Source of the DNA: an uncultured Alphaproteobacteria bacterium
GTDB lineage: Bacteria; Pseudomonadota; Alphaproteobacteria; Methylaequorales; Methylaequoraceae
Direction of reading: 5' to 3'
DNA length: 64,000 nt
Assembly: GCA_902526865.1 (NCBI GenBank)
Contig: CABZMK010000004.1
Span: forward strand, 7,371-71,370
The notes beneath the pieces were generated by a model. That model saw only the letters and a program-made list of their open reading frames with translations, had not been told where the DNA came from and made no database searches. Below are positions 1 to 64,000 of this stretch, one piece after another. Positions within the stretch are counted from its first letter, which is position 1, and each line of letters opens with the position of its first letter. The translations under genes were made by a program, and so were the position numbers.

Positions 1-616
1 TACCTCTTCCGCCTGAAATCACTATTTTAGCACTTGTTAATTCTGGGCGATCTGATTTAGATTTATCATAACTTACAAAACTAACTGAGTTATTTTTATC
101 AAGATTTACTGTTAAGCTTTCGACGTCAACACTTGAGTTTAAAGCACATGGTTCAAAACATGTTGATCGAACAGTGATGATTTTCATCTGATCACTGGAC
201 TTTACTTTTGCGATAGCATTACCTGCATAAATTGGTCTCTCAAAAGTATCGTCGCTAATAATTTTAGTAATATCAGAGATCTGTTGAACATCCATAAGAG
301 CTGACAGCTTTGGAGACATATTTTTTCCAAATGTGCTCGATGGCGAAAGTATGTGTGTGTAATCGGAACCTTCAGCAAACTTTTGAATTGCATTGGATAA
401 ATTTTCAGCTAATGGATTTTTAAATAGCTCATTATCTATTTTGTAAATTTTTTTAAGATGGTCAGATTTTTTTAATTCATTTATTACTGAATCCAGACCT
501 TGACCAAGAACTATTGCCTCAACTGAATCACTTATTTCTTTAGCAGCTGTTATAGTTGAGAAACTCGATTGTTTTACAGTTTCATTATCATGTTCAATTA
601 TCACTAAAACTTTCAT
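1..616 (-). CDS. etfA: Electron transfer flavoprotein alpha subunit, N-terminal part; the 3' end runs off the window
   Basis: Not in the ORF track because it is truncated. Minus-strand translation from the ATG (complement of 614-616) reads [50 protein letters not shown]... The stretch I translated (301-616) has no stop. ATGA overlap with the etfB stop. The etfB-etfA order is the usual operon arrangement. Confidence 0.85.
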
Positions 617-1368
617 AATACTTTTGCCTCATTTTTAAGTTTATTTACAAGTGCTTCCACGTCATCAACCTTGATACCTGGTTTTCTATCCGGAGGTTCA
701 TTTACCTCCAAAACTTGTAATCTATCTTTAATATCTATACCAAAACTTCCAATTTCAAGAACATCAATTTTTTTTTGTTTAGCTTTCATAATATTAGGTA
801 AAGATGCATATCTAGGTTCATTTAAACGTAAATCTGTTGTTACAACACAAGGAATATTGACTTTTACAGTTTCTAGTCCGCCATCAACCTCTCTTGTAAC
901 TTCGAGAGTGTTGTCATCATTCTTTTTTAATTCTGAGGCAAACGTTGCTTGGGGAATTTCTAATAATGTGGCTACGATTTGACCTGTTTGATTGCAATCA
1001 TCGTCTATGGCTTGTTTACCTAATATTATGAGATCTGGCTTCTCTTTGTCAGAAACGGCTTTAATTATTTTTCCTACAGTAAGGGGTTCTAGTTGTTCTT
1101 TATCTGTTTTTACTAAAATACCTCTGTCACCACCCATTGCAAGTGCAGATCTAATTGTTTCTTGAGATTTGTCAGTTCCTATTGATAGTATAACTATTTC
1201 TTGAATTTGACTTTTCTCCTTCATTCTAACTGCTTCCTCTACTGCGATCTCATCGAATGGATTCATAGACATCTTGACATTATCAGTTTCTACTCCTGAT
1301 TTATCAGATTTTACTCTTATTCTAACATTATAATCGATAACTCTTTTTACACAAACTAATGCTTTCAT
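613..1368 (-). CDS. etfB: Electron transfer flavoprotein beta subunit
   Basis: 251-aa [23 protein letters not shown]... and the ...[16 protein letters not shown] tail are typical EtfB. Coupled to etfA. Confidence 0.9.
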
Positions 1369-1382
1369 AACCTTTTCCTTAA

Positions 1383-1931
1383 TTAATTTTTATTTGGAAT
1401 CCAAAGTATATCACCATCTTTTTTATTCTCAAACCTAGCAGCTACAAAAAGAAAATCGGAAAGCCTATTTACATATTTAATTATATCGGTACTTACTTTT
1501 TCTTTGTCATTTAGTTCTATAATTGATCTTTCTGCTCTTCTGACATTAGATCTTGATAAATGAAGAAATGACGAAAGTTGACTTCCACCAGGGAGAATAA
1601 ATGACTGCAATTTATCTAATTCCTTATTCATTTGGTCAATTTCATTTTCAAGAAAATTAATTTTATCACTTGATATTGTAACATGTCTTTTTGAATTTTC
1701 AGGAAAACACAAGTCTGCCCCAATATCAAAAAGATGATTTTGAATCTCAAGCAATATTTTTTTTAACTTTTTGTTAGATAGGAATACGCATATTCCTAAT
1801 GATGAGTTTGCCTCGTCTATGTCACCGTATGCTTTAATTCTTATGTTACACTTCTGAACCCTTGAACCATCACCTAGACTTGTTAAACCTTTATCCCCTC
1901 CTCGAGTATAAATTTTATCAAGCTTAACCAA
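1383..1931 (-). CDS. PduO-type ATP:cob(I)alamin adenosyltransferase
   Basis: 182-aa ORF. N-terminal [19 protein letters not shown] motif and the size typical of the PduO/MMAB family. Sits next to a B12-dependent mutase gene cluster. Confidence 0.85.
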
Positions 1932-1939
1932 TTTTTCTC

Positions 1940-2131
1940 CTAAGATTTTAAGAAAAGGGCGACCGTTAAAATTGTAAGTGTCACAAATTGTATCGCTACT
2001 CTGTACCTCATGAATGAGTTGATCTTATTATTTTCTTCGTTGGATCTAGCTGTATGAAACAGTCCAATCAAAAGTACAAGAAATGTTGTGATTAGACATA
2101 TTACAATTATGAAGTTTAGGAAGGATTCCAT
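1940..2131 (-). CDS. Small twin-transmembrane-helix protein (HIG1-like), hypothetical
   Basis: 63-aa ORF with two hydrophobic helices separated by a charged loop (ARSNEENNK). The ATG abuts the stop of the upstream dehydrogenase gene. Confidence 0.4.
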   Translation of the reverse strand: MESFLNFIIVICLITTFLVLLIGLFHTARSNEENNKINSFMRYRVAIQFVTLTILTVALFLKS

Positions 2132-3816
2132 TATCTGGCTAAAAGACCTTTTACAACAATTTGAGCCTGAATTTCGGCAGCCCCTTCAAAAATATTAAGA
2201 ATTCTTGAATCGCATAAGACTCTACTGATTGGATACTCAAGTGCGTAGCCATTTCCACCATGAATTTGAAGAGCACTGTCAGCATTGCTCCAAGCGACTC
2301 TCGCAGCAAGTAATTTTGCCATGCCTGCCTCAATATCGCATCTAATGTCGTTGTCTTTTTCTCTGGCTGAAAATAAAGTTATTTGTCGAGCAACAGTTGT
2401 CTCCATAGCCATCCAAGCTAACTTATTGAATATTCTTGGAAATTTAAGTATTTGTTTGCCGAATTGACTTCTATCTTTAGCGTATTGCAAAGCCAACTCA
2501 AGAGCGTTTTGCGCAACGCCCACAGCTCTTGCGGCTGTCTGAATTCTTGCAGATTCAAAGGTTTCCATGAGTTGTTTAAACCCATTACCTTCTTGTTCAC
2601 CTAAAAGATTTTTCTTGCTTACTTTTATATCTTCAAGCGCTATCTCGTATTCTTTCATTCCTCTGTAACCTAAGACTTCGATTTCACTGCCTGACATTCC
2701 TTCCATGGGGAAAGGTTTTTCGCAATTCCCTCTCGGTTTTTCTACTAAAAACATGCTTAGACCTTTATAACCTTTCTGATTCATGTCTGTTCTAGCAAGG
2801 ACAGTCATTAAATCTGACCTAGCACCGTGGGTTATCCAGGTTTTGTTTCCATTTATAATGTAATCGTCACCATGAGACTGAGCTCTGGTTGAAAGACTAC
2901 CTAAATCTGATCCGGTGTTTGGTTCAGTAAAAACTGCAGTTGTCAAAATATTACCTGAAGCGATCTCGGGTAGATATTTTTTTTTCTGCTCTTCTGTACC
3001 ACCGAGTCTTATTAATTCACCTGCAATTTCTGCTCGAGTACCTAAAGATCCAGCGGCTAAAAAACCTCTGGAAAGCTCTTCGGTTACAACGCACATTGCG
3101 ACTTTTCCCATTCCTAATCCACCGTAATTTTCAGGTATTGCAATGCTAAACACTCCTAACTCTGCCATTTTTTTAAGAACATCATCTGGAATCAAAGCAT
3201 CTTTTAAGTGCCATTCATTGGCATGGGGTAAAATTTCTTCCTCTGTAAATTTTTTAAACTGATCTTGGATCATATCAAGAGTCTCATCGTTGAGTCCCAG
3301 ACTAGGATGTATATCTTTATCAAGTGAATCAACAATTATCGTTTTGATTTTATCGGAAAGGCCAATGTCTATTAAGTCTTTCACCGATTCATCGTTCATA
3401 AATTCAAAATCGGTTTCATCTAGATGAAGATCAGACGGCCTAACCATTTCTGATTGACTCATCATTATACCATTCCTCATTTGAGTTAAATATTCAGCAA
3501 AGGCGAACAGTGTTATAGCAGCATCTATTTCTGAAGATTTGTCGTTGTCATTAAGGCGAACAAACCAATTAAGTGTTTCTCTTAGTCCTATTCTATATGT
3601 GTCGAACCATGCAAAACCATGTGTTTTAGATTGGTTTAATTCTAATAGTTGGTTATCAATCCTATTATCTTTAGTTAAGGTGGATTTAAATGCTTCTCTT
3701 GATTTACTGGAAATTATTTCAAGTTTGTTGAGAATATCCTTTAATACAATAGTGTTAGACAGAAGATATTTTTTAAAACTAATAATTTCTGAATTTATGT
3801 TAACGGAACTATCCAT
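2131..3816 (-). CDS. mcd: Acyl-CoA dehydrogenase with long N-terminal extension; putative (2S)-methylsuccinyl-CoA dehydrogenase
   Basis: 561-aa ORF. The C-terminal roughly 380 aa is a canonical ACAD fold (TEPNTGSDL..., IFEGAAEIQ). The roughly 170-aa N-terminal extension and the neighbourhood (ccr, ecm-like mutase, etfAB) fit Mcd. The dehydrogenase family call is firm; the substrate call is inference. Confidence 0.65.
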   Translation of the reverse strand: MDSSVNINSEIISFKKYLLSNTIVLKDILNKLEIISSKSREAFKSTLTKDNRIDNQLLELNQSKTHGFAWFDTYRIGLRETLNWFVRLNDNDKSSEIDAAITLFAFAEYLTQMRNGIMMSQSEMVRPSDLHLDETDFEFMNDESVKDLIDIGLSDKIKTIIVDSLDKDIHPSLGLNDETLDMIQDQFKKFTEEEILPHANEWHLKDALIPDDVLKKMAELGVFSIAIPENYGGLGMGKVAMCVVTEELSRGFLAAGSLGTRAEIAGELIRLGGTEEQKKKYLPEIASGNILTTAVFTEPNTGSDLGSLSTRAQSHGDDYIINGNKTWITHGARSDLMTVLARTDMNQKGYKGLSMFLVEKPRGNCEKPFPMEGMSGSEIEVLGYRGMKEYEIALEDIKVSKKNLLGEQEGNGFKQLMETFESARIQTAARAVGVAQNALELALQYAKDRSQFGKQILKFPRIFNKLAWMAMETTVARQITLFSAREKDNDIRCDIEAGMAKLLAARVAWSNADSALQIHGGNGYALEYPISRVLCDSRILNIFEGAAEIQAQIVVKGLLAR

Positions 3817-3856
3817 AATTTTTATCTAATAATTATTATTTCTTATTCAAGGTTAA

Positions 3857-5086
3857 TTATAATTCATTAAAGCTTTTCATTCCAGTCTTTTTTGCTTGAA
3901 CTAAAGCCGCCATATTACCAGGAAGATGTTTATTGTTCATCATCTTCGTATGAGCCACCGGTATTTCGCTCCATTTGAAACACTCAGACATTAGGGGTTT
4001 TATTAATTTGTTAATCATCATATCATTTGCTTGTTTAGCTTGAAACAAGTTTGCAAAATGACTTCCTTGAATTCTTTTTTGTCTCATCCAAACATAACGC
4101 GCATCCATTGTTAAGTTATACCCTGACGTTCCAGCACAAATCACTACCATTCCACCAGTCTTTACTAAATAACAGGAAACTGGAAAGGTTGATTCTCCTG
4201 GATGTTCAAAAACTATATCTACATCTTTTTTTCCAGTGATTTCCCAAATGTCTTTTCCTAAAACTCTGCAATTTTTTATGAAATTAGAATATTCAGATTG
4301 ATCTTTGACATCTGGAAGTTGTCCAAAACAATTATAATTTTTTCTGTTCAGCACTCCAACTGCACCAAGTTCTTTGACAAATGGGATTTTTTCGTCATCT
4401 GAAATGATACCTATTGCATTTGCACCGACCGCCTTACATATCTGGACGGCCATGCTTCCAATTCCCCCTGATGCTCCCCAAACCAAAACATTCATACCAG
4501 GTTTTAAAGCATGAGGTGGGTGGCCAAAAAGCATTCTGAAAGAGGTTGCTAATGTTAAGGTGTAACAACCGCTTTCTTCCCATGACAGATGCTCAGGTTT
4601 TTTTAGTAGTTGTCTTGATTGAACTGTTGTAAACTGTGCAAAAGAGCCATCATTAGTTTCGTACCCCCAAATCCTTTGAGATTTTGAATACATTGGTTCT
4701 CCTCCATTACATTCTTCGTCGTCCCCATCGTCTCTATTACAATGAATAATAACCTCATCACCAACTTTCCATCTTTTCACATTTTCCCCGACTGCCCAAA
4801 CAATACCAGATGCGTCTGAACCTCCGATATGGTATCCTGTATCTTTTCCAATAACTGATATTGGAATACCTTGGGATGCCCAAACATTGTTGTAATTTAT
4901 TCCAACTGCCATAACCATCACAAGAACTTCGTCTTTACCAGGTTTTTGAACTGGCATCTTCTCAATTTGCATGGCGTCCTCTGGAAAACCTAATCTATCC
5001 TCTCTTATAACCCATGCGTACATTTCTTCAGGCACTTCGCCCAGACTTGGAATTTCACCAATCTCATAAATTTTCTTTGCAGTCAT
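3857..5086 (-). CDS. ccr: Crotonyl-CoA carboxylase/reductase
   Basis: 409-aa ORF, MDR superfamily. The N-terminus IYEIGEIPSLGEVPEEMYAWVIREDRLG...VMAVGINYNNVWA resembles characterised Ccr. Divergent from the ecm-like mutase gene. Confidence 0.75.
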   Translation of the reverse strand: MTAKKIYEIGEIPSLGEVPEEMYAWVIREDRLGFPEDAMQIEKMPVQKPGKDEVLVMVMAVGINYNNVWASQGIPISVIGKDTGYHIGGSDASGIVWAVGENVKRWKVGDEVIIHCNRDDGDDEECNGGEPMYSKSQRIWGYETNDGSFAQFTTVQSRQLLKKPEHLSWEESGCYTLTLATSFRMLFGHPPHALKPGMNVLVWGASGGIGSMAVQICKAVGANAIGIISDDEKIPFVKELGAVGVLNRKNYNCFGQLPDVKDQSEYSNFIKNCRVLGKDIWEITGKKDVDIVFEHPGESTFPVSCYLVKTGGMVVICAGTSGYNLTMDARYVWMRQKRIQGSHFANLFQAKQANDMMINKLIKPLMSECFKWSEIPVAHTKMMNNKHLPGNMAALVQAKKTGMKSFNEL

Positions 5087-5187
5087 AACGGTTCCTATGA
5101 TACTTTAAAATGATTTATACCACTAAAAATTAAAAAATAAATGAAATTTCTTGTTAGCTATTAAAAATAATATTATTTAAGTTAAAA

Positions 5188-7167
5188 ATGAATAAAGTTA
5201 AAGATAAGCCATGGATGATAAGAACTTATGCTGGTCACTCATCAGCAGAAGCCTCTAACAGACTTTACAGAACAAATCTAAAAAAAGGTCAAACAGGTTT
5301 ATCAGTTGCTTTCGACTTACCCACACAAACCGGATATGATTCAGATCATATTCTTTCAAAAGGTGAGGTTGGTAAAGTAGGAGTCCCAATCAGCCACATT
5401 GGAAATATGCAAACTCTTTTTAACAAAATTCCCTTGGAAAAAATGAACACTTCAATGACTATTAATGCTCCAGCTCCTTGGTTACTAGCCTTATATATTG
5501 CTACAGCTGAGAAACAAGGGGTTGACAAGAAGCTTCTTTCTGGCACCACACAAAATGATATTACAAAAGAATATCTTTCAAGAGGTACTTACATTTTTCC
5601 TCCTGAACCTAGTCTAAAGTTAACCACTGATATTATTAAATACACAACCAGTGAAGTACCTAAATGGAACCCCATCAATATTTGTTCGTATCACCTTCAG
5701 GAAGCAGGAGCAACACCCGAGCAAGAACTCACCTTTGCTCTGGCTACAGCAATTGGAGTTTTAGAATATTTACATAATTCTGAAAAAATTAAGAAACCTC
5801 TTTTTGAAAAGATTGTGGGAAGAATAAGTTTTTTTGTTAACTCAGGAATGCGATTCGTTACTGAAACTGCAAAAATGGCATCTTTCACTGAACTTTGGGA
5901 TGAAATATGTTCCAAAAGGTTTAAGATTTCAGATCCAAAATACAGAAGATTTAGGTATGGTATGCAAGTTAACTCTCTTGGGTTAACTGAATTACAACCT
6001 GAGAATAATGTTTATAGAATTTTAATCCAAATGCTTCCAGTTGTAATTGCTAAAAATTCTAGAGCAAGAGCCGTTCAACTTCCAGCGTGGAATGAAGCTC
6101 TTGGTCTTCCTAGACCATGGGATCAACAATGGAGTCTTCGACTACAGCAAATTATGGCATATGAAACAGACTTATTAGAATTTTCAGATATTTTTGAAGG
6201 TTCAAAAGTATTAAAAGAAAAAATAAAACATTTGAAAAAATCTGCTCACGATCAATTATCAAAAATAGATAAAATTGGAGGATTGATTCCAGCAATTGAA
6301 AATGGTTATTTGAAAAGTCAACTTGTTGAATCGCAAACAAATAGACAGAAGAATATAGAGCAAGGCGAACAAAAAGTTGTCGGTGTGAACTGTTTTGCAG
6401 AAGGAGAAATTTCACCTTTAGTAAATGAAAAAGATGGTGGATTTATGAAGGTCAATGATGAAGCTGAGAAAACTCAAATCAATAATGTAAAAAATTGGAA
6501 AGAAAAAAGAAATAATAACAAAGTCGTTTTGTGTCTTAAAAAGTTGAAGGAAATTGCCACTGAGGGGGGAAATATTATGAAAGTTTCTATCGATTGTGCT
6601 CATCAAGGCGTAACAACCGGAGAATGGTCTAATGTTATGAGAGAAGTGTTTGGAGAATATAGAGCTCCAACAGGAATAGTTTCGTCTCATATCTCGAAAG
6701 CCAGATCGGACGACTCCGATATACATCAAATTCAAAAAGAAATTAACAAAATAACTTCCAAACTTAAAAGACGTCCTAAGATGCTGGTAGGCAAACCTGG
6801 TTTAGACGGGCACTCTAATGGTGCTGAACAAATAGCAGTTAGAGCAAGAGATATTGGCTTGGAAGTAGTTTACGATGGAATAAGATCAACACCCGAGCAA
6901 CTCGTAGTTGCTGCAATAGAAGAAGGAGTTCACATAATTGGTTTATCAATACTCTCTGGATCACATGTTCATCTAGTAAAAGTTATCATGAATCTTTTAA
7001 AAAAGAATAACTTTTCAAGAATACCTGTAATTGTAGGAGGAATTATCCCTCCCTCCGATGAAAGAAAATTAAAGTCTTTTGGCATAAAAGAGGTTTTTAC
7101 ACCAAAGGATTTTAAAATTGAAGAAATAATGAAACGAATAGCTCAAATCATTAAAGAGGCACATTAA
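5188..7167 (+). CDS. ecm: Single-chain adenosylcobalamin-dependent acyl-CoA mutase; putative ethylmalonyl-CoA mutase
   Basis: 659-aa ORF. Mutase TIM-barrel N-domain (RTYAGHSSAEASNRLYRTNLKKGQTGLSVAFDLPTQTGYDSD) plus a C-terminal B12-binding domain with a DxHxxG motif (DGHSNG). Context with ccr and mcd suggests Ecm rather than Mcm. Confidence 0.7.
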   Translation: MNKVKDKPWMIRTYAGHSSAEASNRLYRTNLKKGQTGLSVAFDLPTQTGYDSDHILSKGEVGKVGVPISHIGNMQTLFNKIPLEKMNTSMTINAPAPWLLALYIATAEKQGVDKKLLSGTTQNDITKEYLSRGTYIFPPEPSLKLTTDIIKYTTSEVPKWNPINICSYHLQEAGATPEQELTFALATAIGVLEYLHNSEKIKKPLFEKIVGRISFFVNSGMRFVTETAKMASFTELWDEICSKRFKISDPKYRRFRYGMQVNSLGLTELQPENNVYRILIQMLPVVIAKNSRARAVQLPAWNEALGLPRPWDQQWSLRLQQIMAYETDLLEFSDIFEGSKVLKEKIKHLKKSAHDQLSKIDKIGGLIPAIENGYLKSQLVESQTNRQKNIEQGEQKVVGVNCFAEGEISPLVNEKDGGFMKVNDEAEKTQINNVKNWKEKRNNNKVVLCLKKLKEIATEGGNIMKVSIDCAHQGVTTGEWSNVMREVFGEYRAPTGIVSSHISKARSDDSDIHQIQKEINKITSKLKRRPKMLVGKPGLDGHSNGAEQIAVRARDIGLEVVYDGIRSTPEQLVVAAIEEGVHIIGLSILSGSHVHLVKVIMNLLKKNNFSRIPVIVGGIIPPSDERKLKSFGIKEVFTPKDFKIEEIMKRIAQIIKEAH

Positions 7168-7330
7168 TGAGTAAAAAAAAACTTTAGATTTAGCAATTCA
7201 TATACTCAGACAGATTAACGATTATGATCTTTCAGAATATCTTCCGATAAAGTTTAATGACAAAAAAATCGGATGGACACACATCTCAACTTTAAGTAGC
7301 ATTCCAGATATTAAAACTCCATGCAAACAC

Positions 7331-8020
7331 GTGGACATTGGCAAAATTATTGATTTTACAAATCAGTCTGTCTCAAGAAAGAGGGAACTTGAATATTGCC
7401 CAATTTTTGATTTTGAATCGTTAAAACCAAAGCTAAAATTCGATCACAAAAAAAAATTTTGTAACGGAAGAAAATTCATAATAGAAAGAAAATTTCTCTC
7501 AAAATTTGGACTCCCTGCATATGGAGTACACTGCAATGTTTGGAGTAAATTCAAAAACTCAACAATTATTCATCTCGCCAAAAGATCATGTAAACTCACA
7601 AAGTTCCCAGGTCTTTTTGATAATTTAATTGCTGGTGGTCAACCAATAGATTTATCAATAAAAGACAATTTTTATAAAGAAGCGTTTGAAGAAGCTGGGT
7701 TAAGTCAAGAACAATCTTCCCATGCAAAAAAAAGTAATACTGTCCATTATCAACACATTGAAAACACAAATTTCAATTCAGCAATTATATTTAACTATCA
7801 TTTAGAAAAATCTGACGATATGAAATTTTCCAATCAAGACGGAGAGGTAGAAAGTTTTTTATCGATTGAAATTGAAAAACTTTACACGATTTTAGAAAAA
7901 AATTTGTTAAAACCAAATTGTGTAATTCCATTAATTGATTTTTTTATGTTAAAAGAAGGTGATTTTGTTCCAAAAAACGTTATCGTTGAAATTAAAAGAT
8001 TATTTAATACAAATGAATGA
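7331..8020 (+). CDS. Nudix-like hydrolase (degenerate Nudix box); the true N-terminus is probably upstream of the listed GTG
   Basis: 229-aa ORF. GGQPIDLSIKDNFYKEAFEEAGL resembles a Nudix box. The same frame is open back to 7175 with protein-like sequence (see the finding on the A9 tract). Confidence 0.5.
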   Translation: MDIGKIIDFTNQSVSRKRELEYCPIFDFESLKPKLKFDHKKKFCNGRKFIIERKFLSKFGLPAYGVHCNVWSKFKNSTIIHLAKRSCKLTKFPGLFDNLIAGGQPIDLSIKDNFYKEAFEEAGLSQEQSSHAKKSNTVHYQHIENTNFNSAIIFNYHLEKSDDMKFSNQDGEVESFLSIEIEKLYTILEKNLLKPNCVIPLIDFFMLKEGDFVPKNVIVEIKRLFNTNE

Positions 8021-8666
8021 AAACTTTAATGGACAAATTTTGCTGCCAGAAGAAAAAAAAGTCAAAAATGCAATTGTATTTCTGCATGGTTATGGCGCAA
8101 ATTCAGAAGATCTTATTAATATTGGTTTAGAATGGAAAAAAGATCTGCCATCCACAGCTTTTATTTCTCCCAATGCTCCATTTAAATGTGAATGGGGAGA
8201 CAAAGCTTATCAATGGTTTGACCTCACATCTATTTCCCCTGAAAAAATAGGTGAAGGTTTAAAAAAGGCAGGGCCGCATCTTATAAATATGATAGAGGAT
8301 GTTAAAAAAAAATTTTCTTTGATTGAATCTCAAATCGCTTTTTTCGGATTTTCTCAAGGAGCAATGATGGGCTTATATCATTTGTGTAAAAGGAAGCAAA
8401 GTTGTGCAGGATTGTTAGCTTACTCAGGGCTTCTTTTTGAGGATAAAGAGTTTGAAAATGAAGTTTCATCTAAATTCCCAATAAGAATTTTTCACGGTAA
8501 AGACGATGAAGTAATACATTATGAGAATTCATTAAACTCTTATAATAAACTAAGAAAAATGGGCTTCTCTGTTGATCATCATATCCAAGACAACCTTGGC
8601 CATGGTATTGACAAATTTGGCTTAAAATTCGGAAACGATTTCATGAAAAAAATTTTTAAAGTTTAA
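8013..8666 (+). CDS. Phospholipase/carboxylesterase family alpha/beta hydrolase
   Basis: ORF 7959-8666. The likely start is the ATG at 8013 (MNENFNG...), overlapping the upstream stop. FLHGYGANSEDL and the GFSQGAMM nucleophile elbow are present. Confidence 0.8.
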   Translation: MNENFNGQILLPEEKKVKNAIVFLHGYGANSEDLINIGLEWKKDLPSTAFISPNAPFKCEWGDKAYQWFDLTSISPEKIGEGLKKAGPHLINMIEDVKKKFSLIESQIAFFGFSQGAMMGLYHLCKRKQSCAGLLAYSGLLFEDKEFENEVSSKFPIRIFHGKDDEVIHYENSLNSYNKLRKMGFSVDHHIQDNLGHGIDKFGLKFGNDFMKKIFKV

Positions 8667-8706
8667 AATTCGTTGTTTATTCACAATATAATAATAAAGT
8701 AAGCTT

Positions 8707-9267
8707 ATGAATTTAGTAACCAATAAATGTCCTGCACTTGTTCTTAATGCTGATTATCAGCCATTAAGTTACTTTCCTTTATCTACATGGTCATGGAAAA
8801 GTGCCCTCAAGGCAGTTTTTTTAGAGAGAGTGAATGTAGTTTCAGAATACAATCAAGTCGTTAGGTCTCCATCTACAACATTGAAACTCCCAAGTGTTGT
8901 TTCTCTTAAAGACTATATTCCATTACCAGAAAAAGCAGCATTTACGAGATTCAACGTTTTTTTGAGAGATAAATTTTTATGTCAATATTGCTCAAAAAGT
9001 TTTAAAGTTGAAGAACTTACCTTTGATCATGTCATACCAAAATCTAAAGGAGGAAAAACTACTTGGGACAATGTTGTTACATCTTGTAGGGTTTGTAATA
9101 CCCTTAAGGGAAACAAATCTTTAAAAAAAATTGGAGTTAAACTTAAATCTAATCCATACACTCCAAATAACTTTGAACTAAAAGAAATTGGAAGATTGTT
9201 TCCTCCTAATTTTCTTCACCAAAGTTGGAATGATTTTCTGTATTGGGATTCCGAGCTTGAACCTTAA
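8707..9267 (+). CDS. HNH endonuclease family protein
   Basis: 186-aa ORF with CQYC...FDHVIPKSKGGKTTWDNVVTSCRVCNTLKGNK, an HNH motif with zinc-binding cysteines. Confidence 0.8.
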   Translation: MNLVTNKCPALVLNADYQPLSYFPLSTWSWKSALKAVFLERVNVVSEYNQVVRSPSTTLKLPSVVSLKDYIPLPEKAAFTRFNVFLRDKFLCQYCSKSFKVEELTFDHVIPKSKGGKTTWDNVVTSCRVCNTLKGNKSLKKIGVKLKSNPYTPNNFELKEIGRLFPPNFLHQSWNDFLYWDSELEP

Positions 9268-9788
9268 ATTTTTTTTGAGAGCCTAATAGCTAATCTGGTC
9301 AAATTTTTTGTTAAGCTTTTAAAGAGATTCACACTTTTATCGTTGAGATTAGATTGTTCAGCAAACGACCTGTGTTCATCTTCGTCAGCACAAAATTTTT
9401 TAATTTTTTTTAGCATATCCTTTTCCACACCAAGACTTTCCAAATATTTTATTTGTGTGTTGTAATGATCGACTATTACTTCTTCTACTGCTTCTGTGCA
9501 AGCGTGCACATATTTTTCTCCCAGCACTGATGTTACTGCCCCTAAAAAATATCCTCCGTAATGCCAAATTGGACTTAGAGCCGTTGGTCTAGTTCTTTTC
9601 TTTAACATTGTCTTGTCAAAATAATCGAAATGTTCAAATTCTTCGGCAATCATTATTTCGAGCTTTTTCTTCAACTCTTTTTTTTTGCAAAATTTTATTT
9701 GCCCTGAATAGATTCGCTGAGCTCCATACTCACCTGCGTGATTGACTCTTATAATCTCATCAATTTTTTTTTGAAGTTTAGTTTTCAT
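9264..9788 (-). CDS. coq7: Demethoxyubiquinone hydroxylase (Coq7 family di-iron protein)
   Basis: 174-aa ORF. RVNHAGEYGAQRIYSGQ and EEFEH / EDEH di-iron ligand motifs. Confidence 0.85.
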   Translation of the reverse strand: MKTKLQKKIDEIIRVNHAGEYGAQRIYSGQIKFCKKKELKKKLEIMIAEEFEHFDYFDKTMLKKRTRPTALSPIWHYGGYFLGAVTSVLGEKYVHACTEAVEEVIVDHYNTQIKYLESLGVEKDMLKKIKKFCADEDEHRSFAEQSNLNDKSVNLFKSLTKNLTRLAIRLSKKI

Positions 9789-9948
9789 TTTTTCTAAGGT
9801 TATAATAGCTCAGCATAATTAGTAAAGTCGAAATTTTAAAATTTAAATTTACAAAAGACAAGCAAAAGTCTGACCAGGTAAACAATTGGAATCCAAATAA
9901 ATCCTATGATTAATATATTTCACTTAAATCGAATAGAATTAAAAAAAG

Positions 9949-10632
9949 TTATTTCTTTATTACAAATAAGTTATTATCCTTTAAATTGTTTCTTGAGGAT
10001 AATTCAACAAAAAAATAATTGAATTTTTTCTTTTCAAAGAATTTTATAAATCTTTCTTTATCCTTATAAAAAATATCCTCTATAATATAAAATCCATTTG
10101 GTCCAAGAAAATTTATTGAGTTTAAGAAAAAGTTTATTGTTCCATCAAATTGATGACATCCGTCATCGATAATCAAATCAAAATTTCTAATTTTAATCTT
10201 CTTCCACATTTCTTTTATACTTTTTGAATCAAATTGATCCACTTTAAAAGTTTTAATTCTATCTTCTTTAAATAATGTATTAGTATCTATATCTGCTCCA
10301 AATATTTTTGCTTTAGAAAAAAAATTCTTCCATACCCTAAGTGAGGCTCCAGGCAATGATTTTCTTTTCAATGCGTCATTGAAGACTTTATTGGTTCCAA
10401 TCCCAAGTTCAAAAACTTTTTTTATATGAAAGCGCTGGTTAGAAAATAGGAAATAGTAAAGATCAGTATAGCTATGAGGTTTCCATGAAAAAAATTTATG
10501 AGAACCTTCAAAAGAACCTTTATCACAACCAAATTTTTTACACAGTTTATTGAGTTCGTTGGTATGGATTTGATAATTAAATGTAAAGGAATCTAAAGAG
10601 AGTGATTTTTGTTTATTGAAAAATTTGAACAT
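9949..10632 (-). CDS. Class I SAM-dependent methyltransferase
   Basis: 227-aa ORF. ELGIGTN... glycine-rich loop, GADID, and an IIDDGCH motif typical of sugar O-methyltransferase-like proteins. Confidence 0.65.
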   Translation of the reverse strand: MFKFFNKQKSLSLDSFTFNYQIHTNELNKLCKKFGCDKGSFEGSHKFFSWKPHSYTDLYYFLFSNQRFHIKKVFELGIGTNKVFNDALKRKSLPGASLRVWKNFFSKAKIFGADIDTNTLFKEDRIKTFKVDQFDSKSIKEMWKKIKIRNFDLIIDDGCHQFDGTINFFLNSINFLGPNGFYIIEDIFYKDKERFIKFFEKKKFNYFFVELSSRNNLKDNNLFVIKK

Positions 10633-10846
10633 ATTAAAGTAAAATCATTAATCTTATTGATTAAATTTTTAAAATTAAGCAAAACTTTTGGTTTTCTACC
10701 ATATTATTTTAAAGTTACAAATTATTAAGCAATATTTTCTCTTTGATGAAAACATCATTTTTTAGCTGTAAATTGCTATCTAAATTAAGTAAAATTTTAT
10801 TAAATTATGATTTTTAATAAAATTCTTTATATTTCTAAATCCCCCT

Positions 10847-12142
10847 TTGTTTATGTCTAGTTTGAAATTAATTCCTATCTTTAAAAAAACCTTAACAATT
10901 CCATTTCTTTTGATAGTTAGTTTTGTATATGTAATGATTTTTGGTATTTCGATATTACCTGATTCGAACACTTATATTGAAGGTCATGAATTTAGAACTG
11001 TTGGTTATCCAATTATTATTCATGTATTTAAAAAGATATTTAGAGAGAATGCATTGTTTTGTTTAGTGTTTTTACAACTTTTTTTGTGGCTACTTAGCTC
11101 ACTTTTTTTTGTAAAAGAAATATCCAGAGTTTTTAATCTCCCAAAGTACGTAACATTTTTTCTATTGATTATAATGTGTCTTCCTTTAAACCCTTATGAT
11201 AAATTTGGAAATGCTGTTTTAACCGAATCATTCTCATTTATTGGAATAATTTGGTTTTTGATTTTCATTTTTCGAACTTTTGAAAAAAATAATCTTAAAG
11301 AATTTTTGATTTTGACTCTAATTTTAGTATTCTCACAACTTATAAGACCTCAAATGCAGTTCCTGTCCTTTTTCTTAATAATTATTTCCTTTCCACTTTT
11401 TTTCATAAAAAAAAAGCAGGGATTCTTTTTTATAATTTGCGGGATTTTAGGTTTTTTTATTTCTTCTAATATTGATAAAACTTACCATTATTTTAAACAT
11501 GATAGATTTGGGACGATTCCTTTTACTGGAATCCAAATTATAAATCTTCCGCTTTTTACAATCTCTAAAAAAAATATAGAGAAAATTAGAAACCCTTCTC
11601 ATAAAATAGATATTCTTTTAATGAAGGAAAAATTAATAAAAAATGATCCTTACAACAATCAAGAAATTTTTGAGGCATCTAGACCAATTAATAATTTTGC
11701 AGCTTCCTACAACACAATTATATCAAAAGCAATATACCCAACATTACGAGAAAGATATCCAGAATATAAACATAACGAAATTGATAAAAAACTAATTGAA
11801 CTTACAAAAGAAATAGTCTTTGTGTGCCTACTAAATCAACCAGTTTCTTTAATATCAGCATATATAGATAATATTGTTCACTTGGGTTTCGCAGGATGGA
11901 TTTGGTTTCTACTTACTTTTTCTATCCTAATTCTTAGTCTCTTCTATTTTATAAAATTTAAAACTCAAAGATTGTTCATTCTATTAAGTATATGCATTGC
12001 TCATTTTTGTAATATAATATTAGTATCTGTTCTAGAGCCAGTAATTTGGAGATATAGTTTTTATACAGAATTACCATTAACTGTAATAATTATCACGTTA
12101 TTGATTCATTCATTTTTGTATAATTTTAAAAAAAATATTTGA
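10847..12142 (+). CDS. Polytopic membrane protein, GT-C-like glycosyltransferase candidate (paralogue A)
   Basis: 431-aa ORF with many TM helices. Shares motifs with the next ORF: PDSxxYI, (R)xxGYP(L)II, GNAxLTES, SYNxxIS, RYSFYT. Confidence 0.5.
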   Translation: MFMSSLKLIPIFKKTLTIPFLLIVSFVYVMIFGISILPDSNTYIEGHEFRTVGYPIIIHVFKKIFRENALFCLVFLQLFLWLLSSLFFVKEISRVFNLPKYVTFFLLIIMCLPLNPYDKFGNAVLTESFSFIGIIWFLIFIFRTFEKNNLKEFLILTLILVFSQLIRPQMQFLSFFLIIISFPLFFIKKKQGFFFIICGILGFFISSNIDKTYHYFKHDRFGTIPFTGIQIINLPLFTISKKNIEKIRNPSHKIDILLMKEKLIKNDPYNNQEIFEASRPINNFAASYNTIISKAIYPTLRERYPEYKHNEIDKKLIELTKEIVFVCLLNQPVSLISAYIDNIVHLGFAGWIWFLLTFSILILSLFYFIKFKTQRLFILLSICIAHFCNIILVSVLEPVIWRYSFYTELPLTVIIITLLIHSFLYNFKKNI

Positions 12143-12149
12143 GAAAAAA

Positions 12150-13409
12150 ATGAAAGTTAACGATTTAATTATAGCGTTTTTTCTAAGTTTCACTATAGTA
12201 TTTTTTCTCGGAGTGAATCTTAACCCCGATAGTATCTCTTATATCAATGATGATAAAATTAGGCCACCAACCTATCCATTAATTATTAATTTTTATGATT
12301 ATATTTTTAAAAGTTATAGTTTAAATATTCTGGCATTCTTTCAAGTTTTTTTTTGGATTTGTGCATCAATTTATTTTTCAATTTTTTTGTGCGAAATTCT
12401 AAATATTTGGGGTCACTATAAATATCTTTTTCTCTTTTTTTTAATAATACCCATAAATCCAATTCATCAATATGGAAATGCTATACTTACTGAATCTCTC
12501 AGTTATGTATGTTGTATTGGGATTTTCATTAATATGTATAAAGTTTTTTTATATGAAAATAAAAAATATGCTCTTTATTTATTTTTGATTCTTTTAATTG
12601 CATTGACGCTCCGGCATCAGATGGTGTTTCTAAATTTATCAATTTTTATTTTCGCCATAATCCTATTAATTATAAACAACCAGAAAAAATCTCTAATACT
12701 ATTAACTGTAAGTATATTAAGTTTTTTTTCTGCAACTCTTATTAACAAATCATATTCTTTTTTTAAGTATGGCCAATTTGAAGAAAACAAGAGAATTGGT
12801 CTTCAAATATTGATTCTTCCATTGTTTAATATTTCTCAAGAATCAATATTAAGAATTGAAAATGATGAACAACGTAAAATTGTTTCTGATATGAAAGAAG
12901 AGTTTAATAATATTGATCCCTTCACTAAGAAAAATAAATCAAACAACATAAAGCCATTAAGGAATATTAATCATTATGCATCTTCCTATAATATACTAAT
13001 AAGTTATTCGGTTTTACCAGTAATAAAAAATTTTTATCCAGGTTTAACTCAAAATCAAATTGACAAAGAATTAATTAAACTGACAAAAACAATTCTTAAA
13101 ACTGTCATAAAATATGAAACTATTAAAACTATAAAAAGTTATTCAAATAATATTATTAGATTAGGTTTCTCAAATTTTTTTTGGTTTTTTTTATGTTGCT
13201 TTATACTTTTTTTTTCCTTGTTCAAATTTTTGAAAACTAAATCTCCTTCAATATTTTTTATACTTTTCTTGTCAACAACTCACTTTGTAAATATTGTTTT
13301 AGTATCAATTGTTGAACCTGTTCTATTTAGATATTCGTTTTACACAAATCTTGCAATGTGTGCTTTAGTTTTAGGATTATGTTTAAAAACAATTAAAATT
13401 AAAAACTAA
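12150..13409 (+). CDS. Polytopic membrane protein, GT-C-like glycosyltransferase candidate (paralogue B)
   Basis: 419-aa ORF, 7 nt downstream of paralogue A. Collinear motifs: NPDSISYIN, RPPTYPLII, YGNAILTESLSY, ASSYNILIS, FRYSFYT. Confidence 0.5.
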   Translation: MKVNDLIIAFFLSFTIVFFLGVNLNPDSISYINDDKIRPPTYPLIINFYDYIFKSYSLNILAFFQVFFWICASIYFSIFLCEILNIWGHYKYLFLFFLIIPINPIHQYGNAILTESLSYVCCIGIFINMYKVFLYENKKYALYLFLILLIALTLRHQMVFLNLSIFIFAIILLIINNQKKSLILLTVSILSFFSATLINKSYSFFKYGQFEENKRIGLQILILPLFNISQESILRIENDEQRKIVSDMKEEFNNIDPFTKKNKSNNIKPLRNINHYASSYNILISYSVLPVIKNFYPGLTQNQIDKELIKLTKTILKTVIKYETIKTIKSYSNNIIRLGFSNFFWFFLCCFILFFSLFKFLKTKSPSIFFILFLSTTHFVNIVLVSIVEPVLFRYSFYTNLAMCALVLGLCLKTIKIKN

Positions 13410-13491
13410 GCTTTTCTTTACTAAAAAAGTATTTTTTTTTTTAAATCTTCGATTCAAAACTCAACATTAACATTTTTAAATAATTAATGAA

Positions 13492-13986
13492 TTAAGATTT
13501 TTTATTTCGTGATCTATATAATTTTCGAATAAAATATATATTGAATAATACAAGCGACAGAGAAACTATCGTATTAATATTTGCTAAGGAAAATCCCATC
13601 ACACTAAAGAGTATTTCATCGCACTTTGTAAGTGAAACAGAATCTAGATGCATCCTTAAATCCTCAATGCTTTCAAAATCACCTACCGAGGAAGTACACC
13701 CAGAACTATATTCTATAACTCCTCTTTCTACCAAACTATGAAAAAAGGCAATCAAAAAGCTTGTAAAAAAAAGAAAAAAAATTGAATAGAAATGAATATT
13801 ATTATATTTCACAAAAAAGGAAATGATGCATATAAAAAGTATTAAGAAATAAGGAACTCTCTGGTAAATACATAATTCACAAGGAGGGAAATTGTAAAAA
13901 AATTCTAGTATGTATGCTCCAGATATTACCGCCAACGATACTGTAAAAACCAGAAGGAAATAATATTTTTTTATATTTTCAACCAT
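13492..13986 (-). CDS. dsbB: Disulfide bond formation protein B
   Basis: 164-aa ORF with four TM segments. The first periplasmic loop has CELCIYQRVPY, the DsbB CxxC signature. Confidence 0.75.
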   Translation of the reverse strand: MVENIKKYYFLLVFTVSLAVISGAYILEFFYNFPPCELCIYQRVPYFLILFICIISFFVKYNNIHFYSIFFLFFTSFLIAFFHSLVERGVIEYSSGCTSSVGDFESIEDLRMHLDSVSLTKCDEILFSVMGFSLANINTIVSLSLVLFNIYFIRKLYRSRNKKS

Positions 13987-14014
13987 ATAATTTTAAAAAA
14001 GTATTTAAAACAAA

Positions 14015-14761
14015 GTGAGTGTTTTTAATATAATATGTTATTTAAATTTAATGATTAAACATTTCAAAGAAAAATTCATCAAAAAAACCTTGATCTATAA
14101 ATTTTATAGATATTTTAAATATAAAATTAATTTTTTTCCTTCTTATGGCGCAACTGGAGAAGATATTTTGTTAAATAAAATATTTAAAAAAAAAATTGGT
14201 TTTTATGTAGATGTAGGCGCACTTCATCCAATTAATGGATCAAATACTTATCATCTTTATAAAAAAGGGTGGAAAGGAATTAACTTTGATCTAATGGAAG
14301 ACAACATAAAGCTATTCAAAATTTTTCGTCCAAGAGACATATCTCTAAGTATAGCTATTTCGTCAAAATCTGGTTTGATTAATTCCTACATATTTGATAG
14401 CGGATCAGGTCTCAATACTTTAGAAAGAAATTGGGCTGAAAAATGGTCTAAAGTACTAAATAAAAATTTTAAAACTGTTAAAGTAAAAAAAGAAAAACTT
14501 ACAAATCTGTTAGATAAGTTCAATTGTCCCAAAAATTTTGATCTTTTAAATATAGATGTTGAGAATCATGAAGTAGATGTTTTAAGAGGATTAGACTTTA
14601 AAATTTACAAACCTAAGATTATAACGATTGAAATACATGTAACAAAAACAAAAGATATATTCAAATCGCCAACTTATAAGTATTTGGAAAAGGAAAATTA
14701 TGAGTTGATATCACAATATTATCAAACATCTTTTTTTAAAATAAAGAATTTTAGGGTTTAG
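14015..14761 (+). CDS. FkbM-family methyltransferase
   Basis: 248-aa ORF (non-ATG first codon; the true start is uncertain). YVDVGALHPINGSNTYHL... and IDVENHEVDVLRGL are typical of the FkbM family. Confidence 0.7.
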   Translation: MSVFNIICYLNLMIKHFKEKFIKKTLIYKFYRYFKYKINFFPSYGATGEDILLNKIFKKKIGFYVDVGALHPINGSNTYHLYKKGWKGINFDLMEDNIKLFKIFRPRDISLSIAISSKSGLINSYIFDSGSGLNTLERNWAEKWSKVLNKNFKTVKVKKEKLTNLLDKFNCPKNFDLLNIDVENHEVDVLRGLDFKIYKPKIITIEIHVTKTKDIFKSPTYKYLEKENYELISQYYQTSFFKIKNFRV

Positions 14762-15342
14762 AGTAATTTAAACACATAAAGGATAAAAATAATTATTAAA
14801 GTTATACTTATAAAGTTAATATATTTTCCGATAATATTTTTAGTTGCATCACCATATTTAAAAACTAAATATGAAACCAAAAAAAATCTCAAAAATCGTG
14901 ACAATAAGGAGAAAGTTATAAACTGGAATATATTTATTCCTATTATTCCAGAACCTAAACAAGTAATTTTATAAGGGAATGGTGAAAAGCCACCTATAAT
15001 AATCAAAATTATTCCTACTTCGTAAAATTGCTCATTAAAGTGGTTCAATTTAGATATAAAAATTGGAAAAATTTCTGTTAGAAATGGAGAAATTTTGTTC
15101 CAAATTAAAAATCCGATGTAGTAAGCAAAAAGTCCACCAAGAACGGAAAAAAAAGTAACATAAATTGCGATCTTCAAGTATTCTCTCTTTTTAGCCAAAA
15201 CATAAGGTACTAAAAAAACATCTGTTGGAATTGGAAAAAAAATGGATTCAATGAATGAAATTAAGTATATATAAATTTTTGAATTTTTTTGTGAAAAAAA
15301 AATTATGCTTCTATTAAATATTTTTTCATATAAATTTTTCAT
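14758..15342 (-). CDS. YqaA/DedA-type (VTT domain) membrane protein
   Basis: 194-aa ORF. FIESIFFPIPTDVFLVPYVL motif and multiple TM helices. Confidence 0.6.
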   Translation of the reverse strand: MKNLYEKIFNRSIIFFSQKNSKIYIYLISFIESIFFPIPTDVFLVPYVLAKKREYLKIAIYVTFFSVLGGLFAYYIGFLIWNKISPFLTEIFPIFISKLNHFNEQFYEVGIILIIIGGFSPFPYKITCLGSGIIGINIFQFITFSLLSRFLRFFLVSYLVFKYGDATKNIIGKYINFISITLIIIFILYVFKLL

Positions 15343-15430
15343 TTTTTTTTACTTTTTGTGTTTGCTTGTAATTAAGCAGAATAATTTTTAAATGAATAAA
15401 AGTAATGATTAAATTATTAGTTTGCTTCAA

Positions 15431-17260
15431 TTAGTCTAAGTTAAATTCCTTTTTATAATTTCTTAATAAATTTTTATTCTGTTGATTTTTATCGAGAACA
15501 CAATTTTCAATAACTAACACATCTAAATTTGTACCCATAAAACACTTAAATGCATCTTGAGGTGAACAAACAATTGGTTCACCACGAATGTTAAACGACG
15601 TATTAATTAAAATTGGTGTTTTTGTTAATTTATAAAATTCGTTTATCAATTCATAAAAAATTGGATTACTATTTTTACTTACTGTCTGTATTCTTGCACT
15701 ATTGTCGATATGAGTAATACTCGGAACAACAGATCTTATCTGATTGATAGTAGAAAGTGTATTTAAATTTGATTTAACTTTAACAAGTTTATTTTTTTTT
15801 ACGTCAGATACAACTAGCATATAGGGACTTTTACAATCTAGGTTAAACCAATTCTTCGATTGTTCTTCTAAAATTGATGGTGCAAATGGTCTAAAACTTT
15901 CTCTAAATTTTATCTTAAGATTCAATTGTTTCTGCATCAATTTGTTTCGAGGATCAGCTAATATTGATCTAGATCCCAATGCTCTTGGTCCAAATTCCAT
16001 CTTTCCTTGAAACCAACCAATTGCCTTTCCTTGTGAAATCATTTTGGCAACTGTTCGGAGCATTTTTCTTTTCTCGAAAATTTTAAAATGAGCTCCAATT
16101 TTTTCTAATTCACCCTTAATCGAATTTAAATCATAAGAAGGACCCAAATAAGAGCCATTCATCTTATCGTTTTTAGTTAAAACTCTTCTTTTTTTTAAGT
16201 GCATATACCAAAGGGCAAGCGCTGATCCAATTGATCCTCCCGCATCACCAGCTGCAGGCTGAATCCAAATATTTTTAAAAATTTTCTCTCTTTGAATTAA
16301 TCCGTTGGCTACACAATTGAGTGCGACACCCCCTGCTAAACATAAATTATCCAAATTAAATTCTTGTTTTAATGACTTTAAAATTTTCAAAATTATTTTT
16401 TCAGTTACTTTTTGGATAGATGCAGCTATGTCCATATGAAATTTTTGAATTTTTGTTTCTGGCTTTCTTGCCTCTTTTTTAAATAATTTACTGAATTTTT
16501 CATTTGTCATTTTAAAGCCAGTTGAATAATCAAAATAACTTTGATCTAATCTGAATGAGCCGTCTTCTTTTATATCGATAAGTTTTTTTTCAATTAAATC
16601 TGAGTAAATTGGTTTGCCATAAGGTGCTAAACCCATTAATTTATATTCTCCACTATTAACTTTAAAACCAATGTAATAGGTAAAAGCAGAATACAATAAG
16701 CCTAGTGAATTTGGGTAGTTAATTTCTTTTTTTATCTTAATACTATTCTTTTCTCCAACTGCTACAGATGTAGTTGCCCACTCTCCAACACCATCAGCAG
16801 TGAAAATTAATGCTTTTTTAAATGGAGACGGAAAAAAAGCACTTGCTGCGTGACTCAAATGATGTTCGGAGAAAAAAAAAAATTTTTCATTAAAGTTGGG
16901 AGAAATTTTTTTTAAATTTTCTATGATCTCCCTTTTCATAAATAATTTTTCTTTAAGCCAAATAGGCATTGAAAATAAAAATTGTTTTAACCCCTTTGGA
17001 GCAAAATCTAAATATGTTTCAACTAATCTTTCAAATTTTAAAAATGGCTTTTCAAAAAAAACTACATAATCAACATCCATTAAATCTAACTTACAAGTTT
17101 CTAAAAGATTTTTTAGGGCTTTATTTGGGAAATTTGAATCATGCTTAATTCTTGAAAAACGCTCTTCTTGTGATGCGTAAATTATTTCACCATTTTCAAT
17201 TAAAGCTACAGCACTATCATGGAAATATGCTGATATCCCAATTATTCTTATTTTCTTCAT
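15431..17260 (-). CDS. Carbamoyltransferase (NodU/CmcH/SxtI family)
   Basis: 609-aa ORF. IIGISAYFHDSAVALIENGEIIYASQEERFSRIKHD at the N-terminus, and a C-terminal carbamoyltransferase domain (ITHIDNSARIQTV, NTSFNIRGEPIV). Confidence 0.9.
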   Translation of the reverse strand: MKKIRIIGISAYFHDSAVALIENGEIIYASQEERFSRIKHDSNFPNKALKNLLETCKLDLMDVDYVVFFEKPFLKFERLVETYLDFAPKGLKQFLFSMPIWLKEKLFMKREIIENLKKISPNFNEKFFFFSEHHLSHAASAFFPSPFKKALIFTADGVGEWATTSVAVGEKNSIKIKKEINYPNSLGLLYSAFTYYIGFKVNSGEYKLMGLAPYGKPIYSDLIEKKLIDIKEDGSFRLDQSYFDYSTGFKMTNEKFSKLFKKEARKPETKIQKFHMDIAASIQKVTEKIILKILKSLKQEFNLDNLCLAGGVALNCVANGLIQREKIFKNIWIQPAAGDAGGSIGSALALWYMHLKKRRVLTKNDKMNGSYLGPSYDLNSIKGELEKIGAHFKIFEKRKMLRTVAKMISQGKAIGWFQGKMEFGPRALGSRSILADPRNKLMQKQLNLKIKFRESFRPFAPSILEEQSKNWFNLDCKSPYMLVVSDVKKNKLVKVKSNLNTLSTINQIRSVVPSITHIDNSARIQTVSKNSNPIFYELINEFYKLTKTPILINTSFNIRGEPIVCSPQDAFKCFMGTNLDVLVIENCVLDKNQQNKNLLRNYKKEFNLD

Positions 17261-17261
17261 T

Positions 17262-17414
17262 TTAAAAAATAGTGTAGATAAATGGCGCTACTGCCGTTCC
17301 TTGAGTCAGAACAATCAAGGTACTAAATATAAGTAAGACAAATATGATCGGGAATAACCAAAATTTTTTCCGTTTGATCATAAACTTTAAAAACTCTTTA
17401 AAAAAACTTATCAT
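17262..17414 (-). CDS. 50-aa single-TM protein, SxtK/DUF5989-like
   Basis: Not in the ORF track (under 60 aa). Hand translation: MISFFKEFLKFMIKRKKFWLFPIIFVLLIFSTLIVLTQGTAVAPFIYTIF. The start overlaps the stop of the SxtJ-like ORF. The stop lies 1 nt before the carbamoyltransferase ATG. Confidence 0.55.
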   Translation of the reverse strand: MISFFKEFLKFMIKRKKFWLFPIIFVLLIFSTLIVLTQGTAVAPFIYTIF

Positions 17415-17818
17415 TAAAACTGATTCCTGAAATCAATTTTTTCATCCAATCTCTCAATCCAATAAGATTTGGTTTTACTATTAATTCTTCTTTTCAATAA
17501 ATCTATTGTTAAAATTCTTAAAATTAGATTTATAGGTAAAATTGTAACTATATAAACTAGAACCAAGACTATTGGAGAAAATATTTTGCCTAATAAAATC
17601 CCGAATTTCTCCCAGTAAAAAGCAAGTAGTTTTAAATAAGTAGGCAAATAATAAGTTAATAGAAAAAAAAATGTAGAAATAGAAAAAAAGTAAAAGAATA
17701 GAATGTTGTTTTGAAAAAAAAAATATAAAGTCATTAACACAAATATTACACTAAATGTATAACCAAAATTTTTACATTTTTTAAGGGGGAATTCTTGAAT
17801 CTTTTTTAGTTCAAACAT
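17414..17818 (-). CDS. SxtJ-like small membrane protein
   Basis: 134-aa ORF with 3-4 TM helices. Its position directly upstream of the DUF5989-like ORF and the carbamoyltransferase matches the recurrent triad. Confidence 0.5.
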   Translation of the reverse strand: MFELKKIQEFPLKKCKNFGYTFSVIFVLMTLYFFFQNNILFFYFFSISTFFFLLTYYLPTYLKLLAFYWEKFGILLGKIFSPIVLVLVYIVTILPINLILRILTIDLLKRRINSKTKSYWIERLDEKIDFRNQF

Positions 17819-17949
17819 TTAAAAATCATTTAATTTAATCAATTACTAATATCATCAAAAAAAGAAATTCTTAAATGTTTTTTTTAGTTTTTTTAGTTTA
17901 CTGATTAGAGTATAAAATAATTTTTCAATAAATAAAATTTTAGTTTCAA

Positions 17950-18657
17950 ATGCAAAATTCTAAAAACTCAAAATATTCTGGTGTTAAAGAAAAATTTAAT
18001 ATGGAAGTAATGACAAATTATAACAATCATATTTTTGAAGTCGCTTTAAATTATTTTAAAAATGTAAAAAAATGTGTTGATTTTGGGGCTGGAATTGGAA
18101 CACTTGCTCTAATATTTAGAAAAAAATTTAACATAAATCCAGTATGTATTGAAATCGACGAAGACAATATTAGTTACTTAAAAAAGAGAAAATTTAAATT
18201 CTTCAAAAATCTTAATAGCGCACCCACCGAGAATGACTTAATATTTTCTTCAAATGTCTTAGAACACATTGAAGATGATCAAAATACTTTAAATTTGATG
18301 AAAAAGAAATTAAAGAAAAATGGAATTTTATATCTTTTTCTTCCTGCTAAAATGTTTCTCTGGAGTGGAATGGATGAAGCTGTTGGTCACTATAGACGTT
18401 ATGAATTTAAAGAAATTAAAATAAAATGTGAAAGAGCAGGCTTTAAAATTAAGAAAATTCAATACGTTGATAGTATCGGTTTTTTTGCATCTTTAGCTAT
18501 AAAATTTTTTGGTTATGAGATAAATGATGGTTTAGGGTCTAAAAAGTCTATTAAATTTTATGATAAATATATTTTTCCAATTTCAAAAATTTTTGACATG
18601 ATTGGCTTTAAATATTTATTTGGAAAAAACTTGTTAATAATTGCAAAAAAATCATAA
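17950..18657 (+). CDS. Class I SAM-dependent methyltransferase
   Basis: 235-aa ORF. VDFGAGIGTLALIF (motif I) and FSSNVLEHIEDD. Confidence 0.75.
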   Translation: MQNSKNSKYSGVKEKFNMEVMTNYNNHIFEVALNYFKNVKKCVDFGAGIGTLALIFRKKFNINPVCIEIDEDNISYLKKRKFKFFKNLNSAPTENDLIFSSNVLEHIEDDQNTLNLMKKKLKKNGILYLFLPAKMFLWSGMDEAVGHYRRYEFKEIKIKCERAGFKIKKIQYVDSIGFFASLAIKFFGYEINDGLGSKKSIKFYDKYIFPISKIFDMIGFKYLFGKNLLIIAKKS

Positions 18658-18671
18658 TTTAAAATAATGAC

Positions 18672-19466
18672 ATGAAAATAAATCATAAAGATTCTTACTT
18701 TGACTTTGGAAACCAATTTAAGGTAGACAATAAAATCGATGGATACCATGGAAGCAAAGAAATGCTCGAAGACATTGTATACCCATTTAAACTAAATAAA
18801 GTTAAGAATAAGCTAATAATGGAAGTTGGATCTGGTAGCGGAAGAATCTTAAAAAATTTGGTAAAATATAATCCAAAAAAAATTTTTGGAGTTGAACCAT
18901 CAAAAGCTATTAAAGTTGCAAGAGAAAATAATATTAAAAATTCAAATAAGATAGAATTTAAAAATATAAAAGGTGAAGATATTTCCGAAAACAAAAAATT
19001 TGATTTTGTTTTTTCATTAGGAGTTATTCACCACACACCAAATTATCAAAAGGTTTGTAAAAATATTTTTAATTCTTTGAAAAAAAATGGTCAATTTGTA
19101 TGTTGGGTTTATGGCTATGAAGGAAATGAAATTTATGTTTTTATTTTTGATAATTTAAGAAGAATAACAATCTTGTTACCAGACTTTATTCTTAGATTGA
19201 TTTGTAATGTTTTAAACTTAATTTTATATCCATATATTTTTTTATGCAGATTTTTTTCCTTACCAATGAAAGGTTACTTATTAAATGTTTTTTCTAAATG
19301 CTCATACGAAAAAAGAAACTATATTATATTTGATCAACTGAACCCTTCGTTTTCAAAGTATTTTAAGAAAGAAGAAATATCTAGAGTAATGAAAGAATCC
19401 GGTTTTAAGAACATTAAAGTTTATAGAAGGCATAATTATTCTTGGACAGTTATTTCGCAAAAATGA
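18672..19466 (+). CDS. Class I SAM-dependent methyltransferase
   Basis: 264-aa ORF. MEVGSGSGRILKNL (motif I) and FSLGVIHHTPN. Confidence 0.7.
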   Translation: MKINHKDSYFDFGNQFKVDNKIDGYHGSKEMLEDIVYPFKLNKVKNKLIMEVGSGSGRILKNLVKYNPKKIFGVEPSKAIKVARENNIKNSNKIEFKNIKGEDISENKKFDFVFSLGVIHHTPNYQKVCKNIFNSLKKNGQFVCWVYGYEGNEIYVFIFDNLRRITILLPDFILRLICNVLNLILYPYIFLCRFFSLPMKGYLLNVFSKCSYEKRNYIIFDQLNPSFSKYFKKEEISRVMKESGFKNIKVYRRHNYSWTVISQK

Positions 19467-20551
19467 TAAAAAAATATTCTAAGTTAATTTTAATTAATCT
19501 ATTAATATTTTTATCCTTTTTTATAATAGGTCTTACAGTTTTAGAATTTGTTAGTTCAATAAATAAATCTAAAATGCAAAATCCAGGACTTGTTTTTGAT
19601 GACTTTTTAGGGTGGGAAACAAATTCACCAATACTTCCAATAAATGTAAGTGAAGAAAAAGCTAAGAAAATTGCTTTTATTGGAGATTCTTTTACTCATG
19701 GGAAACCTTGGACAAGTCTTACGGTAAAATCTCTTAATAATAACTTGAAAACCGAAGGTTATTCTTTAGGTGTAAGCGGTTACAGCACCCTGCAAAGTTT
19801 TTTAAAATTAAAAAAGTATTTTGAAGAAATTAATCCTGATCTTGTTATTTTATTATTTTATTCTTGGAATGATATGAGAGATAATTACAACATGCCAGGA
19901 ATTAGTTATTCTCCAAATACTGAGCTTAGGCCATACCTAGATGAAACCAACCAAGTTGTAGACAATTTTTTTATACCAAAAAAAAATTGGTTTAGAGATC
20001 TTGAAATTTATAGAAAATATATGGTTTTATTTAAACTTAAAATTACTAAGCTAATTACAAAATTTTTTGGGATAGATCAGATATCAGCAAAAGGTCTTAA
20101 AATAAATTTAAATTATACAAATGAAGAGTCCTGGATTCCTTTTTACCTAGAAGAAAAAGAAAACTCTCATTATGTTAAATCGTCTTGGAAGGCTACAGAA
20201 TCTATAATTAAAGACTTAAATAATTTTGTGAAAGGAAATGGAAAAGAATTAATTATTATTGGAATAGACAATGCGTTTACAGTTGACGATGACGTTAAAG
20301 AGGCTTGGGTTGACGGAATTGAAAACTTTGATATCTATAAAAACATAGTTAAACTAAAAAAAATTTGTAAAAAAAATAAAATTCACTTTATTGATGGTTT
20401 ATCAAAACTAAAAGAAAAAAAAAAAACTATGGATAAAAAAATTTATAATTATCCAGTTGGAAACATATCTGGACATTTAGAAATAGAAGGACATCAAGCA
20501 ATTTCTAGAGCAGTCGTAGAATTTATAAATGAAAAAAAACTTCTTCAATAA
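19442..20551 (+). CDS. SGNH/GDSL-like hydrolase or acyl-transfer accessory protein, membrane-anchored
   Basis: 369-aa ORF. N-terminal TM helix, then an IAFIGDSFTHG block I-like motif. Neighbours an MBOAT gene. Confidence 0.45.
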   Translation: MDSYFAKMIKKYSKLILINLLIFLSFFIIGLTVLEFVSSINKSKMQNPGLVFDDFLGWETNSPILPINVSEEKAKKIAFIGDSFTHGKPWTSLTVKSLNNNLKTEGYSLGVSGYSTLQSFLKLKKYFEEINPDLVILLFYSWNDMRDNYNMPGISYSPNTELRPYLDETNQVVDNFFIPKKNWFRDLEIYRKYMVLFKLKITKLITKFFGIDQISAKGLKINLNYTNEESWIPFYLEEKENSHYVKSSWKATESIIKDLNNFVKGNGKELIIIGIDNAFTVDDDVKEAWVDGIENFDIYKNIVKLKKICKKNKIHFIDGLSKLKEKKKTMDKKIYNYPVGNISGHLEIEGHQAISRAVVEFINEKKLLQ

Positions 20552-20553
20552 GC

Positions 20554-21678
20554 TTATTGCCAATATTTTTTTAACTCATTTATTAATAATTCATTAAATA
20601 TTTTTGTTGCTTCAAAATCTAAATGAGAAGAATCTGTAAAGTTATTTGCATTATTTGTAAAATCTTTAAAGTTCTTTGTATTCATATTCAAATACGGAAT
20701 ACCTAACTTATCAGATAATTCTATTATTTTAGAATTAAAGTTTGGAACATACTGATTTTCAATTTGCATAAGACTTTTATGTATTGGAAGTCGAATCAAA
20801 ATAATTTTACTTTTTAGAACCTTTAAATCATTTAGTTTTTCCTCAATTTCATGAAAAGTACTCTCATCAAAATTTGATAAATGTTGAGGGTAAAATTTTT
20901 GGTGCTCTTTAAAAATATTTTCAATTTTTAATTTCTCTTTATTATGAATTAATTTCATACCCTGGAAACCATTATCCTTAGAAACTAATTTTCTGGAAAA
21001 TTTAACGCCCCTATTAATAATCCACAAATTATAATTATCAGAAATAAAATCATTATTATTTTTTCCTATTAAAAAGTCTTTGCTTGAATATAATAAAAAT
21101 GCAAACCAATTATGTAATTGTCTTCTAGTTTGTGGCTGACAGCTAAAACACCATGAATATATTAAGTTTTTTCCAAATTTTTTTAATCTTTTTAGCATTT
21201 GCCTATTGTAAAAATTCAATTTATCAAAAAAAGTTTGTTCTTTTGATATTAGTGAGAAAACATTAATAACGTCTTCTCTATTTTTTAGTTTCATAAAGAC
21301 GAAGGGTTCAACAGCTATAAGAAAGCTTTTTTCTTTATCTATCTCTGCTTTTTTTAATTTAGCTAATATCGGAACTAATTGGTTTTCATATAAGGTACAA
21401 GAATGACATGCAAAATTGTAAGCTTTTGAAAAATCCGTGAAATTTTCTGAAATTAAACTTGGTCTAATTGATTCAGCGGCTCTAGATGAACCAAGAATAA
21501 TTAAGTCTGTTTCAGAAATTATAAATTCTTTTTGGGAAGGGTCATTAGCAATAATCATATTATTACCTGGATTTTCCATTATTTTGTTTTCAAAAAAAAT
21601 AAAGATAGATAGAAAAGAAAAGAAAAAAAATAATGAATGGAATAAACTTTTTTTAGAACTGAAAATAAATAAAAGCAT
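20554..21678 (-). CDS. Hypothetical membrane-anchored protein (DUF1574/DltD-like accessory candidate)
   Basis: 374-aa ORF that overlaps the stop of the MBOAT gene upstream of it. N-terminal TM helix. ILGSSRAAESI and a C-terminal SSHLDFE motif resemble SGNH-like accessory proteins. Confidence 0.35.
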   Translation of the reverse strand: MLLFIFSSKKSLFHSLFFFFSFLSIFIFFENKIMENPGNNMIIANDPSQKEFIISETDLIILGSSRAAESIRPSLISENFTDFSKAYNFACHSCTLYENQLVPILAKLKKAEIDKEKSFLIAVEPFVFMKLKNREDVINVFSLISKEQTFFDKLNFYNRQMLKRLKKFGKNLIYSWCFSCQPQTRRQLHNWFAFLLYSSKDFLIGKNNNDFISDNYNLWIINRGVKFSRKLVSKDNGFQGMKLIHNKEKLKIENIFKEHQKFYPQHLSNFDESTFHEIEEKLNDLKVLKSKIILIRLPIHKSLMQIENQYVPNFNSKIIELSDKLGIPYLNMNTKNFKDFTNNANNFTDSSHLDFEATKIFNELLINELKKYWQ

Positions 21679-23056
21679 TATTACTATTCCAAGAAGTTAA
21701 TATAAAAAAAAGCATTATCGCCGAAGCTAAACTGTAAATAAAGCCTGACAACTTTTTAAGTTTAAAAAAATATTTGTTTATATGAAACAATAAATTAAAT
21801 AATGCAAAAAAAAAGATATAAGCTAATAATGATTTATTTGTAATAAAATTAATATTCCATTCAGCAAAATGAACATATGAAGCAACAAAAGTTTTAGCTT
21901 GTAAGTAATTCTGTGATCTAAAAAAAATCCACGCAAACGAAACAATGTAAAATGTTAGGAGGACTTTTAAGGTATCAAATATAAAATTTGAGTGTATTTT
22001 TATTTTGTAAAACTTGATAACTTTTATAAAAATCTTTTCTGCAACTAGAATAAATCCATGAATAGCTCCCCAGAAAATAAACATCCAGCTAGCACCATGC
22101 CATAACCCAAATAAGCTCATTACGAACACTAAATTTATGTAATGTCTAATTTCTCCCTTTCTATTACCACCCAGGGGAATGTAAACATAATCTCTAATCC
22201 ATGTTGAAAGGGAAATATGCCACCTTTTCCAAAATTCTGTTAGACTTTTGGCCAAATAAGGAAAATTGAAATTTTTTCTAATTCTAAAACCCATCCAAAG
22301 CGCCAAACCAATTGCAATATCAGAATAACCAGAAAAATCACAGTAAATCTGAATTGAAAAACCTAATATTGCTAATACATGATCAATACTAGAGAATATT
22401 TCTGGGTTCTTAAAAATATTATTAATCATTGGGGCAATAGAATCTGCTATAACAATTTTTTTAAATAATCCTGAAATAATTAGAAAAGCTCCAAGGTTTA
22501 ATCTTTTTAATGTTAAAAAAGTTCTTTTAAATAATTGAGGTAAAAAGTCTTTAGCTCTAATTATTGGACCTGCAACGAGTTGTGGGAAAAAAGACACAAA
22601 TAAAGCAAAATCAAGAAAATTTGTTGGTTGAGTCTTTCCTCTATAAACATCAATAGTGTAACTTAGTGTTTGAAAAGTATAAAATGATATACCAACAGGT
22701 AAAATAAAATCTGGTAATATAAAATTATGTGTGAGGTTAAAAATTGATAGTATATTATTTAAATTTTCTAAAAAAAACTTTCCGTATTTAAAAAAAAATA
22801 ATACTCCTAAATTAGCAATTAAGCTTAAAATTAACCATTGAGTTTTATTGTTATTTGAATAGAAAATTTTTTTAGCACAAAAATAATCAACTACAGTAGA
22901 AAAAATTAGTAAAATTAAATAGCTTGGATTAAAACTTGAATAAAAAAAATAACTTAATAAACAAATAAAAATTTTGTTTTGCTTCCAAGGTAGTATAAGA
23001 AAGAAAATAAAAAAAAAAATAATAAATGGAAGAAATTCTATACTATTAAAAATCAT
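21653..23056 (-). CDS. MBOAT-family membrane O-acyltransferase (AlgI/DltB-like)
   Basis: 467-aa ORF, polytopic. FWKRWHISLSTWIRDYVYIPLGGNR and LWHGASW contain the conserved MBOAT histidine. Confidence 0.85.
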   Translation of the reverse strand: MIFNSIEFLPFIIFFFIFFLILPWKQNKIFICLLSYFFYSSFNPSYLILLIFSTVVDYFCAKKIFYSNNNKTQWLILSLIANLGVLFFFKYGKFFLENLNNILSIFNLTHNFILPDFILPVGISFYTFQTLSYTIDVYRGKTQPTNFLDFALFVSFFPQLVAGPIIRAKDFLPQLFKRTFLTLKRLNLGAFLIISGLFKKIVIADSIAPMINNIFKNPEIFSSIDHVLAILGFSIQIYCDFSGYSDIAIGLALWMGFRIRKNFNFPYLAKSLTEFWKRWHISLSTWIRDYVYIPLGGNRKGEIRHYINLVFVMSLFGLWHGASWMFIFWGAIHGFILVAEKIFIKVIKFYKIKIHSNFIFDTLKVLLTFYIVSFAWIFFRSQNYLQAKTFVASYVHFAEWNINFITNKSLLAYIFFFALFNLLFHINKYFFKLKKLSGFIYSLASAIMLFFILTSWNSNNAFIYFQF

Positions 23057-23110
23057 TTTCTAAAGTTTTTATATGAATATTATTTTCGGTAGGCTAGTTT
23101 AATATATACA

Positions 23111-23725
23111 ATGGAACTAGTTGAAAAAATATTTAATTTTTATTTATCTTTTGAAGATTTTATAAATACTAACTTTTATCTGTTTACAATAATTTTCATA
23201 ATAATCTCAATTCTCTGGATATCTTTAGTTGGAATTGTCACTCCAGTTCTATTAATTTCAGCAATAGCTTTTGGTTACTTTGGAATTCCGATATCACTAT
23301 TATCACTTGTTTTGGGCTCGATAATTAACTTTTTCATGGCAACAAAAACAAAAAAGATAATAAATAAACTAAAGAATAGAAAACCAATTTTTTCTAATAA
23401 TCCTTTTTTAATTTACATAATTTTTCGATTAATACCTGGTATTCCATATTTGGCAAAAAACTTTTCGGTTATTTTTTTTAAACTTAATCTGAGAAATTTC
23501 TTTATCGCGGTTCTTATTTCAGATACACCCCAAATACTAATTTTTACTTTTTTTTTCAAAAGACTTGTAGACTCATCTAACAATTTTTTTATAAATCAGG
23601 ATTATGAGTTTATTCTTAAACAGATGTATCTACCAATCCTCTGTCTAATTATATTTATGTGTTTTATTTTTTTCCTAAAAAAAAAGGCCGACTTAAATTT
23701 TATAAAAAAAAATAATTCAAAATAA
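23111..23725 (+). CDS. TVP38/TMEM64 (DedA-related) family membrane protein
   Basis: 204-aa ORF with 4-5 TM helices and an RLIPGIPYLAKNF motif. Confidence 0.4.
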   Translation: MELVEKIFNFYLSFEDFINTNFYLFTIIFIIISILWISLVGIVTPVLLISAIAFGYFGIPISLLSLVLGSIINFFMATKTKKIINKLKNRKPIFSNNPFLIYIIFRLIPGIPYLAKNFSVIFFKLNLRNFFIAVLISDTPQILIFTFFFKRLVDSSNNFFINQDYEFILKQMYLPILCLIIFMCFIFFLKKKADLNFIKKNNSK

Positions 23726-23772
23726 AATATTAATTAATTTCTTTTTTTTAATTTATATTTATCTTGTTAGTT

Positions 23773-25677
23773 ATGTGCGGAATTGCCGGAAGTTTAAGAT
23801 GGGAAAAGTCTAATAGTAATGAATTTAATAATTTAAAAAAAATTATTTCATTTTTAAATCATCGAGGCCCTAATTTTTCCGAAGTAAAAAAAATAGATAA
23901 TGTAGTTTTTGGACATACAAGATTGGCAATTATAGATCTAGATAAAAGTGCTAATCAACCAATGTCAGATGTTAGTGGAAGATATTTCATTGTTTATAAT
24001 GGTGAAATTTATAATTTTAAAGAAATAAAAAAGAAACTTTTAAGTCATGGAGTGGTTTTTAAAACTAATTCAGACACGGAAGTTATTTTAGAATCATACA
24101 AAATATGGGATAAAAAATGTCTTGATTTTTTTGAAGGAATGTTTGCTTTTGCTATTTGGGACAAAAAATTAAAAAAACTATTTTTAGCAAGGGACAGATT
24201 AGGTGAAAAACCTCTGTTTTACTACCCATATAACGGAAAGAATTTCAATGAAGGTATAATTTTCTCTTCAGAGTTAAGAGCTCTATTAAAACATCCTAAT
24301 GTACAATTCAAAATTTCTGATCAAGGAATTTGGGAATACCTATCATTAAATTATATTCTTGGTAATTCCTGCATAATAAAAGGAGTAAAAAAATTGGAGC
24401 CAGCTCATTTTATGATCATTGAAAAAAATAAATTCTCTTTAAAAAAATATTGGCATCTTAAAAAATATTTTATAAACAAAAAAAATTATACTTCAAAAAG
24501 CGAAGCTTTGGATGAATTTAAGAGTTTATTAGATAATACTGTAAAAAAACAACAAATTTCAGATGTTAAATTAGGTGCTTTTTTGAGTGGTGGTATTGAT
24601 TCTTCAACAATTTTAGCTTCAATGTGTAATACCCAACAAAAAAAAAAGGTAAGCGCGTTTTGTATAGGATTCCATGAAGAGGACTATAGTGAAATTGAGC
24701 AAAGTAAATACTTGTCAAAATTTTTTAATATTAAAAACTTTTCTTTAAATATTGGTTCAGAAATTCAAAAAGATTTTTTAAAAATCTTGGATTATACAAA
24801 TGATGAACCTATAGGAGATACATCAATTTTACCAATGTACTATCTTACCAAATTTACAAAAAATCATGTAACAGTTTCCCTTTCAGGAGATGGTGCCGAT
24901 GAACTATTTATTGGGTATGAGACGTATTTAGCAAACAAACTTAAACAAGTTACTTCCTTTTTACCTAATTTTTTTTTAGAAAATCTGTCATCAACTGTTA
25001 ATCGTTTTTTTCCAGTTAGTCATAAAAAAATTAGCTTTGATTATAAGTTAAAACAGTTTCTAAGTGGTTGTTCATTAAGTAATTTTGAAGCTCATTTTTG
25101 GTGGAGAAATATCTTTTCGGATAATTTAAAAAAAGAGATGTTTAAAAAATATAATGATAAACTTATCTCACCGTTTTCTAGATATAAGAAATTTTTTGAT
25201 GATGTAGGTGAATGTGATTTTATTGACCAAGCTTCATATGTTGATATAAATACATGGTTAGTCGATAATGTGTTGGTAAAATTGGATAGAACAAGTATGA
25301 CAAACTCACTTGAATGTAGATCTCCATTTCTCAGTCATAAGATCGTAGAATTTGCTGCTTCTTTAAAACCAGGTTGGAAGATGAATGGTTTTAAAAAAAA
25401 AGATTTCTTAAAAAAATCACAATCCAATATTCTTCCTAAAAAAATTCTTTTTGCCAAAAAAAAGGGGTTTAATTCTCCAATATCTATTTGGTTTAATAAT
25501 TCATTAAACAAAATTGCAAAAGAAGTAACACTTGATTCGGAGATTACTGATTTTATAAAAAAAAATTCTATTGAAAAATTATGGAAAGAACATGAAAGTA
25601 ATAAGATTGACCACAGCTTCAGGTTATTTGGATTAACCTGTTTATCAAGATGGATATCAACCCAAAAAAGGAATTAA
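23773..25677 (+). CDS. Glutamine-hydrolysing asparagine synthase family amidotransferase (AsnB/WbpS-like)
   Basis: ORF 23764-25677. The likely start is the ATG at 23773, giving MCGIAGS with the catalytic Cys2. FLSGGIDSS PP-loop. Sits in a glycan gene context. Confidence 0.9.
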   Translation: MCGIAGSLRWEKSNSNEFNNLKKIISFLNHRGPNFSEVKKIDNVVFGHTRLAIIDLDKSANQPMSDVSGRYFIVYNGEIYNFKEIKKKLLSHGVVFKTNSDTEVILESYKIWDKKCLDFFEGMFAFAIWDKKLKKLFLARDRLGEKPLFYYPYNGKNFNEGIIFSSELRALLKHPNVQFKISDQGIWEYLSLNYILGNSCIIKGVKKLEPAHFMIIEKNKFSLKKYWHLKKYFINKKNYTSKSEALDEFKSLLDNTVKKQQISDVKLGAFLSGGIDSSTILASMCNTQQKKKVSAFCIGFHEEDYSEIEQSKYLSKFFNIKNFSLNIGSEIQKDFLKILDYTNDEPIGDTSILPMYYLTKFTKNHVTVSLSGDGADELFIGYETYLANKLKQVTSFLPNFFLENLSSTVNRFFPVSHKKISFDYKLKQFLSGCSLSNFEAHFWWRNIFSDNLKKEMFKKYNDKLISPFSRYKKFFDDVGECDFIDQASYVDINTWLVDNVLVKLDRTSMTNSLECRSPFLSHKIVEFAASLKPGWKMNGFKKKDFLKKSQSNILPKKILFAKKKGFNSPISIWFNNSLNKIAKEVTLDSEITDFIKKNSIEKLWKEHESNKIDHSFRLFGLTCLSRWISTQKRN

Positions 25678-25679
25678 TT

Positions 25680-26534
25680 ATGGTTAGTTTACTAATACCT
25701 GCCTACAACGAGGAGCAATCAATAGTAAATACGATTGAAAATGCTAAATTATTATTTAAAAATTTAAAAATTAAAGATTTTGAAATAATTGTAATTAACG
25801 ACGGATCAACTGACAAAACCAAAGAATACGCAATTAAAACAGGAGCTAAAATAATTACGCATCCGCAAAATTTAGGTTATGGATTTTCACTAAAAAATGG
25901 TATTAAAAATGCGAAATTTCAAACAATTATAATAACTGATGCTGATCAAACATACCCTTTAGATGAAGTTCCTAAATTATATGCCGAATATAAAAAGGGG
26001 TTTGACATGGTTGTTGGAAAAAGAATTGGATACAAGGAGTCTATTTTCAAAATTATACTGAGAAGAATTCTTAAATTTGTTGTGGAATTTGCCGCTGGAA
26101 GAAGAATTCCAGATATTAATTCAGGATTAAGAATATTTAAAAAAGATACTATTAAAGAATATTTACCTCACTTATGTGAAACTTTTAGTTTCACAACTTC
26201 AGCTACCTTGGCTTATATGATGAATGGCAAATTTGTATCTTATGTTCCAATAAATTATGGAAAAAGAAAAGGAAAATCAAAAGTTAATCTTATAAGAGAT
26301 TCCTTTAAAACGATATTTTACATAATGCAAACAGTGACGTACTACAATCCATTAAAAATTTTTATGCTTTTTTCACTCGTTTGTGTTCTTTTCTCTTTAG
26401 TTGGATTTCTAGGATCAATTTTCTTTAACTTAAATAGTGGATTTTTATTGGGAATTGGAGGATTGCTTGTCGCATTAATTACTATTTCAATCGGATTACT
26501 TGCAGATCTGTTGAAACAAATATTGAGTAAATAA
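25680..26534 (+). CDS. Family 2 glycosyltransferase, GtrB/ArnC-like polyprenyl-phosphate glycosyltransferase
   Basis: ORF 25650-26534. The likely start is at 25680 (MVSLLIPAYNEE). INDGSTD and TDADQTY (DxD) motifs, with two C-terminal TM helices as in GtrB-type enzymes. Confidence 0.8.
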   Translation: MVSLLIPAYNEEQSIVNTIENAKLLFKNLKIKDFEIIVINDGSTDKTKEYAIKTGAKIITHPQNLGYGFSLKNGIKNAKFQTIIITDADQTYPLDEVPKLYAEYKKGFDMVVGKRIGYKESIFKIILRRILKFVVEFAAGRRIPDINSGLRIFKKDTIKEYLPHLCETFSFTTSATLAYMMNGKFVSYVPINYGKRKGKSKVNLIRDSFKTIFYIMQTVTYYNPLKIFMLFSLVCVLFSLVGFLGSIFFNLNSGFLLGIGGLLVALITISIGLLADLLKQILSK

Positions 26535-26601
26535 AAATTTTGCTAAGATTTAAGAAATGTTTAAAATTCAGAAAGTTGTTGACGTAATTTCTCATTTATC
26601 A

Positions 26602-26688
26602 GCCCCTATGATGGAATTGGTAGAGGAAAAGGACTCAAAATAAGTTGAACTTGTGATCTTGTATGTTCGAGTCTGACTAACAGGACCA
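26602..26688 (+). pseudogene. Decayed full-length copy of tRNA-Leu(CAA)
   Basis: 87 nt, collinear with the intact tRNA at 30370-30456. 67/87 identical by hand count and ungapped. The CAA triplet and the TTCGAGT T-loop are kept, but the acceptor, anticodon and T stems no longer pair. The 5' flank is also similar (gtaatttctcatttatca vs gtaatacttatcttttca). Confidence 0.7.
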
Positions 26689-26784
26689 TTTAAAAAAAAG
26701 AAAAATTTGATATGATAAATCTTTGCTTAGTTTAATAATTAATTTTAAAAATTAGTTTTTAGAGAAAATTTTAGAAAATATCAG

Positions 26785-28194
26785 ATGAAAAAAATTTATC
26801 CAATAATTCTTTCAGGTGGTTCAGGAAAAAGATTATGGCCTTCTTCAAGAAAGATGTTTCCAAAACAATTCCTTCCATTTGATAACAATCATTCATTATT
26901 TACTAAAACTTTAAAGAGGTTTAACGGAAGAAATTTTCACAAAGCTACAATTATATCAAATTATATTCACAGATTTTTAGTAAAAGATTCCTTAGAAAAG
27001 TCAAAAATACAAACTGGTTCAATACTTTTAGAACCGATGATGAAGAATACATCAGCTGCTGTAACATTAAGTACACTATTTATTTTAAAAAAAGATCCAA
27101 ATGCTGTTATTTTAATTTCACCTTCTGACCATCTAGTTGAAGAAAAGAAATTTAAATCCTTTTTTTTAAAAAATTTTGAAAAGTTTGACAAAAAGTTTTT
27201 GTATATATTTGGTATTAAGCCAACAGAACCAAATCCATCATATGGATATATCCTCAAAGGAAACAAAATTAAAAGTAACTTTTTTTACGTGAAAAAGTTT
27301 TTTGAAAAACCAAAAATCACGGAAGCAAAACGATTTTTAAAAACTGAGTCTTTCTATTGGAACTCAGGAATTTTCTTATTCTCAGCAACTACCTTCGTTA
27401 ATGAGATGAAAATCCATTCACCTAAGATATTAAAGACTTGTGAACAACTAATTGATGAAGCAAAGAAACAATACGAATTTATAACTTTTCCTGAGAAAAA
27501 ATTTACAACATTAGAAAAAAAACCAATTGATAAAGATTTATTCGAAAAAACAAAAAAAGCAGTCGTGGTCCCTTTTAGCTTTAATTGGAGTGATGTAGGT
27601 TCATGGGAAAGTATTTGGAAAATAAAAAAAAAAAAGAATCAAAATGTAATAGATGGAAATATTATAACAGAAAATGTAAAAAGGTCCTTTATCAAAACAC
27701 ATGATAAATCAATTGCAGTTGTAGTTGGAGTAAACGATTTAGTAATAATTAAAGACAAAGATGCTCTTTTAGTTACAAAAAAAAATTATGACAAAAATAT
27801 TAAAGATATCCTATCTCAGATTAATAAGAGTGATAAAGAGAAGTTTGAGTTTGGAACTATAGTTCATAGGCCTTGGGGAAGTTTTGAAAATATCAGATCT
27901 GGTGATGGTTTTTTAGTAAAAATTCTAAAAATAAATCCGAAAAGTAAAATTTCCTTACAATATCATAAAAAACGATCGGAACATTGGGTAGTAACAAAAG
28001 GTACAGCAACAATAACACTAAATGAAAAAAAAATTAAATTAAAAGAGAAAGAATCAATTTTTGTTAAGTTAGGGCAAAAACACAGAATAGAAAATAAAAC
28101 TAAGGACCTTCTTGAAATTGTTGAAGTTCAAATAGGAAAAGTGTTAGATGAAAGTGATATAGTCAGAATTGACGATATTTATGGAAGAAAATAA
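26785..28194 (+). CDS. manC: Mannose-1-phosphate guanylyltransferase / mannose-6-phosphate isomerase
   Basis: 469-aa ORF. ILSGGSGKRLWPSSRK at the N-terminus and a C-terminal cupin (HRPWGSFE..., QYHKKRSEHWVV). Confidence 0.9.
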   Translation: MKKIYPIILSGGSGKRLWPSSRKMFPKQFLPFDNNHSLFTKTLKRFNGRNFHKATIISNYIHRFLVKDSLEKSKIQTGSILLEPMMKNTSAAVTLSTLFILKKDPNAVILISPSDHLVEEKKFKSFFLKNFEKFDKKFLYIFGIKPTEPNPSYGYILKGNKIKSNFFYVKKFFEKPKITEAKRFLKTESFYWNSGIFLFSATTFVNEMKIHSPKILKTCEQLIDEAKKQYEFITFPEKKFTTLEKKPIDKDLFEKTKKAVVVPFSFNWSDVGSWESIWKIKKKKNQNVIDGNIITENVKRSFIKTHDKSIAVVVGVNDLVIIKDKDALLVTKKNYDKNIKDILSQINKSDKEKFEFGTIVHRPWGSFENIRSGDGFLVKILKINPKSKISLQYHKKRSEHWVVTKGTATITLNEKKIKLKEKESIFVKLGQKHRIENKTKDLLEIVEVQIGKVLDESDIVRIDDIYGRK

Positions 28195-29140
28195 AAAATT
28201 TTTTATAGAAAATAAAAAAGTCTGGGTAGCTGGAAGCAATGGTATGGTTGGAAAATCAATTATCAAATTACTCAAGCGAAAGAAATGTAAATTAATTTTC
28301 TCTGATAGAAAGGATTTAGATTTAACTGATCAGCGAAAAGTTAAGTATTGGATGTCTAAAAATAAACCTGATGTAATTTTTTTAGCTGCAGCAAAGGTTG
28401 GGGGTATTCTTGCCAATAAAAGCTTTCCAGTTAATTTCTTAGAAGAAAATTTATTTATTAATCTTAATATCATAAAGAACGCATTTATAAACGGAACCGA
28501 AAAACTTATATACCTCGGATCCTCTTGTATCTATCCTAAAAATATTGTGCACTCGATTAGAGAAGAAAAAATTTTAAGTGGTCCTCTAGAAGAAACTAAC
28601 CAATGGTATTCTCTTGCAAAGATTTCTGGAATAAAATTATGTCAAGCATACAGAAGACAGTTCGATTGTGACTTTATAAGTGTTATGCCTTGCAATCTTT
28701 ATGGACCAGGAGATAATTTCAATCCTTTAAATAGTCATGTTCCAGCTGCACTAGTAGACAGATTTCATGAAGCAAAAATTAATAATTTTGAAAAAGTAAA
28801 GGTTTGGGGTTCAGGAAAACCACTAAGAGAATTTTTATATGTCGAGGATCTAGCTAATGCTTGTATTTTTTTAGCTGAAAACTACAGTTCTGAAGAACCA
28901 ATAAACGTTGGAACTGGTAAGGAGATCTCAATCAAAGATTTTGCTCTACTAATAAAAAAAATTGTAGGTTTTAGGGGTAAAATTATTTTTGATAAAACTA
29001 AACCTGACGGTGTGTATAAGAAAGTACTGAATACAGAAAAGGTTAATAATTTAGGTTGGAAACCAGAAACATCTCTGGAATCTGGCTTAAGAAAATATTA
29101 TAAATGGTATTTAGAGAATATTAAGGATATAAGAAGATAA
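28181..29140 (+). CDS. fcl: GDP-L-fucose synthase
   Basis: ORF 28169-29140. The likely ATG is at 28181. [12 protein letters not shown] Rossmann motif, SSCIYPK and YSLAK catalytic motifs. Confidence 0.9.
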
Positions 29141-29144
29141 ATTG

Positions 29145-30182
29145 ATGGGAAAAGTAGCTTTAATTACAGGTGTTACAGGTCAGGATGGTGCTTATCTTGC
29201 CGATTTTTTATTAAAAAAAGGTTATCAGGTTCATGGTGTAAAAAGAAGGTCGTCATCCTTTAATACTGCACGTGTAGATCATATTTATGAAGATCCTTTA
29301 GTGAGGAAAACTAATTTTTTTCTTCACTATGGTGACATGACAGATGCAACAAATCTGATAAGACTAATTCAAAAAATTAAACCTGACGAAATTTACAATC
29401 TAGCTGCACAAAGTCACGTTTTAGTAAGCTTTGAAACACCTGAATATACAGCTAATGCTGATGCACTCGGTACATTGAGAATTTTAGAAGCAATAAGAAT
29501 CTTAGGGCTTGAGAAAAAGGTCAAATTTTATCAAGCGTCAACCTCTGAATTATATGGCAATACAAAAGAAAAGTATCAAAACGAAAAGACACCATTTTCA
29601 CCAAGAAGTCCCTACGCTGTTGCGAAGCTTTATGCTCATTGGATAACTATCAATTATCGTGAGGCTTACAATATATTCGCCTGTAATGGAATATTATTTA
29701 ATCATGAAAGTCCTGTAAGAGGAGAAACATTTGTAACTAAAAAGATTGTTAAAGGAGCTGTTAAAATTTCTAAAGGATTACAAGATTGTTTATACTTAGG
29801 AAATCTCAACGCATCAAGAGATTGGGGGCATGCAAGAGATTATGTTGAAGGAATGTGGATGATACTTCAACAAAAAAAACCGGAAGATTTTGTTTTTGCA
29901 ACTGGAAAAAACTACACAGTAAGATATTTCGTCGAAAAAGCCTTTTCTCAATTAGATATAAAAATTTTATGGAAAGGGAAAAATTTAAAAGAATGCGGAA
30001 TTGATCAAGAGTCTGGGAGGGTCATTGTTAAAATTGATCCTAAATACTTTAGACCAACTGAAGTTGATTTTTTAAAAGGAGATGCATCCAAGGCGAAGCA
30101 AAAATTAGGATGGCGTCCAAAAACATCTTTCAGAAGTCTAGTTAAAGAAATGATCGAATATGAACTTAAATTACTTAAATAA
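29145..30182 (+). CDS. gmd: GDP-mannose 4,6-dehydratase
   Basis: ORF 29142-30182, ATG at 29145. [34 protein letters not shown] and [12 protein letters not shown] motifs. Confidence 0.95.
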
Positions 30183-30369
30183 GTTATTACTTTAATAAAT
30201 CTTTATTAACATACTTTATAATAAAGTAGTTGAACAAATGTATTCCAATTTTAGTGATTGTTGTTTTCATAATAAAAAAAATGGTTATAAATTTTTTGAA
30301 AAATAACAAATAATTTCTGAATTAATTTACTATTCATGTGATACTAAATTTGTAATACTTATCTTTTCA

Positions 30370-30456
30370 GCCCCTATGGCGGAATTGGTAGACGCGACGG
30401 ATTCAAAATCCGTTGAACTTCGGTTCATGTCCGTTCGAGTCGGACTAGGGGTACCA
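30370..30456 (+). tRNA. tRNA-Leu (anticodon CAA), class II, CCA encoded
   Basis: Folded by hand. Acceptor GCCCCTA/TAGGGGT (G1-U72 wobble). Anticodon stem ACGGA/TCCGT with loop TTCAAAA. Long variable arm GAAC-TTCG-GTTC. T arm GTCCG-TTCGAGT-CGGAC. Ends in ACCA. Confidence 0.9.
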
Positions 30457-30594
30457 CATTTCTAATTACCATATGGATCATTTCCAATTTAGATTTTTTT
30501 TTTTATAATATTGAACTATATTGAAATATCAAATATTCTTATACTTAATAGTATAAATCAATTACGTCTTTTTTCATAAAATATAACAAACACT

Positions 30595-31263
30595 ATGATT
30601 GAAAAAGAAAATCTGATAATTCTTGTAAAAAGAATATTTGAACAAAATAAAAATATTACCTCTGAGTTAAAAAAACTTTTAAAACTCAATAAAAATACAC
30701 CAGAAATTATTGAACTAGCCTATGATATGCAAGCTGGAGATCATATAAAGTTGGCTAACGGGAAAAATAAATATTTATATGAAAATAGAGTTAGTGAAAT
30801 GAAAGAAATTTTTTCACCCTATCTGCATGAATGTAAAACACTTTTAGATATAGGAATTGGTGAATCAGCAACTTTTTCTAGGTTTTTAAAAAAAATTGAA
30901 AATTATAATATCTCAACTTACGGATGTGATATAAGTTGGTCCAGACTATTTGCAGGACTGAAAGAAATGAAAAAAAATAAACAACTAAAAAGACTTCCAA
31001 AATTATTTGTTTCTGATTTTTCAAAAATACCTTTTGCTGATAACAGTATTGATATTACCACAAGCTTTCAAGCTTTAGAACCCAATGGAAAAAATCTTAA
31101 CAATATTATTCCTGAAATATTTAGATGTACAAACAAGTACTGTATATTTATTGAACCAGACAATAGTCTAGCAGATAATAGATCAAAAAAAAGAATGAAA
31201 ACGATGGGGTATATTCATAATTTAGATAAATATATTTTAAGGTGGGGGGGGGGAAATAATTGA
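30595..31263 (+). CDS. Class I SAM-dependent methyltransferase, apparently frame-disrupted at homopolymers (the coding signal continues to 31508)
   Basis: 222-aa ORF (LLDIGIGESATFS motif I) that stops just after a G10 run (31244-31253). The +1 frame stays open from 31253 to 31441. After a T5 run the next frame encodes a Trm112-like tail, ...ENIPILLKDKS. Confidence 0.65.
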   Translation: MIEKENLIILVKRIFEQNKNITSELKKLLKLNKNTPEIIELAYDMQAGDHIKLANGKNKYLYENRVSEMKEIFSPYLHECKTLLDIGIGESATFSRFLKKIENYNISTYGCDISWSRLFAGLKEMKKNKQLKRLPKLFVSDFSKIPFADNSIDITTSFQALEPNGKNLNNIIPEIFRCTNKYCIFIEPDNSLADNRSKKRMKTMGYIHNLDKYILRWGGGNN

Positions 31264-31530
31264 AAAAAAAAAATTTCCATTTGTTGGAAATATTTTGAAT
31301 CCTATCTCTACAACAATCGTAAGTTTGAAGAAAAAAAAAAAAAAATGTTATAAAATTTACCTATCCTGGTACTAATTATAATTTAATTGAGAAAAAAAAT
31401 TATTATTTTTGTCCTGATCTTGGAGTTTCATTTCCAATTTTAGAAAATATTCCTATCTTATTAAAAGACAAATCAATTTTAAGTACCTCTTTAAATAAAA
31501 CTTTTTAACATGAATAAAATATTTAATTTC

Positions 31531-31575
31531 TTGAACTTAGATTCAAGTCCGTTTCCGTCGAATTAGGAGCACCAC
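31531..31575 (+). repeat. Degenerate partial copy of the tRNA-Leu 3' end (variable arm to CCA)
   Basis: ttgaacttagattcaagtccgtttccgtcgaattaggagcacca matches tRNA positions 17-60 of the 60-nt reference at 34/44 (ungapped, hand count). The one base after the final cca (31575) pads the stated end. Confidence 0.55.
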
Positions 31576-31600
31576 TCCAATTCTATCATACCTTATATAT

Positions 31601-31626
31601 AAATTAAGTCAGAAATGACTTAATTT
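31601..31626. other. Perfect hairpin/palindrome (11-bp stem, 4-nt loop)
   Basis: aaattaagtca-gaaa-tgacttaattt. Lies between two tRNA-Leu-derived repeats. Could be a terminator or a recombinase site; the function is unknown. Confidence 0.4.
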
Positions 31627-31716
31627 AATTCCTAAAGATATCTTAAAAAAATTGTGAAAGTGAGTGTGTGAGAGTAAATTGAAATCCATTGTCAGAGTGT
31701 CTTTTAGAAAAATATT

Positions 31717-31776
31717 ACGGATTCAAAATCCGTTGAACTTCGGTTCATGTCCGTTCGAGTCGGACTAGGGGTACCA
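31717..31776 (+). repeat. Perfect direct repeat of the 3' 60 nt of tRNA-Leu(CAA) (attR-like)
   Basis: acggattcaaaatccgttgaacttcggttcatgtccgttcgagtcggactaggggtacca is identical (60/60) to 30397-30456. It starts inside the anticodon stem. Confidence 0.9.
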
Positions 31777-31855
31777 TTTTAAATGAATATAAGTATTAAT
31801 TTGATTATTTTTATTTGAAATATATCCGTTTAAAAAAACTAAATTAAATTCGCTT

Positions 31856-33694
31856 TTAGCGGTCTAAAATATTATTAATTTTAGAATTACAATCTTTTAA
31901 ACGCTTAATTAAAAGTAAAGCCAAATTTTTTAAAAGTGTTTCTAAAATTTTTTTTCGAGATTGTTGAATGGAATCTAAAATTTTTAGTGGCAAATAAAAG
32001 CAAGTGCACTCAGTTAAGGTTGTAACATTTGCAGATCTTTTAGATTTTGGTTCAATCAATGCAAATTCTCCAAAACAAGTTCCAGCATTAAGTGTTGTTA
32101 GAGATTTTTGGACATTAATTGCAATATCGACTTTTCCTGACTGCAAGAAATATATGCCATCAGCCTCATCACCCTTTGATATAATTTTTACATTTTTTTT
32201 AAATTTTTTTTCAATCATTCTTTCTTTTAAAAAATCCAAATCGCTATTACTAAGAGCCTTAAAAAGAAATTGTTCTTTCAAATCTTCATTTTTATTTGCT
32301 TTTTCATCAGCGCTGTACTTTTGAATCAAAAAATCTTCTACCCATCTAATTGCTTCATTATTATTTTCAAATAACCTTGTTTTATTATCGTCCATATTGC
32401 CAAGGCTCCCAATTATCTTATTCCAAGTTTGTGAATTAATTTCTATGTCACTAAAAATAATTTTTGTACTCAAACTATTTAAAGTCTGAATAAATGCATC
32501 CAGCAATTTATCTGCTCCTGAACTTAATTGACTAACCTTCCTCATAGATAAAATTATGAACTCCTTTTTATCAAGTTCTTGTAACCTGCGAACTATATAA
32601 TCTACTGCCATAAAATTAATTGATCCAGCTAGCTCGTATACATGCGCTTTGGCACCGAACTTTTCCAAAATTTTAATATTCTTCTCTTTACGTTCTGTTG
32701 AGGACCTAATGTTTTGCAAGTTGTAGCTAGCAACTATAGAGTCTTTTATGTTTCCTTCAATTTCTAGTATATGTAAATTATAGTACGAAGAAATTCTTTT
32801 ACACACCTCTATGCCTCTAACACTATTACCTTGTCTATCAAGTGGGGGTGAGAAAGTACCCAATCCGAATTGAGATGGTAGAGCAGCAATGATGCCTCCA
32901 CCTACTCCACTTTTTGCGGGAAATCCAACTCTATATACCCATTCTCCTGAGTAATCGTACATCCCAGAACTCACCATGATGGACATAGTTTTCAAAGCAT
33001 TTTCAACACTAATTACCCTTTTTTTTGTTATCGGATTAATTCCATTGCAAGCGAGGGTTGCCCCCATTGTCGCAAGATCCCTTGCAGAAACAAGTAAAGA
33101 ACATTGTTTAAAATAAGTTACAAGCGATTGTTCTACATTTGTTTTGATTATTTTGTTATTTTTTAAGAGCCATGCAATTGCTCTGTTTCGATCACCAGTA
33201 GCATTCTCTGATTTAAATACTTTTTCATCAAGACTAAGATTTCGACCAGCAAAATCACTCATTATTTTTTGAATTTTTTTGAAGGCTTTAGACTTTTCAA
33301 CTGAGCAAATTAGTGCAGTACAAGCAATAGCTCCAGCATTAATCATTGGATTGAAGGGTCTATTGTCATTTTGAAATCTAATGGAATTAAAAGCCTCTCC
33401 AGAAGGTTCAACACCTATTATTTTATTAACCTCTTTTTCACCTACTAATTCAAGTGCCAAAGAATATGCAAACGCTTTTGAGATAGATTGAATTGTAAAT
33501 TCCTGTAATGAATCTCCAATTTCATGAATGTATCCATCACTACTAGCTAAAGCGACTCCAAATTGATCGGGATTGGCGCGTGATAGTTCAGGTATGTAGT
33601 CAGCTGTTTTTCCTGACTTATTAAGTAAAACATTACTATAAATATTTTTTAAAAAACTATCTAATGGTAATGGAATTAAAGAATTGCGTTTCAT
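31856..33694 (-). CDS. glsA: Glutaminase fused to STAS and cyclic-nucleotide-binding domains
   Basis: 612-aa ORF. N-terminal glutaminase (QSISKAFAYSLAL, PFNPMINAGAI, KSGVGGGI), a central STAS-like region, and a C-terminal cNMP-binding domain (IISKGDEADGIYFLQSGKV...FGEFALI). Confidence 0.85.
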   Translation of the reverse strand: MKRNSLIPLPLDSFLKNIYSNVLLNKSGKTADYIPELSRANPDQFGVALASSDGYIHEIGDSLQEFTIQSISKAFAYSLALELVGEKEVNKIIGVEPSGEAFNSIRFQNDNRPFNPMINAGAIACTALICSVEKSKAFKKIQKIMSDFAGRNLSLDEKVFKSENATGDRNRAIAWLLKNNKIIKTNVEQSLVTYFKQCSLLVSARDLATMGATLACNGINPITKKRVISVENALKTMSIMVSSGMYDYSGEWVYRVGFPAKSGVGGGIIAALPSQFGLGTFSPPLDRQGNSVRGIEVCKRISSYYNLHILEIEGNIKDSIVASYNLQNIRSSTERKEKNIKILEKFGAKAHVYELAGSINFMAVDYIVRRLQELDKKEFIILSMRKVSQLSSGADKLLDAFIQTLNSLSTKIIFSDIEINSQTWNKIIGSLGNMDDNKTRLFENNNEAIRWVEDFLIQKYSADEKANKNEDLKEQFLFKALSNSDLDFLKERMIEKKFKKNVKIISKGDEADGIYFLQSGKVDIAINVQKSLTTLNAGTCFGEFALIEPKSKRSANVTTLTECTCFYLPLKILDSIQQSRKKILETLLKNLALLLIKRLKDCNSKINNILDR

Positions 33695-33945
33695 TAAATA
33701 AAATTGTTTGTTTAAAAGCAGCTTAACTAATTTATATATCTTAATATAAATTTACAAAAAAATAATTTTTAATTTATTACAATTCGATTAACTCTCCTTA
33801 AAGATACAACCCACCACCATGCTTTTTAAGATGATTATTTCACCATTTATGGAGATATTCTTGGAGATTTTGAAAAAAACATTGATACAAGACATTGATA
33901 CAAACAATGAAAGTCAATGGCATTAAGGGTTTGAGACCCAATGCA

Positions 33946-34005
33946 ACTGATCCAAAATCCGTTGAACTTCGGTTCATGTCCGTTCGAGTCGGACTCGGGG
34001 TACCA
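33946..34005 (+). repeat. Partial tRNA-Leu 3'-end copy (att-like)
   Basis: 57/60 identical to 30397-30456 by hand count. Preceded by an 81-nt segment (33865-33945) shared with the copy at 37076. Confidence 0.85.
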
Positions 34006-34009
34006 TTAT

Positions 34010-35164
34010 TCAAAAGTTTCTGAGCCTTTTTGGATTTAGCATTAAAATACTTGACAAAATCATGCAAGAAATAGCCAAAAAAATTGAGCTCTTGTAGTTA
34101 TTTTCTAAATCAATGAGCATACCGGAAACATATGGCCCAAGTATTTGACCAATACTAAAAGCTGTAGTCATAATAGCGACAGAAATATTAACATTTCCAA
34201 TGAATCTTTTTTTTCCTTCAACTAAAATTAATGCAACGGATCCAGGAACGCCTAAACCATAAAGTAAACAAGCAAGAAAAAAGTAACTAACATGGTTAAA
34301 AAATAAAAATGCAACACCTAGAGTAACTGTCGAACAAGAAAAAAATAATAATAAATCTGTGCTAATTTTTCTAGATAACCAATCCCAAACTAAAACCGAC
34401 GGAATCGCAAATAATCCTACTATTATCCATGACATATACTGATAAAAAGAAATTTCAAATGAATTTATAGCTATTGCACTTATAAAAGTTCCGAAAATTA
34501 TGTAACCAATGCCAAAGAAAAAATATCCCAATGAAATTATGATAAAGTTTATTTGCAGTTTACTTTTAACTGAATTTCTATCTTTGTTTTTATAATTTAA
34601 TTTTTTAGGGATAAAAATAATAATGCCGGCACATAGTAATGTTCCAATCAAACCCACAAAAATCCATTGGTGAGTCCATAGAAGATCTACGGTTGAAATT
34701 ATCCATACAATTGTAGTTCCAATTACTATTCCCAAACCAATTCCAGAAAAGTGATAAAGTTGTAAGGTTTTGTTTAAAGATTCTTTAAAGAAATTAAACA
34801 TCAATGATATTGTGTAAACAAAACCTAGAGCACTCGAAATCCCACATATAAATCTTAACGTACAAAATATCCTTAAATCTTTGGTACATCCCATTAAACA
34901 AATTGTAACCACAGAAATAATTGAAGAAAAAATAATCATTTTTCTGAAATTATTATATTTCCAAATAATTGGGATAATTGATCCTATAAGATAACCAAAA
35001 TAGTTAAATGAGGATATCATCCCCATATTTGTTGAATTTAGATATAATTCATTTTGCATGTTGGGCAATATAGGTGTGTATACAAATCTTCCAAAACCAA
35101 TAGCTATTAAGGTCGAAAAAATACCTGCAATAATAATTTTAAAATTTGCCTTTGAAAATTTCAT
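34010..35164 (-). CDS. MFS transporter (YbfB/YjiJ-like)
   Basis: 384-aa ORF with about 12 TM helices. The stop codon lies 5 nt from the att-like repeat. Confidence 0.75.
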   Translation of the reverse strand: MKFSKANFKIIIAGIFSTLIAIGFGRFVYTPILPNMQNELYLNSTNMGMISSFNYFGYLIGSIIPIIWKYNNFRKMIIFSSIISVVTICLMGCTKDLRIFCTLRFICGISSALGFVYTISLMFNFFKESLNKTLQLYHFSGIGLGIVIGTTIVWIISTVDLLWTHQWIFVGLIGTLLCAGIIIFIPKKLNYKNKDRNSVKSKLQINFIIISLGYFFFGIGYIIFGTFISAIAINSFEISFYQYMSWIIVGLFAIPSVLVWDWLSRKISTDLLLFFSCSTVTLGVAFLFFNHVSYFFLACLLYGLGVPGSVALILVEGKKRFIGNVNISVAIMTTAFSIGQILGPYVSGMLIDLENNYKSSIFLAISCMILSSILMLNPKRLRNF

Positions 35165-35187
35165 CTGAGTATTTAATTTATATATAT

Positions 35188-35976
35188 ATGAGTATAGCTA
35201 AATATTATTGGTTTTTTAGTTTTTCTATAAAATTATTTTTAGTATTTACTATGATATATCTAGCCTTTCCATTTCCTATTAAAGCTCATCACAAAATAGA
35301 TAATCCAACAATAAAATTTTCTGAATCCCCAGAAATAAGTAATTTTTTTTTTGAATGGAGGGGGCATATAAATCTTGATAGAAAAAAAGAAAATCATGAA
35401 ACGTATCACCAAGTATTAGAATTCGTTAAAGGATGGAATAAACGCTATGAAACAGATTTTGAATTACATATTGCTGATTTAAAAAATAGTTCATTAGCAA
35501 TCCCAAAAGTAAAATTTCAGAACAAATATAATTTTATTAATAACGAAAATTTTCTATTCTCAACTTTTTTTTCATTTAATTTAGCCACTGAGAAAAATAG
35601 TTCAGATCAAATAGAATATAAATTTCTATTTCAAAATAAATTTAAGTATTTTGTTTTTAATAATGGTTTTGGTTTTTATAAAAATATCAATGGAAAAAAT
35701 TCAAAAAACACGGTTCTAAAATATTTTCCATTAATTTATTTTAAAAAACCTATTATATCCGATATTCATTTGGCAATTGCAGGAAGTAGTGATTTTGGGA
35801 AAATTTCAAAGTTTAGTACTTACACTAATCAAAAACATCAATACGGACTTGGGATTAAAAAAACTTTTCAAAAAAATACCCCACGCGAAATTGATTTAAC
35901 AATTGCATATTTAAAGGGTCTGAATTCAAAGTCTTTTGATCAATCACTTATTTGGTATGTAAATAAATCATTTTGA
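35188..35976 (+). CDS. Hypothetical exported protein (possible outer-membrane protein; C-terminal Phe)
   Basis: ORF 35146-35976. The likely ATG is at 35188 (MSIAKYYWFF...). N-terminal hydrophobic signal-like segment, alternating beta-like sequence, terminal ...YVNKSF. Confidence 0.35.
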   Translation: MSIAKYYWFFSFSIKLFLVFTMIYLAFPFPIKAHHKIDNPTIKFSESPEISNFFFEWRGHINLDRKKENHETYHQVLEFVKGWNKRYETDFELHIADLKNSSLAIPKVKFQNKYNFINNENFLFSTFFSFNLATEKNSSDQIEYKFLFQNKFKYFVFNNGFGFYKNINGKNSKNTVLKYFPLIYFKKPIISDIHLAIAGSSDFGKISKFSTYTNQKHQYGLGIKKTFQKNTPREIDLTIAYLKGLNSKSFDQSLIWYVNKSF

Positions 35977-36378
35977 TTATTATGAGCTCAATTATTAATA
36001 ACAGAGTTTGTGTCCATCTAAGTAGGATATTTAGACTGCATATCAATCAATTTCGTACTAGTGGTATTAGAGATTGATTAAAACAATATAAACGCTTTAA
36101 AGTTTTTTCTTTCCTACAATTCATCCTAGCAAAATGCCTACTTCTTTAATATTTAAAAAAGTAATTCATGAACATAAACTTTATAAATCCTTAATAATTA
36201 TTTTTGGTGTATTCGCAGTTAAAAGTTGATAAGAAAATTTTGAATAAATTGAAGTAGGGAACGACTGAGGGTATTTGGACTGCTGCAACACAATACCACA
36301 AACAATTTTAAATTTTTAATTTCACAATAATATTTTCAAACTTCTTGTAAAATATTTTTTTAAAGTAATACTTATATA

Positions 36379-36885
36379 ATGAACTTTATCTTTCTAATTA
36401 TCATTCTGTTGTTTTCTTTTAATTTAAATGCATCATGCAAGTTTAAAAATTCAACTTCAAATGATGAAGTTAAATACACTATTCAGAAATCTATAAATGT
36501 TGATGACATTGAAGGTCATGTGATAAGAATTTTCAAAACAGAAACCAATCATAAAAAATCAAAAAAAAATTGTGAAGGTCTTAAGATAGTTAAAACAGAT
36601 TTTTATGGTATTAGTGATTACATTAACAAAAATGGAAGAGTAACCGGCTATTCAATTGGGATTTACGATGATGGTAGTAAAATTTTCTCTCGAGTTGATG
36701 GTGTTGCTCAAACTCCAGAGGACGTTAGTAAAAATGGCCTTGTTAATACTACAATTACAATAACGGGAGGAACTGGGATCTACAAAGGAGTAATTGGTTA
36801 TGGTAAAGGACAAGTAGAATTTAACCCCGAAACAGGCTTCTCAGCTGGAAATACAGAAACATTTTACACAATTTCAGCAAAATAA
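36379..36885 (+). CDS. Hypothetical secreted protein
   Basis: 168-aa ORF. Signal peptide MNFIFLIIILLFSFNLNA-SC. Gly/Thr-rich beta-like C-terminal half. Confidence 0.45.
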   Translation: MNFIFLIIILLFSFNLNASCKFKNSTSNDEVKYTIQKSINVDDIEGHVIRIFKTETNHKKSKKNCEGLKIVKTDFYGISDYINKNGRVTGYSIGIYDDGSKIFSRVDGVAQTPEDVSKNGLVNTTITITGGTGIYKGVIGYGKGQVEFNPETGFSAGNTETFYTISAK

Positions 36886-36887
36886 AA

Positions 36888-36963
36888 TGGCATGGCTGAG
36901 AGGATTTGAACTCCAGACATCCGGGACTGCAAACTAGCGTTCTAACCAACTGAGCTTCAGTCA
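36888..36963 (-). pseudogene. tRNA-like relic (D-loop, T-loop and CCA recognisable; stems mostly broken; GCA at the anticodon position)
   Basis: The minus strand reads ttgactg-aa-gctcagttggttagaac-g-ctagtttgcagtcccgg-atgtc-tggagttcaaatcctct-cagccat-g-cca. The acceptor pairs at 5/7 positions. The D, anticodon and T stems carry mismatches. Confidence 0.3.
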
Positions 36964-37075
36964 ACATTTTGAATAGATGCTTCTACATTCATAGAGAAAT
37001 TTTTACAGATTTTGAAAAAAAAACATTTATACAAACAATGAAAGTCAATGTAATCAGGGGCTTTAGACCCAACAC

Positions 37076-37135
37076 AACTGATTGAAAATCCCTTGAACTT
37101 CGGTTCATGTCCGTTCGAGTCGGACTAGAGGTACC
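37076..37135 (+). repeat. Partial tRNA-Leu 3'-end copy (att-like)
   Basis: 56/60 identical to 30397-30456 by hand count. Preceded by a 69-nt segment (37007-37075) homologous to 33865-33945. Confidence 0.85.
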
Positions 37136-37159
37136 ATTTTTTTAAAAACAGAGATTATT

Positions 37160-38089
37160 TTAATTTATAAATGATTGTAGATTTTTTTTGGCATATAACA
37201 TTTTAGGATAATAATGTTGTTCAAGATCTTCTAAAAGCCAATCAACATTAATTGAATCCATTTTAGTAAATAATAAGTTAGGAATCCCATGTAACTTTAA
37301 GTCAGATTTATGAGGAATGTATTTGGGTAAACCGCCACTTGGATCTAAAATAAACATTTCTAAGCCATATTTTCTCATAAGAACTCTCATAGTATTTAAA
37401 GAATCATTTAATCTAGCCAAACAATGAGGAGCATATTCAACAATCCAATATCGAACAATATCCTTTTTAAGAAGAGATTGGGATCCACGAAGAATTTGTC
37501 CCTCAAAACCTTCAACATCAATTTTCACAACTTTTATTTTTTTATCGTTAATTTCTTCATCTAATGTGGACGTTTTTAAACTCTCCCAATCTAAATTTTC
37601 ATTATCAGGTTTCTTAACACCATAAGATGTTCCTGAGTCATGCGAAGAAAAGTGAAAAAAAACTTCATCACCACTGTTCTCTCCAAGAATAATTTTTTTT
37701 AGTTTTATATTTCTAAAATTATTAAGTTTTATATTTGCTCTCAATTCATCAGAGCTCTCTTTTCCAGGTTCAAAAGCAATGACTTTACCCTCAGATCCTA
37801 CTAGTGAACTCATTAATAATGAATGCATTCCAATATTGGCGCCAATGTCAACACATGTGTCTTTTGGACTTATAACACGTGTTAAGAAAAGACCTATATC
37901 GTTTTCATAAAAATGTCCGTTCTTTATCCACGAATAAATAGTTTTATGATTATTTTTTTCTGGATAAAAATTATATTTAAACTCTTTTTGATGCAATTTT
38001 TTCATCAAAATTTTTCTTTCGTTCAAATAATAGCTATTGTAACTAAATCTGAGAAGTTTTTGTTCTTTAAACATAATTAAAATTAGCAA
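37160..38089 (-). CDS. FkbM-family methyltransferase
   Basis: 309-aa ORF. CVDIGANIGMHSLLMS and KIDVEGFEGQILRG motifs. It is the only gene in its repeat-bounded module. Confidence 0.75.
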   Translation of the reverse strand: MLILIMFKEQKLLRFSYNSYYLNERKILMKKLHQKEFKYNFYPEKNNHKTIYSWIKNGHFYENDIGLFLTRVISPKDTCVDIGANIGMHSLLMSSLVGSEGKVIAFEPGKESSDELRANIKLNNFRNIKLKKIILGENSGDEVFFHFSSHDSGTSYGVKKPDNENLDWESLKTSTLDEEINDKKIKVVKIDVEGFEGQILRGSQSLLKKDIVRYWIVEYAPHCLARLNDSLNTMRVLMRKYGLEMFILDPSGGLPKYIPHKSDLKLHGIPNLLFTKMDSINVDWLLEDLEQHYYPKMLYAKKNLQSFIN

Positions 38090-38252
38090 TATTTATACCA
38101 ATGGAATTAAAATAAAAAGTTCAATCACATTTATAAATTTTTGAGGAAATGTAAGGGATAGAGCAATTATTTTTCCAATTATAAAGTGACAATTCTAAAA
38201 AGTGTAATAAAAAAATTTATGTATTTAAATCAATAACTTACAATCAAATGGA

Positions 38253-38313
38253 ACTAATTCAAAATCCATTGAACTTCAGTTCATGTACGTTCGAGTCGGA
38301 CTAGGGGGTACTA
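38253..38313 (+). repeat. Partial tRNA-Leu 3'-end copy (att-like), decayed
   Basis: actaattcaaaatccattgaacttcagttcatgtacgttcgagtcggactagggggtacta. About 53-54/60 identical plus one 1-nt insertion, by hand count. Confidence 0.75.
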
Positions 38314-38626
38314 TTAAATTTATGTCTGTGTCATTAAAACAAAAGTATCAATGTCAAACACCCAGCAATACATATTGAAATAAGATCTATTCCACCTTCT
38401 TGTTCTCTTTTTATTTCTTGACCTTTAAGGTTGAAAGCAAAAATCTGCAACAGCGCAAAATATTAAATAAATTGCACCATAAATTATGATACACCAAAAT
38501 CAATGCATATAGACTAAAAAAGTATAATAAGTTTCATTAAACTACTAAAATAATTGTTGTTTTTTATTTTAGTGTTGGCAAAAATTCGTAATAAAAGTGT
38601 GTTAATCTGTGTTAAAAATATAAGCT

Positions 38627-39544
38627 ATGGTGTTACCTAATTTTTTAATTGCAGGTGCTGCTGCCTCTGGAACAAGTTTTTTAAGTTCAATATTAATGCA
38701 GCATACAGATATATATCTACCGAAAGAAATGCGTCCAGAGCCTCATTTTTTCTATTACTCAGATAAATATGCTCACGGTGTTGAGTGGTATAAAAAAAAA
38801 TGGTTTTCTGATGTAAAAAAACAATCAGCTGTTGGTGAAAGATCCTCATCTTACCTCTATCACAAAGAAAGCGCAAAAAGAATTAGCCAAAACTTACCAA
38901 ATATTAGACTAATATTTGTTCTAAGAAATCCGATAGAAAGGACTTGGGCTAACTATAGATATACCGTTTTAAGTGGATTAGAGGATTTATCATTCACAGA
39001 CGCATTAGAAACAGAATCTCATAGAGTTAAAAATGCATCTGGAATATGGAAAGAAGTACAACCGCACGATTATACAGGAAGAGGCTTATATGGAGAACAA
39101 CTTGAATTTTATCTTAATTTCTTTTCATGGAGTCAAATATTAATTATTAATTCAGAGAAATTGTCGTCCGAAACTCAAATTCAGCTTGATCGTATTACTA
39201 ATTTTTTAGGTGTCAAAAATTTAGAACAGTTTGAATACCCACCTGCTTTTACATCCCTAAGTATTTTAAATAAAGATGTTCAAATAAAATGCAGAAAATT
39301 ATTAGGTGCCAACAAATTTAATTGTATTGTGGAGGCGGTTCGGCGAAAAGAATTCAATGTTGATGACTTCTCTGAAGACAATAAAGAAAAAAAAGTTATC
39401 AAAAGTCTTTCGAACAATATGGTAAATGAAAAGTACAAAATACCTGAAAAAAATTATGAATGGTTAGCAGATTTTTTTAGAAAAGATCAAGATAAATTTT
39501 TTAATATTTCCAAAAACTACATAGATTTTAAAAGATGGTTTTAG
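38627..39544 (+). CDS. Sulfotransferase-fold protein (candidate transferase using a 3'-phospho-nucleotide donor)
   Basis: 305-aa ORF. 5'-PSB-like loop AGAAASGTSFLSSIL and 3'-PB-like motif LRNPIERTWANYRY. The stop overlaps the start of the CysC-like kinase by 10 nt. Confidence 0.75.
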   Translation: MVLPNFLIAGAAASGTSFLSSILMQHTDIYLPKEMRPEPHFFYYSDKYAHGVEWYKKKWFSDVKKQSAVGERSSSYLYHKESAKRISQNLPNIRLIFVLRNPIERTWANYRYTVLSGLEDLSFTDALETESHRVKNASGIWKEVQPHDYTGRGLYGEQLEFYLNFFSWSQILIINSEKLSSETQIQLDRITNFLGVKNLEQFEYPPAFTSLSILNKDVQIKCRKLLGANKFNCIVEAVRRKEFNVDDFSEDNKEKKVIKSLSNNMVNEKYKIPEKNYEWLADFFRKDQDKFFNISKNYIDFKRWF

Positions 39545-40035
39545 TTTGGATTACAGGTTTGTCAGGTTCCGGGAAAACAACTTTAGCAAAGGCATTAAAA
39601 AAAAATATGTCAGGCGAAGGATATAATCCTATTTTGATGGATGGAGATGTATTGCGTGAAATTCTAGACTTTACCGAAAAAGGATACGCTCTTCAAGATA
39701 GAAAACAACTTGCTTTTTGCTATGCAAGGTTAGCTAATCTTTTTGTTAAACAAGGGTTTTTAGTAATAGTTGCAACAGTTTCAATGTTTGAGGATGTGAG
39801 AAAATGGAATCGAGAAAATAATCACAAATACTGCGAAGTTTATTTAAAGGTTGATAGGCAAACACGCGTATCAAGAGACCCTAAAAAACTATACGAATCA
39901 AATACTGATCTGGTTGAATTTGAAAATGGCTTTGATGAGCCGAGAAAACCAGACATAATTTTTGATCATTTTTACGATTTGGATCAAATGGTTAACAAGC
40001 TTAAAATATATTTAATGGAGAAATTTAATGCATAG
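39535..40035 (+). CDS. CysC-family P-loop kinase (APS kinase homologue; candidate cytidine diphosphoramidate kinase, Cj1415-like)
   Basis: 166-aa ORF. VWITGLSGSGKTTLAKAL P-loop and the size typical of the CysC family. The function is inferred from operon context. Confidence 0.8.
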   Translation: MVLVWITGLSGSGKTTLAKALKKNMSGEGYNPILMDGDVLREILDFTEKGYALQDRKQLAFCYARLANLFVKQGFLVIVATVSMFEDVRKWNRENNHKYCEVYLKVDRQTRVSRDPKKLYESNTDLVEFENGFDEPRKPDIIFDHFYDLDQMVNKLKIYLMEKFNA

Positions 40036-40819
40036 CACAGAAATAAAAACGGTTGAGCATGGTAATTTTTCAGGACTAGCAAAGGACTATTCAACGTACA
40101 GGCCCACATATTCTAAGTCAGTTCTTAAGTCGTTGATAGCACTACTAAAAAACTCTGTTCATGAGTGTGATTTTGCGGATATAGGTGCAGGAACCGGTAT
40201 TTGGACTAGGCTGGTCGAATCATATAATCCTAAGTCTATAATAGCAATAGAGCCAAATGAAGATATGCGGAGTATAGGAATACGTGATTCATCTAAAACA
40301 AAAATTAAATGGCAGAAGGGTTCTGGAGAAAAGACTGGCTTGGAAAGTAAATCAATGGATATGGTCTCAATGGCAAGCTCCTTCCATTGGGTTGATTTTG
40401 AAAAGGGATGCAAAGAATTTCATAGGGTTCTTAAAAAGAATGGGCGTTTTGTAGCTTTATGGAACCCAAGACAGTTGCAAGAAAACCCTTTTCTTGAAAA
40501 GTTAGAGGGATATATAAATCTTTTAAAACCTGGCTATAAACGTATATCTTCTGGTAATAGCGGGAGAGCTGAAAATTTAACTGAAAAATTTTTTAACAGT
40601 GGTTTGTTTACAGATGTTGTTTATATAGAGGGAAGGCATGTTGTGTCGATTTCTCCTGAAAAATATATCGGTGCTTGGCACTCGGTCAATGATGTACAAC
40701 ATCAACTTGGTCCAGATAAGTTTTTGGATTTCATTAATCATCTCAAACAAGAATTAAAAGGGATAGATACAGTGAATGTAACGTATCAAACACGAGCTTG
40801 GTCAGCATTAAAAAAATAG
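40028..40819 (+). CDS. Class I SAM-dependent methyltransferase (Cj1419/Cj1420-like position)
   Basis: 263-aa ORF. FADIGAGTGIWTRLV motif I and MVSMASSFHW. Overlaps the upstream gene by 8 nt. Confidence 0.8.
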   Translation: MHSTEIKTVEHGNFSGLAKDYSTYRPTYSKSVLKSLIALLKNSVHECDFADIGAGTGIWTRLVESYNPKSIIAIEPNEDMRSIGIRDSSKTKIKWQKGSGEKTGLESKSMDMVSMASSFHWVDFEKGCKEFHRVLKKNGRFVALWNPRQLQENPFLEKLEGYINLLKPGYKRISSGNSGRAENLTEKFFNSGLFTDVVYIEGRHVVSISPEKYIGAWHSVNDVQHQLGPDKFLDFINHLKQELKGIDTVNVTYQTRAWSALKK

Positions 40820-40828
40820 GAATATGGT

Positions 40829-43138
40829 ATGTCAAAAGCATCTATTTTAATAAAACTAAAAAAAAACATAAGAAAAGCTAAAATCTTAGATCTTTTCTCA
40901 TTTCAATGCCATGAATTTGTTAAAAACTCTGAAGATGTAATTAGAGAAGTTTCTCGGCATCTAGGTGCATCAAAACATTTTATTGTACGTAGCAGTTCAT
41001 CAAAAGAAGATCAAATAAATTCTTCTTCGGCAGGTAAATATAAATCCTTTTTGAACGTTAAAAAAGACAATCTAAAGGATGCTATCAAAAAAGTGATTGA
41101 ATCATATGGGAAAGAATGTAAGCCAGAAGATGAAGTTTTAATCCAACCTATGTTAAAAAATGTAAATATGAGTGGGGTTTTGTTTACACACTGTCCTAAA
41201 TCTGCAGCTCCCTATTACATTATTAATTATAATGATTCAGGTGATACAACTGCTGTCACTTCTGGTAAAGGAGATTGTAAAACGCAGTATATTTATCACA
41301 ATTTGAAAAAACATGATTCTCCAAAATTTCGAAAACTTATTTCTTTATCGAAAGAATTGACTGAAAAACTTAACAATCCTTCTCTTGATATTGAGTTTGC
41401 TTTTAATAATAATGAAGAATTGTTTTTACTACAGGTTAGACCAATTGTATATCAAAAACAGTTAGCTCGTGGGCTAAATTTAGATGATTCAATAAAAGGA
41501 ATTAAGAAAAAATTTCATTCTCTATCTTTAAAACATCCTTATTTGTACGGTGATAAAACAATTCTAGGAATTATGCCGGATTGGAATCCCGCAGAAATAA
41601 TTGGAGTTAAGCCAAAGCCTCTTGCATTGAGTCTTTATAAAGAACTAATCACCGACGGTATATGGGCCTATCAAAGAGATAATTATGGATATCGGAACTT
41701 AAGAAGTTTCCCACTTCTTATTGATTTGGGTGGTCTGCCTTACATAGACACGCGTGTGAGTTTTAACTCTTTTTTACCCAAAGGTCTTTCAGAAGAATTA
41801 GCAAAAAAACTTACTAACTATTATTTAGAGCAGTTAGAAAAGAAACCTCAATTACACGATAAAATTGAGTTCGATATTACTTTTTCTTGCTATACATTTG
41901 ATCTTAAAGAAAAGTTAAAAACACTCAAGAAGTATCTTTTTACAGACTCTGAAATCATTACAATTCATGAGGCATTAAAAAATTTAACTGATAATATAAT
42001 CCATGAAAGAAAAGGACTGTGGCTAAAAGATATTCAAAAAATTTCTGAATTAGAAAATCGTCACAAAACAATATTTTTTAATCCTGATTTTGATGATTTA
42101 ACTAAGATCTATTGGTTGATTGAGGATTGTAAAAGATATGGAACGCTTCCATTTGCTGGTCTCGCAAGAGCAGGCTTTATAGCCGTTCAACTTCTTGATT
42201 CAATAATGAAGATAGGAGTTATTTCCGAGGAAGATAAGCTTCTCTTTATGAATAGTCTTGATTCAATTAGTACAAATTTAGAAAAGGATTTTAAAACTCT
42301 AGATAAAGAGAATTTTATCGGAAAATATGGGCACTTGCGTCCTGGCACCTACAACATATTATCAAAACGATATGATGAAACCCCAGATATTTACTTTAAT
42401 TGGAGTGATTCTAAACTAAGCAACCCAATTAAAAAAAATAAATTCAAGTTAAGCTTACAACAGATGCAGATAATCGAAGAACTTCTCAAAAAACATAATT
42501 TAAGCTATGATGTCGTGGGCCTATTCTCTTTTATAAAGTCCGCTATTGAAGGTAGAGAATATTCTAAATTTACATTTACCAAGACCCTAAGTGATATTTT
42601 ATCACTGCTTAAAAAATATGGAGCAATAAATAATATCCCTGTTGAAGATCTTGCATTTTTAGATATTAAAGATCTAATAAAAAATTTCTCCTCTTCATCT
42701 AATACTTTAGAAGATTTAGAATTAAGTATTGAGCGAGGCAAGAAAAAATATGCCCTTTCTGAGAAAATTATCCTTCCTCCGATCATTGCAAACATTGATC
42801 AAATAGAAAATTTTGGACTATTTGAAGAGCACCCTAATTTTATAACGAAAAAAAAAATAACGTCCCATGTAATTAAATATATCCAAGGAGAAACTAATTT
42901 AAAAAATGCAATAGTTTTTATTGATAGTGCAGACCCAGGTTATGACTGGCTTTTTACTAGGGGCATAGCTGGATTTGTAACAGCATATGGAGGTGTTAAT
43001 TCCCATATGAGTATCAGGGCTGCAGAATTGGATTTTCCTGCAATTATTGGAGCTGGTGAAGTTTTGTATGACAAGTGGAGTAGGGCTAAGAGAATTCACA
43101 TTGATTGCGAAAATCAACATGTTGAGGTTATCGCTTGA
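40829..43138 (+). CDS. PEP-utilising/PPDK-like three-domain enzyme; candidate L-glutamine kinase (Cj1418-like)
   Basis: 769-aa ORF. N-terminal ATP-grasp-like region (FIVRSSSSKEDQINSSSAGKYKSF). C-terminal swivel domain GGVNSHMSIRAAELDFPAIIGAG, with the phospho-carrier His codon at 43004-43006. Confidence 0.7.
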   Translation: MSKASILIKLKKNIRKAKILDLFSFQCHEFVKNSEDVIREVSRHLGASKHFIVRSSSSKEDQINSSSAGKYKSFLNVKKDNLKDAIKKVIESYGKECKPEDEVLIQPMLKNVNMSGVLFTHCPKSAAPYYIINYNDSGDTTAVTSGKGDCKTQYIYHNLKKHDSPKFRKLISLSKELTEKLNNPSLDIEFAFNNNEELFLLQVRPIVYQKQLARGLNLDDSIKGIKKKFHSLSLKHPYLYGDKTILGIMPDWNPAEIIGVKPKPLALSLYKELITDGIWAYQRDNYGYRNLRSFPLLIDLGGLPYIDTRVSFNSFLPKGLSEELAKKLTNYYLEQLEKKPQLHDKIEFDITFSCYTFDLKEKLKTLKKYLFTDSEIITIHEALKNLTDNIIHERKGLWLKDIQKISELENRHKTIFFNPDFDDLTKIYWLIEDCKRYGTLPFAGLARAGFIAVQLLDSIMKIGVISEEDKLLFMNSLDSISTNLEKDFKTLDKENFIGKYGHLRPGTYNILSKRYDETPDIYFNWSDSKLSNPIKKNKFKLSLQQMQIIEELLKKHNLSYDVVGLFSFIKSAIEGREYSKFTFTKTLSDILSLLKKYGAINNIPVEDLAFLDIKDLIKNFSSSSNTLEDLELSIERGKKKYALSEKIILPPIIANIDQIENFGLFEEHPNFITKKKITSHVIKYIQGETNLKNAIVFIDSADPGYDWLFTRGIAGFVTAYGGVNSHMSIRAAELDFPAIIGAGEVLYDKWSRAKRIHIDCENQHVEVIA

Positions 43139-43734
43139 TGAAGTATGTTGGTCTTACAATGCGAATTGAAGATTTATCTAAAAATGATGAAAGAAGGGAT
43201 TGTATTGATCAACGTTGGTACAATTTTTTAAATGCATGTAATTTGCGGCCTATCTTAATTCCAAATTTAGAATATTTTGTATCAGAAAAATATTTAAATA
43301 AGTTATCAGGCATTATTTTAACTGGAGGTAATTCATTATCACATTTAGGAGGTAACGCTCCAGAGCGTGAAGTTGTTGAAAAAAAACTTATTAAGTATGC
43401 AATAGGAAAGAAACTACCTCTGATGGGAGTTTGTCGTGGAATGCAAGTTTTACAAAACTACTATAAAGTTCCTATCGAAAAGGTTGATGGTCATGTAGGA
43501 ACACGACACAACTTGCTTTTTAAGAACGAAAAGATAAATGTAAATAGTTTTCATAAGTACGGGACAAAGGGAACTACTGATTGCTTAGAAATTCTTGCTA
43601 ATTGTTCAGATGGGGTAGTGGAAGCAGTAAAACATAAAGAGCTCCCATTTATAGGTATTATGTGGCATCCAGAAAGGGAGAATTTATTTTCTAATTTTGA
43701 TATTCAATTAATTGGGGAACACTTTCTGTCATGA
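43138..43734 (+). CDS. Class I glutamine amidotransferase-fold / peptidase C26 hydrolase; candidate gamma-glutamyl-CDP-amidate hydrolase (Cj1417-like)
   Basis: ORF 43135-43734, ATG at 43138 (TGATG overlap). Nucleophile elbow GVCRGMQVL and WHPE His motif. Confidence 0.75.
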   Translation: MKYVGLTMRIEDLSKNDERRDCIDQRWYNFLNACNLRPILIPNLEYFVSEKYLNKLSGIILTGGNSLSHLGGNAPEREVVEKKLIKYAIGKKLPLMGVCRGMQVLQNYYKVPIEKVDGHVGTRHNLLFKNEKINVNSFHKYGTKGTTDCLEILANCSDGVVEAVKHKELPFIGIMWHPERENLFSNFDIQLIGEHFLS

Positions 43735-43955
43735 AAGAAAATTTGCAAAATATATTTAATCAAAGTGACTCAGATACCACTGTCTACTTTAAAGGTATTA
43801 AATTTACTTTGGAAGATGATGTCTCAACTCTTACTAAAGTAGATTGTGTATCATACGTCTTATTAACAAGCATATTAAAAAGAACTAAAAACATCTCCAT
43901 ACTATCAGAAAAGAATATTATGAACCTAGAGATTTTTTGGAAGGGTACCCCTTAA
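43731..43955 (+). CDS. Hypothetical 74-aa protein, translationally coupled on both sides
   Basis: ATGA overlap upstream and TAATG overlap downstream. No motif recognised. Confidence 0.35.
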   Translation: MKENLQNIFNQSDSDTTVYFKGIKFTLEDDVSTLTKVDCVSYVLLTSILKRTKNISILSEKNIMNLEIFWKGTP

Positions 43956-44647
43956 TGAGAGCAATTATTTTAGCTGCAGGTCGTGGTAGTCGAATGGGTA
44001 ACTTAACAGATGAAAAACCAAAGTGTCTTTTGGAAGTCTATGGAAAACCTCTTATCGAGCATCAAATTGAGGCTCTTACAACAGGGGGTATAGAAGAGAT
44101 TGCTATTGTTACTGGATACAAAAGTGAACTTTTGTATTGTTATGGGAACCATCATTTTCATAATGAAGAATGGGCCGAGACAAACATGGTTCACTCTTTA
44201 CTATGTGCTAAAGAATGGTTTAACATGGATGATTGTATTGTAAGCTATGCTGATATTTATTACACTTTTGAAGTTATCAAAGACTTGGTGAATTGCCCTG
44301 ATGATATCGCGATTTCTTATGACCCAAATTGGCTAGAATTATGGTCCAAAAGGTTTGAGAACCCTTTAGATGATGCAGAAACCTTTAAAATCAATGAAGG
44401 TGGATACTTGCTCGAAATTGGACAAAAACCAAAAACTATAAAAGAAATTCAAGGGCAATATATGGGTTTATTAAAGTTTAGTTCGTCATTTTTCTTAAAG
44501 GTCCAGAAAAGTAAATTTACAAGAAAAATAAGTATGACCGATTTTTTATCAACTATTATAAAAAATGGAACAACTATTAAGTGTATCAAAAATAATACCA
44601 TTTGGAATGAATTTGACAGCGCTTCAGACTTTCAGATAGGTGTATGA
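43955..44647 (+). CDS. Nucleotidyltransferase (LicC/MobA-like fold); candidate CTP:phosphoglutamine cytidylyltransferase (Cj1416-like)
   Basis: ORF 43937-44647. The likely ATG is at 43955, giving MRAIILAAGRGSRMG...KCLLEV, the canonical NTP-transferase N-terminus. Confidence 0.75.
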   Translation: MRAIILAAGRGSRMGNLTDEKPKCLLEVYGKPLIEHQIEALTTGGIEEIAIVTGYKSELLYCYGNHHFHNEEWAETNMVHSLLCAKEWFNMDDCIVSYADIYYTFEVIKDLVNCPDDIAISYDPNWLELWSKRFENPLDDAETFKINEGGYLLEIGQKPKTIKEIQGQYMGLLKFSSSFFLKVQKSKFTRKISMTDFLSTIIKNGTTIKCIKNNTIWNEFDSASDFQIGV

Positions 44648-45021
44648 ATATTCTTATATATTAGGGAAAACATTTAAAATGTTAGTAAATTTAATTAAAT
44701 CAACAATCTAAAAACTTAAGTGAAATCTTGAACTCATTTACTTTCGTACCAAGACAGAAAAAAATGAATTTAAATCTTTTAATGGACACTGTTTTTAATG
44801 TGTTATAAAAATGAAATTTATATACCTAACAGAATGAAGAATATTAAACTAGGGTCGAATGAGTATAGTTTTGTCAACCAAGTTTTTGAAATGGGATCAA
44901 TACTTACCTAAGTAATTTCAAGCAGTGCCGGCTCTACAATGAACAAAAAGTATTAATGCAGGGTGTGTTTTTGGATATAAGTTGTTGGTACTGAAAGCTT
45001 TTGGTAAAGTTCACTCAAGAT

Positions 45022-46164
45022 ATGATTAAAAATAAAAAAATTTGCTCTAGATGTATTTATGATGAGCATATTCCAAATATTTCTTTTTCAGATGATGGGA
45101 TTTGTAATTATTGTGATCAAATTGATTTTTTAAAAAAGGAATTTGGTACTGGTAAAAAAAAAGGACACAAACTATTAAAAAATTTAATCAATAAAATTAA
45201 AAAAGAAGGTCAATCAAAAAAATATGATTGTGTTATTGGTGTAAGTGGTGGGACAGATTCATCATATTTACTGATGAAAGCCAAGGAATGGGGGTTAAAG
45301 CCACTTGCAGTTCATTATGACAATACATGGAATACAGCAACGGCTAGTATGAATATAGCTAAAGTTACAAAGTATCTTGATATCGACTTATTTACTTATG
45401 TAATTGATAATAAAGAAGTAAATGATATGAAACTTTCTTTTTTACGTTCTGGTGTTCCAGAATTTGATGCTGATACTGACATAGCATTCGTTCAAATATT
45501 AAGACAGGTAGCTGCTAATAAAAAAATAAAATATATTTTAGAAGGACATTCTTTTATAACTGAAGGAATCTCACCTGTGGGAAGCAACTATTTTGACGGA
45601 GGCTACGTAGCTGATATTCATAAGAAATTTGGTAAGCTAAAAATGAAATCTTATCCAAATATGACCTTTTTTCAATTTATGAAATGGATACTTCTTTATA
45701 GACAAAAATTTATTCGTCCTTTGTGGTATATTGATTATTCTAAAGAAGAAGCACAAAAAATATTAATTGAAAAGACGGGGTGGCAATACTATGATGGTCA
45801 CCATTTAGAGAATAGAGCATCATGGTTCACACACACACTTTGGCTTCCTAGATATGGAACTGATTTTAGATATTTATCTTTAGCAGCAAAGGTAAGAAAT
45901 AATAAAATTAAACGTCTTACGGCTCTTAAAGAAATGAAAAAACCAATTATAGAGAGCACAATGTTAATTAATTATGTTAAAAAAAGATTGGATTTGAATC
46001 ATAACGAGTATAAAAGTATCATGAATGGGACAAAGAGGACTTGGAGAGGATTCAAGACATATAAAAAAAGATTCGAGATTCTCAAACCAATTTTTTATAT
46101 TCTTATGAAACTAAATCTAGTACCAGTAACTTTTTATCAAAAATATTGTAATAAAATAGACTAG
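45022..46164 (+). CDS. N-acetyl-sugar amidotransferase (PP-loop ATP pyrophosphatase, WbuX/PseA-like)
   Basis: ORF 45001-46164. The likely ATG is at 45022. N-terminal CSRC...CNYC zinc ribbon and the GVSGGTDSSYL PP-loop. Confidence 0.8.
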   Translation: MIKNKKICSRCIYDEHIPNISFSDDGICNYCDQIDFLKKEFGTGKKKGHKLLKNLINKIKKEGQSKKYDCVIGVSGGTDSSYLLMKAKEWGLKPLAVHYDNTWNTATASMNIAKVTKYLDIDLFTYVIDNKEVNDMKLSFLRSGVPEFDADTDIAFVQILRQVAANKKIKYILEGHSFITEGISPVGSNYFDGGYVADIHKKFGKLKMKSYPNMTFFQFMKWILLYRQKFIRPLWYIDYSKEEAQKILIEKTGWQYYDGHHLENRASWFTHTLWLPRYGTDFRYLSLAAKVRNNKIKRLTALKEMKKPIIESTMLINYVKKRLDLNHNEYKSIMNGTKRTWRGFKTYKKRFEILKPIFYILMKLNLVPVTFYQKYCNKID

Positions 46165-46165
46165 A

Positions 46166-46774
46166 ATGATTACTATTTTAAATTATGGTTTAGGAAATCT
46201 TGGATCGATACAAAATATGCTTCATTTTTTAGAAGTGGACTCTAAAATAGCGTCTGACATCCGGAATATTAAAAAAGCATCAAAAATTATTTTGCCTGGT
46301 GTGGGTGCTTTTGACACAGCAATAAAAAAATTAAACAGTGTAAAAGGTTTATTTGATATTTTAAATGAAAAGGCTTTGATCGAAAAAGTTCCTATTTTGG
46401 GTATATGTCTTGGCATGCAAATTTTAACTAAAGAAAGTGAAGAAGGTGTTTTAAAAGGTTTAAATTGGATACCAGCTAAAGTTCATAAGTTTCCGCATAA
46501 TAAAAAAATCAAAGTTCCTCATATGGGCTGGAACTCTGTAAACCAAATAAAAAAAAATAGTCTAGGTAAAAACTTAGATGAAAATAGTAAATTTTATTTT
46601 GTTCATTCTTATTATGTAAAAGCTGAAAATAGAGATAATGTAATATTTACCACTAACCACATTGTTAACTTTGATTCTGCCATACAATTTGAAAATATTT
46701 ATGGTGTTCAGTTTCATCCTGAAAAAAGTCATAAATTCGGTATAAATATTTTTAAAAATTTTTTGAAGATTTAA
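46166..46774 (+). CDS. Imidazole glycerol phosphate synthase HisH-like glutaminase subunit (glycan-cluster paralogue, WbuY-like)
   Basis: 202-aa ORF. LPGVGAF, GICLGMQIL catalytic Cys and FHPEKS. Confidence 0.85.
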   Translation: MITILNYGLGNLGSIQNMLHFLEVDSKIASDIRNIKKASKIILPGVGAFDTAIKKLNSVKGLFDILNEKALIEKVPILGICLGMQILTKESEEGVLKGLNWIPAKVHKFPHNKKIKVPHMGWNSVNQIKKNSLGKNLDENSKFYFVHSYYVKAENRDNVIFTTNHIVNFDSAIQFENIYGVQFHPEKSHKFGINIFKNFLKI

Positions 46775-46775
46775 T

Positions 46776-47522
46776 TTGTTACGACTTAGAGTAATACCGA
46801 TTTTATTATTAAAGGATGATCGTTTAGTAAAAACGGTCAACTTTAAAAAACCAAATTATATTGGAGATCCTTGTAATACAATTAGAATATTTAATGAACT
46901 ACAAGTTGATGAATTATTTTTGTTTGACATATTTGCTTCGAAAAATAAAAGCGATCCAAATTACAAAATTATCTCAAATATCGTTGATGAATGTTTTATG
47001 CCTTTAAGTTATGGCGGAGGAATAAATTCCTTAGACCAAGCAAAAAAAATCTTTGATTTTGGGGTCGAAAAAATATCCTTAAACTCAGCCATCTTAAATA
47101 ATCCAAAACTTATTTATGATTTGGCAAAAATTTATGGTAGTCAAGCTATTATCTGTTCCATTGATTATAAAAAAAACATATTTGGAGCTTATACTGTATG
47201 GACGAATAGAGGAACTATAGACACAAAAAAATGTCCAATTGAATGGGCAAAAGAATTAGAGAAAAGAGGAGCAGGAGAAATATGTTTGACTTCTATTGAT
47301 AGAGAAGGATCTTGGTTAGGTCCTGATTTGGAAATATCAAAAAAAGTATCAGACTTATTGTCAATTCCTCTAGTTACACACGGAGGTGTTGGTGAAATAA
47401 AACACATAAAAATACTTCAAAAAAATACAAATATTTCGGGCGTAGGCGTTGGAAGTATGTTTGTATATCAAAAAAAAGGTAATGGTGTTTTGATAAATTA
47501 TCCATTTGAAGAATTAGTGTAA
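46776..47522 (+). CDS. HisF-like cyclase subunit (glycan-cluster paralogue, WbuZ-like)
   Basis: 248-aa ORF (TTG start). RVIPILLLKDDRLVKTVNF, GGGI and GAGEI..TSIDREG motifs. Starts 1 nt after the hisH-like stop. Confidence 0.85.
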   Translation: MLRLRVIPILLLKDDRLVKTVNFKKPNYIGDPCNTIRIFNELQVDELFLFDIFASKNKSDPNYKIISNIVDECFMPLSYGGGINSLDQAKKIFDFGVEKISLNSAILNNPKLIYDLAKIYGSQAIICSIDYKKNIFGAYTVWTNRGTIDTKKCPIEWAKELEKRGAGEICLTSIDREGSWLGPDLEISKKVSDLLSIPLVTHGGVGEIKHIKILQKNTNISGVGVGSMFVYQKKGNGVLINYPFEELV

Positions 47523-47559
47523 GCATAGGAAGCTTTCAAAATGAAAAAAATCAAAATAG

Positions 47560-47619
47560 ACGAATTCAAAATCCTTTGAACTTCGGTTCATATCCGTTTG
47601 GGTCGGACCAGGGATACCA
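47560..47619 (+). repeat. Partial tRNA-Leu 3'-end copy (att-like), decayed
   Basis: acgaattcaaaatcctttgaacttcggttcatatccgtttgggtcggaccagggatacca. 53/60 identical to 30397-30456 by hand count. Confidence 0.75.
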
Positions 47620-47648
47620 TTGTAAAAAAAAAATAATTATGTAATGTT

Positions 47649-48734
47649 CTAATTTTTAAAAATATTTAACACATATTCGCCTATTTGAATAGATGAAGTT
47701 AAACCGGGTGATTCAATTCCAAATAAATTAATTATGAAAGAATCGTTCTCAAGTTTTTTAATAAAAAATGAAAAGTCATGGTTTGTATGTTTTGGTCTAA
47801 TTCCACAATAGTCATAGTTTAAATTTCTATTTTTAACTTCAGGCCAATACTTGGATATCGATTTTAAAAATTTTTCTTTTATATTTTTAGTTACGTGAAA
47901 ATCTATTTCTTCCACTTCAACTGTATCAGGACCAAAAATCGTAACACCATCAAGATTTAAAGTTGAATGGATACCTAAACCGTTCTTTTCTGGTAGAGGA
48001 TAAATTAATTTTTTGAAAGGTGATTTCCCTGATAAAGACAAATAATTTCCTTTTATATATCTAATTACAGGTATGTCATCAGCATTAATACCATCAATTT
48101 TTGTGGCTATAAGATGACTGTGCAACCCTGTAGAGTTAATTATAGATTTTGTTTTTACTTCCTGCTTTTCATCTTTTTTTAAGAAAAAAGAAATATGATT
48201 AGTTTTATTAACACTATGTGAAAACTCCGAATTAAAACTTATTATTCCACCATTGTTTTCAATATCGATTATAAAGTTCAGCATTAAATCATGAATGTCA
48301 ATTACACCCGTTGTTCTTGAGAGCAAACCTGCTTTGCCAACTAATTCAGGTTCAAGCTCTTTCATATGACTTTGTGAGAGTTTTTCTAAAATTAAGCCAT
48401 TTCTTTCAGCATTTAAAATTATTTGATTAAGTTTTTTTTCTTCCTTTTTGCTTGTTGCAACAACTATTTTGCCACAATTTGAAAATCCAATACCTCTTTC
48501 TTTTGCATATGAGTACAAGCTTACATTTCCAGCTGAACAAAACTTATTTTTTAAACTATATTGGGGATAATAAATTCCAGCGTGAATTACACCGCTATTT
48601 CTAGAACTATTTTCTTGACCAAAAGAGCTATTCTTTTCAATTACAAGAACTTTTTTACCTGAAAAAGAAAGTTCTCTTGCAATTGATAAACCAACTACTC
48701 CACCACCAATGACTGTAACTTCAAAATCAACCAC
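47649..48734 (-). CDS. FAD-dependent oxidoreductase (DAO family; L-2-hydroxyglutarate oxidase-like)
   Basis: 361-aa ORF. VTVIGGGVVGLSIARELS dinucleotide-binding motif and NSGVIHAGIYY. It is the only gene in its repeat-bounded module. Confidence 0.7.
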   Translation of the reverse strand: MVDFEVTVIGGGVVGLSIARELSFSGKKVLVIEKNSSFGQENSSRNSGVIHAGIYYPQYSLKNKFCSAGNVSLYSYAKERGIGFSNCGKIVVATSKKEEKKLNQIILNAERNGLILEKLSQSHMKELEPELVGKAGLLSRTTGVIDIHDLMLNFIIDIENNGGIISFNSEFSHSVNKTNHISFFLKKDEKQEVKTKSIINSTGLHSHLIATKIDGINADDIPVIRYIKGNYLSLSGKSPFKKLIYPLPEKNGLGIHSTLNLDGVTIFGPDTVEVEEIDFHVTKNIKEKFLKSISKYWPEVKNRNLNYDYCGIRPKHTNHDFSFFIKKLENDSFIINLFGIESPGLTSSIQIGEYVLNIFKN

Positions 48735-48836
48735 GTTAAAAATTTTACATATAATTATTAAGATTCAAAGATAAATTATAATTATGAGTGAGGATTATAA
48801 ATTTTATAAGTATCTAATAGGAGAAACGGTGGATTA

Positions 48837-48895
48837 AATAATTCAAAATCGGTTGAACCTTTGTTCATATCGGTTTGAGGCTTACAAGTATCACT
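48837..48895 (+). repeat. Most decayed partial tRNA-Leu 3'-end copy
   Basis: aataattcaaaatcggttgaacctttgttcatatcggtttgaggcttacaagtatcac. 40/60 identical (ungapped hand count) over the 60 positions 48837-48896, one past the stated end. Same strand and intergenic like the others. Confidence 0.5.
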
Positions 48896-48950
48896 TCAAA
48901 AAATTTTTCTCTTTTGTAAATTATATTTTTTTAATAGATTTAAACTTGAA

Positions 48951-49931
48951 ATGATAAAAAATATTGCTGTTATAGGCGCTGGATTAGCAGGAACAACCGT
49001 TGCCTCTTTGATGAAAGGAAATTTTGATGTAAAGATTTTTGAAAAATCTAAAAACGCAGGTGGAAGAATGTCAACTAGAAAAGAGATTCCATTTAATTTT
49101 GATCACGGAGCCCAATTTTTTAAAATTAGTACAATTGATTTTAAAAATTTTCTTTTAGATTTATTTACTCAGAAAGTAATTGAACCGTGGAAATTTAGAC
49201 TTGCATATTTTGAAGGGCAATATTTAAAAAAAATTAAGATGATCGAAGATGAGGATGGATTTTTTGTCGGAGTACCAAATATGGACTCTATAATTAAATA
49301 TCTGTCTAAAAACTGCAACCTAATTTTAAATACAAAAATTGAACGGATAGTTAGAAAGAATGATAAATGGAGTCTTTATGATCAGAATAAAAAATCTTAT
49401 GGCTTATTTGATTGGGTAATATTGAGTCTTCCAGCTCAACAATCACTGGAGTTAATTTCAAATAATATTTCTTTTTATTCTTTAATTGAAAAGATTAAAA
49501 TGAAAGGATGTTTTTCTTTAATGGTAGGAATGAAAAAATCGCTAAATTTAGACTTTGATGCAGCACTTATCGAAAACGAAGATATAGCTTGGTTTGCTAT
49601 AAATAATTCTAAACCCGGTAGAATGAATAAAAATTGTTTAATAATTAACTCTTCTTATGAATATGCTTCTAAAAATTTGAATACTTCTAAAGCAAAAGTT
49701 TTAAAACATCTATTATCTAAGTCTAGTAAGTTTCTAAATTATGATTTATTGAAATCAAATATAATCAAAATTCATCAATGGAAATATGTTGAAGCTGAAT
49801 GTTCTCCTATAGAAAATTTCTTTATTGATCATAAAGAGAAAATCGCAGTTTGTGGTGATTGGTTTATTAATAGTAGAGTTGAGGGTGCATTTTTAAGTGC
49901 TAATGAGCTTTCTAAAGAAATTATTAAATAA
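48951..49931 (+). CDS. NAD(P)/FAD-dependent oxidoreductase (amine oxidase/renalase-like)
   Basis: 326-aa ORF. IAVIGAGLAGTTVA...IFEKSKNAGGRM dinucleotide-binding motif. Confidence 0.7.
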   Translation: MIKNIAVIGAGLAGTTVASLMKGNFDVKIFEKSKNAGGRMSTRKEIPFNFDHGAQFFKISTIDFKNFLLDLFTQKVIEPWKFRLAYFEGQYLKKIKMIEDEDGFFVGVPNMDSIIKYLSKNCNLILNTKIERIVRKNDKWSLYDQNKKSYGLFDWVILSLPAQQSLELISNNISFYSLIEKIKMKGCFSLMVGMKKSLNLDFDAALIENEDIAWFAINNSKPGRMNKNCLIINSSYEYASKNLNTSKAKVLKHLLSKSSKFLNYDLLKSNIIKIHQWKYVEAECSPIENFFIDHKEKIAVCGDWFINSRVEGAFLSANELSKEIIK

Positions 49932-50297
49932 TTTCTCTACTTTAAGTATTTAGAAGAGAAGTAACAAAACATTTAGCACCACCCCCTTTATTATAAAAAA
50001 TGAGTCTTCTTTAATCTACAATAACTTAATTTAATTTGTTTTAAGATATAATCTTTCGACTTGATTTTCCAGGTGATAAGTTTAGCATTTAAAAATTATT
50101 CATGGAGACTAAAAAAAATTAATTTAAAAAGTTTCCTATTAATTTGATCTGAGTTGAAAATTTATGAATGAATTTGATTTAATAAAAAAAGTATTTTGGT
50201 CTCTGCTAATTTTAATTTGTTTCCTTTTTATTCTGGTAAATATTATTTTTGTTTTTTAAAGACCTTAGTTATTTCATATCCAACAATATTTTTCTTT

Positions 50298-52787
50298 CTA
50301 TTCATTTCTTAATAATGAATAAATATTTAAATTAAAGTACTTTCGGTTTGATATTAATAAGGTAAATACTAATACTATCAAAGATAATCCAGATATTAAA
50401 AAAGGAATTTTAAAAGAAAAATACCACTCAATATTGAAAAAATCTGTAACTAAAATATAGGAGAGTACGAAAGCAAAAAACAATGAAAAACAAATAATGG
50501 GCACAAAAATTATTAGAGACTCAAATAGTAGTAATTTGATAATACCAATTCGTTCGTAACCTAAGATTCTAAAAACCAGATTTTGATAAACTTTTAAATT
50601 CCCCATTACACTCATTGCATTCGAAACTACAACAAGGCCGATCGCAACAACAAAACCTGACATAAAAATACTAATAAAAAACATCTTATCTAAAAAATTT
50701 TTGGTTTTATTTATATAATCGGATAATTTTATATAAGTAATATTTGGTAATTTATTTAATAGTTCATTAAGATTAACTAGTTCTTCATTTTCAAACTTAA
50801 TAGTAGACATGAATTCGTGGGGAATATTAGATGCATATTTAGGGTTAAATAGAATTGCAAAATTAATATTTAAATCCTTATAATTTACTTTTCTAAAGTT
50901 CGTTATAACTCCAGAAACTGAATTTCCATAAATATTAAATCTAATTGAATCACCAATTTTTAAATTCAAGTCTTTTGCAACCTTAGAATCTAAGGAAAGT
51001 TTCAATTCTTTTTTTTCGTCAAAATTCCACCATTTACCCTCTATAATTTGATTATTAGAGGGAGGAACTTTAAACCACGATATTCTTCTTTCACCATCAA
51101 CAAACCAAAAACTTTCATTATTTTTATTAACAAATTCTTTTGGAGGTCTATTATTTATCGCTTCAATCCTTGCAGCTATAATTGGAACCATTTGTTGCTT
51201 TGCTTGATTATCAATCTCGTAAATTTGTTTTGAGAATAAATTTTTCTCATCTTTTTGTATTCCTAAAAAAAAATAGTCGGGAGCGTCTTTAGGTATAGAA
51301 CTATAAATTTCTTTGTTAATATTTGATGATAAAATCCCTAAAAATAATAAAGTAGTTACACCTACTCCCATAGTCATAATGATCATTGAATTTAGACTTT
51401 GGTAATTGTTTAAATTTTTAATTCCCATTTTAACAGAAATATTTTGTATCCTTTTTATTTTATTCAAAATTAAAATGTAAAATTTGGACAGATAGTAATA
51501 AAAACAGCTTATAATAAAAAAGAAAAAAAAGAAAAAGGCCGTTTGAAAGGGTTTTACATTTATAATACAAAATGTAGAAATAAATATTAGTAAAAATATA
51601 ACCATTTCCGATAGTGATTTTCTGTTATAATTAAAGCTCAAGTTTGAATTACTATTTCTAAATAAATTTATAACTTTTATTTGGTCAATAGTGTCCAAAG
51701 CCGGTTTCGCAAAAATGAGAAAAATAACTGCACTAAAGAATTGAATAACTAAAAGTTCGTATATTTTGAATTCAACTTTAAGTTTAATTTTTAATAAATT
51801 TGAAAGAATATTATCAAAAAAAGAAATTAAAAATAACCCGAAAATATAGGTAATAAAAGAACAAAAAAAAAGAATCGTTAGCATTTGAAGATAATATAAA
51901 ACCTTTACATTTTTAGAACTCAACCCTAATGATTTGTAAATTGCAATCTTCATCTGATTATTACTAAGAAATGAAAAAAGTGAGTTCTTTAAGCCAATAC
52001 CAGAGATCAGAATTGCTGCTGCTGAAACAATGGTTAAAAAATATATAAAATTCTCTATGGTCTTTTTTAAATTCTGACTTATATCATTCGGAAGTTTAAT
52101 AGAAATATCTTTATCATTGGTTATATACTGAGGTATCTCTATTTTGGAATTTTTATTCAACATTTTGTATTTATAATTTATAAAACTTCCGAGAGTATTT
52201 ACTTTAAAATTTTCAAATCCAGATTTATTTATCAAAGCTTGATCTCCAAAAAGAAAATAACTTCCTATCTCTGGAATGCTATCTATTACGCCAATGACTT
52301 CGTGTTCAAAATTTTGTATTCTAATTTTATCACCAAGTTTAAGATCAAGACTATTTTTTGTTGTTTTATCAATTAGAATGCCATCCGACCGATTTTTTAA
52401 AATTTGCAGTGAATTAGGGGGATCAACTTTGACCTCTCCAATAAGTGGATAGAAATTATCAATCACTTTAATTCTTGTGGCCTTACTTTCTTTTTTATTA
52501 GTTTTTATAATAGATGTGAATTCAATAACTTCTGTTATTAAAAAACTTTTTTTTAGATTTTCCAATAAGTCTAAATTTAAAACTTTATTTTTTGTTGATA
52601 ATTCTAAATCACCACCAAGAAGAATCTTTGAATTATTTTTTATTTCATTTTCAATACTATTTTTGAAAATTGTAACTGTTGAAAAAATTAATAAACTTAT
52701 ACAAATTGTGAAAAAAACCCTAGTAATTTTAGATTTATTTTTAGTTAACTCTTTAATAAAAATTGAAAAATATTTTTTGTAGGTCAT
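50298..52787 (-). CDS. ABC transporter permease with two FtsX domains (YbbP-like)
   Basis: 829-aa ORF. Two 4-TM FtsX-type blocks separated by large extracytoplasmic domains. Starts 2 nt downstream of the ATPase gene. Confidence 0.85.
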   Translation of the reverse strand: MTYKKYFSIFIKELTKNKSKITRVFFTICISLLIFSTVTIFKNSIENEIKNNSKILLGGDLELSTKNKVLNLDLLENLKKSFLITEVIEFTSIIKTNKKESKATRIKVIDNFYPLIGEVKVDPPNSLQILKNRSDGILIDKTTKNSLDLKLGDKIRIQNFEHEVIGVIDSIPEIGSYFLFGDQALINKSGFENFKVNTLGSFINYKYKMLNKNSKIEIPQYITNDKDISIKLPNDISQNLKKTIENFIYFLTIVSAAAILISGIGLKNSLFSFLSNNQMKIAIYKSLGLSSKNVKVLYYLQMLTILFFCSFITYIFGLFLISFFDNILSNLLKIKLKVEFKIYELLVIQFFSAVIFLIFAKPALDTIDQIKVINLFRNSNSNLSFNYNRKSLSEMVIFLLIFISTFCIINVKPFQTAFFFFFFFIISCFYYYLSKFYILILNKIKRIQNISVKMGIKNLNNYQSLNSMIIMTMGVGVTTLLFLGILSSNINKEIYSSIPKDAPDYFFLGIQKDEKNLFSKQIYEIDNQAKQQMVPIIAARIEAINNRPPKEFVNKNNESFWFVDGERRISWFKVPPSNNQIIEGKWWNFDEKKELKLSLDSKVAKDLNLKIGDSIRFNIYGNSVSGVITNFRKVNYKDLNINFAILFNPKYASNIPHEFMSTIKFENEELVNLNELLNKLPNITYIKLSDYINKTKNFLDKMFFISIFMSGFVVAIGLVVVSNAMSVMGNLKVYQNLVFRILGYERIGIIKLLLFESLIIFVPIICFSLFFAFVLSYILVTDFFNIEWYFSFKIPFLISGLSLIVLVFTLLISNRKYFNLNIYSLLRNE

Positions 52788-52789
52788 TT

Positions 52790-53458
52790 TTAAAGCTTTA
52801 TCCGGCCATCTACCAACCTCATTATTCTGTCACACTTTCGTGCTAGATCCATGTTATGAGTTACTAGAATTAAGCAAATCTTTTTTTTTTTCGAATATTC
52901 TAAAAGTAAATTAGAAACCAGTTCAGTATTCTTACTATCTAAATTTCCTGTAGGTTCGTCGGCCAATACAATTTCAGGATCAAATGAAATTGCTCTCGCA
53001 ATTGCCACTCTCTGTTGTTCACCTCCAGATAGTTCTGAGGGAAGGTTGTTTTTAAGTTTTACCAAACCGAAATCGTCAAGAATTGAGATAGCTTTTTCTT
53101 TTTCATTATTAATTTTATTAATTTGCATTGGAAACATAACATTCTCGAGAGCAGTATAATTTGGTATTAGAAAAAATTGTTGAAATATCAATCCAATTTT
53201 TTTTTTTCTGATTTCAGTCCTTCTTGTTTCATTAATTTTAGATAAATCTTCTTTATCAAAAATAATTGAACCATTTGTTGGACTTTCTAAGCCAGACATT
53301 AGCATTAAAAGACTAGTTTTTCCTGATCCACTCTCACCAATAACAGCTACTCTTTCGTTTTTTTTAATTTCAAAATTTATATTTTTTAAAATTTTGATAT
53401 TATCTCCATTTAACAAATAATTAAGATTTATGTTTTTAAGTTTATACAGAGCATTCAT
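52790..53458 (-). CDS. ABC transporter ATP-binding protein (YbbA/LolD-like)
   Basis: 222-aa ORF. Walker A GESGSGKTS, signature LSGGEQQR and Walker B ILADEPTGNLD. Confidence 0.9.
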   Translation of the reverse strand: MNALYKLKNINLNYLLNGDNIKILKNINFEIKKNERVAVIGESGSGKTSLLMLMSGLESPTNGSIIFDKEDLSKINETRRTEIRKKKIGLIFQQFFLIPNYTALENVMFPMQINKINNEKEKAISILDDFGLVKLKNNLPSELSGGEQQRVAIARAISFDPEIVLADEPTGNLDSKNTELVSNLLLEYSKKKKICLILVTHNMDLARKCDRIMRLVDGRIKL

Positions 53459-54071
53459 ATTAAGTTTTTTTTTCTATCTAATTATTGGTGTAAACTTTAT
53501 ATCAACGAAAGCTTATTGTAACCTAAAAGTTGCATTATTTGGAGATAGCCTAATGTCTGGATATGGGCTGGATGAAGAATTTCACTTGTCTAACGTTTTA
53601 GAGAATAACCTAAAAAGAAAAGGATTCGATGTTACAATTATTAATGCTAGTGTTTCTGGAGATACGACATCTGGCGGACTTAATAGATTGAATTGGTTAC
53701 TTGAAAACAAAAAAATTGATATTGTGATTTTATGTTTAGGAGCAAACGATATGTTAAGAGGAATAAATACAGATTCAATAAAACAAAATTTAAATAACAT
53801 TCTAAAAATTTTGCGCGAAAAAAACATCAAGATTCTCCTTGCTGGCATGCTTTCTCAAGAAACCTATGGAAATAAATATAAAAATAATTTTGATGAAATT
53901 TATCCTGAACTTGCAAGTAAATATAAAGTTGCTTTTCTTCCCTTTTTATTAGAGGGAGTGGCACTTAATCCAAATCTAAATTTAGACGATGGCAAACATC
54001 CGAATCCCAAGGGAGTAAAATTAATAAGTAAAAACTTAGAGAAAAAATTAATTAATCTTCTTACAAATTAA
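53430..54071 (+). CDS. tesA: SGNH arylesterase / acyl-CoA thioesterase I-like
   Basis: 213-aa ORF. Signal-like N-terminus, block I FGDSLMSGYG, block III GANDMLRG and a DGKHPN catalytic end. Divergent from ybbA/ybbP, as in many proteobacteria. Confidence 0.8.
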   Translation: MFLSLYRAFILSFFFYLIIGVNFISTKAYCNLKVALFGDSLMSGYGLDEEFHLSNVLENNLKRKGFDVTIINASVSGDTTSGGLNRLNWLLENKKIDIVILCLGANDMLRGINTDSIKQNLNNILKILREKNIKILLAGMLSQETYGNKYKNNFDEIYPELASKYKVAFLPFLLEGVALNPNLNLDDGKHPNPKGVKLISKNLEKKLINLLTN

Positions 54072-54169
54072 TTTTTTCATTATTGTTATACAAAACTTTA
54101 CAATTAATCAAAAAATTCTGAGTTTGAAAAAATATACAAGCCTGTATATACTCTAATTGGAGTGTTACA

Positions 54170-54994
54170 TTGGAAATTAAGAAATTTAAATTAAACGACG
54201 GTACATATTTCAGATATAAAAAGATTGGTAAAGGTAAGCCAATCCTTCTTCTCCACACTTTCAGAAATAGATTAGAATACTCTGATAAACTTGGAGAATT
54301 ACTTAAAAGTAAGAATACCGTATACTCAATTGATCTTCCTGGTTTTGGAGATTCACCCATAAACTCTAAAACAATTTATGATCTTAATTTTTTTACAAAT
54401 TCTATTATTGAATTTATAAAAAATTTAAAAATTAATAATCTTAGCATTGCTGGAGAGTCTATCGGTGCAGTTTTATCTGCAAGCGTTTCTGTAAGACTTC
54501 CAAAACAAGTAAAAAAAATTTTCATGTTTAACCCATATGACTATGATTCGTATTTTGGGGAAGGAATTGGAAGAGGCAATTTTTTTGCAAAATTTATTTT
54601 ATTTAACATAAGTTTGCCAATTATTGGTGAAATATTTTCAAGTCTCGAAAATAAGTTTATTCTTAGAAATGTGATGGGAGGCGGTTTCATTAATCCAGGT
54701 AATCTCTCAGATGAATACTTAAATTTATTATGTACTTCCATTAAAAAAAAAGGTTACGCTTATCATTTTCGAAATGTTCTACAAAAATTTAAAGAAAATA
54801 ATGAAATTAAAGAAATTTATAAAAAAACCAAAGTACCAATCAAACTTGTCTACGGAATTGATGATTGGGCAAATGAATCTGAAAGACTTCAAACCCAGAA
54901 GCTATTAAAGCTTGATAAATACCTTGTAATTGATAATTGTAAGCACTTCTCATTTTTAGAAAATTCAAAAGAAGTCTTTAGTATTTTGAATTAG
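54170..54994 (+). CDS. Alpha/beta hydrolase
   Basis: 274-aa ORF (TTG start). LLLHTF..., nucleophile elbow AGESIGA and a C-terminal CKHFSFLE His motif. Confidence 0.8.
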   Translation: MEIKKFKLNDGTYFRYKKIGKGKPILLLHTFRNRLEYSDKLGELLKSKNTVYSIDLPGFGDSPINSKTIYDLNFFTNSIIEFIKNLKINNLSIAGESIGAVLSASVSVRLPKQVKKIFMFNPYDYDSYFGEGIGRGNFFAKFILFNISLPIIGEIFSSLENKFILRNVMGGGFINPGNLSDEYLNLLCTSIKKKGYAYHFRNVLQKFKENNEIKEIYKKTKVPIKLVYGIDDWANESERLQTQKLLKLDKYLVIDNCKHFSFLENSKEVFSILN

Positions 54995-55055
54995 TGAATA
55001 TAGTATTAGTAGTTTATGATATAAGTGAGCAAATAAATAACTAAAGGAGTGAATT

Positions 55056-55787
55056 ATGGAAAAAGTAGCCTTTATATCTGGTGCTAACAGAGGAATAGGA
55101 TTTGAAACTGCAAAAAGGCTTGCGGAGAAAGGAATAAAAGTTATTCTAGGATCAAGAGACTTAAATAAAGGAAAAGAAGCCTTAGAAAAATTATCTTCTC
55201 AAGGATTAAATGTCGATTTAGTTCAATATGATGCATTTGATTCTGAATCTCCACAAAGGGTTTTCGATCACATTCAGAAAAATTACCAAAAACTTGATAT
55301 ATTAATAAATAATGCAGGTGTTCTCTTAACAGGAAACTTATTTATGACTAATAGTTCTACTATTAGTGAAAAAGATCTTAGAGATACTTTTCAAACTAAT
55401 TTTTTTGCAGTTGTGACACTTACGCAAAAATTACTTCCATTAATTAAGAAATCAGATGCAGGTAGAATTGTAAATGTTTCGACAATTTTAAGTTCTTTGA
55501 CTTTACATTCTGCAAAAGATTCGCCAATTTCTCCGGCTAAAGAATTTGCATACAATTCTTCAAAAACAGCTTTGAATGCTTTTACCATTCATCTGGCACT
55601 CGAACTGAAAGATACGAATATAAAAGTTAATTCTGGGCATCCTGGATGGGTAAAAACTGAACTAGGTGGCCCAAACGCTCCAATTGAAGTAGAAGACAGT
55701 TACAAAACATCATTAAATCTAGCGATTTTAAATGACGATGGACCAAGTGGAGGGCTATTTCATGAAGAAGACACCATTCCATGGTGA
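55056..55787 (+). CDS. Short-chain dehydrogenase/reductase
   Basis: 243-aa ORF. ISGANRGIGFETA (TGxxxGxG), NNAG and YNSSK catalytic motifs. Confidence 0.9.
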   Translation: MEKVAFISGANRGIGFETAKRLAEKGIKVILGSRDLNKGKEALEKLSSQGLNVDLVQYDAFDSESPQRVFDHIQKNYQKLDILINNAGVLLTGNLFMTNSSTISEKDLRDTFQTNFFAVVTLTQKLLPLIKKSDAGRIVNVSTILSSLTLHSAKDSPISPAKEFAYNSSKTALNAFTIHLALELKDTNIKVNSGHPGWVKTELGGPNAPIEVEDSYKTSLNLAILNDDGPSGGLFHEEDTIPW

Positions 55788-55813
55788 GAGTATCAATCTT
55801 ATAAAAAATATTA

Positions 55814-56209
55814 ATGGTAAATACTAAATTCATTCTCTTAACCATTCTTTTTTTTTCGTTATATCTAGTTGATGTGCAAGCCAAAAATTATGATTCTATG
55901 CAATTCACCTGTGCAGACGAAATCGGTCCTTTACTGGAATTTAAAATACCTGATCTACAAGTTGACAAATCAAAGACTTTAAAAATTAAAACTTTTGATA
56001 AAGTTAAAAGAGAATCCTCAACTGTTATTGAAGGGGTTATAAAAAAGGTTTCCAGTCCGATAGATAATTCTTATTTTTTTTATAAAGCCAACACAATCCT
56101 GAAAGAAAAAGACTTTTTTGAGATTAGTTTTGAATTTTATCCACCTTCACATCTCTTAATTAAATATCTAAATTCTCAATACTCTGATTTAGTATGCTGG
56201 GATAATTAA
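55814..56209 (+). CDS. Hypothetical exported protein
   Basis: 131-aa ORF with the signal peptide MVNTKFILLTILFFSLYLVDVQA. Confidence 0.4.
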   Translation: MVNTKFILLTILFFSLYLVDVQAKNYDSMQFTCADEIGPLLEFKIPDLQVDKSKTLKIKTFDKVKRESSTVIEGVIKKVSSPIDNSYFFYKANTILKEKDFFEISFEFYPPSHLLIKYLNSQYSDLVCWDN

Positions 56210-56307
56210 TAAACCTAAATATATTTTAAGTTTTATTTCTTCACGACTTTTTTAAATTTTTGATATTATTTGTATCAATAATTATAAATGTAAACTTAGT
56301 CAGGTAT

Positions 56308-57195
56308 TTAACTATTAAATTTTTTGAGAGCTTCGATTAATTCGTCAATTTTTTTTTCTTTTATATATATACGAAATTCTGATTTTTTTGTTGCAATCTC
56401 ACTAACAGAACCATCTAGTAAAACATCAAATATTTTCCATGTATTATTTTTTAAAGATAGTAAATAATCTATGCTTATTTTTTCTTGTTTAATAATAAGA
56501 TTACTTCTAACTAAAAAAAATTCTGATGAAATTTTTTCTTTTTTTTCATTACTAAAACTTACATCATTAATTTTTGAAAATCGCTTTAAATAATTTTTTG
56601 AAATATATTTTTCAAAGACCATGATTAACTCTTTTTTTTTCTCATTTTCTTGATTTTTCCAATCTGCTCCAATTATCATTTCAAGCATTTTTTCAGCATT
56701 GTAAGTTCGGTTGATTACTTTAAATACATGTTCTAAATCAGAATTATCATTTGAACTAATTTTTTTAAGTCCTTCATGTAAAAAATTCACAGTCATCAAT
56801 GGATCCTCAAAAACTTTTAATGAATCAGTTTTTTTTTGGCTTAAATTTAGTGATAATTTGTTTTTTTCTTTATTAACTTCGCTTTTTTCAATATTGTCAT
56901 TTTTTTTAGTATTCTTTCTCGAAACATCTTTCTCATTCGAATTTTGTGCTTCTAAATCCTTATTCGAAAAAACTAAATCTTCTTTTTTTTTATACTCAAA
57001 AGATTCTTTTTCTTCACGCAGATCATTCTTCGTTTGTAATTGAGACGTAGAGCTCGATTTTTCATAGTTGTTTTCGGAATCACTAAAAAAATTCAAGCTC
57101 GATTTTAATAATATTACTACAATAACAGGTAACAATATTAATCCTAAAATATTGAAAACTTTATTCTTCGAATTTATTTTTTTTTTGAAGTTCAT
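56308..57195 (-). CDS. MlaC/Ttg2D-like lipid-binding protein with a low-complexity Lys/Glu/Ser-rich N-terminal linker
   Basis: 295-aa ORF. N-terminal TM/signal segment. The C-terminal part (WKIFDVLLDGSVSEIATKKSEF) resembles the MlaC family signature. Confidence 0.45.
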   Translation of the reverse strand: MNFKKKINSKNKVFNILGLILLPVIVVILLKSSLNFFSDSENNYEKSSSTSQLQTKNDLREEKESFEYKKKEDLVFSNKDLEAQNSNEKDVSRKNTKKNDNIEKSEVNKEKNKLSLNLSQKKTDSLKVFEDPLMTVNFLHEGLKKISSNDNSDLEHVFKVINRTYNAEKMLEMIIGADWKNQENEKKKELIMVFEKYISKNYLKRFSKINDVSFSNEKKEKISSEFFLVRSNLIIKQEKISIDYLLSLKNNTWKIFDVLLDGSVSEIATKKSEFRIYIKEKKIDELIEALKKFNS

Positions 57196-57251
57196 ATCTT
57201 TATAATTTATAAGATAAAATTGATAATTTATATCACAATACTTTTTTTTAA

Positions 57252-57884
57252 ATGATTGAAAAGCACTTTGAAGAAGCTAAATTATGGCAAATTAAATATA
57301 GTCAAAAAGACTATAACCCAAAATTAATTTTTAATGATTCAAAATCTAAAAAAGATATTCTTTTTTCACTTAGTTTTTTTTTGGTAATGATGGCAATAGA
57401 GATTTTATTTAATCAACCTTACAAAAAAAAAATAAAGCTATTACATAACAACATTTATAAAAAAATTTTTTCAAAAAGATTTGAAAAATTAGAAAGAATT
57501 GAAGTTAATTCTTTCGCTTTTAGTTTTTTTTTAATTCTTCAAAAATTATTTGAAGAAGAAGAAAGATTTAAATCCTACTCTCATGATCTCATCAAAAATT
57601 CTATTAATCACTGGTCATGTATTGAAAAAGTTGAGAGAAATTTCTTAACCCGGTATCAATTAGTAAATAAACTATGGAATAAAAATAACAAATTGGTTTT
57701 GTCACGAAGCTATGATTCTAGAATCGACTTAATTTTTCTGTTATATAAAAGTTTTGAATTAGGGATAAGTAATAAAACTATAATTAAAAAAAATCTTTCG
57801 GTATTAATTTTTTCAGTTAGTAAAGCCCAGAAAGATTTTAGATATGATGTTTTACAGGAAATAAAAAAAAAAAAAATTTTCTGA
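57252..57884 (+). CDS. Hypothetical protein
   Basis: 210-aa ORF. No motif recognised. Called as coding only from its length in a stop-rich AT genome. Confidence 0.3.
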   Translation: MIEKHFEEAKLWQIKYSQKDYNPKLIFNDSKSKKDILFSLSFFLVMMAIEILFNQPYKKKIKLLHNNIYKKIFSKRFEKLERIEVNSFAFSFFLILQKLFEEEERFKSYSHDLIKNSINHWSCIEKVERNFLTRYQLVNKLWNKNNKLVLSRSYDSRIDLIFLLYKSFELGISNKTIIKKNLSVLIFSVSKAQKDFRYDVLQEIKKKKIF

Positions 57885-58051
57885 ATTTATTTTCATTTAT
57901 CTATACTTGCACAAATGAAAAGCATTTTTTATTAATATTCTAATTTTTAATTTAACTTTTGTACTAAAGAAAAAATTTAATGAGAATTTTTATAAAAAAT
58001 AACCCTTCTTTTTTTGATAAACTAGTACTATATTCTTTATAGGAGAATAGT

Positions 58052-58186
58052 ATGAATAACAAAAATGAATGCGGATGTGGAAGATCACCCACAGGCTTTT
58101 GCATAGGTTGGCACAACCTTTCAGAAACTGATTATAAAGCCAAACTTGCGATATACGAAGAACGCCAAAAAAATAAAAAACAATAG
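58052..58186 (+). CDS. 44-aa Cys-rich small protein, hypothetical
   Basis: Not in the ORF track. AGGAG lies 6 nt upstream of the ATG. Hand translation: MNNKNECGCGRSPTGFCIGWHNLSETDYKAKLAIYEERQKNKKQ. Confidence 0.35.
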   Translation: MNNKNECGCGRSPTGFCIGWHNLSETDYKAKLAIYEERQKNKKQ

Positions 58187-58191
58187 TTATA

Positions 58192-58932
58192 TTAAAACCT
58201 AAATTTTTTTAAATGCTTCCATAGCCTTTTCAAACCTGTAGGAGCATTGGTTTTCCTTCGGTTAGGCCACTTTCTAGTTGGATCAAATATGGTTTGATCC
58301 AAACCAATATCTTCGACGGCGTATTTTTCTAAAATTACTGTGTAGTAACCAAGCTTCTTGTATGTAACACCGATATCCAGCTCATTCTTATATTTTTCAT
58401 ATCCTCCAATTAATTTGTAGTCTTTCATTCTTTTAACTCCAGGTCTAAATGAGAAGTATCCCCATTCCCAGCCCTCCTTACAATATACTTCTCTAAATTC
58501 AACTCCCTTATGTTTTTTTAGAGGTCCGTAACTAAAAATATCAAGCCTACTTGCACTTTTTAGACTTTCAAGCCACACTTGGATTATCTTGGGGTCATAG
58601 TCTAAAACCTTTAGTGAATCTTGAATAAAATTTTTTCTTTTATAAACCCAATCATCCTCACAATGGAAAATATACGGTGTCTTAATTAACTTATAAGCGT
58701 CAACAATTGATTTTATCTGACCTTTTTTCTTTTGATTGAAAAGAATGTTAAGCTTTTTACCCCATTTTTTGTTAATTTGCTTGTATACATCTTGATCTGC
58801 AGAATCTTCAGTTAAATAAAGTTCTTCTAATGGAAAGTTATTAAATTTGAAAAAACTCTCTAGACTTCTATCTAATAGATTTAGCCTTCCACAACTTGTA
58901 AGTAAAAAAGACATTTTGTCATTGATAGTCAT
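58192..58932 (-). CDS. Hypothetical protein, possibly GT-A-fold glycosyltransferase-like
   Basis: 246-aa ORF. N-terminal SFLLTSCGRLNLLDRSLESF and TEDSAD resemble GT2-type nucleotide-sugar binding motifs. The match is weak. Confidence 0.3.
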   Translation of the reverse strand: MTINDKMSFLLTSCGRLNLLDRSLESFFKFNNFPLEELYLTEDSADQDVYKQINKKWGKKLNILFNQKKKGQIKSIVDAYKLIKTPYIFHCEDDWVYKRKNFIQDSLKVLDYDPKIIQVWLESLKSASRLDIFSYGPLKKHKGVEFREVYCKEGWEWGYFSFRPGVKRMKDYKLIGGYEKYKNELDIGVTYKKLGYYTVILEKYAVEDIGLDQTIFDPTRKWPNRRKTNAPTGLKRLWKHLKKFRF

Positions 58933-58983
58933 CTGAGCTTAAGAGGTTTTATTTTTTAAGTTAAAATAAACATTTTAGCATTT

Positions 58984-60429
58984 TCAAAAGGGAAGTTTTG
59001 TAGATCCCATCAAAAATTTGTCAACATTATGAGCTACTTGTCTTCCTTCTTTTATTGCCCAAACAACCAAAGATTGCCCTCTTCTCATGTCTCCAGAAAC
59101 AAAAACCTTTTTTATATTTGTTTTATAATCAATATCATTTGCTTCAACATTGCCTCTCTTATCAAGTTTAATTCCTGAATCTTTTATTAATTTGTCTTTA
59201 ATAGGATGAACAAAACCCATAGCTAGTAAAACTAAATCAGCTTTCAACTCAACTTCAGATTCTTTCGCTTGACTGTCAGTAATAACAATTTGTCCTTCCT
59301 CATTTTTTTCCCATTCAACTTTTTTCAAGGTTAAACTCTCTACTTTTTTATGACCATTGAAAAGCTTTGTTGAAACACTCCAATTCCTATTTGCGCCTTC
59401 TTCATGTGATGATGAAGTTCTTAACTTTAGAGGCCAGTTTGGCCAGGTTAACATCTTGTTTTCTTTAGCTGGAGGTTTTTCTAAAATCTCAAGTTGGGTT
59501 ACTGATTTTGCACCTTGACGATTTGATGTTCCAATGCAGTCCGAGCCGGTGTCACCTCCACCTATAACAATAACGTCTTTGTTCTTAGCTGAGAACTCTG
59601 GTTCTGTTTTAATTTTGTCTCCTTCACAAATTTTATTTTGACGAATGAGAAAGTCCATTGCAAAGTGGATTCCTTTTAGATCTCTTCCAGGAATTTTCAA
59701 GTCTCTTGGTTGTTCAGAACCACAAGCCAAAACTATAGCATCAAAATCTTTGAGTAATCTATTCATAGATATATCCTCTCCTATTTTGACATTACATTCG
59801 AATGAAACTCCTTCAAGCTTCATCTGCTCAATTCTTTTATCGATAAGATGTTTTTCCATTTTAAAATTAGGAATTCCATATCTTAGTAACCCACCTATTC
59901 TATCATTTTTTTCAAATAATTTTACGTCATGTCCAGCCCTTGCAAGCTGTTGTGAACAAGCAAGACCAGCTGGGCCAGAACCAATAACTGCAATTTTTTT
60001 ATTAGTTTTTTTATTATTAATCACTGGAAGTAACCATCCATTTTCGTAAGCTTTATCAATGATGGATCTTTCAATACTTTTAATTGTTACAGGACTGTCA
60101 TCTATGTTGAGTGTGCATGCTGCCTCACAAGGGGCAGGACATATTCTACTTGTAAATTCTGGAAAATTGTTAGTTGAATGAAGAACTTCTAGGGCTATTC
60201 TCCAATCCTTTTCATAAACAAGATTATTCCATTCTGGAATAATGTTGTTTATTGGACAAGAGTCATGGCAGTAAGGAATTCCGCAATCCATACAACGAGA
60301 CGCTTGCTCATTTAATGTTTTTTCTGGAAATGGAAGTACAAATTCATCGAAATTTCTCAAGCGAGATTTTGGAGCTATTGATTTACTTTCAGCTCTATCG
60401 TGTTCTAGAAATCCTGTTACTTTTGCCAT
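58984..60429 (-). CDS. gltD: Glutamate synthase (NADPH) small subunit
   Basis: 481-aa ORF. CMDCGIPYCH and CPAPCEAAC Fe-S cysteine clusters, and VIGSGPAGLACSQQLARAGH. Confidence 0.9.
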   Translation of the reverse strand: MAKVTGFLEHDRAESKSIAPKSRLRNFDEFVLPFPEKTLNEQASRCMDCGIPYCHDSCPINNIIPEWNNLVYEKDWRIALEVLHSTNNFPEFTSRICPAPCEAACTLNIDDSPVTIKSIERSIIDKAYENGWLLPVINNKKTNKKIAVIGSGPAGLACSQQLARAGHDVKLFEKNDRIGGLLRYGIPNFKMEKHLIDKRIEQMKLEGVSFECNVKIGEDISMNRLLKDFDAIVLACGSEQPRDLKIPGRDLKGIHFAMDFLIRQNKICEGDKIKTEPEFSAKNKDVIVIGGGDTGSDCIGTSNRQGAKSVTQLEILEKPPAKENKMLTWPNWPLKLRTSSSHEEGANRNWSVSTKLFNGHKKVESLTLKKVEWEKNEEGQIVITDSQAKESEVELKADLVLLAMGFVHPIKDKLIKDSGIKLDKRGNVEANDIDYKTNIKKVFVSGDMRRGQSLVVWAIKEGRQVAHNVDKFLMGSTKLPF

Positions 60430-63400
60430 AAATTTATAACCTTGGAATCCGTTTCTTTACTAATTCTCTCTAATAAAACATTCTCAAAATCTATAGGAAG
60501 GATCTTTACGAAATTCTGGAGTTCGTTTTCAAAATTATCTAGTATTGCTTCTGCAACCGATGAGCCAGTATAATTAAGATGTTTTTTTAGCATTTCTTTT
60601 ATCCTCAATTCATCATTAAATAGAAAATTATACTTGTCAAAAAGTTTTTCAGGTAAAATGTGTTTGCTTTTCTTGACGCCTAAAACGTTTACCATAGACA
60701 TGTTACATTTATTTTTAAAATCTTTCTCTTTTTGATAAATATAGGCGATGCCACCGCTCATACCAGCACCAAAGTTTACACCTGTATTTCCAAGAACCAT
60801 AATTACACCACCTGTCATGTATTCACAGCAATGATCACCGGTCCCCTCAACAACGGCTATAGCTCCAGAATTTCGAACTGCAAACCTTTCACCAGCCATT
60901 CCTGAAAAATAACATTCTCCTGAAATTGCTCCGTACAAAACTGTATTACCAACTATAATGTTCTTTTCTGGTTTATAGATTGAGTCTTTGAATGGTCTGA
61001 TGATTATTTTGCCGCCAGAAAGACCTTTGCCAACGTAATCGTTTCCTTCACCAGATAAGGAAATCGTAATACCTGAAGATAAAAACGTTCCTAAACTTTG
61101 TCCTGCAGTTCCTTCAAGATTAATAACTATTGAATCTTCCCTGAGTCCTTTGTGACCGAATTTTTTAGCAATAACACCAGAGAGCATGGCACCAAGACTT
61201 CTGTCGGTATTCTTCACAAACTTATTTATGGTAAGAGTTGAAACCTTTTTTTCAATTACTGGACTACTTTCTTTTATAATTTTTACGTCTAACACTTCAT
61301 CTAGATTGTGATTCTGCTCTGATGAATTAAACACTTCATCTCTACTCTCGAATTCTGGTTTGTATAAAATTTTGGATAGATCAATATTCTTAGCTTTCCA
61401 ATGCTCAATAGCTTTATTTTTAGTCATTAGCTCTGACCTACCAATAAGATCCTCGAATTTTTCAATTCCTAGTTCAGACATAATTTCTCTTACCTCTTCT
61501 GCAACGAGGAAAAAATAGTTTATGACATGCTCTGGTGTACCTTGAAATTTCTTCCTTAATAATTCGTTTTGAGTTGCTATGCCTACAGGACATGTATTCA
61601 AGTGACATTTCCGCATCATTATACATCCTACTGAAACTAGAGGAGCAGTAGAAAATCCAAACTCGTCAGCGCCAAGCAATGCACCAACAACAACATCCCT
61701 ACCTGTTTTCAAACCGCCATCAACTTGAAGAGAAATTCTGTTTCTTAATTTATTCATTACCAAGGTCTGATGCGTTTCTGCCAAACCAAGTTCCCATGGG
61801 GTACCGGCGTTTTTAATTGATGTGAGAGGAGACGCGCCAGTTCCTCCGTCATATCCAGCGATTGTTATGTGGTCAGCTTTACACTTAGTAACTCCAGCAG
61901 CAACAACTCCAACTCCAAATTCAGACACTAACTTTACGCTAATTCTAGCTTGTTGATTAACATTTTTAAGGTCGTAAATTAACTGTGCTAAGTCCTCTAT
62001 GGAATATATGTCATGGTGGGGTGGTGGGGAGATCAAACCAACGCCAGGTGTTGAGTGCCTCACGCTTGCTATCTTCTCATCTACTTTATGACCTGGAAGT
62101 TGTCCGCCTTCACCTGGCTTTGCTCCCTGGCTAATTTTTATCTGGATATCTTTAGCATTTACTAAATATTCAGTCGTAACTCCAAATCTTCCTGAAGCTA
62201 CCTGCTTGATAGCACTTTTCATTGAATCACCATTTTTTAGTGTTACAAATCGTTCTGGTTCCTCGCCACCCTCACCAGTATTAGATTTACCACCAATTCT
62301 ATTCATTGCTAATGCCAGGGTAGTATGGGCTTCTCGTGAAATTGATCCATATGACATTGCGCCTGTAGAAAATCTTTTAACAATCTCGGACGCTGGTTCA
62401 ACATTTTTTAATGGGATTGGACGGCTTTTTTCAAACTCAAACAGGCTTCTGATTGTAAACATAGATTTATTGTGATCATTAATTTTTTCAGAGAACTCTT
62501 TGAATGATTCTTTAGAATTTATTCTTACTGCTTTTTGAAGATTAGTAATAGTTTTTGGTGACCAAGCATGTTTTTCTCCTCTTATTCTAAAAGCATATTC
62601 GCCTCCTACATCTAAGTTAGTAGTTTCTTTATTTATTAGAGATGATTTTGAGTATCTGCTTATTGTTTCTTCTTTTATTTGTCGAAGAGTCAAACCTCCA
62701 ATTAAAGTGGAAGTACCTGGAAAATATTTATCAATCACGTCCTCTGAAATTCCAACAGCGTCGAAAATTTGAGCACCACAATATGACTTAAGAGTGGATA
62801 TTCCCATTTTTGACATTATTTTTTGAATCGCTTTACCAGAAGCTTTTATAAAATTGTTCTCAGAAACAGTGTAGTTTTTATCCCCTACCAAGTTGTGTAT
62901 CGTATCAAAAACTAAGTAAGGGTTAATGGCCTCAGCTCCGTATCCAAATAAAACGGCGAAGTGATGAAGTTCTCTAGCTTCTCCGGTTTCAATTACCAAA
63001 CTTGTCTTCATTCGCAACCCTTCTTTTATTAAGTAATGATGAATTGCAGAAACGGCTAATAAAGAAGGAACTGGAGCATTGACCTTGGAAACATTTCTAT
63101 CGGAAAGAATTAAAATATTTGACCCATCTAGAATTTGTGATTTGGCTTCAAAACAGATTCTCTCAAGTGCATCTCTCAATTCAATTTCTTTGGTTGAGTT
63201 TTTAAAAAGAATTTCAATGACGGAAGCTTTAAGTTTTCCTTTAGTGTTATTTTCGATATTCTTGATTTTAGAAATTTCTTTGTTGGTTAAAATGGGTTGG
63301 TCTAACTCTAGTCTTGCATTTGTATTCTGCTCTGGTGAATCAAAAATATTTGGTTTTTCTCCAAGTGTCATATCAAGAGACATAACAAGTTCTTCTCTAA

Positions 63401-64000
63401 TAGGGTCGATTGGTGGGTTAGTGACTTGTGCAAAACATTGTTTAAAGTAAGAAAAGAGAAGCTTTGGTTTGTCTGAAAGAAGTGATATTGGCGTATCTGT
63501 ACCCATCGAACCTATTGGTTCAATACCGAGTTTTAGGATAGGCTCTATAAAGAAATTGATGTCCTCCTTGGTATAACCAAAGCAAACTTGCATCTTTTTT
63601 AAGGCATCTTCTTCTAATAATGTGGTTTCATCTACAGTTTCCAGATCATCTAGAAAAATCTGTGATTTATCCAGTGACTTTCTGTAGTCATGTTTAGCTG
63701 ATAATCTAGATTTTATCTCTTCGTTATCAATAACTCTTTTTTCAATTAAGTCTATTAAAAAGATCTTTCCAGGTTCAAGTCTCCACCTTTTTACAACTTT
63801 TTTAGGGTCAATATCTAATACACCCATTTCAGAAGAAAGAAGAATCATACCATCATCAGTTTGAACGTATCTTGACGGTCTTAAACCGTTTCTATCAAGA
63901 ATAGCCCCAATTTTTTTCCCATTGGTAAAACACATAGCTGCCGGTCCGTCCCACGGCTCTATATAATTAGAATAATATTCGTAATAGTCTTTCATAGAAG
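60417..64000 (-). CDS. gltB: Glutamate synthase large subunit, partial; the N-terminus lies beyond the window
   Basis: Open frame of over 1192 aa reaching the window edge. It includes the central domain, the FMN domain (GEGGEEPERF, ISPPPHHDIYSIEDL) and the C-terminal GXGXG beta-helix domain. Overlaps gltD by 13 nt. Confidence 0.95.
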   Translation of the reverse strand, partial: SMKDYYEYYSNYIEPWDGPAAMCFTNGKKIGAILDRNGLRPSRYVQTDDGMILLSSEMGVLDIDPKKVVKRWRLEPGKIFLIDLIEKRVIDNEEIKSRLSAKHDYRKSLDKSQIFLDDLETVDETTLLEEDALKKMQVCFGYTKEDINFFIEPILKLGIEPIGSMGTDTPISLLSDKPKLLFSYFKQCFAQVTNPPIDPIREELVMSLDMTLGEKPNIFDSPEQNTNARLELDQPILTNKEISKIKNIENNTKGKLKASVIEILFKNSTKEIELRDALERICFEAKSQILDGSNILILSDRNVSKVNAPVPSLLAVSAIHHYLIKEGLRMKTSLVIETGEARELHHFAVLFGYGAEAINPYLVFDTIHNLVGDKNYTVSENNFIKASGKAIQKIMSKMGISTLKSYCGAQIFDAVGISEDVIDKYFPGTSTLIGGLTLRQIKEETISRYSKSSLINKETTNLDVGGEYAFRIRGEKHAWSPKTITNLQKAVRINSKESFKEFSEKINDHNKSMFTIRSLFEFEKSRPIPLKNVEPASEIVKRFSTGAMSYGSISREAHTTLALAMNRIGGKSNTGEGGEEPERFVTLKNGDSMKSAIKQVASGRFGVTTEYLVNAKDIQIKISQGAKPGEGGQLPGHKVDEKIASVRHSTPGVGLISPPPHHDIYSIEDLAQLIYDLKNVNQQARISVKLVSEFGVGVVAAGVTKCKADHITIAGYDGGTGASPLTSIKNAGTPWELGLAETHQTLVMNKLRNRISLQVDGGLKTGRDVVVGALLGADEFGFSTAPLVSVGCIMMRKCHLNTCPVGIATQNELLRKKFQGTPEHVINYFFLVAEEVREIMSELGIEKFEDLIGRSELMTKNKAIEHWKAKNIDLSKILYKPEFESRDEVFNSSEQNHNLDEVLDVKIIKESSPVIEKKVSTLTINKFVKNTDRSLGAMLSGVIAKKFGHKGLREDSIVINLEGTAGQSLGTFLSSGITISLSGEGNDYVGKGLSGGKIIIRPFKDSIYKPEKNIIVGNTVLYGAISGECYFSGMAGERFAVRNSGAIAVVEGTGDHCCEYMTGGVIMVLGNTGVNFGAGMSGGIAYIYQKEKDFKNKCNMSMVNVLGVKKSKHILPEKLFDKYNFLFNDELRIKEMLKKHLNYTGSSVAEAILDNFENELQNFVKILPIDFENVLLERISKETDSKVINLWQK

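Follow-up and report, generated by a model that had tools for sequence, protein, structure and literature searches.

In the attP sites of heterobivalent tyrosine integrases of the lambda type, a P arm and a P' arm with arm-type Int sites stand on either side of a core. In Dehalococcoides, ssrA-specific genomic islands stand in tandem, each with its own ssrA-specific integrase. Streptococcus harbors cis-mobilizable, att-flanked elements that lack an integrase (CIMEs). These are regarded as ICEs or IMEs reduced by deletion; to move, they join a resident ICE in cis by accretion.

In Alteromonas, tRNA genes host additive flexible genomic islands (PMC4898812), and island fGI-2 of 'Ca. Methylopumilus' has recurring 20-bp tRNA-Lys repeats (PMC10872708). 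The SAR11 gMED islands GI-20/30/50/58 have one partial tRNA repeat (PMC11796062). In Prochlorococcus, the defining features of tycheposons are replication genes and a tyrosine or serine recombinase of their own (Hackl et al., bioRxiv 10.1101/2020.12.28.424599).

Here we describe a 20-kb stretch beside a tRNA-Leu gene of a streamlined marine alphaproteobacterium, which holds small gene cassettes that were acquired independently. It lies in a contig stretch of 64,000 nucleotides (hereafter the window). This kind of island is known already, and the variant found here is unusually clean and integron-like.

The tRNA-Leu(CAA) gene and its copies

ARAGORN identified one intact tRNA-Leu(CAA) gene in the window, at 30370–30456 on the plus strand, where the first-pass annotation, made from the sequence alone, had placed it. 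The gene scored 29.1 bits against the Rfam tRNA model, and 24 of 41 genome loci had a live tRNA-Leu(CAA) identical to it at 87/87 positions. Seven partial copies of its 3' end lie downstream on the same strand, and one decayed full-length copy lies upstream. Unless stated otherwise, copies were scored without gaps against the 60 nt at the 3' end of the tRNA.

26602–26688, plus strand, pseudo-tRNA-Leu, a decayed full-length copy, 67/87 to the live gene over the whole tRNA, no ARAGORN call
26689–30369, plus strand, cargo between the pseudo-tRNA and the live tRNA (Pfam)
31531, plus strand, tRNA 3'-end copy, 34/44
31717, plus strand, tRNA 3'-end copy, 60/60
33946, plus strand, tRNA 3'-end copy, 57/60
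37077, plus strand, tRNA 3'-end copy, 56/60
38253, plus strand, tRNA 3'-end copy, 51/60
47560, plus strand, tRNA 3'-end copy, 53/60
48837, plus strand, tRNA 3'-end copy, 40/60

The copy at 38253 has an indel near its 3' end and matched tRNA nt 32–82 at 48/51 by BLAST. In 60 first-order Markov simulations of 64 kb each, scored on both strands, the best chance scores were only 33/60, 26/44, and 42/87. The two weak copies at 48837 and 31531, which the first-pass annotation had feared might not exceed background, are therefore significant, and their BLAST E values were 6e-7 and 6e-6, respectively. An HMM built from related copies of other genomes found 9/9 window sites and no others at E < 0.8. 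The earlier count of nine tRNA-Leu(CAA)-derived sequences was thus upheld, with ungapped matches, BLAST, and simulations all placing them far above chance; the copy reported at 37076 is real and starts one base later. As also reported, all nine are intergenic, judged by ORF positions, and ungapped identity declines with distance from the live tRNA, with 31531 as the exception. All nine lie on the plus strand. A second ARAGORN tRNA-Leu call at 31699–31776 was rejected as a gene because only its last 60 nt are tRNA-derived and its 5' part is arm sequence (see below).

An intact tRNA occupied the position of the pseudo-tRNA in four related loci (L020, L006, L010, L024), following a homologue of the GT2 gene at 25650–26534. 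The DNA at 26689–30369 encodes a GDP-mannose pyrophosphorylase/isomerase, an NAD epimerase (GDP-fucose-synthase-like), and a GDP-mannose 4,6-dehydratase (Pfam), and it is probably an insertion that delivered a fresh full-length tRNA copy. The order of pseudo-tRNA, cargo, and intact tRNA was also found in L002, L021, L084, and L093–L095. The region left of the tRNA carries variable glycosylation genes or a DedA/DsbB block.

Conserved arms beside the core

The comparison set comprised 175 copies. They were spread over 82 contigs and came from ~30 genomes and 48 metagenome contigs. The repeat unit exceeded the tRNA piece: most copies bore a conserved arm outside coding sequence, in which two direct repeats co-vary and keep fixed offsets, and a matching arm stood at the start of many cassettes. 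One arm, P23, was common to 29 aligned copies with unrelated cargo, and a second arm family had the same layout as P23. The arms of unrelated cassettes were only ~75–80% identical. The direct repeats are 9-mers. Counted from tRNA nt 31 they lie at -69 and -56, and past the CCA at about +75 and +85. Their orientation was nearly uniform, with 146 vs 4 matches upstream and 28 vs 1 downstream, counts that are not phylogenetically independent. Both 9-mers of an arm were identical in 35 of 38 arms, over five sequence variants.

A Leu core directly followed 92 of 100 arm matches, and four of the remaining eight were cut by contig ends. The P' arm was present in some cassettes only (24 of 165 downstream flanks), and no contig showed the P and P' arms of one and the same cassette joined together. 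At nt 27 and 29 the P23 arm has bases other than those of the tRNA, and the live tRNA never carried them; the exchange would therefore take place 3' of nt 30. The succession of arm, core, and arm corresponds to the layout of a lambda-type attP, with the 9-mers as putative integrase arm sites. The direct repeats could also bind some other protein, or could be kept by common descent of the arms and not by present function.

Cassettes of the window

The array and its right flank are composed of the following units.

30457–31776, plus strand, cassette 1, 1320 nt, ending in the perfect 60-nt core 31717–31776
31777–34005, plus strand, cassette 2, family R, 2229 nt, core 33946–34005
34006–37136, plus strand, cassette 3, family C, 3131 nt, core 37077–37136
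37137–38312, plus strand, cassette 4, family A, 1176 nt, core 38253–38312 with an indel
38313–47619, plus strand, cassette 5, 9307 nt, core 47560–47619 (53/60)
47620–48896, plus strand, cassette 6, family T, 1277 nt, strongly decayed core 48837–48896 (40/60)
48897–50297, plus strand, probable cassette 7, family D, with bracketed homologues in other loci
50298–54081, strand unassigned, conserved right flank (Pfam)

Pfam agreed with the module contents listed in the first pass. Cassette 1 carries a class-I methyltransferase gene (30595–31263), a cargo found in no other locus examined, and a decayed internal relic (31531–31574, 34/44). Its arm is of the second family, with a hairpin at 31601–31626 and direct repeats GTGAAAGTGA/GTGTGTGAGAGT at 31654–31675, and arm plus core were 93% identical to those of L014 and L021. 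The decayed relic within a cassette with a perfect core suggests that cassette 1 is a composite, inserted as one unit. Cassette 2 encodes a glutaminase-STAS-cNMP-binding fusion (31856–33694, minus strand; Pfam) and has a P23-type arm at 33797–33948 (arm HMM, E = 1.4e-28) with the direct repeats CATTGATAC at 33880 and 33893. Elsewhere the start of this cassette follows other cassettes, namely family A in L050 and L072 and family H in AG-891-J16.

Cassette 3 contains an MFS_4 transporter gene (34010–35164, minus strand; Pfam), two ORFs with no Pfam match (35146–35976 and 36379–36885), a tRNA-Cys(GCA)-like relic (36888–36964, minus strand), and a P23 arm (36944–37079; arm HMM, E = 1.2e-22). It was 93–97% identical to copies in L034, L050, L038, L008, and L032; family C takes rank 1 in L034 and follows cassette A in AG-903-D15. 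The FkbM methyltransferase gene of cassette 4 (37160–38089, minus strand; Pfam) is accompanied by a degraded P23 arm (38151–38255; arm HMM, E = 1.3e-6). Six complete copies of cassette A had lengths of 1176–1204 nt and identities of 88–99%. The cassette holds rank 1, directly 3' of the tRNA, in two loci (AG-891-J16 and AG-903-D15); in L034, L050, and the window it follows cassette C.

According to Pfam, cassette 5 carries genes for a sulfotransferase, an APS-kinase-like protein, a methyltransferase, a PPDK-like kinase, a C26 amidotransferase, and a nucleotidyltransferase, a weak PP-loop ORF, and HisH-like and HisF-like genes. Its arm is no longer recognizable, and no homologous cassette was found among the related loci compared. 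Cassette 6 encodes a DAO-family FAD oxidoreductase (47649–48734, minus strand; Pfam) and has a partial homologue in L082. Among the window cassettes, the P23 arm was not recognizable in 1, 5, and 6.

The region 48897–50297, with a gene for an amine-oxidase-like flavoprotein (48951–49931; Pfam), is probably one further cassette whose terminal copy has decayed; the sole trace of its terminal att site is a weak arm-like match at 50048–50117 (arm HMM, E = 0.31). The family D gene forms a bracketed cassette of 1347–1368 nt in L019, LRMED-289, L030, and L073, and family D of L034 is core-less as in the window. The right flank encodes an FtsX/MacB-type ABC permease, an ABC ATPase, and a GDSL lipase (Pfam), and in L080, L053, L086, and L039 this block is followed by another tRNA-Leu core.

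Cassette borders and mobility among related loci

The first-pass annotation had taken the repeats as module boundaries, and in related loci the two coincided. When copies of one cassette on different contigs were compared pairwise, similarity stopped ≤12 nt from the core 3' end in 49 of 67 cases. At left borders, similarity typically began only 57–65 nt before the cassette start, i.e., at the shared core, and sometimes reached 100–220 nt into the preceding arm. The tRNA is directly followed by the equivalent of window 33943–38315 in AG-908-P05, and by that of 37077 onwards in AG-903-D15 and AG-891-J16; in L016, the sequence from 50302 onwards appears within ~100 nt of the tRNA, essentially an empty site. 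Nor was the 60-mer family dispersed: the 175 copies had a single orientation per contig, and where an intact tRNA was in view, all copies were downstream of it except the decayed upstream ones.

Arrays held up to 6–8 cassettes, many of them single-gene, and their order varied (R/C/A in the window, C/A/R in L050, tRNA/A/C in AG-903-D15, tRNA/C/A/D in L034). Unit lengths were discrete, at 1176–1204 nt for A, 1032–1041 nt for B, 1347–1368 nt for D, 1233–1256 nt for E, and 4315–4316 nt for H. Cassettes 94–99% identical were shared between genomes whose flanks were 66–87% identical or unalignable. Cassette H was 99.2% identical between AG-899-D02 and AG-892-K07, with left flanks at 86.8%, and 99.3% identical to that of AG-891-J16, where the flank was unalignable; cassette E was 98.7% identical between L019 and L026, with the flank at 66%.

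Core identity dropped with rank (Spearman -0.39, p = 0.004; 54 copies on 26 contigs), an age gradient that is modest and has exceptions, with perfect cores at rank 2–4 in several arrays. This gradient, and the presence of the same cassettes at different ranks and beside different neighbors, support the earlier proposal of successive insertions at one tRNA. Of the 48 metagenome contigs, 33 broke ≤150 nt from a copy, as expected if neighbors vary within populations. Some cargo was phage-like or defence-like (DNA methyltransferases, RE_AlwI, T5orf172, DEAD helicase).

Search for a recombinase

As the first pass had stated for the modules, no resident recombinase was found, either by Pfam in the 20 ORFs between 25650 and 48734 or by recombinase seed searches of six-frame translations of the whole window and every related locus. 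The XerD seed, validated on PDB entry 1a0p, also detected IntI4 (3.6e-22), XerH, HP1, and other integrases; it found nothing in the six frames of 592 kb, where the best E was 1.6, nor in those of 14 additional loci. A seed from the HTVC019P integrase had no match in array loci, and PF00589 was absent from the precomputed Pfam hits of 14 tRNA-proximal loci. Overall, ~740 kb of array context (8–20 kb around each array; ~100 loci) contained no tyrosine recombinase.

Neither the arms nor any part of the core was present on a viral contig (IMG/VR) or in a GenBank phage. Nothing supports the pelagiphage source suggested earlier, and the host may lie outside Pelagibacter sensu stricto. No integrase, circular cassette, or attP-bearing helper element was found in the array loci and viral collections. 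Of two possible routes, a trans-acting integrase and recombination-driven exchange, the conserved arms favour the former.

Proposed mechanism and alternatives

The best explanation, with a probability of roughly 0.6, is that the region from 30370 to ~50297 is an additive tRNA island of integrase-free mini-cassettes mobilized in trans by an enzyme whose existence and type we infer. Small DNA cassettes (0.7–9 kb, often one gene) would enter the 3' part of tRNA-Leu(CAA) repeatedly and site-specifically, with the live tRNA at 30370–30456 serving as attB and array anchor. Every cassette would be, or would once have been, circular and would carry an attP-like site. This site would comprise a 57-nt core identical to tRNA nt 31–87 and, to its left, a P arm of about 150–190 nt that contains an A-run and two direct 9-mers spaced 13 nt apart. 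Many cassettes would also have a P' arm of ~100 nt to the right, where the same 9-mer family is represented twice more, 10 nt apart.

Recombination inside the core would restore the tRNA, with its 5' part supplied by the chromosome and its 3' part by the cassette, and the inserted cassette would land directly downstream of the tRNA, with the P arm and the displaced old core at its far end. New insertions would shift older cassettes outward, where cores and arms would decay. Because the cassettes carry no recombinase, the integrase would have to act in trans; it may be an arm-binding, lambda Int-like tyrosine integrase whose gene lies at another place in the genome or on a transient element. 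Cassettes are probably also deleted and reshuffled by homologous recombination among the repeats of core and arm.

A possible but rather unlikely alternative is that the att sites are fossils and that cassette traffic today is purely homologous, of the RecA type, on imported DNA. An integrase-bearing ancestor would have seeded the tRNA with repeats long ago and then been lost, which would fit the lack of an integrase in the ~740 kb of array context and the viral collections, and the 57–65-nt cores and 100–190-nt arms would serve as portable homology. With core plus arm, the sequence shared at either side of a cassette reaches up to 250 nt, but arms of unrelated cassettes that are ~75–80% identical make a poor substrate for homologous exchange. 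The similarity that at times runs 100–220 nt into the preceding arm at left borders is in keeping with such exchange, whereas at the right, 49 of 67 comparisons give borders that agree to a few bases. Perfect cores at internal ranks and the free permutation of cassette order also fit; against them, the rank gradient of core decay indicates that cassettes enter preferentially at the tRNA. That the 9-mers keep fixed positions and a single orientation, and are identical within a pair, suggests a constrained protein-binding layout and not drifting homology, and homologous recombination cannot make the first repeat of a new cassette type.

We consider it improbable that the modules are stumps of larger self-sufficient elements (prophages, tycheposon-like or ICE-like islands), each once with its own integrase, whose small size and missing recombinases would be secondary results of deletion in a streamlining genome. 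There is a precedent in Prochlorococcus islands, which show tandem integrations, degraded integrases, and scattered partial tRNAs (bioRxiv 10.1101/2020.12.28.424599), but no integrase fragment was found in any reading frame of the array loci by the six-frame seed searches. The 9.3-kb cassette and the decayed outer cores of the window are compatible with erosion, and the phage-like or defence-like part of the cargo with such an origin; yet independent deletions would not yield unit lengths equal to a few bases across genomes (A, B, D, E, H), nor the same unit at different ranks beside different neighbors. Moreover, the cassettes that are 94–99% identical between divergent genomes are already without an integrase, and cassettes retain conserved arms at both ends.

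A true integron-like platform, with a dedicated integrase beside the array, a primary capture site, and a common promoter, is very improbable and contradicted at the locus already: small, often single-gene cassettes, each with a terminal structured repeat of 60–250 nt and stacked with the youngest closest to the anchor, would fit it, but neither flank of the tRNA contained IntI or another tyrosine recombinase in the loci examined, with a seed that detects IntI4, left of the tRNA there are the glycosylation genes or the DedA/DsbB block, cargo on both strands leaves no common promoter, and the repeat is a tRNA fragment with lambda-type arms and not an attC palindrome.

Comparison with known systems

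The island of integrase-free cassettes proposed here resembles the Dehalococcoides islands in its streamlined genome and in units stacked at one small-RNA gene with direct repeats of its 3' end between them, but its cassettes have no integrase of their own. Like CIMEs, the cassettes are att-bounded, without their own recombinase, in tandem at a tRNA-type site, and in principle movable by the integrase of another element; unlike for CIMEs, no such helper or conjugation genes were seen. Integron arrays share the promoter-less-looking mini-cassettes of ~0.7–1.4 kb with one recombination site each, the stacking with an age gradient, and a cassette pool common to genomes. They differ in having IntI, attI, and Pc, and attC hairpins in place of tRNA-derived sites with arms, and the cargo here lies in both orientations.

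The lambda-type attP likewise has arms on both sides, in which short direct repeats of one motif family recur at fixed distances and all point the same way. Unlike it, the sites described here are putative and have no integrase gene beside them; their arm motifs are unrelated in sequence to any characterized system, and the arms have no similarity to GenBank phages. Prochlorococcus is also a streamlined marine host without classical mobile elements, with islands beside tRNAs, tandem elements split only by a partial tRNA, older ones pushed inward, and remnants and extra partial tRNAs scattered through the islands. Compared to tycheposons, the units here are far smaller, lack recombinase and replication genes, and keep conserved arms.

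The additive islands are also among the closest matches (PMC4898812, PMC10872708, PMC11796062). They share the tRNA-anchored hotspot with cassettes varying in number and kind, the partial tRNA direct repeat downstream of each insertion, and near-identical cassettes in divergent genomes, whose number and order do not track phylogeny. Neither the arm sites nor this tRNA-Leu(CAA) array are described in those three papers. In contrast to these islands, the repeat here is base-defined, with conserved arms and positioned direct repeats, the absence of an integrase was tested in ~100 loci, and the arrays reach 6–8 cassettes.

The tRNA-Leu(CAA) gene and its partial copies

A full tRNA-Leu(CAA) gene was located by ARAGORN at 30370-30456, where it marks one end of the island, and the same gene was identical at 87/87 positions in 24 genome loci. 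The Rfam tRNA model gave it 29.1 bits, and Rfam matched nothing else in the window. With the tRNA as query, BLAST and an ungapped scan placed every tRNA-derived copy of the window on the + strand, seven of them downstream of the tRNA. All copies listed in the first-pass annotation were recovered, and each lies between ORFs, as it had stated; for one of them the 56/60 match stood and the coordinate shifted by one base, from 37076 to 37077. In what follows, the core denotes nt 31-87 of the tRNA (57 nt).

The tRNA-Leu(CAA) gene and the copies derived from it
26602, + strand, decayed full-length tRNA copy, 67/87
30370-30456, + strand, intact tRNA-Leu(CAA)
31531, + strand, short core copy, 34/44
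31717, + strand, core copy, 60/60
33946, + strand, core copy, 57/60
37077, + strand, core copy, 56/60
38253, + strand, core copy, 51/60 ungapped, 48/51 across nt 32-82, indel close to the 3' end
47560, + strand, core copy, 53/60
48837, + strand, core copy, 40/60

Random 64-kb sequences with the dinucleotide statistics of the window reached at most 33/60, 26/44 and 42/87, so that even the two weakest copies (40/60 and 34/44) stand above background. ARAGORN also called a second tRNA gene at 31699-31776, which we rejected because it consists of the 60-nt partial copy plus arm sequence. The first cassette ends in a perfect core and holds the decayed relic 31531 inside; the best explanation is a composite inserted in one piece. 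Pfam bore out the module contents described earlier and likewise the absence of a recombinase, none being found in the 20 ORFs of 25650-48734.

Arrays in related genomes

When one genome per species was scanned for exact matches, the 33-nt core turned up in 41 chunks of eight kb. These chunks belong to ~30 genomes, assembled from single cells or metagenomes, whose record titles name Alphaproteobacteria, Rickettsiales or Pelagibacteraceae. A metagenome scan using a junction specific to partial copies gave 48 more contigs, and look-ups via the DedA-like gene of the left flank brought in another 14 loci, each with as much as 10 kb of sequence to either side; consecutive chunks of one contig were stitched together. 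Altogether, 175 tRNA-derived copies were identified on 82 contigs. They had a single orientation within each contig, with no exception, and lay downstream of the tRNA wherever an intact one was visible, decayed upstream copies excepted; the repeat family is thus not dispersed. Arrays that comprise the tRNA and two to five partial copies, 0.5-5 kb apart, were common, with five each in the related loci L019 and L096. Among the 48 metagenome contigs, 33 ended within 150 nt of a copy, which is expected if neighbouring cassettes differ within populations.

Cassettes as independent units

Intervals between neighbouring copies were clustered into families of discrete length, several of which recurred at different ranks (positions counted outward from the tRNA) and with different neighbours.

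Cassette families
A, 1176-1204 nt, six complete copies, the FkbM methyltransferase module of the window
B, 1032-1041 nt
C, 3131-3147 nt plus shorter variants, the MFS module of the window
D, 1347-1368 nt
E, 1233-1256 nt
H, 4315-4316 nt

Cassette order, with R the window cassette at 31777-34005
Window: R, C, A
L050: C, A, R
AG-903-D15: tRNA, A, C
L034: tRNA, C, A, D

Family H was second, third and second in three single-cell genomes, each time between different neighbours. Borders were compared in 67 pairs of the same cassette, each with at least 100 nt of flank. On the right side, similarity was lost within 12 nt of the core 3' end in 49 comparisons; of the other 18, 5 ran into a shared neighbour, 12 stopped earlier inside variant arms, and the last ended 21-44 nt beyond the core. 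On the left side, similarity mostly began 57-65 nt ahead of the cassette, which is the shared core.

Cassettes are far more similar between genomes than their chromosomal surroundings are. Cassette H of AG-899-D02 was 99.2% identical to that of AG-892-K07 (flank 86.8%) and 99.3% identical to that of AG-891-J16, where the flanks were unalignable. Cassette E was 98.7% identical between L019 and L026, with a flank of 66%, and between L019 and the genome LRMED-289 cassettes E (94%) and D (88%) had swapped ranks beside a flank of 73%. Arrays of related genomes differed by whole cassettes. In L016, no more than ~100 nt separate the tRNA from sequence homologous to window 50302 onwards, so that the site is essentially empty. 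Core identity fell with rank (Spearman -0.39, p = 0.004; 54 copies on 26 contigs).

The locus fits a tRNA-anchored additive island, with the tRNA at its end, same-strand repeats and breakpoints at the repeats. The first-pass annotation had read it as at least six successive insertions at a single tRNA, a reading that module boundaries away from the repeats in related genomes would have refuted; the right borders and the empty site of L016 agree with it on this point, and the borders, the permuted order, the contrast between cassette and flank divergence and the decay with rank support serial, independent insertion.

The core is flanked by conserved arms

The repeat is longer than the tRNA fragment, since it includes arms that lay beyond the view of the first-pass annotation. 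One upstream arm, P23, is a non-coding stretch of ~150-190 nt common to 29 copies with unrelated cargo, among them the window copies 33946 and 37077. It opens with a conserved block, ..ACATTCATAGGGATAT..GAGATTTTG, which is followed by an A-run and by two direct 9-mers spaced 13 nt apart (at -69 and -56 relative to tRNA nt 31); after another ~45 nt comes ACGCAACTGATTC, which leads straight into the core. In a second arm family, to which window copy 31717 belongs, a perfect hairpin of 11 bp, an A-run and two GTGAGAG-type repeats precede a similar spacer and the core. Downstream, 24 flanks (P' arms) begin ..AATGTGAGTAAGGGTTTTAGAC.. and have two further members of the 9-mer family, near +75 and +85.

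The orientation of the 9-mers (SWKKGAYAS) was nearly uniform (146 versus 4 upstream, 28 versus 1 downstream). Both 9-mers of one arm were identical in 35/38 arms, in five variants (GTGTGATAG, CATTGATAC, CATTGACAC, GTTTGATAG and GTTTGATAC), an agreement reached by 0/10,000 permutations, for copies that are not independent. Variant agreement within a cassette and across a junction was 2/6 and 1/2, respectively, too few informative pairs for a comparison. An HMM built from the arm only found 100 sites, 92 of which had the Leu core directly after them, and 4 of the other 8 were cut by contig ends; in the window it marked 33797-33948, 36944-37079 and 38151-38255, with a weak trace at 50048-50117.

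At nt 27 and 29 the P23 arm and the tRNA differ, and the P23-specific bases are never seen in the live tRNA, which places strand exchange 3' of nt 30. The arms matched no Rfam family, and an RNA explanation of the repeats was rejected because Rfam sees nothing but the tRNA. The attP of arm-binding (lambda-type) tyrosine integrases is a core flanked by arms with positioned, co-oriented repeats. By analogy, the units described here, a core with arms whose repeated 9-mers hold fixed positions and a single orientation, may be sites of this type; the likeness is one of architecture, not of sequence.

Cargo

Across 144 clusters outside the window, 158 Pfam families were found, including methyltransferases, short-chain dehydrogenases, radical-SAM enzymes, sulfotransferases and glycosyltransferases, together with DNA methyltransferases, an alkaline phosphatase, a restriction enzyme and T5orf172 proteins. 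No helicase/primase replication module appeared in the Pfam tables of the window or in the best 25 of the 158 cargo families; one DEAD helicase/DUF559 protein was present in L103.

Among single-gene cassettes, the one met most often codes for a protein of 386-429 aa that forms a cluster of 10 (L031 3692-4978, and L005, L011, L013, L025, L027, L052, L059, L079 and L086) and had no Pfam hit at E <= 1e-5. We considered it as a possible novel recombinase and dropped the idea on the evidence of a cysteine-rich N-terminal CxxxCxxxCC motif and a weak FliB_C match in one homologue; it is probably a FliB-like lysine methylase, and possibly a lysine-N-methylase-like modifier of surface proteins.

By Pfam, the 9.3-kb cassette of the window (38627-47522) encodes a PPDK-like kinase, a C26 amidotransferase, a nucleotidyltransferase and an APS-kinase-like enzyme, as well as a sulfotransferase, a methyltransferase and an amidotransferase/HisH/HisF trio. 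The first four resemble genes of the capsule phosphoramidate (MeOPN) pathway of Campylobacter, a putative assignment by Pfam domain, and the remainder are other sugar-modification genes. Elsewhere the window encodes GltD (58984-60429), methylmalonyl-CoA mutase and a methylsuccinyl-CoA-dehydrogenase-like gene. Among 120 GltD homologues with 70% identity or more, the names given were 'Alphaproteobacteria' or 'Rickettsiales', and none was 'Candidatus Pelagibacter'; the host may belong to a SAR11-like lineage outside Pelagibacter proper.

Flanks of the array

In L019, L007, L017, L036 and L029, the tRNA abuts or lies near the homologue of window 13.5-15.3 kb (DsbB, FkbM methyltransferase and DedA-like protein), which identifies window 15.4-30.2 kb as a variable glycosylation block. 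This block (15400-30200) has 24-27% GC, carries glycosyltransferase and sugar-nucleotide genes and is absent in several relatives; it looks like a replacement-type surface-glycan island beside the additive array.

An intact tRNA occupies the place of the decayed 26602 copy in L020, L006, L010 and L024. In the window, that copy is followed by manC, an epimerase and gmd and then by the live tRNA (26602-30456), and the layout of pseudo-tRNA, cargo and intact tRNA recurs in L002, L021, L084 and L093-L095. This suggests that some incoming elements bring a whole tRNA copy in their att site, after which the redundant left copy decays.

The conserved right flank (50298-54081) encodes an FtsX/MacB-type ABC permease, an ATPase and a GDSL lipase. 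In L080, L053, L086 and L039 this block is followed by another tRNA-Leu core, so the repeat field of those genomes outlasts the apparent end of the array; no copy was detectable in the window past 54081.

Search for a recombinase and a cassette source

Neither Pfam nor the XerD and HTVC019P seeds revealed a site-specific recombinase of the island, whether in the window or in 103 related loci. The XerD seed was checked first on PDB entry 1a0p (634 bits), and the same search detected IntI4, XerH, XerA, a mycobacteriophage integrase, a transposon Int and the HP1 integrase. With filters off, its best E value was 1.6 over 3,590 six-frame segments of the window and 89 loci (592 kb), and 14 further loci gave no match. 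The integrase seed of the pelagiphage HTVC019P had no match in the array loci, a box-II regular expression had 0 matches in six-frame translations, and PF00589 was absent from the precomputed Pfam hits of the tRNA-proximal 10-kb contexts reached via the DedA-like gene. The arrays are thus integrase-free within the regions covered (8-20 kb per locus).

Neither the tRNA-proximal regions of ~30 genomes (8-20 kb per locus) nor the viral collections showed an integrase-bearing helper element, and contigs with copies at both ends had no matching flanks indicative of circular cassettes. Homologues of the HTVC019P integrase in a set of 5.8 billion proteins were all on phage-sized contigs (<=42.6 kb).

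IMG/VR was scanned, exactly or with degenerate patterns, for four core segments, two arm motifs and two further motifs from direct repeats or P' arms. The core segments and arm motifs were on no contig, and the scans gave nothing or unrelated matches. Arm plus core, and likewise tRNA plus P' arm, had no relevant blastn match among 50,697 GenBank phages. A phage or viral source of the cassettes was rejected on this absence of core and arms from IMG/VR and the GenBank phages, where nothing supported the suggestion that pelagiphages might carry an attP matching the tRNA-Leu 3' end.

Several short resemblances were recorded along the way. A viral contig with 30% GC (L127, IMGVR_UViG_3300030406_002001) has at 1330-1400 a 22-nt string, CAATGTGAGTAAGGGTTTTAGA, that also occurs in the P' arm consensus. 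Short direct repeats of the contig's own come after the string, which lies in a Cro/CI-like phage regulatory region; the 2.8 kb covered contained no tRNA core or integrase. Another viral-scan match, L090, has a triple CATTGATAC repeat without a tRNA or an integrase. In the attP of HTVC019P (L108 4627-4877), the tRNA-Cys core is preceded by the direct repeats GTGAGTAGAGG and GTGAGTAAGAG; P' arms (e.g. L012 1047-1160) start ..AATGTGAGTAAGGGTTTT.., which resembles them over only 9-10 nt, and blastn found no wider similarity between the two.

At relaxed ARAGORN settings only, and with no Rfam match, a near full-length tRNA-Cys(GCA)-like relic was visible on the opposite strand directly upstream of an arm (window 36888-36964, minus strand). 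It lies just before P23 arms in five cassettes (window, L034, L019, L023 and L037). As HTVC019P-type pelagiphages integrate in tRNA-Cys(GCA), the relic may be the scar of another element family.

How the cassettes may move

We propose that integrase-free mini-cassettes would enter by site-specific recombination within tRNA nt 31-87, with later arrivals pushing earlier cassettes outward. The arm-core-arm sites and the base-exact borders point to a trans-acting, arm-binding integrase as the agent, a reading to which we give a probability of roughly 0.6; the enzyme itself is one that we infer.

A more far-reaching version is tentative. The system may be a tRNA-based analogue of integrons, in which cassettes that lack an integrase and mostly carry one gene form a pool served by one arm-binding integrase. 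A full attP, made up of the 57-nt tRNA-Leu core between two arms, would be part of every cassette; the integrase would excise, circularise and re-insert cassettes in trans, and the pool would be common to streamlined marine alphaproteobacteria.

Purely homologous traffic, with the relic sites as homology, is rather unlikely as an explanation; the homology offered by cores and arms and the integrase-free loci speak for it, the positioned, single-orientation arm repeats against it. We regard it as improbable that the cassettes are eroded stumps of once-autonomous elements; the near-constant lengths of recurring families and the lack of integrase fragments in the loci searched speak against this.

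The locus bears on the question of how abundant, streamlined bacteria of the ocean trade genes when they have no plasmids, transposons or stable prophages. Islands anchored at tRNAs are the usual suspects, and their transfer unit and enzyme are rarely defined. The present locus supplies base-exact borders, a conserved arm-core-arm site and cassettes caught at varied ranks in ~30 genomes, which makes the question directly testable and replaces a vague island model by defined parts. Given cargo that includes glycan methyl-, sulfo- and phosphoramidate enzymes, transporters, alkaline phosphatase and restriction-modification, the array could affect phage susceptibility and nutrient niche. If the integron analogy holds, cells without plasmids, transposons or resident prophages would have a dedicated means of exchanging genes for surface modification, transport, phosphatases and defence. 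If the traffic is only homologous, the locus is still a clear case of relic att sites serving as portable homology.

Comparison with known systems

Tycheposons encode a tyrosine or large serine recombinase beside a tRNA att site and carry a replication module; the cassettes had no such recombinase, and no such module was seen in the window or the best 25 of the 158 cargo families. An integron-like platform is very improbable: no locus had a tyrosine recombinase beside the tRNA in the manner of IntI with its adjacent attI and Pc, the repeats are tRNA 3' fragments with arms instead of attC palindromes, and cargo lies on both strands, unlike the co-oriented cassettes of integrons. CIME-like elements are att-bounded and without their own recombinase or transfer genes, as these cassettes are. 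Such elements derive from, and are moved by, a related integrase-bearing element at the same site; no element of that kind was seen in the tRNA-proximal regions of ~30 genomes (8-20 kb per locus) or in the viral collections.

Additive islands marked by partial tRNA repeats have been described in Alteromonas (PMC4898812), and one with recurring 20-bp tRNA-Lys repeats in 'Ca. Methylopumilus' (PMC10872708). Prochlorococcus has tandem elements with scattered partial tRNAs (bioRxiv 10.1101/2020.12.28.424599), and a SAR11 genomospecies has four islands, each with a partial repeat of its own tRNA (PMC11796062). A 2026 preprint proposed tRNA-anchored insertion for the Pelagibacter hypervariable region and reported no att arrays and no tRNA-Leu(CAA). 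The literature found contained no account of an arm-core-arm unit, a tRNA-Leu(CAA) array or a tested absence of integrase.

What the first reader, a model, noticed from the sequence alone, without database searches (positions are those of the whole stretch)
38627..44647. Campylobacter-type O-methyl-phosphoramidate (MeOPN) donor pathway inside a SAR11-like glycan island
Seen in sequence:
- Seven + strand ORFs form one translationally coupled operon. The junctions are a 10-nt overlap at 39535-39544, an 8-nt overlap at 40028-40035, a 9-nt gap at 40820-40828, TGATG at 43136-43140, ATGA at 43731-43734 and TAATG at 43953-43957.
- The recognisable products are a CysC-type P-loop kinase (GLSGSGKTT) and a class I SAM methyltransferase (DIGAGTGIW).
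- There is also a 769-aa PEP-utilising/PPDK-like enzyme with the swivel-His motif GGVNSHMSIRAAE.
- The remaining two are a C26/class I GATase-fold hydrolase (GVCRGMQVL, WHPE) and an NTP-transferase (MRAIILAAGRGSRMG).

Established knowledge:
- This is the enzyme set that the Raushel laboratory showed builds the MeOPN donor in C. jejuni.
- The four enzymes are L-glutamine kinase Cj1418, CTP:phosphoglutamine cytidylyltransferase Cj1416, gamma-glutamyl-CDP-amidate hydrolase Cj1417 and cytidine diphosphoramidate kinase Cj1415 (a CysC homologue). SAM methyltransferases Cj1419/Cj1420 act as well.
- From memory, the protein sizes are similar and the order MT-kinase-hydrolase-cytidylyltransferase matches Cj1419-Cj1418-Cj1417-Cj1416.

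Inference:
- This organism decorates a surface glycan with a phosphoramidate (P-N) group.
- To my knowledge this chemistry is characterised only in Campylobacter capsules, where it modulates phage and serum resistance.
- In an abundant oligotroph it would be a new cell-surface trait and a new N-P compound class in marine organic matter.
Basis: partly seen in the sequence, partly recalled or inferred. Interest (0 to 1): 0.9.

Follow-up and report, generated by a model that had tools for sequence, protein, structure and literature searches.

The report
Phosphoramidate-donor gene cassette in marine bacterium
A marine low-GC alphaproteobacterium carries a mobile gene cassette that most likely adds a (methyl)phosphoramidate (P-N) group to a surface sugar, a pathway proven only in Campylobacter but whose genes turn out to be widespread in bacteria.

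Summary
In detail: seven tightly coupled + strand ORFs at 38627-44647, with every junction and motif as described. The core interpretation holds at family level. The 769-aa protein passes the NCBIfam equivalog NF004508 (977 bits; relatives are named "glutamine kinase" by IMG). The hydrolase's best family is gamma-glutamyl-CDP-amidate hydrolase, but below its cut-off. A CysC-like kinase, a cytidylyltransferase-type enzyme and a SAM methyltransferase complete the set.

Three corrections:
1. The cassette is not rare. Relatives occur in at least 591 reference species and 1,564 50%-identity clusters, nearly always with the same partner genes, and the kinase is fused to the Gln kinase in 40 of 84 loci.
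2. "SAR11-like" is unverified.
3. Two ORFs were not interpreted. ORF1 is a sulfotransferase-fold protein whose whole family lacks the catalytic Lys and is usually found within these cassettes. I propose it is the phosphoramidate transferase, using the PAPS-like donor. The 74-aa ORF is the decaying stump of a CysQ-like phosphatase gene that is intact in relatives.

The cassette lies in a ~9.2-kb module bounded by tRNA-Leu 3' fragments, one of six such modules. Direct comparison with Cj1415-Cj1422 was not possible. Verdict: a real, probably functional, new variant of a known pathway, of moderate interest.

The parts
38253..38319 (+). Partial copy (3' ~65 nt) of tRNA-Leu(CAA); att-like left boundary of the ~9.2-kb module that carries the cassette
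   Evidence: Direct-repeat family D1. 33-mer match with 2 mismatches, 0 expected by chance. Alignment with the full tRNA at 30370-30456.
38627..39544 (+). 305-aa sulfotransferase-fold protein. The catalytic Lys of the 5'-phosphosulfate loop is replaced by Ala13. Proposed (inferred) phosphoramidate transferase using 3'-phospho-CDP-amidate.
   Evidence: Pfam Sulfotransfer_1/3. PDB 3rnl E=2e-22 and heparan sulfate 3-O-sulfotransferases. AlphaFold model pLDDT 91.7 with the same structures as best Foldseek matches. Family alignment: A13 nearly invariant; E38, H40 and R100 invariant. In all 7 cassette-linked contexts read, the gene is part of the cassette.
39535..40035 (+). 166-aa CysC-like P-loop kinase; predicted cytidine diphosphoramidate 3'-kinase (Cj1415-like)
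   Evidence: NF004041 136.9 bits (cut-off 127). Fails TIGR00455 (100.5 vs 138.7) and NF003013 (80.8 vs 163). A kinase of this type is present in 81 of 84 Gln-kinase loci, fused to the Gln kinase in 40.
40028..40819 (+). 263-aa class I SAM methyltransferase; predicted O-methylation of the phosphoramidate (Cj1419/Cj1420-like role)
   Evidence: Pfam Methyltransf_11/25. A homologous MT is present in 70 of 84 loci. dN/dS 0.11 vs L088.
40829..43138 (+). 769-aa L-glutamine kinase-type enzyme (PPDK_N ATP-grasp domain plus PEP-utilizer swivel domain, His726)
   Evidence: NF004508 977 bits (cut-off 501). Pfam PF01326 + PF00391. His726 invariant in 16 diverse relatives. IMG names relatives 'glutamine kinase'.
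43138..43734 (+). 198-aa class I GATase / C26 hydrolase; predicted gamma-glutamyl-CDP-amidate hydrolase (Cj1417-like). ATG at 43138; the mechanical ORF starts at TTG 43135.
   Evidence: NF045546 E=2.8e-40, 138.5 bits, below cut-off 250; next family E=2e-14. Cys99, His177 and Glu179 lie in motifs conserved at >=90% across 54 homologues.
43731..43955 (+). 74-aa ORF: remnant (first ~63-70 codons) of an Inositol_P/CysQ-like phosphatase gene. About 553 bp, including the WLIDPLDGT metal-binding motif, is deleted.
   Evidence: 52.6% identity to residues 1-76 of the 254-aa L001 protein, E=2e-21. blastn break between L088 15293 and 15847. dN 0.24 vs 0.034 between intact copies; dN/dS 0.36-0.55. No Pfam hit.
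43955..44647 (+). 230-aa NTP-transferase; predicted CTP:phosphoglutamine cytidylyltransferase (Cj1416-like)
   Evidence: Pfam NTP_transf_3 / NTP_transferase. Best PDB match is LicC, a CTP:phosphocholine cytidylyltransferase. A homologue is present in 82 of 84 loci, directly after the hydrolase.
45001..47522 (+). WbuX-like N-acetyl-sugar amidotransferase, HisH-like and AglZ/WbuZ-like genes (acetamidino sugar modification). They sit in the same tRNA-fragment-bounded module but belong to a separate pathway.
   Evidence: TIGR03573 205 bits, TIGR01855 227 bits, NF038364 329 bits, each above its cut-off.
47560..47626 (+). Partial copy of tRNA-Leu(CAA) 3' part; att-like right boundary of the module
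   Evidence: 33-mer with 3 mismatches.

Best explanation
The block is a horizontally mobile 'phosphoramidation' cassette. Every enzymatic step below is inferred from family membership and from the Campylobacter biochemistry as cited in PMC6429109, PMC3907429 and the Borg preprint. Nothing was assayed here.

Predicted steps:
1. The 769-aa enzyme phosphorylates the amide N of L-glutamine with ATP through a phospho-His726 intermediate.
2. The NTP-transferase joins phosphoglutamine to CTP, giving CDP-L-glutamine.
3. The Cys99/His177/Glu179 hydrolase releases glutamate, giving cytidine diphosphoramidate.
4. The CysC-like kinase phosphorylates the 3'-OH, giving 3'-phospho-CDP-amidate, a PAPS look-alike.
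5. The SAM methyltransferase supplies the O-methyl group.
6. My proposal: the sulfotransferase-fold protein encoded by the first gene transfers the (methyl)phosphoramidate to a sugar hydroxyl of the glycan made by the surrounding island, releasing cytidine 3',5'-bisphosphate.
7. In relatives, the CysQ-like phosphatase would recycle that by-product. In this window that gene is a deleted stump, so a housekeeping enzyme would have to do the job.

The cassette is present because a ~9.2-kb module integrated at a tRNA-Leu gene.
For: - Family identity of the four donor enzymes and the MT.
- Catalytic residues conserved.
- Co-occurrence in 84 loci from many phyla: NTP-transferase 82, hydrolase 77, MT 70, kinase 81 (40 as N-terminal fusions to the Gln kinase).
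- Gene order MT-GlnK-hydrolase-NTP matches cj1419-cj1418-cj1417-cj1416, whose order can be read from PMC3907429.
- The six intact genes are under purifying selection, dN/dS 0.11-0.21.

For the transferase proposal:
- Homology to L088 begins exactly at the sulfotransferase start codon and ends in the NTP-transferase gene, so the gene belongs to the unit.
- In the 8 contexts read for this family, 7 have the gene inside a Gln-kinase cassette (window, L001, L002, L085, L086, L087, L088/L089). One, cyanobacterial L084, has no cassette within 9 kb. Three further members lie on contigs of the same length as contigs carrying Gln-kinase hits; this hints at the same contig but was not checked.
- Two other divergent sulfotransferase-fold lineages also flank cassettes (17 more loci).
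- The family keeps the 3'-phosphate Arg100 and the acceptor-side Glu38/His40 of heparan sulfate 3-O-sulfotransferases, but has Ala in place of the catalytic 5'-phosphosulfate-loop Lys in 19 of 20 members.
- The model is a confident sulfotransferase fold.
- The CysQ-like gene sits inside the cassette in 12 loci.
- Glycan island context.
Against: - No direct comparison with Cj1415-Cj1422 was possible.
- The hydrolase is below the NF045546 cut-off (138.5 vs 250), and no specific model for Cj1416 was hit.
- No chemistry was measured, and the acceptor sugar is unknown.
- The transferase role of the sulfotransferase-fold protein rests on association and on one missing residue.
- One family member (L084) has no cassette within 9 kb.
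- Some cluster-5 sulfotransferase-like proteins keep an Arg in the loop.
- In Campylobacter the transferases are Cj1421/Cj1422, whose fold I could not check.
- The CysQ-like gene is deleted here, which could mean the system is being lost.
Confidence: 0.72

Rival explanations
1. Two unrelated modules lie side by side. The sulfotransferase, the APS-kinase-like protein and (in relatives) CysQ form an ordinary PAPS-dependent glycan sulfation set, and only the Gln-kinase, hydrolase and NTP-transferase make a nucleotide-activated amidate.
For: The Pfam names are Sulfotransfer_1, APS_kinase and Inositol_P. The sulfotransferase overlaps the kinase gene by 10 nt. The fold is that of PAP(S)-binding glycan sulfotransferases.
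Against: - The kinase follows the Gln kinase (81 of 84 loci, 40 of them physically fused), whether or not a sulfotransferase is present (20 of 84).
- It fails the canonical APS-kinase equivalogs.
- It scores higher against Gln-kinase-fused kinase domains (median 107 bits) than against any solved APS kinase (78.6 bits).
- The sulfotransferase family lacks the catalytic Lys.
- No ATP sulfurylase was found among the window ORFs that were scanned.
Confidence: 0.08
2. The donor pathway is as proposed, but the end product differs from Campylobacter MeOPN on a capsule. It could be an unmethylated phosphoramidate (as on Xanthomonas or Shewanella LPS). The target could be a protein glycan (such as flagellin) or a lipid. 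The sulfotransferase-fold protein may not be the transferase.
For: - Unmethylated phosphoramidate is known on other LPS (PMC3907429; PMC8042644).
- Pseudomonas cassettes sit next to flgK, DegT and formyltransferase genes.
- 14 of 84 loci lack the MT, and most loci lack any recognisable sulfotransferase, so other transferases must exist.
Against: This window has an intact, selected MT (dN/dS 0.11). No flagellar genes were seen in the window. The neighbours are polysaccharide genes.
Confidence: 0.12
3. The cassette in this genome is a decaying, non-functional acquisition.
For: One of its seven genes has lost ~553 bp, and the stump evolves about 7-fold faster at non-synonymous sites. The cassette sits in a mosaic of small integrated modules.
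Against: The six other genes are full length with all catalytic motifs and dN/dS 0.11-0.21. The CysQ-like gene is absent from 72 of 84 cassettes, so it is dispensable.
Confidence: 0.05
4. The 769-aa protein is a PEP synthase / pyruvate phosphate dikinase or an antibiotic (rifampin-type) phosphotransferase, and the cluster has nothing to do with phosphoramidate.
For: Many database records name relatives 'phosphoenolpyruvate synthase'. It shares the PPDK_N and PEP-utilizer domains.
Against: It scores 977 bits for NF004508, versus at most 69 bits for any PEP synthase model and 29 bits for the rifamycin phosphotransferase model. The only PDB sequence hit is marginal (E=9e-5). The constant partnership with the C26 hydrolase and cytidylyltransferase has no role in those functions.
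Confidence: 0.02

Closest known systems
Campylobacter jejuni MeOPN biosynthesis locus (cj1415-cj1418 donor enzymes, cj1419/cj1420 methyltransferases, cj1421/cj1422 transferases)
   Same: It has the same four donor-enzyme families: glutamine kinase type, C26 hydrolase, NTP-transferase and CysC-like kinase, plus a class I SAM methyltransferase. The internal order MT-kinase-hydrolase-cytidylyltransferase is the same. It is located in a surface-polysaccharide gene region.
   Different: - The CysC-like kinase is upstream instead of last.
- There is only one MT.
- The cassette starts with a Lys-less sulfotransferase-fold gene and, in relatives, contains a CysQ-like phosphatase gene. Neither is described for Campylobacter in the papers I could read.
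- No homopolymeric phase-variation tracts were noted.
- The host is a marine low-GC alphaproteobacterium.
- Homology to Cj1421/Cj1422 could not be tested.
PAPS-dependent sulfation system (ATP sulfurylase, APS kinase CysC, sulfotransferase, PAP phosphatase CysQ)
   Same: The logic is the same: a 3'-phosphorylated nucleotide donor made by a CysC-type kinase, a sulfotransferase-fold transferase, and a CysQ-type enzyme to remove the 3',5'-bisphosphate by-product.
   Different: The group carried is predicted to be phosphoramidate on CDP, not sulfate on AMP. The transferase lacks the catalytic Lys and the 3'-phosphate Ser of true sulfotransferases. The kinase fails the APS-kinase equivalogs.
Seven-gene cassette in Legionella spiritensis / L. 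taurinensis and uncultured relatives (L001, L002, L086-L089)
   Same: Same gene content and order: sulfotransferase-like, kinase, MT, Gln kinase, hydrolase, (CysQ-like), NTP-transferase. Amino-acid identity is 51-84%.
   Different: Those copies (except L086) keep an intact CysQ-like gene. In the contexts read (L001, L002, L086-L089) they are embedded after AsnB-like, or AsnB-like plus WbmS-like, genes in larger O-antigen-type clusters. Here the cassette stands alone between tRNA-Leu fragments. None of these copies has been studied experimentally, as far as the searchable literature shows.
Tandem integrated islets at tRNA genes in marine picoplankton genomic islands (for example Prochlorococcus islands; recalled from memory, not checked)
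   Same: Repeated partial 3' tRNA copies separate small cargo modules next to one intact tRNA.
   Different: No integrase was seen among the annotated window ORFs. The mechanism and timing of integration are unknown.

Membership tests
L-glutamine kinase (Cj1418 type, EC 2.7.3.13; NCBIfam NF004508/PRK05849) | Full-length match to the family profile above the curated cut-off, and clearly better than PEP synthase or rifampin phosphotransferase models | tested here: met
   977 bits vs cut-off 501, covering profile positions 13-788 of 789. The next best family scores 69 bits. That NF004508 was built around Cj1418 is from memory; IMG names relatives 'glutamine kinase'.
L-glutamine kinase (Cj1418 type, EC 2.7.3.13; NCBIfam NF004508/PRK05849) | N-terminal ATP-grasp (PPDK_N) domain plus C-terminal swivel domain with the phospho-accepting His | tested here: met
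   PF01326 and PF00391. His726 in GGVNSHMSIRAAE is invariant in 16 diverse relatives.
L-glutamine kinase (Cj1418 type, EC 2.7.3.13; NCBIfam NF004508/PRK05849) | Reciprocal best hit with Cj1418, and ATP + L-Gln -> phosphoglutamine + AMP + Pi activity | not testable with these tools
   No Campylobacter sequence could be retrieved. No assay is possible.
gamma-glutamyl-CDP-amidate hydrolase (Cj1417 type; NCBIfam NF045546) | Profile score above the curated equivalog cut-off | tested here: not met
   138.5 bits vs cut-off 250. It is nevertheless the best family, at E=2.8e-40 against 2.1e-14 for the next one.
gamma-glutamyl-CDP-amidate hydrolase (Cj1417 type; NCBIfam NF045546) | Class I GATase Cys-His-Glu triad, and position directly after the Gln kinase gene | tested here: met
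   Cys99, His177 and Glu179 lie in motifs conserved at >=90% in 54 homologues. Adjacency holds in 77 of 84 loci.
CTP:phosphoglutamine cytidylyltransferase (Cj1416 type) | NTP-transferase fold with the GxGxR signature, linked to the Gln kinase and hydrolase | tested here: met
   PF12804/PF00483 and LAAGRGSRMG at residues 6-15. Present in 82 of 84 loci.
CTP:phosphoglutamine cytidylyltransferase (Cj1416 type) | Specific similarity to Cj1416, and CTP/phosphoglutamine specificity | not testable with these tools
   No dedicated model matched. The best NCBIfam hit is a generic sugar-1-P nucleotidylyltransferase, and the best PDB hit is LicC.
Cytidine diphosphoramidate kinase (Cj1415 type; NCBIfam NF004041/PRK05541 subfamily) | Passes the subfamily model but not the canonical APS-kinase equivalogs | tested here: met
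   NF004041 136.9 vs 127. TIGR00455 100.5 vs 138.7. NF003013 80.8 vs 163. The link between NF004041 and Cj1415 is from memory.
Cytidine diphosphoramidate kinase (Cj1415 type; NCBIfam NF004041/PRK05541 subfamily) | Functional linkage to the Gln kinase (gene fusion or co-occurrence) | tested here: met
   81 of 84 loci: 41 separate, 40 fused N-terminally to the Gln kinase.
PAPS-dependent sulfotransferase (Pfam PF00685/PF13469) | Sulfotransferase fold | tested here: met
   Pfam E=2e-11. PDB 3rnl E=2e-22. Model pLDDT 91.7, Foldseek TM up to 0.74 to 3-OST/NDST structures.
PAPS-dependent sulfotransferase (Pfam PF00685/PF13469) | Catalytic Lys in the 5'-phosphosulfate-binding loop (PKxGT) and Ser in the 3'-phosphate motif. 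Their role is established knowledge recalled from memory. | tested here: not met
   Ala13 aligns with the Lys of 3rnl (GAAKCGTS) and of 3-OST-3 (GVKKGGT). Ala108 aligns with the Ser. There is no Lys at that position in any of the 20 family members. Arg100 is retained.
CysQ / Inositol_P phosphatase (PF00459), for the 74-aa ORF | Complete domain with the metal-binding WxxDPxDGT motif | tested here: not met
   Only residues 1 to ~70 remain. The motif starts at residue ~76 of the intact L001/L088 proteins and lies in the deleted ~553 bp. No Pfam hit.
SAR11 / Pelagibacterales (host assignment) | Closest relatives of conserved flanking genes are Pelagibacterales | tested here: inconclusive
   The named relatives of GltD (the few that carry names, about 71-82% identity) are 'Alphaproteobacteria bacterium' or 'Rickettsiales bacterium' marine MAGs, none Pelagibacter. 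The flank encodes crotonyl-CoA carboxylase/reductase. A 74%-identity relative's 1.46-Mb contig encodes a TonB-dependent receptor near gltD. No rRNA gene is in the window.

The most novel reading that the evidence does not exclude
The Lys-less sulfotransferase-fold family at the head of the cassette is a previously unrecognised class of phosphoramidate (P-N) transferases that use 3'-phospho-CDP-amidate exactly as sulfotransferases use PAPS. The cassette-encoded CysQ-like enzyme would clear cytidine 3',5'-bisphosphate. Together with the Gln-kinase route, this would be a complete 'phosphoramidation' system parallel to sulfation. It would be spread by small tRNA-targeted modules and present in hundreds of bacterial species, including marine plankton, implying that glycan-bound P-N compounds are a common and overlooked component of cell surfaces and of marine organic N/P.
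Probability: 0.4. Interest if true: 0.75.

Novelty: new variant of a known kind. Interest (0 to 1): 0.5.

Why it matters
If the cassette works as predicted, O-methyl-phosphoramidate decoration is not a Campylobacter curiosity. A 2022 expert review still calls the glutamine kinase 'C. jejuni-specific' (PMC9561416). It would instead be a widespread surface modification that environmental bacteria exchange as a compact module.

In Campylobacter the group controls phage recognition and serum resistance (PMC3907429, PMC3417653). In plankton it would most plausibly be a phage-evasion trait within a strain-variable glycan island.

The cassette also offers a concrete candidate for the transferase step: a sulfotransferase fold without its catalytic Lys. 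It offers a cultured test organism with the same seven genes (Legionella spiritensis). Both make the hypothesis directly testable.

For this particular window the finding is one instance among thousands of relatives, so it matters as an example rather than as a unique discovery.

Tried and rejected
- **Campylobacter sequences for the reciprocal test.** All routes failed. The PDB holds none detectable by sequence. The Raushel author manuscripts are not held. The reference-genome scan returned only the best 80 of at least 591 hits, none from Campylobacter. A guess based on AT-rich composition and a His at position 737 (P0398) turned out to be a Tara Oceans protein.
- **Taxonomy.** The GltD search and cluster look-ups gave only generic names. 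The window's own protein is not on record in the contig index. A related 1.46-Mb contig gave no name. Rfam found no rRNA.
- **Neighbour clustering.** Raw single-linkage clustering of neighbour ORFs was useless, because spurious ORFs in high-GC genomes merged everything. It was replaced by a greedy non-overlapping gene set.
- **Other recurrent neighbours.** Clusters c6, c8 and c16 could have been cryptic sulfotransferases, but hhalign gave no support (probabilities at most about 4%).
- **Phage carriage of the cassette.** Only three weak viral hits were found, none with partner genes.
- **Promoter/terminator scan.** It gave nothing above chance.
- **Rejected reading.** PEP synthase or rifampin phosphotransferase for the 769-aa protein, on the profile scores.

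Full report
**1. Observation.** The seven + strand ORFs are real and placed as described. Reading the junctions confirms the 10-nt and 8-nt overlaps, the 9-nt gap, and the TGATG, ATGA and TAATG stop/start overlaps. All quoted motifs are present. Consensus scans found no terminator inside the block and no excess of promoters, so the operon reading rests on the coupling of the reading frames.

**2. What the proteins are.**
- ORF1 (305 aa) is a sulfotransferase-family protein.
- ORF2 (166 aa) is APS-kinase-like. It passes only the NCBIfam subfamily NF004041 (136.9 vs 127) and fails the canonical APS-kinase equivalogs (TIGR00455 100.5 vs 138.7; NF003013 80.8 vs 163).
- ORF3 is a class I SAM methyltransferase.
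- ORF4 (769 aa) matches the equivalog NF004508 end to end at 977 bits (cut-off 501). The best PEP synthase model gives 69 bits and the rifamycin phosphotransferase model 29. It carries PPDK_N and PEP-utilizer domains. His726 is invariant among 16 diverse relatives.
- ORF5 is a C26/class I GATase. Its best family is gamma-glutamyl-CDP-amidate hydrolase (E=2.8e-40, next family 2e-14), but its score of 138.5 bits is below that model's cut-off of 250.
- ORF7 is an NTP-transferase whose closest solved relative is LicC, a CTP:phosphocholine cytidylyltransferase.
- No Campylobacter MeOPN enzyme is reachable in the PDB by sequence.

**3. Relatives and distribution.**
- The large protein search returned 120 full-length relatives of ORF4 at 46-100% identity (119 of them at or below 89%). 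They come from Legionella spiritensis and L. taurinensis, Clostridium, Nitrospina, Holosporales, Coxiellaceae, Daviesbacteria and many metagenomes. IMG names many of them 'glutamine kinase', and many are fused to an APS-kinase domain.
- An exhaustive search of 1.84 billion cluster representatives found 1,564 50%-identity clusters at E<=1e-30.
- Some AT-rich members are from Tara Oceans samples.
- In 84 loci scanned with my own HMMs, the NTP-transferase is present in 82, the hydrolase in 77 and the MT in 70. The CysC-like kinase is present in 81: 41 as a separate gene and 40 fused N-terminally to the Gln kinase. The three exceptions (L046, L048, L067) have little or no sequence upstream of the Gln-kinase gene.
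- This constant partnership, and especially the fusion, ties the kinase to the Gln-kinase pathway rather than to sulfate activation.

**4. The two uninterpreted ORFs.**

*The 74-aa ORF.* Close relatives (L001, L088/L089, 75-84% amino-acid identity for most genes), L. spiritensis (L002) and a sludge contig (L087) carry a 252-273-aa Inositol_P/CysQ-family gene between the hydrolase and the NTP-transferase. The window's 74-aa ORF is 53% identical to the first 76 residues of that protein (E=2e-21). DNA alignment shows that ~553 bp (L088 15294-15846), including the WLIDPLDGT motif, are missing here. The stump has dN 0.24 against 0.034 for the same codons between intact copies, whereas the six intact genes have dN/dS 0.11-0.21. 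It is a decaying remnant. The gene is dispensable, being absent from 72 of 84 cassettes.

*ORF1.*
- Homology to L088 starts exactly at ORF1's start codon and ends in the NTP-transferase gene, so ORF1 is part of the unit.
- Its family is a coherent ~305-aa group.
- Of four distant members sampled, three lie inside Gln-kinase cassettes (Ekhidna L085, a gammaproteobacterial MAG L086, sludge L087). One, a cyanobacterium (L084), has no cassette within 9 kb.
- Two other divergent sulfotransferase-fold lineages also flank cassettes: a Nitrospina type, and a ~440-aa type in 15 loci.
- Alignment with solved sulfotransferases shows that the loop Lys (GAAKCGTS in 3rnl, GVKKGGT in 3-OST-3) is Ala13 here, and is never Lys in 20 family members. 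The 3'-phosphate-motif Ser is Ala108. Arg100 and the Glu38-Pro-His40 motif of heparan sulfate 3-O-sulfotransferases are invariant.
- A confident model (pLDDT 91.7) matches glycan sulfotransferases.

**5. Mechanism.** The established Campylobacter route, as summarised in PMC6429109, PMC3907429 and the Borg preprint, runs as follows: Gln kinase, then cytidylyltransferase, then hydrolase (giving CDP-amidate), then 3'-phosphorylation by the CysC homologue. The product resembles PAPS.

I infer that this cassette makes the same donor. I further infer three roles:
- The MT adds the methyl group.
- The Lys-less sulfotransferase-fold protein transfers the phosphoramidate to a sugar hydroxyl.
- The CysQ-like enzyme, where present, removes cytidine 3',5'-bisphosphate.

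Only the family assignments, conservation and associations are shown here. Every catalytic step is inferred. No searchable paper links sulfotransferase folds to phosphoramidate transfer.

**6. Context.**
- The region from ~10 to 48 kb is low in GC (about 26% at 10-31 kb, against 34-35% in the flanks; the cassette is 32%).
- It encodes ManC, Gmd, a GDP-fucose-synthase-like epimerase, a GT2, an MBOAT, a carbamoyltransferase, an AsnB-like amidotransferase, several methyltransferases and WbuX/HisH/WbuZ acetamidino genes. So 'glycan island' is right.
- One full tRNA-Leu(CAA) at 30370-30456 is followed by partial 3' copies at 31717, 33946, 37077, 38253 and 47560, with weaker ones at 31515 and 48837. 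Six 33-mer matches were found where none is expected by chance.
- The cassette plus WbuXYZ lies exactly between the copies at 38253-38319 and 47560-47626. The island is therefore a tandem array of small modules integrated at tRNA-Leu, and the cassette arrived as cargo of one of them.

**7. Host.** The flanks encode ETF, acyl-CoA dehydrogenase, crotonyl-CoA carboxylase/reductase, a methylmalonyl-CoA-mutase-type enzyme and GltBD. The few named GltD relatives (about 71-82% identity) are marine 'Alphaproteobacteria/Rickettsiales bacterium' MAGs, and none is named Pelagibacter. 'SAR11-like' cannot be confirmed. 'Streamlined marine alphaproteobacterium' is as far as the evidence goes. The 90%-identity cluster nearest to GltD (96% identical) has 290 members, against 8 for the Gln kinase's own cluster. 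This is a rough hint that the cassette is strain-variable.

**8. Comparison and novelty.**
- The donor pathway is that of Campylobacter. Membership of the Gln-kinase and CysC-like families is met at profile level. Membership of the hydrolase equivalog is not met at its cut-off. Specificity for Cj1416 is untestable here.
- Phosphoramidate on glycans is also known from Xanthomonas and Shewanella LPS.
- The open literature mentions 'glutamine kinase' only in Campylobacter work and one Borg preprint, and a 2022 review calls it C. jejuni-specific. No paper links it to marine bacterioplankton.
- This window is therefore one member of a very large, under-described group. The sulfotransferase-fold and CysQ-like additions make it a variant of the known kind.
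- Interest is moderate.

Noticed in passing
window 30370-48903: One full tRNA-Leu(CAA) at 30370-30456 is followed by partial 3' copies at 31717-31783, 33946-34012, 37077-37143, 38253-38319 and 47560-47626, with weak copies at 31515 and 48837. They delimit six small modules: a methyltransferase; a glutaminase-cNMP protein; an MFS transporter plus two unknowns; an FkbM methyltransferase; the cassette plus WbuXYZ; and a DAO oxidoreductase. This looks like serial integration at one tRNA gene. No integrase was seen.
   Followed up: partly
window 43731-43955: The 74-aa ORF is the stump of a CysQ/Inositol_P-family gene that is intact (252-254 aa) in L001, L002 and L088 (273 aa in L087). About 553 bp is deleted, and the stump evolves under relaxed constraint.
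   Followed up: yes
loci L005-L080 (for example L005, L008, L013): In 40 of 84 loci the CysC-like kinase domain is fused to the N-terminus of the Gln kinase (proteins of ~950-1080 aa). This Rosetta-stone link is not mentioned in the papers I could read.
   Followed up: yes
L033, L038, L041 (Pseudomonas): The Gln-kinase cassette lies next to flgK, a DegT aminotransferase and a formyltransferase. This suggests that in Pseudomonas the phosphoramidate may decorate a flagellin glycan rather than a polysaccharide.
   Followed up: no
L090 (IMG/VR giant-virus MAG GVMAG-M-3300009496-9), 8001-10148: A full-length Gln-kinase-like gene (34% identity) sits on a giant-virus MAG contig, with none of the partner genes detected nearby.
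   Followed up: partly
window 40028-40819 vs L001 3866-4621: The window's methyltransferase is 63% identical to the Legionella one and 84% to L088's, but only 38% to that of the otherwise very close L001. So two methyltransferase paralogue types are swapped within the same cassette backbone.
   Followed up: no
window 45001-47522: WbuX-like amidotransferase, HisH-like and AglZ/WbuZ-like genes (acetamidino sugar formation) share the tRNA-fragment-bounded module with the cassette.
   Followed up: partly
window 2131-7167: The left flank encodes an acyl-CoA dehydrogenase, crotonyl-CoA carboxylase/reductase (TIGR01751, 550 bits) and a methylmalonyl-CoA-mutase-type enzyme. This is an ethylmalonyl-CoA-pathway-like set which, from memory, is not typical of SAR11.
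   Followed up: no
window 8707-9267: A 186-aa ORF gives a partial hit to the HNH region of RNA-guided endonuclease IscB (43.7 bits, far below the cut-off of 175), at the left edge of the low-GC island.
   Followed up: no
L002, L084, L086, L087, L088: The sulfotransferase-like gene is repeatedly preceded by the same sugar module: a 4,6-dehydratase-type epimerase, a DegT aminotransferase and an AsnB-like amidotransferase, often with WbmS-like or formyltransferase genes. This hints at the acceptor sugar (an amino or amidated sugar). That module is absent next to the window's copy.
   Followed up: no

What the first reader, a model, noticed from the sequence alone, without database searches (positions are those of the whole stretch)
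38627..40035. Sulfotransferase-fold protein coupled to the CysC-like kinase: candidate phosphoramidate transferase using a PAPS-like donor
Seen in sequence:
- The first gene of the operon has both PAPS-binding signatures of sulfotransferases: a 5'-PSB-like loop (AASGTSFLSS) and a 3'-PB-like motif (RNPIERTWANY).
- Its stop overlaps the CysC-like kinase start by 10 nt.
- None of the window's ORFs resembles the long Cj1421/Cj1422-type MeOPN transferases. None resembles an ATP sulfurylase (CysDN/Sat).

Established knowledge: the final MeOPN donor, 3'-phospho-cytidine-5'-diphosphoramidate, is structurally a PAPS analogue (3'-phosphonucleoside 5'-diphospho-X).

Inference: a sulfotransferase fold may have been recruited to transfer the phosphoramidate group, rather than sulfate, to a sugar hydroxyl. 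That would be an undescribed activity for this fold. The ordinary reading (PAPS-dependent glycan sulfation) remains possible.
Basis: inference. Interest (0 to 1): 0.8.

Follow-up and report, generated by a model that had tools for sequence, protein, structure and literature searches.

The report
Sulfotransferase-like enzyme in a phosphoramidate operon
A small sulfotransferase-shaped enzyme sits inside a complete set of genes that build a PAPS-like phosphoramidate donor, and comparative genomics makes it the best candidate for the pathway's still-unidentified transfer step.

Summary
The ORF is real: 38627-39544 (+), 305 aa, sulfotransferase fold (Pfam E 2e-11; PDB 3rnl E 2e-22; AF2 pLDDT 94.7). 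It overlaps a Cj1415-type kinase by 10 nt. Homologues of Cj1420/1419, Cj1418, Cj1417 and Cj1416 follow. The window has no Cj1421/22 homologue and no sulfate-activation gene.

One correction: the "PAPS signatures" are degenerate. The PSB-loop Lys/Arg is absent across the close family, the 3'-PB Ser is mostly Ala/Gly, and a new invariant Arg111 appears.

- Eight of 10 sampled family members lie in or beside the glutamine-kinase module, in several gene orders.
- In two orders the gene is embedded inside the module.
- None lies beside cysDN or sat.
- In 80 glutamine-kinase loci from many phyla, at least 46 carry other sulfotransferase-like genes, 40 of them within 500 nt of the module.
- 77 of those 80 loci carry the 3'-kinase domain.

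Best reading (about 0.65): it transfers the phosphoramidate group from 3'-phospho-CDP-amidate to a glycan. This rests on genomic context only and is unproven biochemically.

Caveats: two family members lack a nearby module, and one Vibrio plasmid has cysDN beside a module.

I class it as a new variant of a known system. Interest is about 0.7.

The parts
38627..39544 (+). Sulfotransferase-fold protein (305 aa), candidate phosphoramidate transferase. Degenerate PSB loop at residues 10-19 (Ala13 in place of Lys/Arg), catalytic Glu38 in EPHFF, 3'-PB-like RNPIERTWANYRY at residues 100-112 with family-specific Arg111.
   Evidence: Pfam and PDB sequence hits. AF2 model and Foldseek. Family signature. 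Context survey.
39535..40035 (+). Cj1415-type kinase (166 aa), predicted CDP-amidate 3'-kinase. Its start overlaps the sulfotransferase stop by 10 nt.
   Evidence: Pfam APS_kinase E 3e-26. NCBIfam NF004041/PRK05541 scores 136.9 (cut-off 127) but falls below the apsK cut-off. C. jejuni Cj1415 hits the same model at 294 bits. 36% identity to Cj1415.
40028..40819 (+). SAM-dependent methyltransferase (263 aa), a Cj1420/Cj1419 homologue, predicted O-methylation of the phosphoramidate.
   Evidence: Pfam Methyltransf_11 E 1.6e-15. 34% identity to the Cj1420-like and 33% to the Cj1419-like protein.
40829..43138 (+). L-glutamine kinase (769 aa), Cj1418 homologue.
   Evidence: NCBIfam NF004508 at 977 bits (cut-off 501). 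44% identity to Cj1418 over 774 aa. Pfam PPDK_N and PEP-utilizers.
43135..43734 (+). Gamma-glutamyl-CDP-amidate hydrolase-like amidotransferase (199 aa), Cj1417 homologue.
   Evidence: Pfam Peptidase_C26 E 3e-26. The best NCBIfam hit is NF045546 GCDPHdlase at 138.5 bits, below its cut-off of 250. 33% identity to Cj1417.
43731..43940 (+). Remnant (about 70 codons) of a CysQ-like 3',5'-bisphosphate nucleotidase gene. The gene is intact at this position in related operons.
   Evidence: tblastn gives 54% identity to residues 1-76 of the 254-aa protein of L002, E 1.8e-19. That protein scores 228.1 on TIGR01331 bisphos_cysQ, cut-off 228.8.
43937..44647 (+). CTP:phosphoglutamine cytidylyltransferase-like protein (236 aa), Cj1416 homologue.
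   Evidence: Pfam NTP_transf_3 E 1e-19. 40% identity to Cj1416 over 252 aa.

Best explanation
The gene encodes a sulfotransferase-fold group transferase that uses the product of its own operon as donor.

Proposed pathway:
1. The glutamine kinase phosphorylates L-glutamine on its amide nitrogen.
2. The cytidylyltransferase makes CDP-L-glutamine.
3. The C26 hydrolase releases CDP-amidate.
4. The Cj1415-type kinase adds a 3'-phosphate, giving 3'-phospho-CDP-amidate, which is a PAPS look-alike.
5. The sulfotransferase-like protein binds this donor as sulfotransferases bind PAPS. Glu38 acts as base on an acceptor hydroxyl of a surface glycan. The phosphoramidyl group is transferred and 3',5'-CDP (pCp) leaves.
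6. The adjacent methyltransferase makes the O-methyl ester, either before or after transfer.
7. In sister operons a CysQ-like nucleotidase recycles pCp. In this window that gene is truncated.

What is shown: the fold, the homology of all five flanking enzymes to Cj1415-Cj1420, the conserved clustering, and the altered active-site signature.

What is taken from established knowledge: steps 1-4, as characterised for Cj1418, Cj1416, Cj1417 and Cj1415 by Taylor, Raushel and colleagues.

What is inferred: the donor used by this protein, the leaving group, the acceptor and the order of methylation.
For: - Translational coupling to the kinase (10-nt overlap) is conserved in the window, L001 and L002.
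- 8 of 10 sampled family members sit with the module.
- The gene orders differ. ST-KIN-MT-GLNK-C26-(CysQ)-NTP occurs in the window, L001, L002, L007 and L091. The P0065 locus has the same order with two extra genes inserted. L092 has GLNK-C26-NTP-ST-CysQ-KIN-MT. L093 has GLNK-C26-NTP-KIN-ST-MT.
- No other transferase candidate lies in these operons.
- Independent sulfotransferase-like families flank the module in at least 46 of 80 glutamine-kinase loci. Family c12 is in 19 loci, and 11 of 12 tested members hit Pfam Sulfotransfer_3 at E 1e-13 to 6e-4. Four further loci have Pfam sulfotransferases. Family c9, supported by motifs only, is in 26 loci.
- 40 of these genes lie within 500 nt of the module and none lies 4-10 kb away.
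- 77 of 80 loci carry the 3'-kinase domain, and in 42 it is fused to the glutamine kinase.
- A CysQ-like gene lies inside many modules.
- The close family lacks the PSB Lys/Arg that canonical PAPS enzymes need, and has gained an invariant Arg111.
- RefSeq annotates sulfotransferase-domain proteins beside the module on an Azospirillum plasmid.
- The transfer step is still described as unclear in June 2026 (PMC13276843).
Against: - No enzymology exists, and the evidence is guilt by association within glycan loci, where sulfotransferases are enriched anyway.
- Two family members (Sericytochromatia L004, Thermosynechococcaceae L006) have no module within 10 kb. They nest among module-linked members and share all invariant residues. 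So either the module lies elsewhere in those genomes or the family can work without it.
- The family is almost always preceded by an AsnB-like gene, which suggests a tie to a particular sugar rather than to the donor.
- The nearest glutamine-kinase relative (Holosporales, L094) has a TagF-like gene in the same position instead.
- One Vibrio plasmid has cysD and cysN next to a module.
- The 80 loci are a non-random sample. They are the best 80 of the first 600 pattern matches and include many soil MAGs.
- Family c9 is not statistically established as sulfotransferase-fold.
Confidence: 0.65

Rival explanations
1. It is an ordinary PAPS-dependent glycan sulfotransferase. It sulfates the sugar made by the dehydratase, aminotransferase and AsnB genes that usually precede it. 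It lies next to the phosphoramidate module only because both decorate the same polysaccharide. PAPS would come from cysDN and cysC elsewhere in the genome.
For: - The fold and the closest solved relatives are true sulfotransferases.
- Catalytic Glu38, Arg100 and Arg105 are kept.
- Two family members occur with AsnB but without the module.
- AsnB linkage is seen in all nine homologous loci examined.
- A Vibrio plasmid has cysDN beside a module.
Against: - No sulfate-activation gene is in the window or in any of the 10 family loci.
- The PSB Lys/Arg, present in 108 of 115 neighbouring sulfotransferases, is absent from all 25 close-family representatives aligned at that position (28 sampled, 3 gapped).
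- The gene is embedded inside the module in two different orders and is translationally coupled to the CDP-amidate-type kinase.
- Unrelated sulfotransferase families repeat the same adjacency in many phyla.
- This reading leaves the module without any transferase in these loci.
Confidence: 0.2
2. It uses the 3'-phospho-nucleotide donor but not for glycan O-phosphoramidation. It might modify a different acceptor, such as an amino group of the amino sugar, a nucleotide-sugar precursor, a lipid or a protein. Or it might serve as a non-transferring donor-binding or hydrolysing accessory, with the real glycan transferase being an unannotated ORF of the island.
For: - The acceptor is completely unknown.
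- The conserved upstream dehydratase, DegT and AsnB genes point to an amino or amide sugar.
- The window holds several ORFs with no Pfam family: 10847-12142, 12150-13409 and 20554-21678.
- TagF-like or CDP-alcohol-transferase genes take the equivalent place in other loci.
Against: - The catalytic base and an intact, confidently folded active-site scaffold are conserved.
- The unannotated ORFs are not conserved next to the module in related loci.
Confidence: 0.1

Closest known systems
Campylobacter jejuni O-methyl phosphoramidate (MeOPN) system, Cj1415-Cj1422
   Same: The window has homologues of all six biosynthetic genes. Identities are Cj1418 44%, Cj1416 40%, Cj1415 36%, Cj1420 34%, Cj1419 33% and Cj1417 33%. 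They sit in one co-directional block inside a surface-glycan island. The same PAPS-like donor is expected.
   Different: - There is no Cj1421/22-type transferase. That family is NF058596, about 620 aa, DUF8374 plus DUF2972, and phase-variable through a polyG tract. tblastn against the window gives E 0.3 or worse, and there is no G/C run of 6 or more in the operon.
- A 305-aa sulfotransferase-fold protein takes that place.
- There is one methyltransferase instead of two.
- Sister operons add a CysQ-like nucleotidase, which the C. jejuni locus lacks.
Heparan sulfate 3-O-sulfotransferases / NDST sulfotransferase domain, and bacterial sulfotransferase 3rnl
   Same: The fold matches (Foldseek TM 0.6-0.8). 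The EPHFF catalytic Glu/His segment and the R-x-P-x-x-R core of the 3'-PB motif are shared.
   Different: The PSB Lys/Arg is absent, the 3'-PB Ser is mostly Ala or Gly, and there is an extra invariant Arg111. A family-specific C-terminal helical region of about 100 aa is present. The genomic partners make a cytidine phosphoramidate donor, not PAPS.
PAPS cycle (CysDN/Sat, CysC, sulfotransferase, CysQ), e.g. rhizobial NodPQ-NodH type glycan sulfation
   Same: The logic is the same: activate a group on a nucleoside 5'-phosphate, add a 3'-phosphate with an APS-kinase-fold enzyme, transfer the group with a sulfotransferase-fold enzyme, and clear the 3',5'-bisphosphonucleotide with a CysQ-type phosphatase.
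   Different: The activation steps are glutamine kinase, cytidylyltransferase and amidohydrolase instead of ATP sulfurylase. The nucleotide is cytidine. The group transferred is predicted to be phosphoramidate.
Other sulfotransferase-like genes beside glutamine-kinase modules
   Same: They have the same position relative to the module and, for c12 and the Azospirillum-type, the same fold family in Pfam.
   Different: They are different sequence families, and the window-family HMM finds none of them in 80 loci. Family c12 keeps the canonical PSB Arg (GRSGS) and the PB Ser, is 410-600 aa long, and often occurs as tandem pairs.

Membership tests
Sulfotransferase fold (Pfam Sulfotransfer_1 / Sulfotransfer_3; 3-OST-like) | Overall fold and significant profile match | tested here: met
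   Pfam gives 43.9 and 44 bits, above the cut-offs of 22 and 27. PDB 3rnl gives E 2e-22. AF2 pLDDT is 94.7, and all 42 Foldseek matches with E <= 0.001 are sulfotransferases.
Canonical PAPS-dependent sulfotransferase | 5'-PSB loop with catalytic Lys/Arg (K/R-x-G-T/S-T/S) | tested here: not met
   Residue 13 is Ala. None of the 25 close-family representatives aligned at this position (28 sampled, 3 gapped) has K/R, against 108 of 115 in the next-closest sulfotransferases.
Canonical PAPS-dependent sulfotransferase | 3'-PB motif R-x-P-x-x-R-x-x-S, with the Ser contacting the 3'-phosphate | tested here: inconclusive
   Arg100, Pro102 and Arg105 are invariant. The Ser position is Ala108 here. Across 28 family representatives it is A in 16, S in 8 and G in 4, against Ser in 112 of 116 other sulfotransferases.
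Canonical PAPS-dependent sulfotransferase | Catalytic base (Glu of EPHFF in 3-OSTs) | tested here: met
   E38 is invariant and aligns with the 3-OST-3 EPHFF segment.
Canonical PAPS-dependent sulfotransferase | A PAPS supply (ATP sulfurylase plus APS kinase) in the genome, and actual use of PAPS | not testable with these tools
   There is no CysD, CysN or Sat in 50 scanned window ORFs or in the 10 family loci. The rest of the genome is unavailable and there is no assay.
MeOPN transferase family (NCBIfam NF058596 CJJ1420_fam; DUF8374 + DUF2972) | Match to NF058596 / DUF2972 / DUF8374 | tested here: not met
   The window protein has 0 NCBIfam hits and only sulfotransferase Pfam hits. The C. jejuni protein scores 707 bits on NF058596. 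tblastn of Cj1421/22-like proteins against the window gives E 0.3 or worse.
MeOPN transferase family (NCBIfam NF058596 CJJ1420_fam; DUF8374 + DUF2972) | Phase-variable homopolymeric G/C tract | tested here: not met
   There is no G or C run of 6 or more in 38627-44647. The C. jejuni gene is split at its polyG tract.
MeOPN transferase family (NCBIfam NF058596 CJJ1420_fam; DUF8374 + DUF2972) | Encoded beside Cj1415-Cj1420 homologues | tested here: met
   This is a functional-context feature, not evidence of homology.
MeOPN-type phosphoramidate donor pathway (Cj1415-Cj1418, plus Cj1419/20) | Glutamine kinase (NF004508) | tested here: met
   977 bits against a cut-off of 501. 44% identity to Cj1418.
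MeOPN-type phosphoramidate donor pathway (Cj1415-Cj1418, plus Cj1419/20) | Cj1415-type kinase (NF004041) rather than a bona fide APS kinase | tested here: met
   136.9 bits against a cut-off of 127. It falls below the TIGR00455 apsK cut-off (100.5 < 138.7). Cj1415 itself hits the same model best. Substrate specificity was not tested.
MeOPN-type phosphoramidate donor pathway (Cj1415-Cj1418, plus Cj1419/20) | Gamma-glutamyl-CDP-amidate hydrolase (NF045546) and cytidylyltransferase (Cj1416-like) | tested here: inconclusive
   The hydrolase's best hit is NF045546, but at 138.5 bits it is below the cut-off of 250. It is 33% identical to Cj1417. The cytidylyltransferase is 40% identical to Cj1416. 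Both are in the conserved positions.

The most novel reading that the evidence does not exclude
Sulfotransferase-fold proteins are the general, so far unrecognised phosphoramidyl transferases of the glutamine-kinase pathway. That pathway is present in at least about 590 species-level genomes across many phyla. Several independent subfamilies would have been recruited: the window type, which has lost the PSB Lys/Arg and gained Arg111; the Sulfotransfer_3-like 'c12' type; the 'c9' type; and possibly the unannotated core of C. jejuni Cj1421/22. This would be the first non-sulfuryl group transfer assigned to this fold. It would imply that phosphoramidate-decorated glycans are widespread, including in Legionella.
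Probability: 0.5. Interest if true: 0.85.

Novelty: new variant of a known kind. Interest (0 to 1): 0.72.

Why it matters
- The donor side of MeOPN biosynthesis was solved in 2017-2018. The transfer step has never been reconstituted, and the group that solved the pathway still called it "currently unclear" in June 2026 (PMC13276843).
- The genetically assigned C. jejuni transferases are large, phase-variable proteins with no recognised catalytic domain.
- A compact, confidently folded 305-aa enzyme with a textbook fold gives a directly testable candidate. So do dozens of independent sulfotransferase-like neighbours in other phyla.
- The idea also gives a mechanistic frame: PAPS-like donor, in-line attack, and pCp as leaving group cleared by a CysQ-like enzyme.
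- If confirmed, it extends the chemistry of the sulfotransferase fold.
- It would also show that phosphoramidate glycan decoration is not a Campylobacter oddity. That decoration is linked in Campylobacter to serum resistance and phage-receptor function.

Tried and rejected
- I looked for C. jejuni Cj1415-1418 sequences through the PDB. None are deposited.
- The Taylor & Raushel papers PMC5938747 and PMC6643271 are not held.
- I reached the C. jejuni locus another way. I used primer ak265 from PMC3907429 in the single metagenome scan, then the last protein search and a look-up. This cost the planned bulk survey centred on the sulfotransferase, which I replaced with 10 single look-ups.
- Profile comparisons of Cj1421/22 with sulfotransferase profiles were not significant: E 0.012-0.08 at the RDP motif and 0.33 at the Gly-rich loop.
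- One hhalign run gave 99% probability. I reject it as an artefact of gap-rich columns. The alignment had no real identity, and the result vanished with -M first.
- I considered the loss of the PSB Lys to be a general mark of phosphoramidate donors. I rejected this because family c12 keeps Arg (GRSGS).
- I considered module-less family members to be a separate functional clade. I rejected this because they nest among module-linked members.
- The promoter and terminator scan was uninformative, with fewer promoter-like sites than in shuffles.
The nearest glutamine kinase is labelled Holosporales, at 63% identity.
- tblastn of the protein against plasmids found only distant canonical sulfotransferases, at most 37% identity.
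Full report
**1. What is there**

The ORF at 38627-39544 (+) encodes a 305-aa protein.
- It matches Pfam Sulfotransfer_1 (E 2.4e-11) and Sulfotransfer_3 (E 4e-11).
- By sequence it matches the bacterial sulfotransferase 3rnl (E 2.2e-22) and heparan sulfate 3-O-sulfotransferases (E 1e-16 to 2e-11).
- An AlphaFold2 model built on 95 homologues has mean pLDDT 94.7.
- Foldseek returns only sulfotransferases at the top: 3rnl, NDST1 and 3-OST-1/3/5, with TM 0.6-0.8.
- The stop codon overlaps the ATG of the next gene by 10 nt.

**2. The operon**

The genes downstream are homologues of the whole C. jejuni MeOPN biosynthetic set. I obtained a real C. jejuni capsule locus (L089) for direct comparison.

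| Window gene | C. jejuni homologue | Identity | Other evidence |
|---|---|---|---|
| 39535-40035 | Cj1415 | 36% | Passes NF004041, the model Cj1415 itself hits best; fails the apsK cut-off |
| 40028-40819 | Cj1420 / Cj1419 | 34% / 33% | Pfam Methyltransf_11 |
| 40829-43138 | Cj1418 | 44% | NF004508, 977 bits |
| 43135-43734 | Cj1417 | 33% | Best hit NF045546, below its cut-off |
| 43937-44647 | Cj1416 | 40% | Pfam NTP_transf_3 |

Between the last two genes lies a 70-codon remnant of a CysQ-like nucleotidase gene. That gene is intact in related operons.

The window has no Cj1421/22-like sequence (tblastn E 0.3 or worse). No sulfate-activation gene was found among 50 ORFs scanned.

**3. Correction to the observation**

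The motifs are not intact PAPS signatures.
- Where canonical enzymes have the catalytic Lys/Arg of the 5'-PSB loop, this protein has Ala13.
- Where they have the 3'-PB Ser, it has Ala108.
- A search of 1.84 billion representatives found 42,562 sulfotransferase relatives.
- Among the 28 closest (the full-length family), residue 13 is never K/R and Arg111 is invariant.
- Among the next 120, residue 13 is K/R in 108 of 115, residue 108 is Ser in 112 of 116, and residue 111 is Arg in 15 of 116.
- The 3-OST-type catalytic Glu (E38), Arg100 and Arg105 are kept.

The family is therefore a distinct, re-tooled branch of the fold.

**4. Co-occurrence, centred on the family**

I looked at the genomic context of 10 family members at 44-80% identity. 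Eight have the module.
- The window, L. spiritensis (L001), an 80% relative (L002/L003), a gamma MAG (L007) and L091 share the order ST-KIN-MT-GLNK-C26-(CysQ)-NTP.
- The P0065 locus has the same order with an MBOAT gene and a hypothetical gene inserted.
- L092 has GLNK-C26-NTP-ST-CysQ-KIN-MT.
- The Bacteroidota locus L093 has GLNK-C26-NTP-KIN-ST-MT.

Embedding of the gene inside the module in rearranged orders is hard to explain by neighbourhood alone.

Two members (L004 Sericytochromatia, L006 Thermosynechococcaceae) have no module within 10 kb. They nest inside a clade of module-linked members and keep all invariant residues. I could not test whether the module lies elsewhere in those genomes.

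In all nine homologous loci an AsnB-like gene precedes the sulfotransferase or the sulfotransferase-plus-module block. It usually follows a 4,6-dehydratase-like gene and a DegT aminotransferase gene. This is unexplained and may mark the acceptor sugar.

**5. Co-occurrence, centred on the glutamine kinase**

A genome scan found at least 591 relatives. I analysed 80 loci from Acidobacteriota, Proteobacteria, Planctomycetota, Nitrospinota, Chlamydiota, Bacteroidota, Melainabacteria-like groups and others.
- None contains the window-type family.
- Clustering of neighbours revealed other sulfotransferase-like families.
- Family c12 (410-600 aa, 19 loci, sometimes in tandem pairs) hits Pfam Sulfotransfer_3 in 11 of 12 members tested. 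It aligns with the window family at hhalign E 1e-5.
- Four further loci have other Pfam sulfotransferases: L046, L053, L055 and L056.
- Family c9 (26 loci) has no Pfam hit. It carries a Gly-rich loop, YRHPLDSLLT and RLEDF motifs in sulfotransferase order. Its three best PDB profile hits are the sulfotransferases TEG12 and Teg14, but only at E 0.27-0.48.
- In total at least 46 of 80 loci have such a neighbour. 40 lie within 500 nt of the module and none lies 4-10 kb away.
- 77 of 80 loci contain the APS-kinase-like domain, and in 42 it is fused to the glutamine kinase. A 3'-phosphorylated, PAPS-like donor therefore appears to be the rule.
- RefSeq annotation of an Azospirillum plasmid independently shows sulfotransferase-domain proteins beside the module.

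**6. Complications**

- Some loci have other candidates in the equivalent place. A TagF-like Glyphos_transf gene occurs in the Holosporales relative L094, in Pseudomonas loci next to flagellar genes, and on a Vibrio plasmid.
- In an Agrobacterium vitis locus with no kinase gene in the stretch shown, a CDP-alcohol phosphatidyltransferase takes that place.
- The Vibrio alfacsensis plasmid has cysD and cysN next to the module. This is the only link to sulfate activation that I saw.
- The 80 loci are not a random sample.

**7. The C. jejuni transferases**

The Cj1421-like protein (622 aa) matches NF058596 "O-methyl phosphoramidate transferase", DUF8374 and DUF2972.
- Between those two domains it has EFIMVLKGCSGHTAF (about residue 241) and IYILTRDPLSRLKT (about residue 324).
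- That is a strand plus Gly-rich loop, followed by an R-x-P-x-x-R-x-x-T motif, with sulfotransferase-like order and spacing.
- Both segments are the top local matches to the window-family profile, but they are not significant (E 0.012 and 0.33).
- Whether the known transferases share the fold remains open.

**8. Literature**

No paper in the searchable corpus mentions MeOPN, Cj1421 or glutamine kinase together with sulfotransferase. The group working on the pathway wrote in June 2026 that the enzymatic details of the decoration are unclear. Van Alphen et al. noted Campylobacter species that have cj1416-1418 but no recognisable transferase (PMC3907429).

**9. Verdict**

The most likely function is transfer of the phosphoramidate (or methyl phosphoramidate) group from 3'-phospho-CDP-amidate to a glycan hydroxyl, with Glu38 as base and pCp as leaving group. 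I put this at about 0.65. An ordinary PAPS sulfotransferase is the main rival, at about 0.2.

It is not a member of the Cj1421/22 family. It is an atypical member of the sulfotransferase fold family. I class it as a new variant of a known system. All support is comparative, and the decisive experiments are listed in the next-steps section.

Noticed in passing
window 43731-43940 (+): This is a truncated CysQ-like (Inositol_P) gene. Only about 70 N-terminal codons remain between the C26 hydrolase and the cytidylyltransferase. The gene is intact (about 250 aa) at this position in L001, L002, L091 and the P0065 locus.
   Followed up: yes
window 45001-47522 (+): A WbuX-like N-acetyl sugar amidotransferase, HisH and an AglZ/HisF2-family protein lie directly downstream on the same strand. 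This is the acetamidino-sugar modification trio.
   Followed up: partly
window 31856-33694 (-): A glutaminase is fused to a cyclic-nucleotide-binding domain (612 aa). It lies a few kb from a pathway that consumes glutamine.
   Followed up: no
window about 10000-58000: This is a low-GC island (0.22-0.30, against 0.32-0.36 in the flanks) full of glycan genes: a carbamoyltransferase (15431-17260), MBOAT (21653-23056), AsnB (23764-25677), GT2, ManC, GDP-mannose dehydratase and two FkbM methyltransferases. Several ORFs of 370-430 aa have no Pfam family.
   Followed up: partly
L008-L087 (glutamine-kinase loci): In 42 of 80 loci the APS-kinase-like domain is fused to the N-terminus of the glutamine kinase. 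77 of 80 loci have the domain, and the 3 without it are short loci (6.5-12.9 kb), two of them with the glutamine-kinase gene at or within ~600 nt of the locus end.
   Followed up: yes
L094:5209-6195; L037, L042, L045, L061, L068; L096:11927-13012: A TagF-like CDP-glycerol glycerophosphotransferase-family gene occupies the transferase position next to the module in a Holosporales contig, in Pseudomonas and Chitinilyticum loci, and on a Vibrio plasmid. The Pseudomonas loci lie beside flgI/flgK/flgL, which suggests flagellin glycan modification.
   Followed up: partly
L096 (Vibrio alfacsensis plasmid NZ_CP140104.1): cysD, cysN and an SLC13 permease lie divergently next to a kinase-fused glutamine kinase module, and no cysC is annotated in the stretch shown.
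   Followed up: no
L100 (Agrobacterium vitis plasmid NZ_AP023281.1): Here the glutamine kinase, C26 hydrolase and cytidylyltransferase occur with no 3'-kinase gene annotated in the 18-kb stretch, followed by a CDP-alcohol phosphatidyltransferase-family gene. This may be a variant that uses unphosphorylated CDP-amidate.
   Followed up: no
L001, L002, L004, L006, L007, L091, L092, L093, P0065 locus: An AsnB-like amidotransferase, usually after a 4,6-dehydratase-like gene and a DegT aminotransferase gene, always precedes the window-type sulfotransferase or the sulfotransferase-plus-module block. In the window itself the AsnB gene is 13 kb away.
   Followed up: partly
L089:11881-13749 (C. jejuni Cj1421-like): The unannotated segment between DUF8374 and DUF2972 carries 'LKGCSGHTAF' and 'TRDPLSRLKT'. 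These have sulfotransferase-like order and spacing, but the match is not statistically supported.
   Followed up: partly
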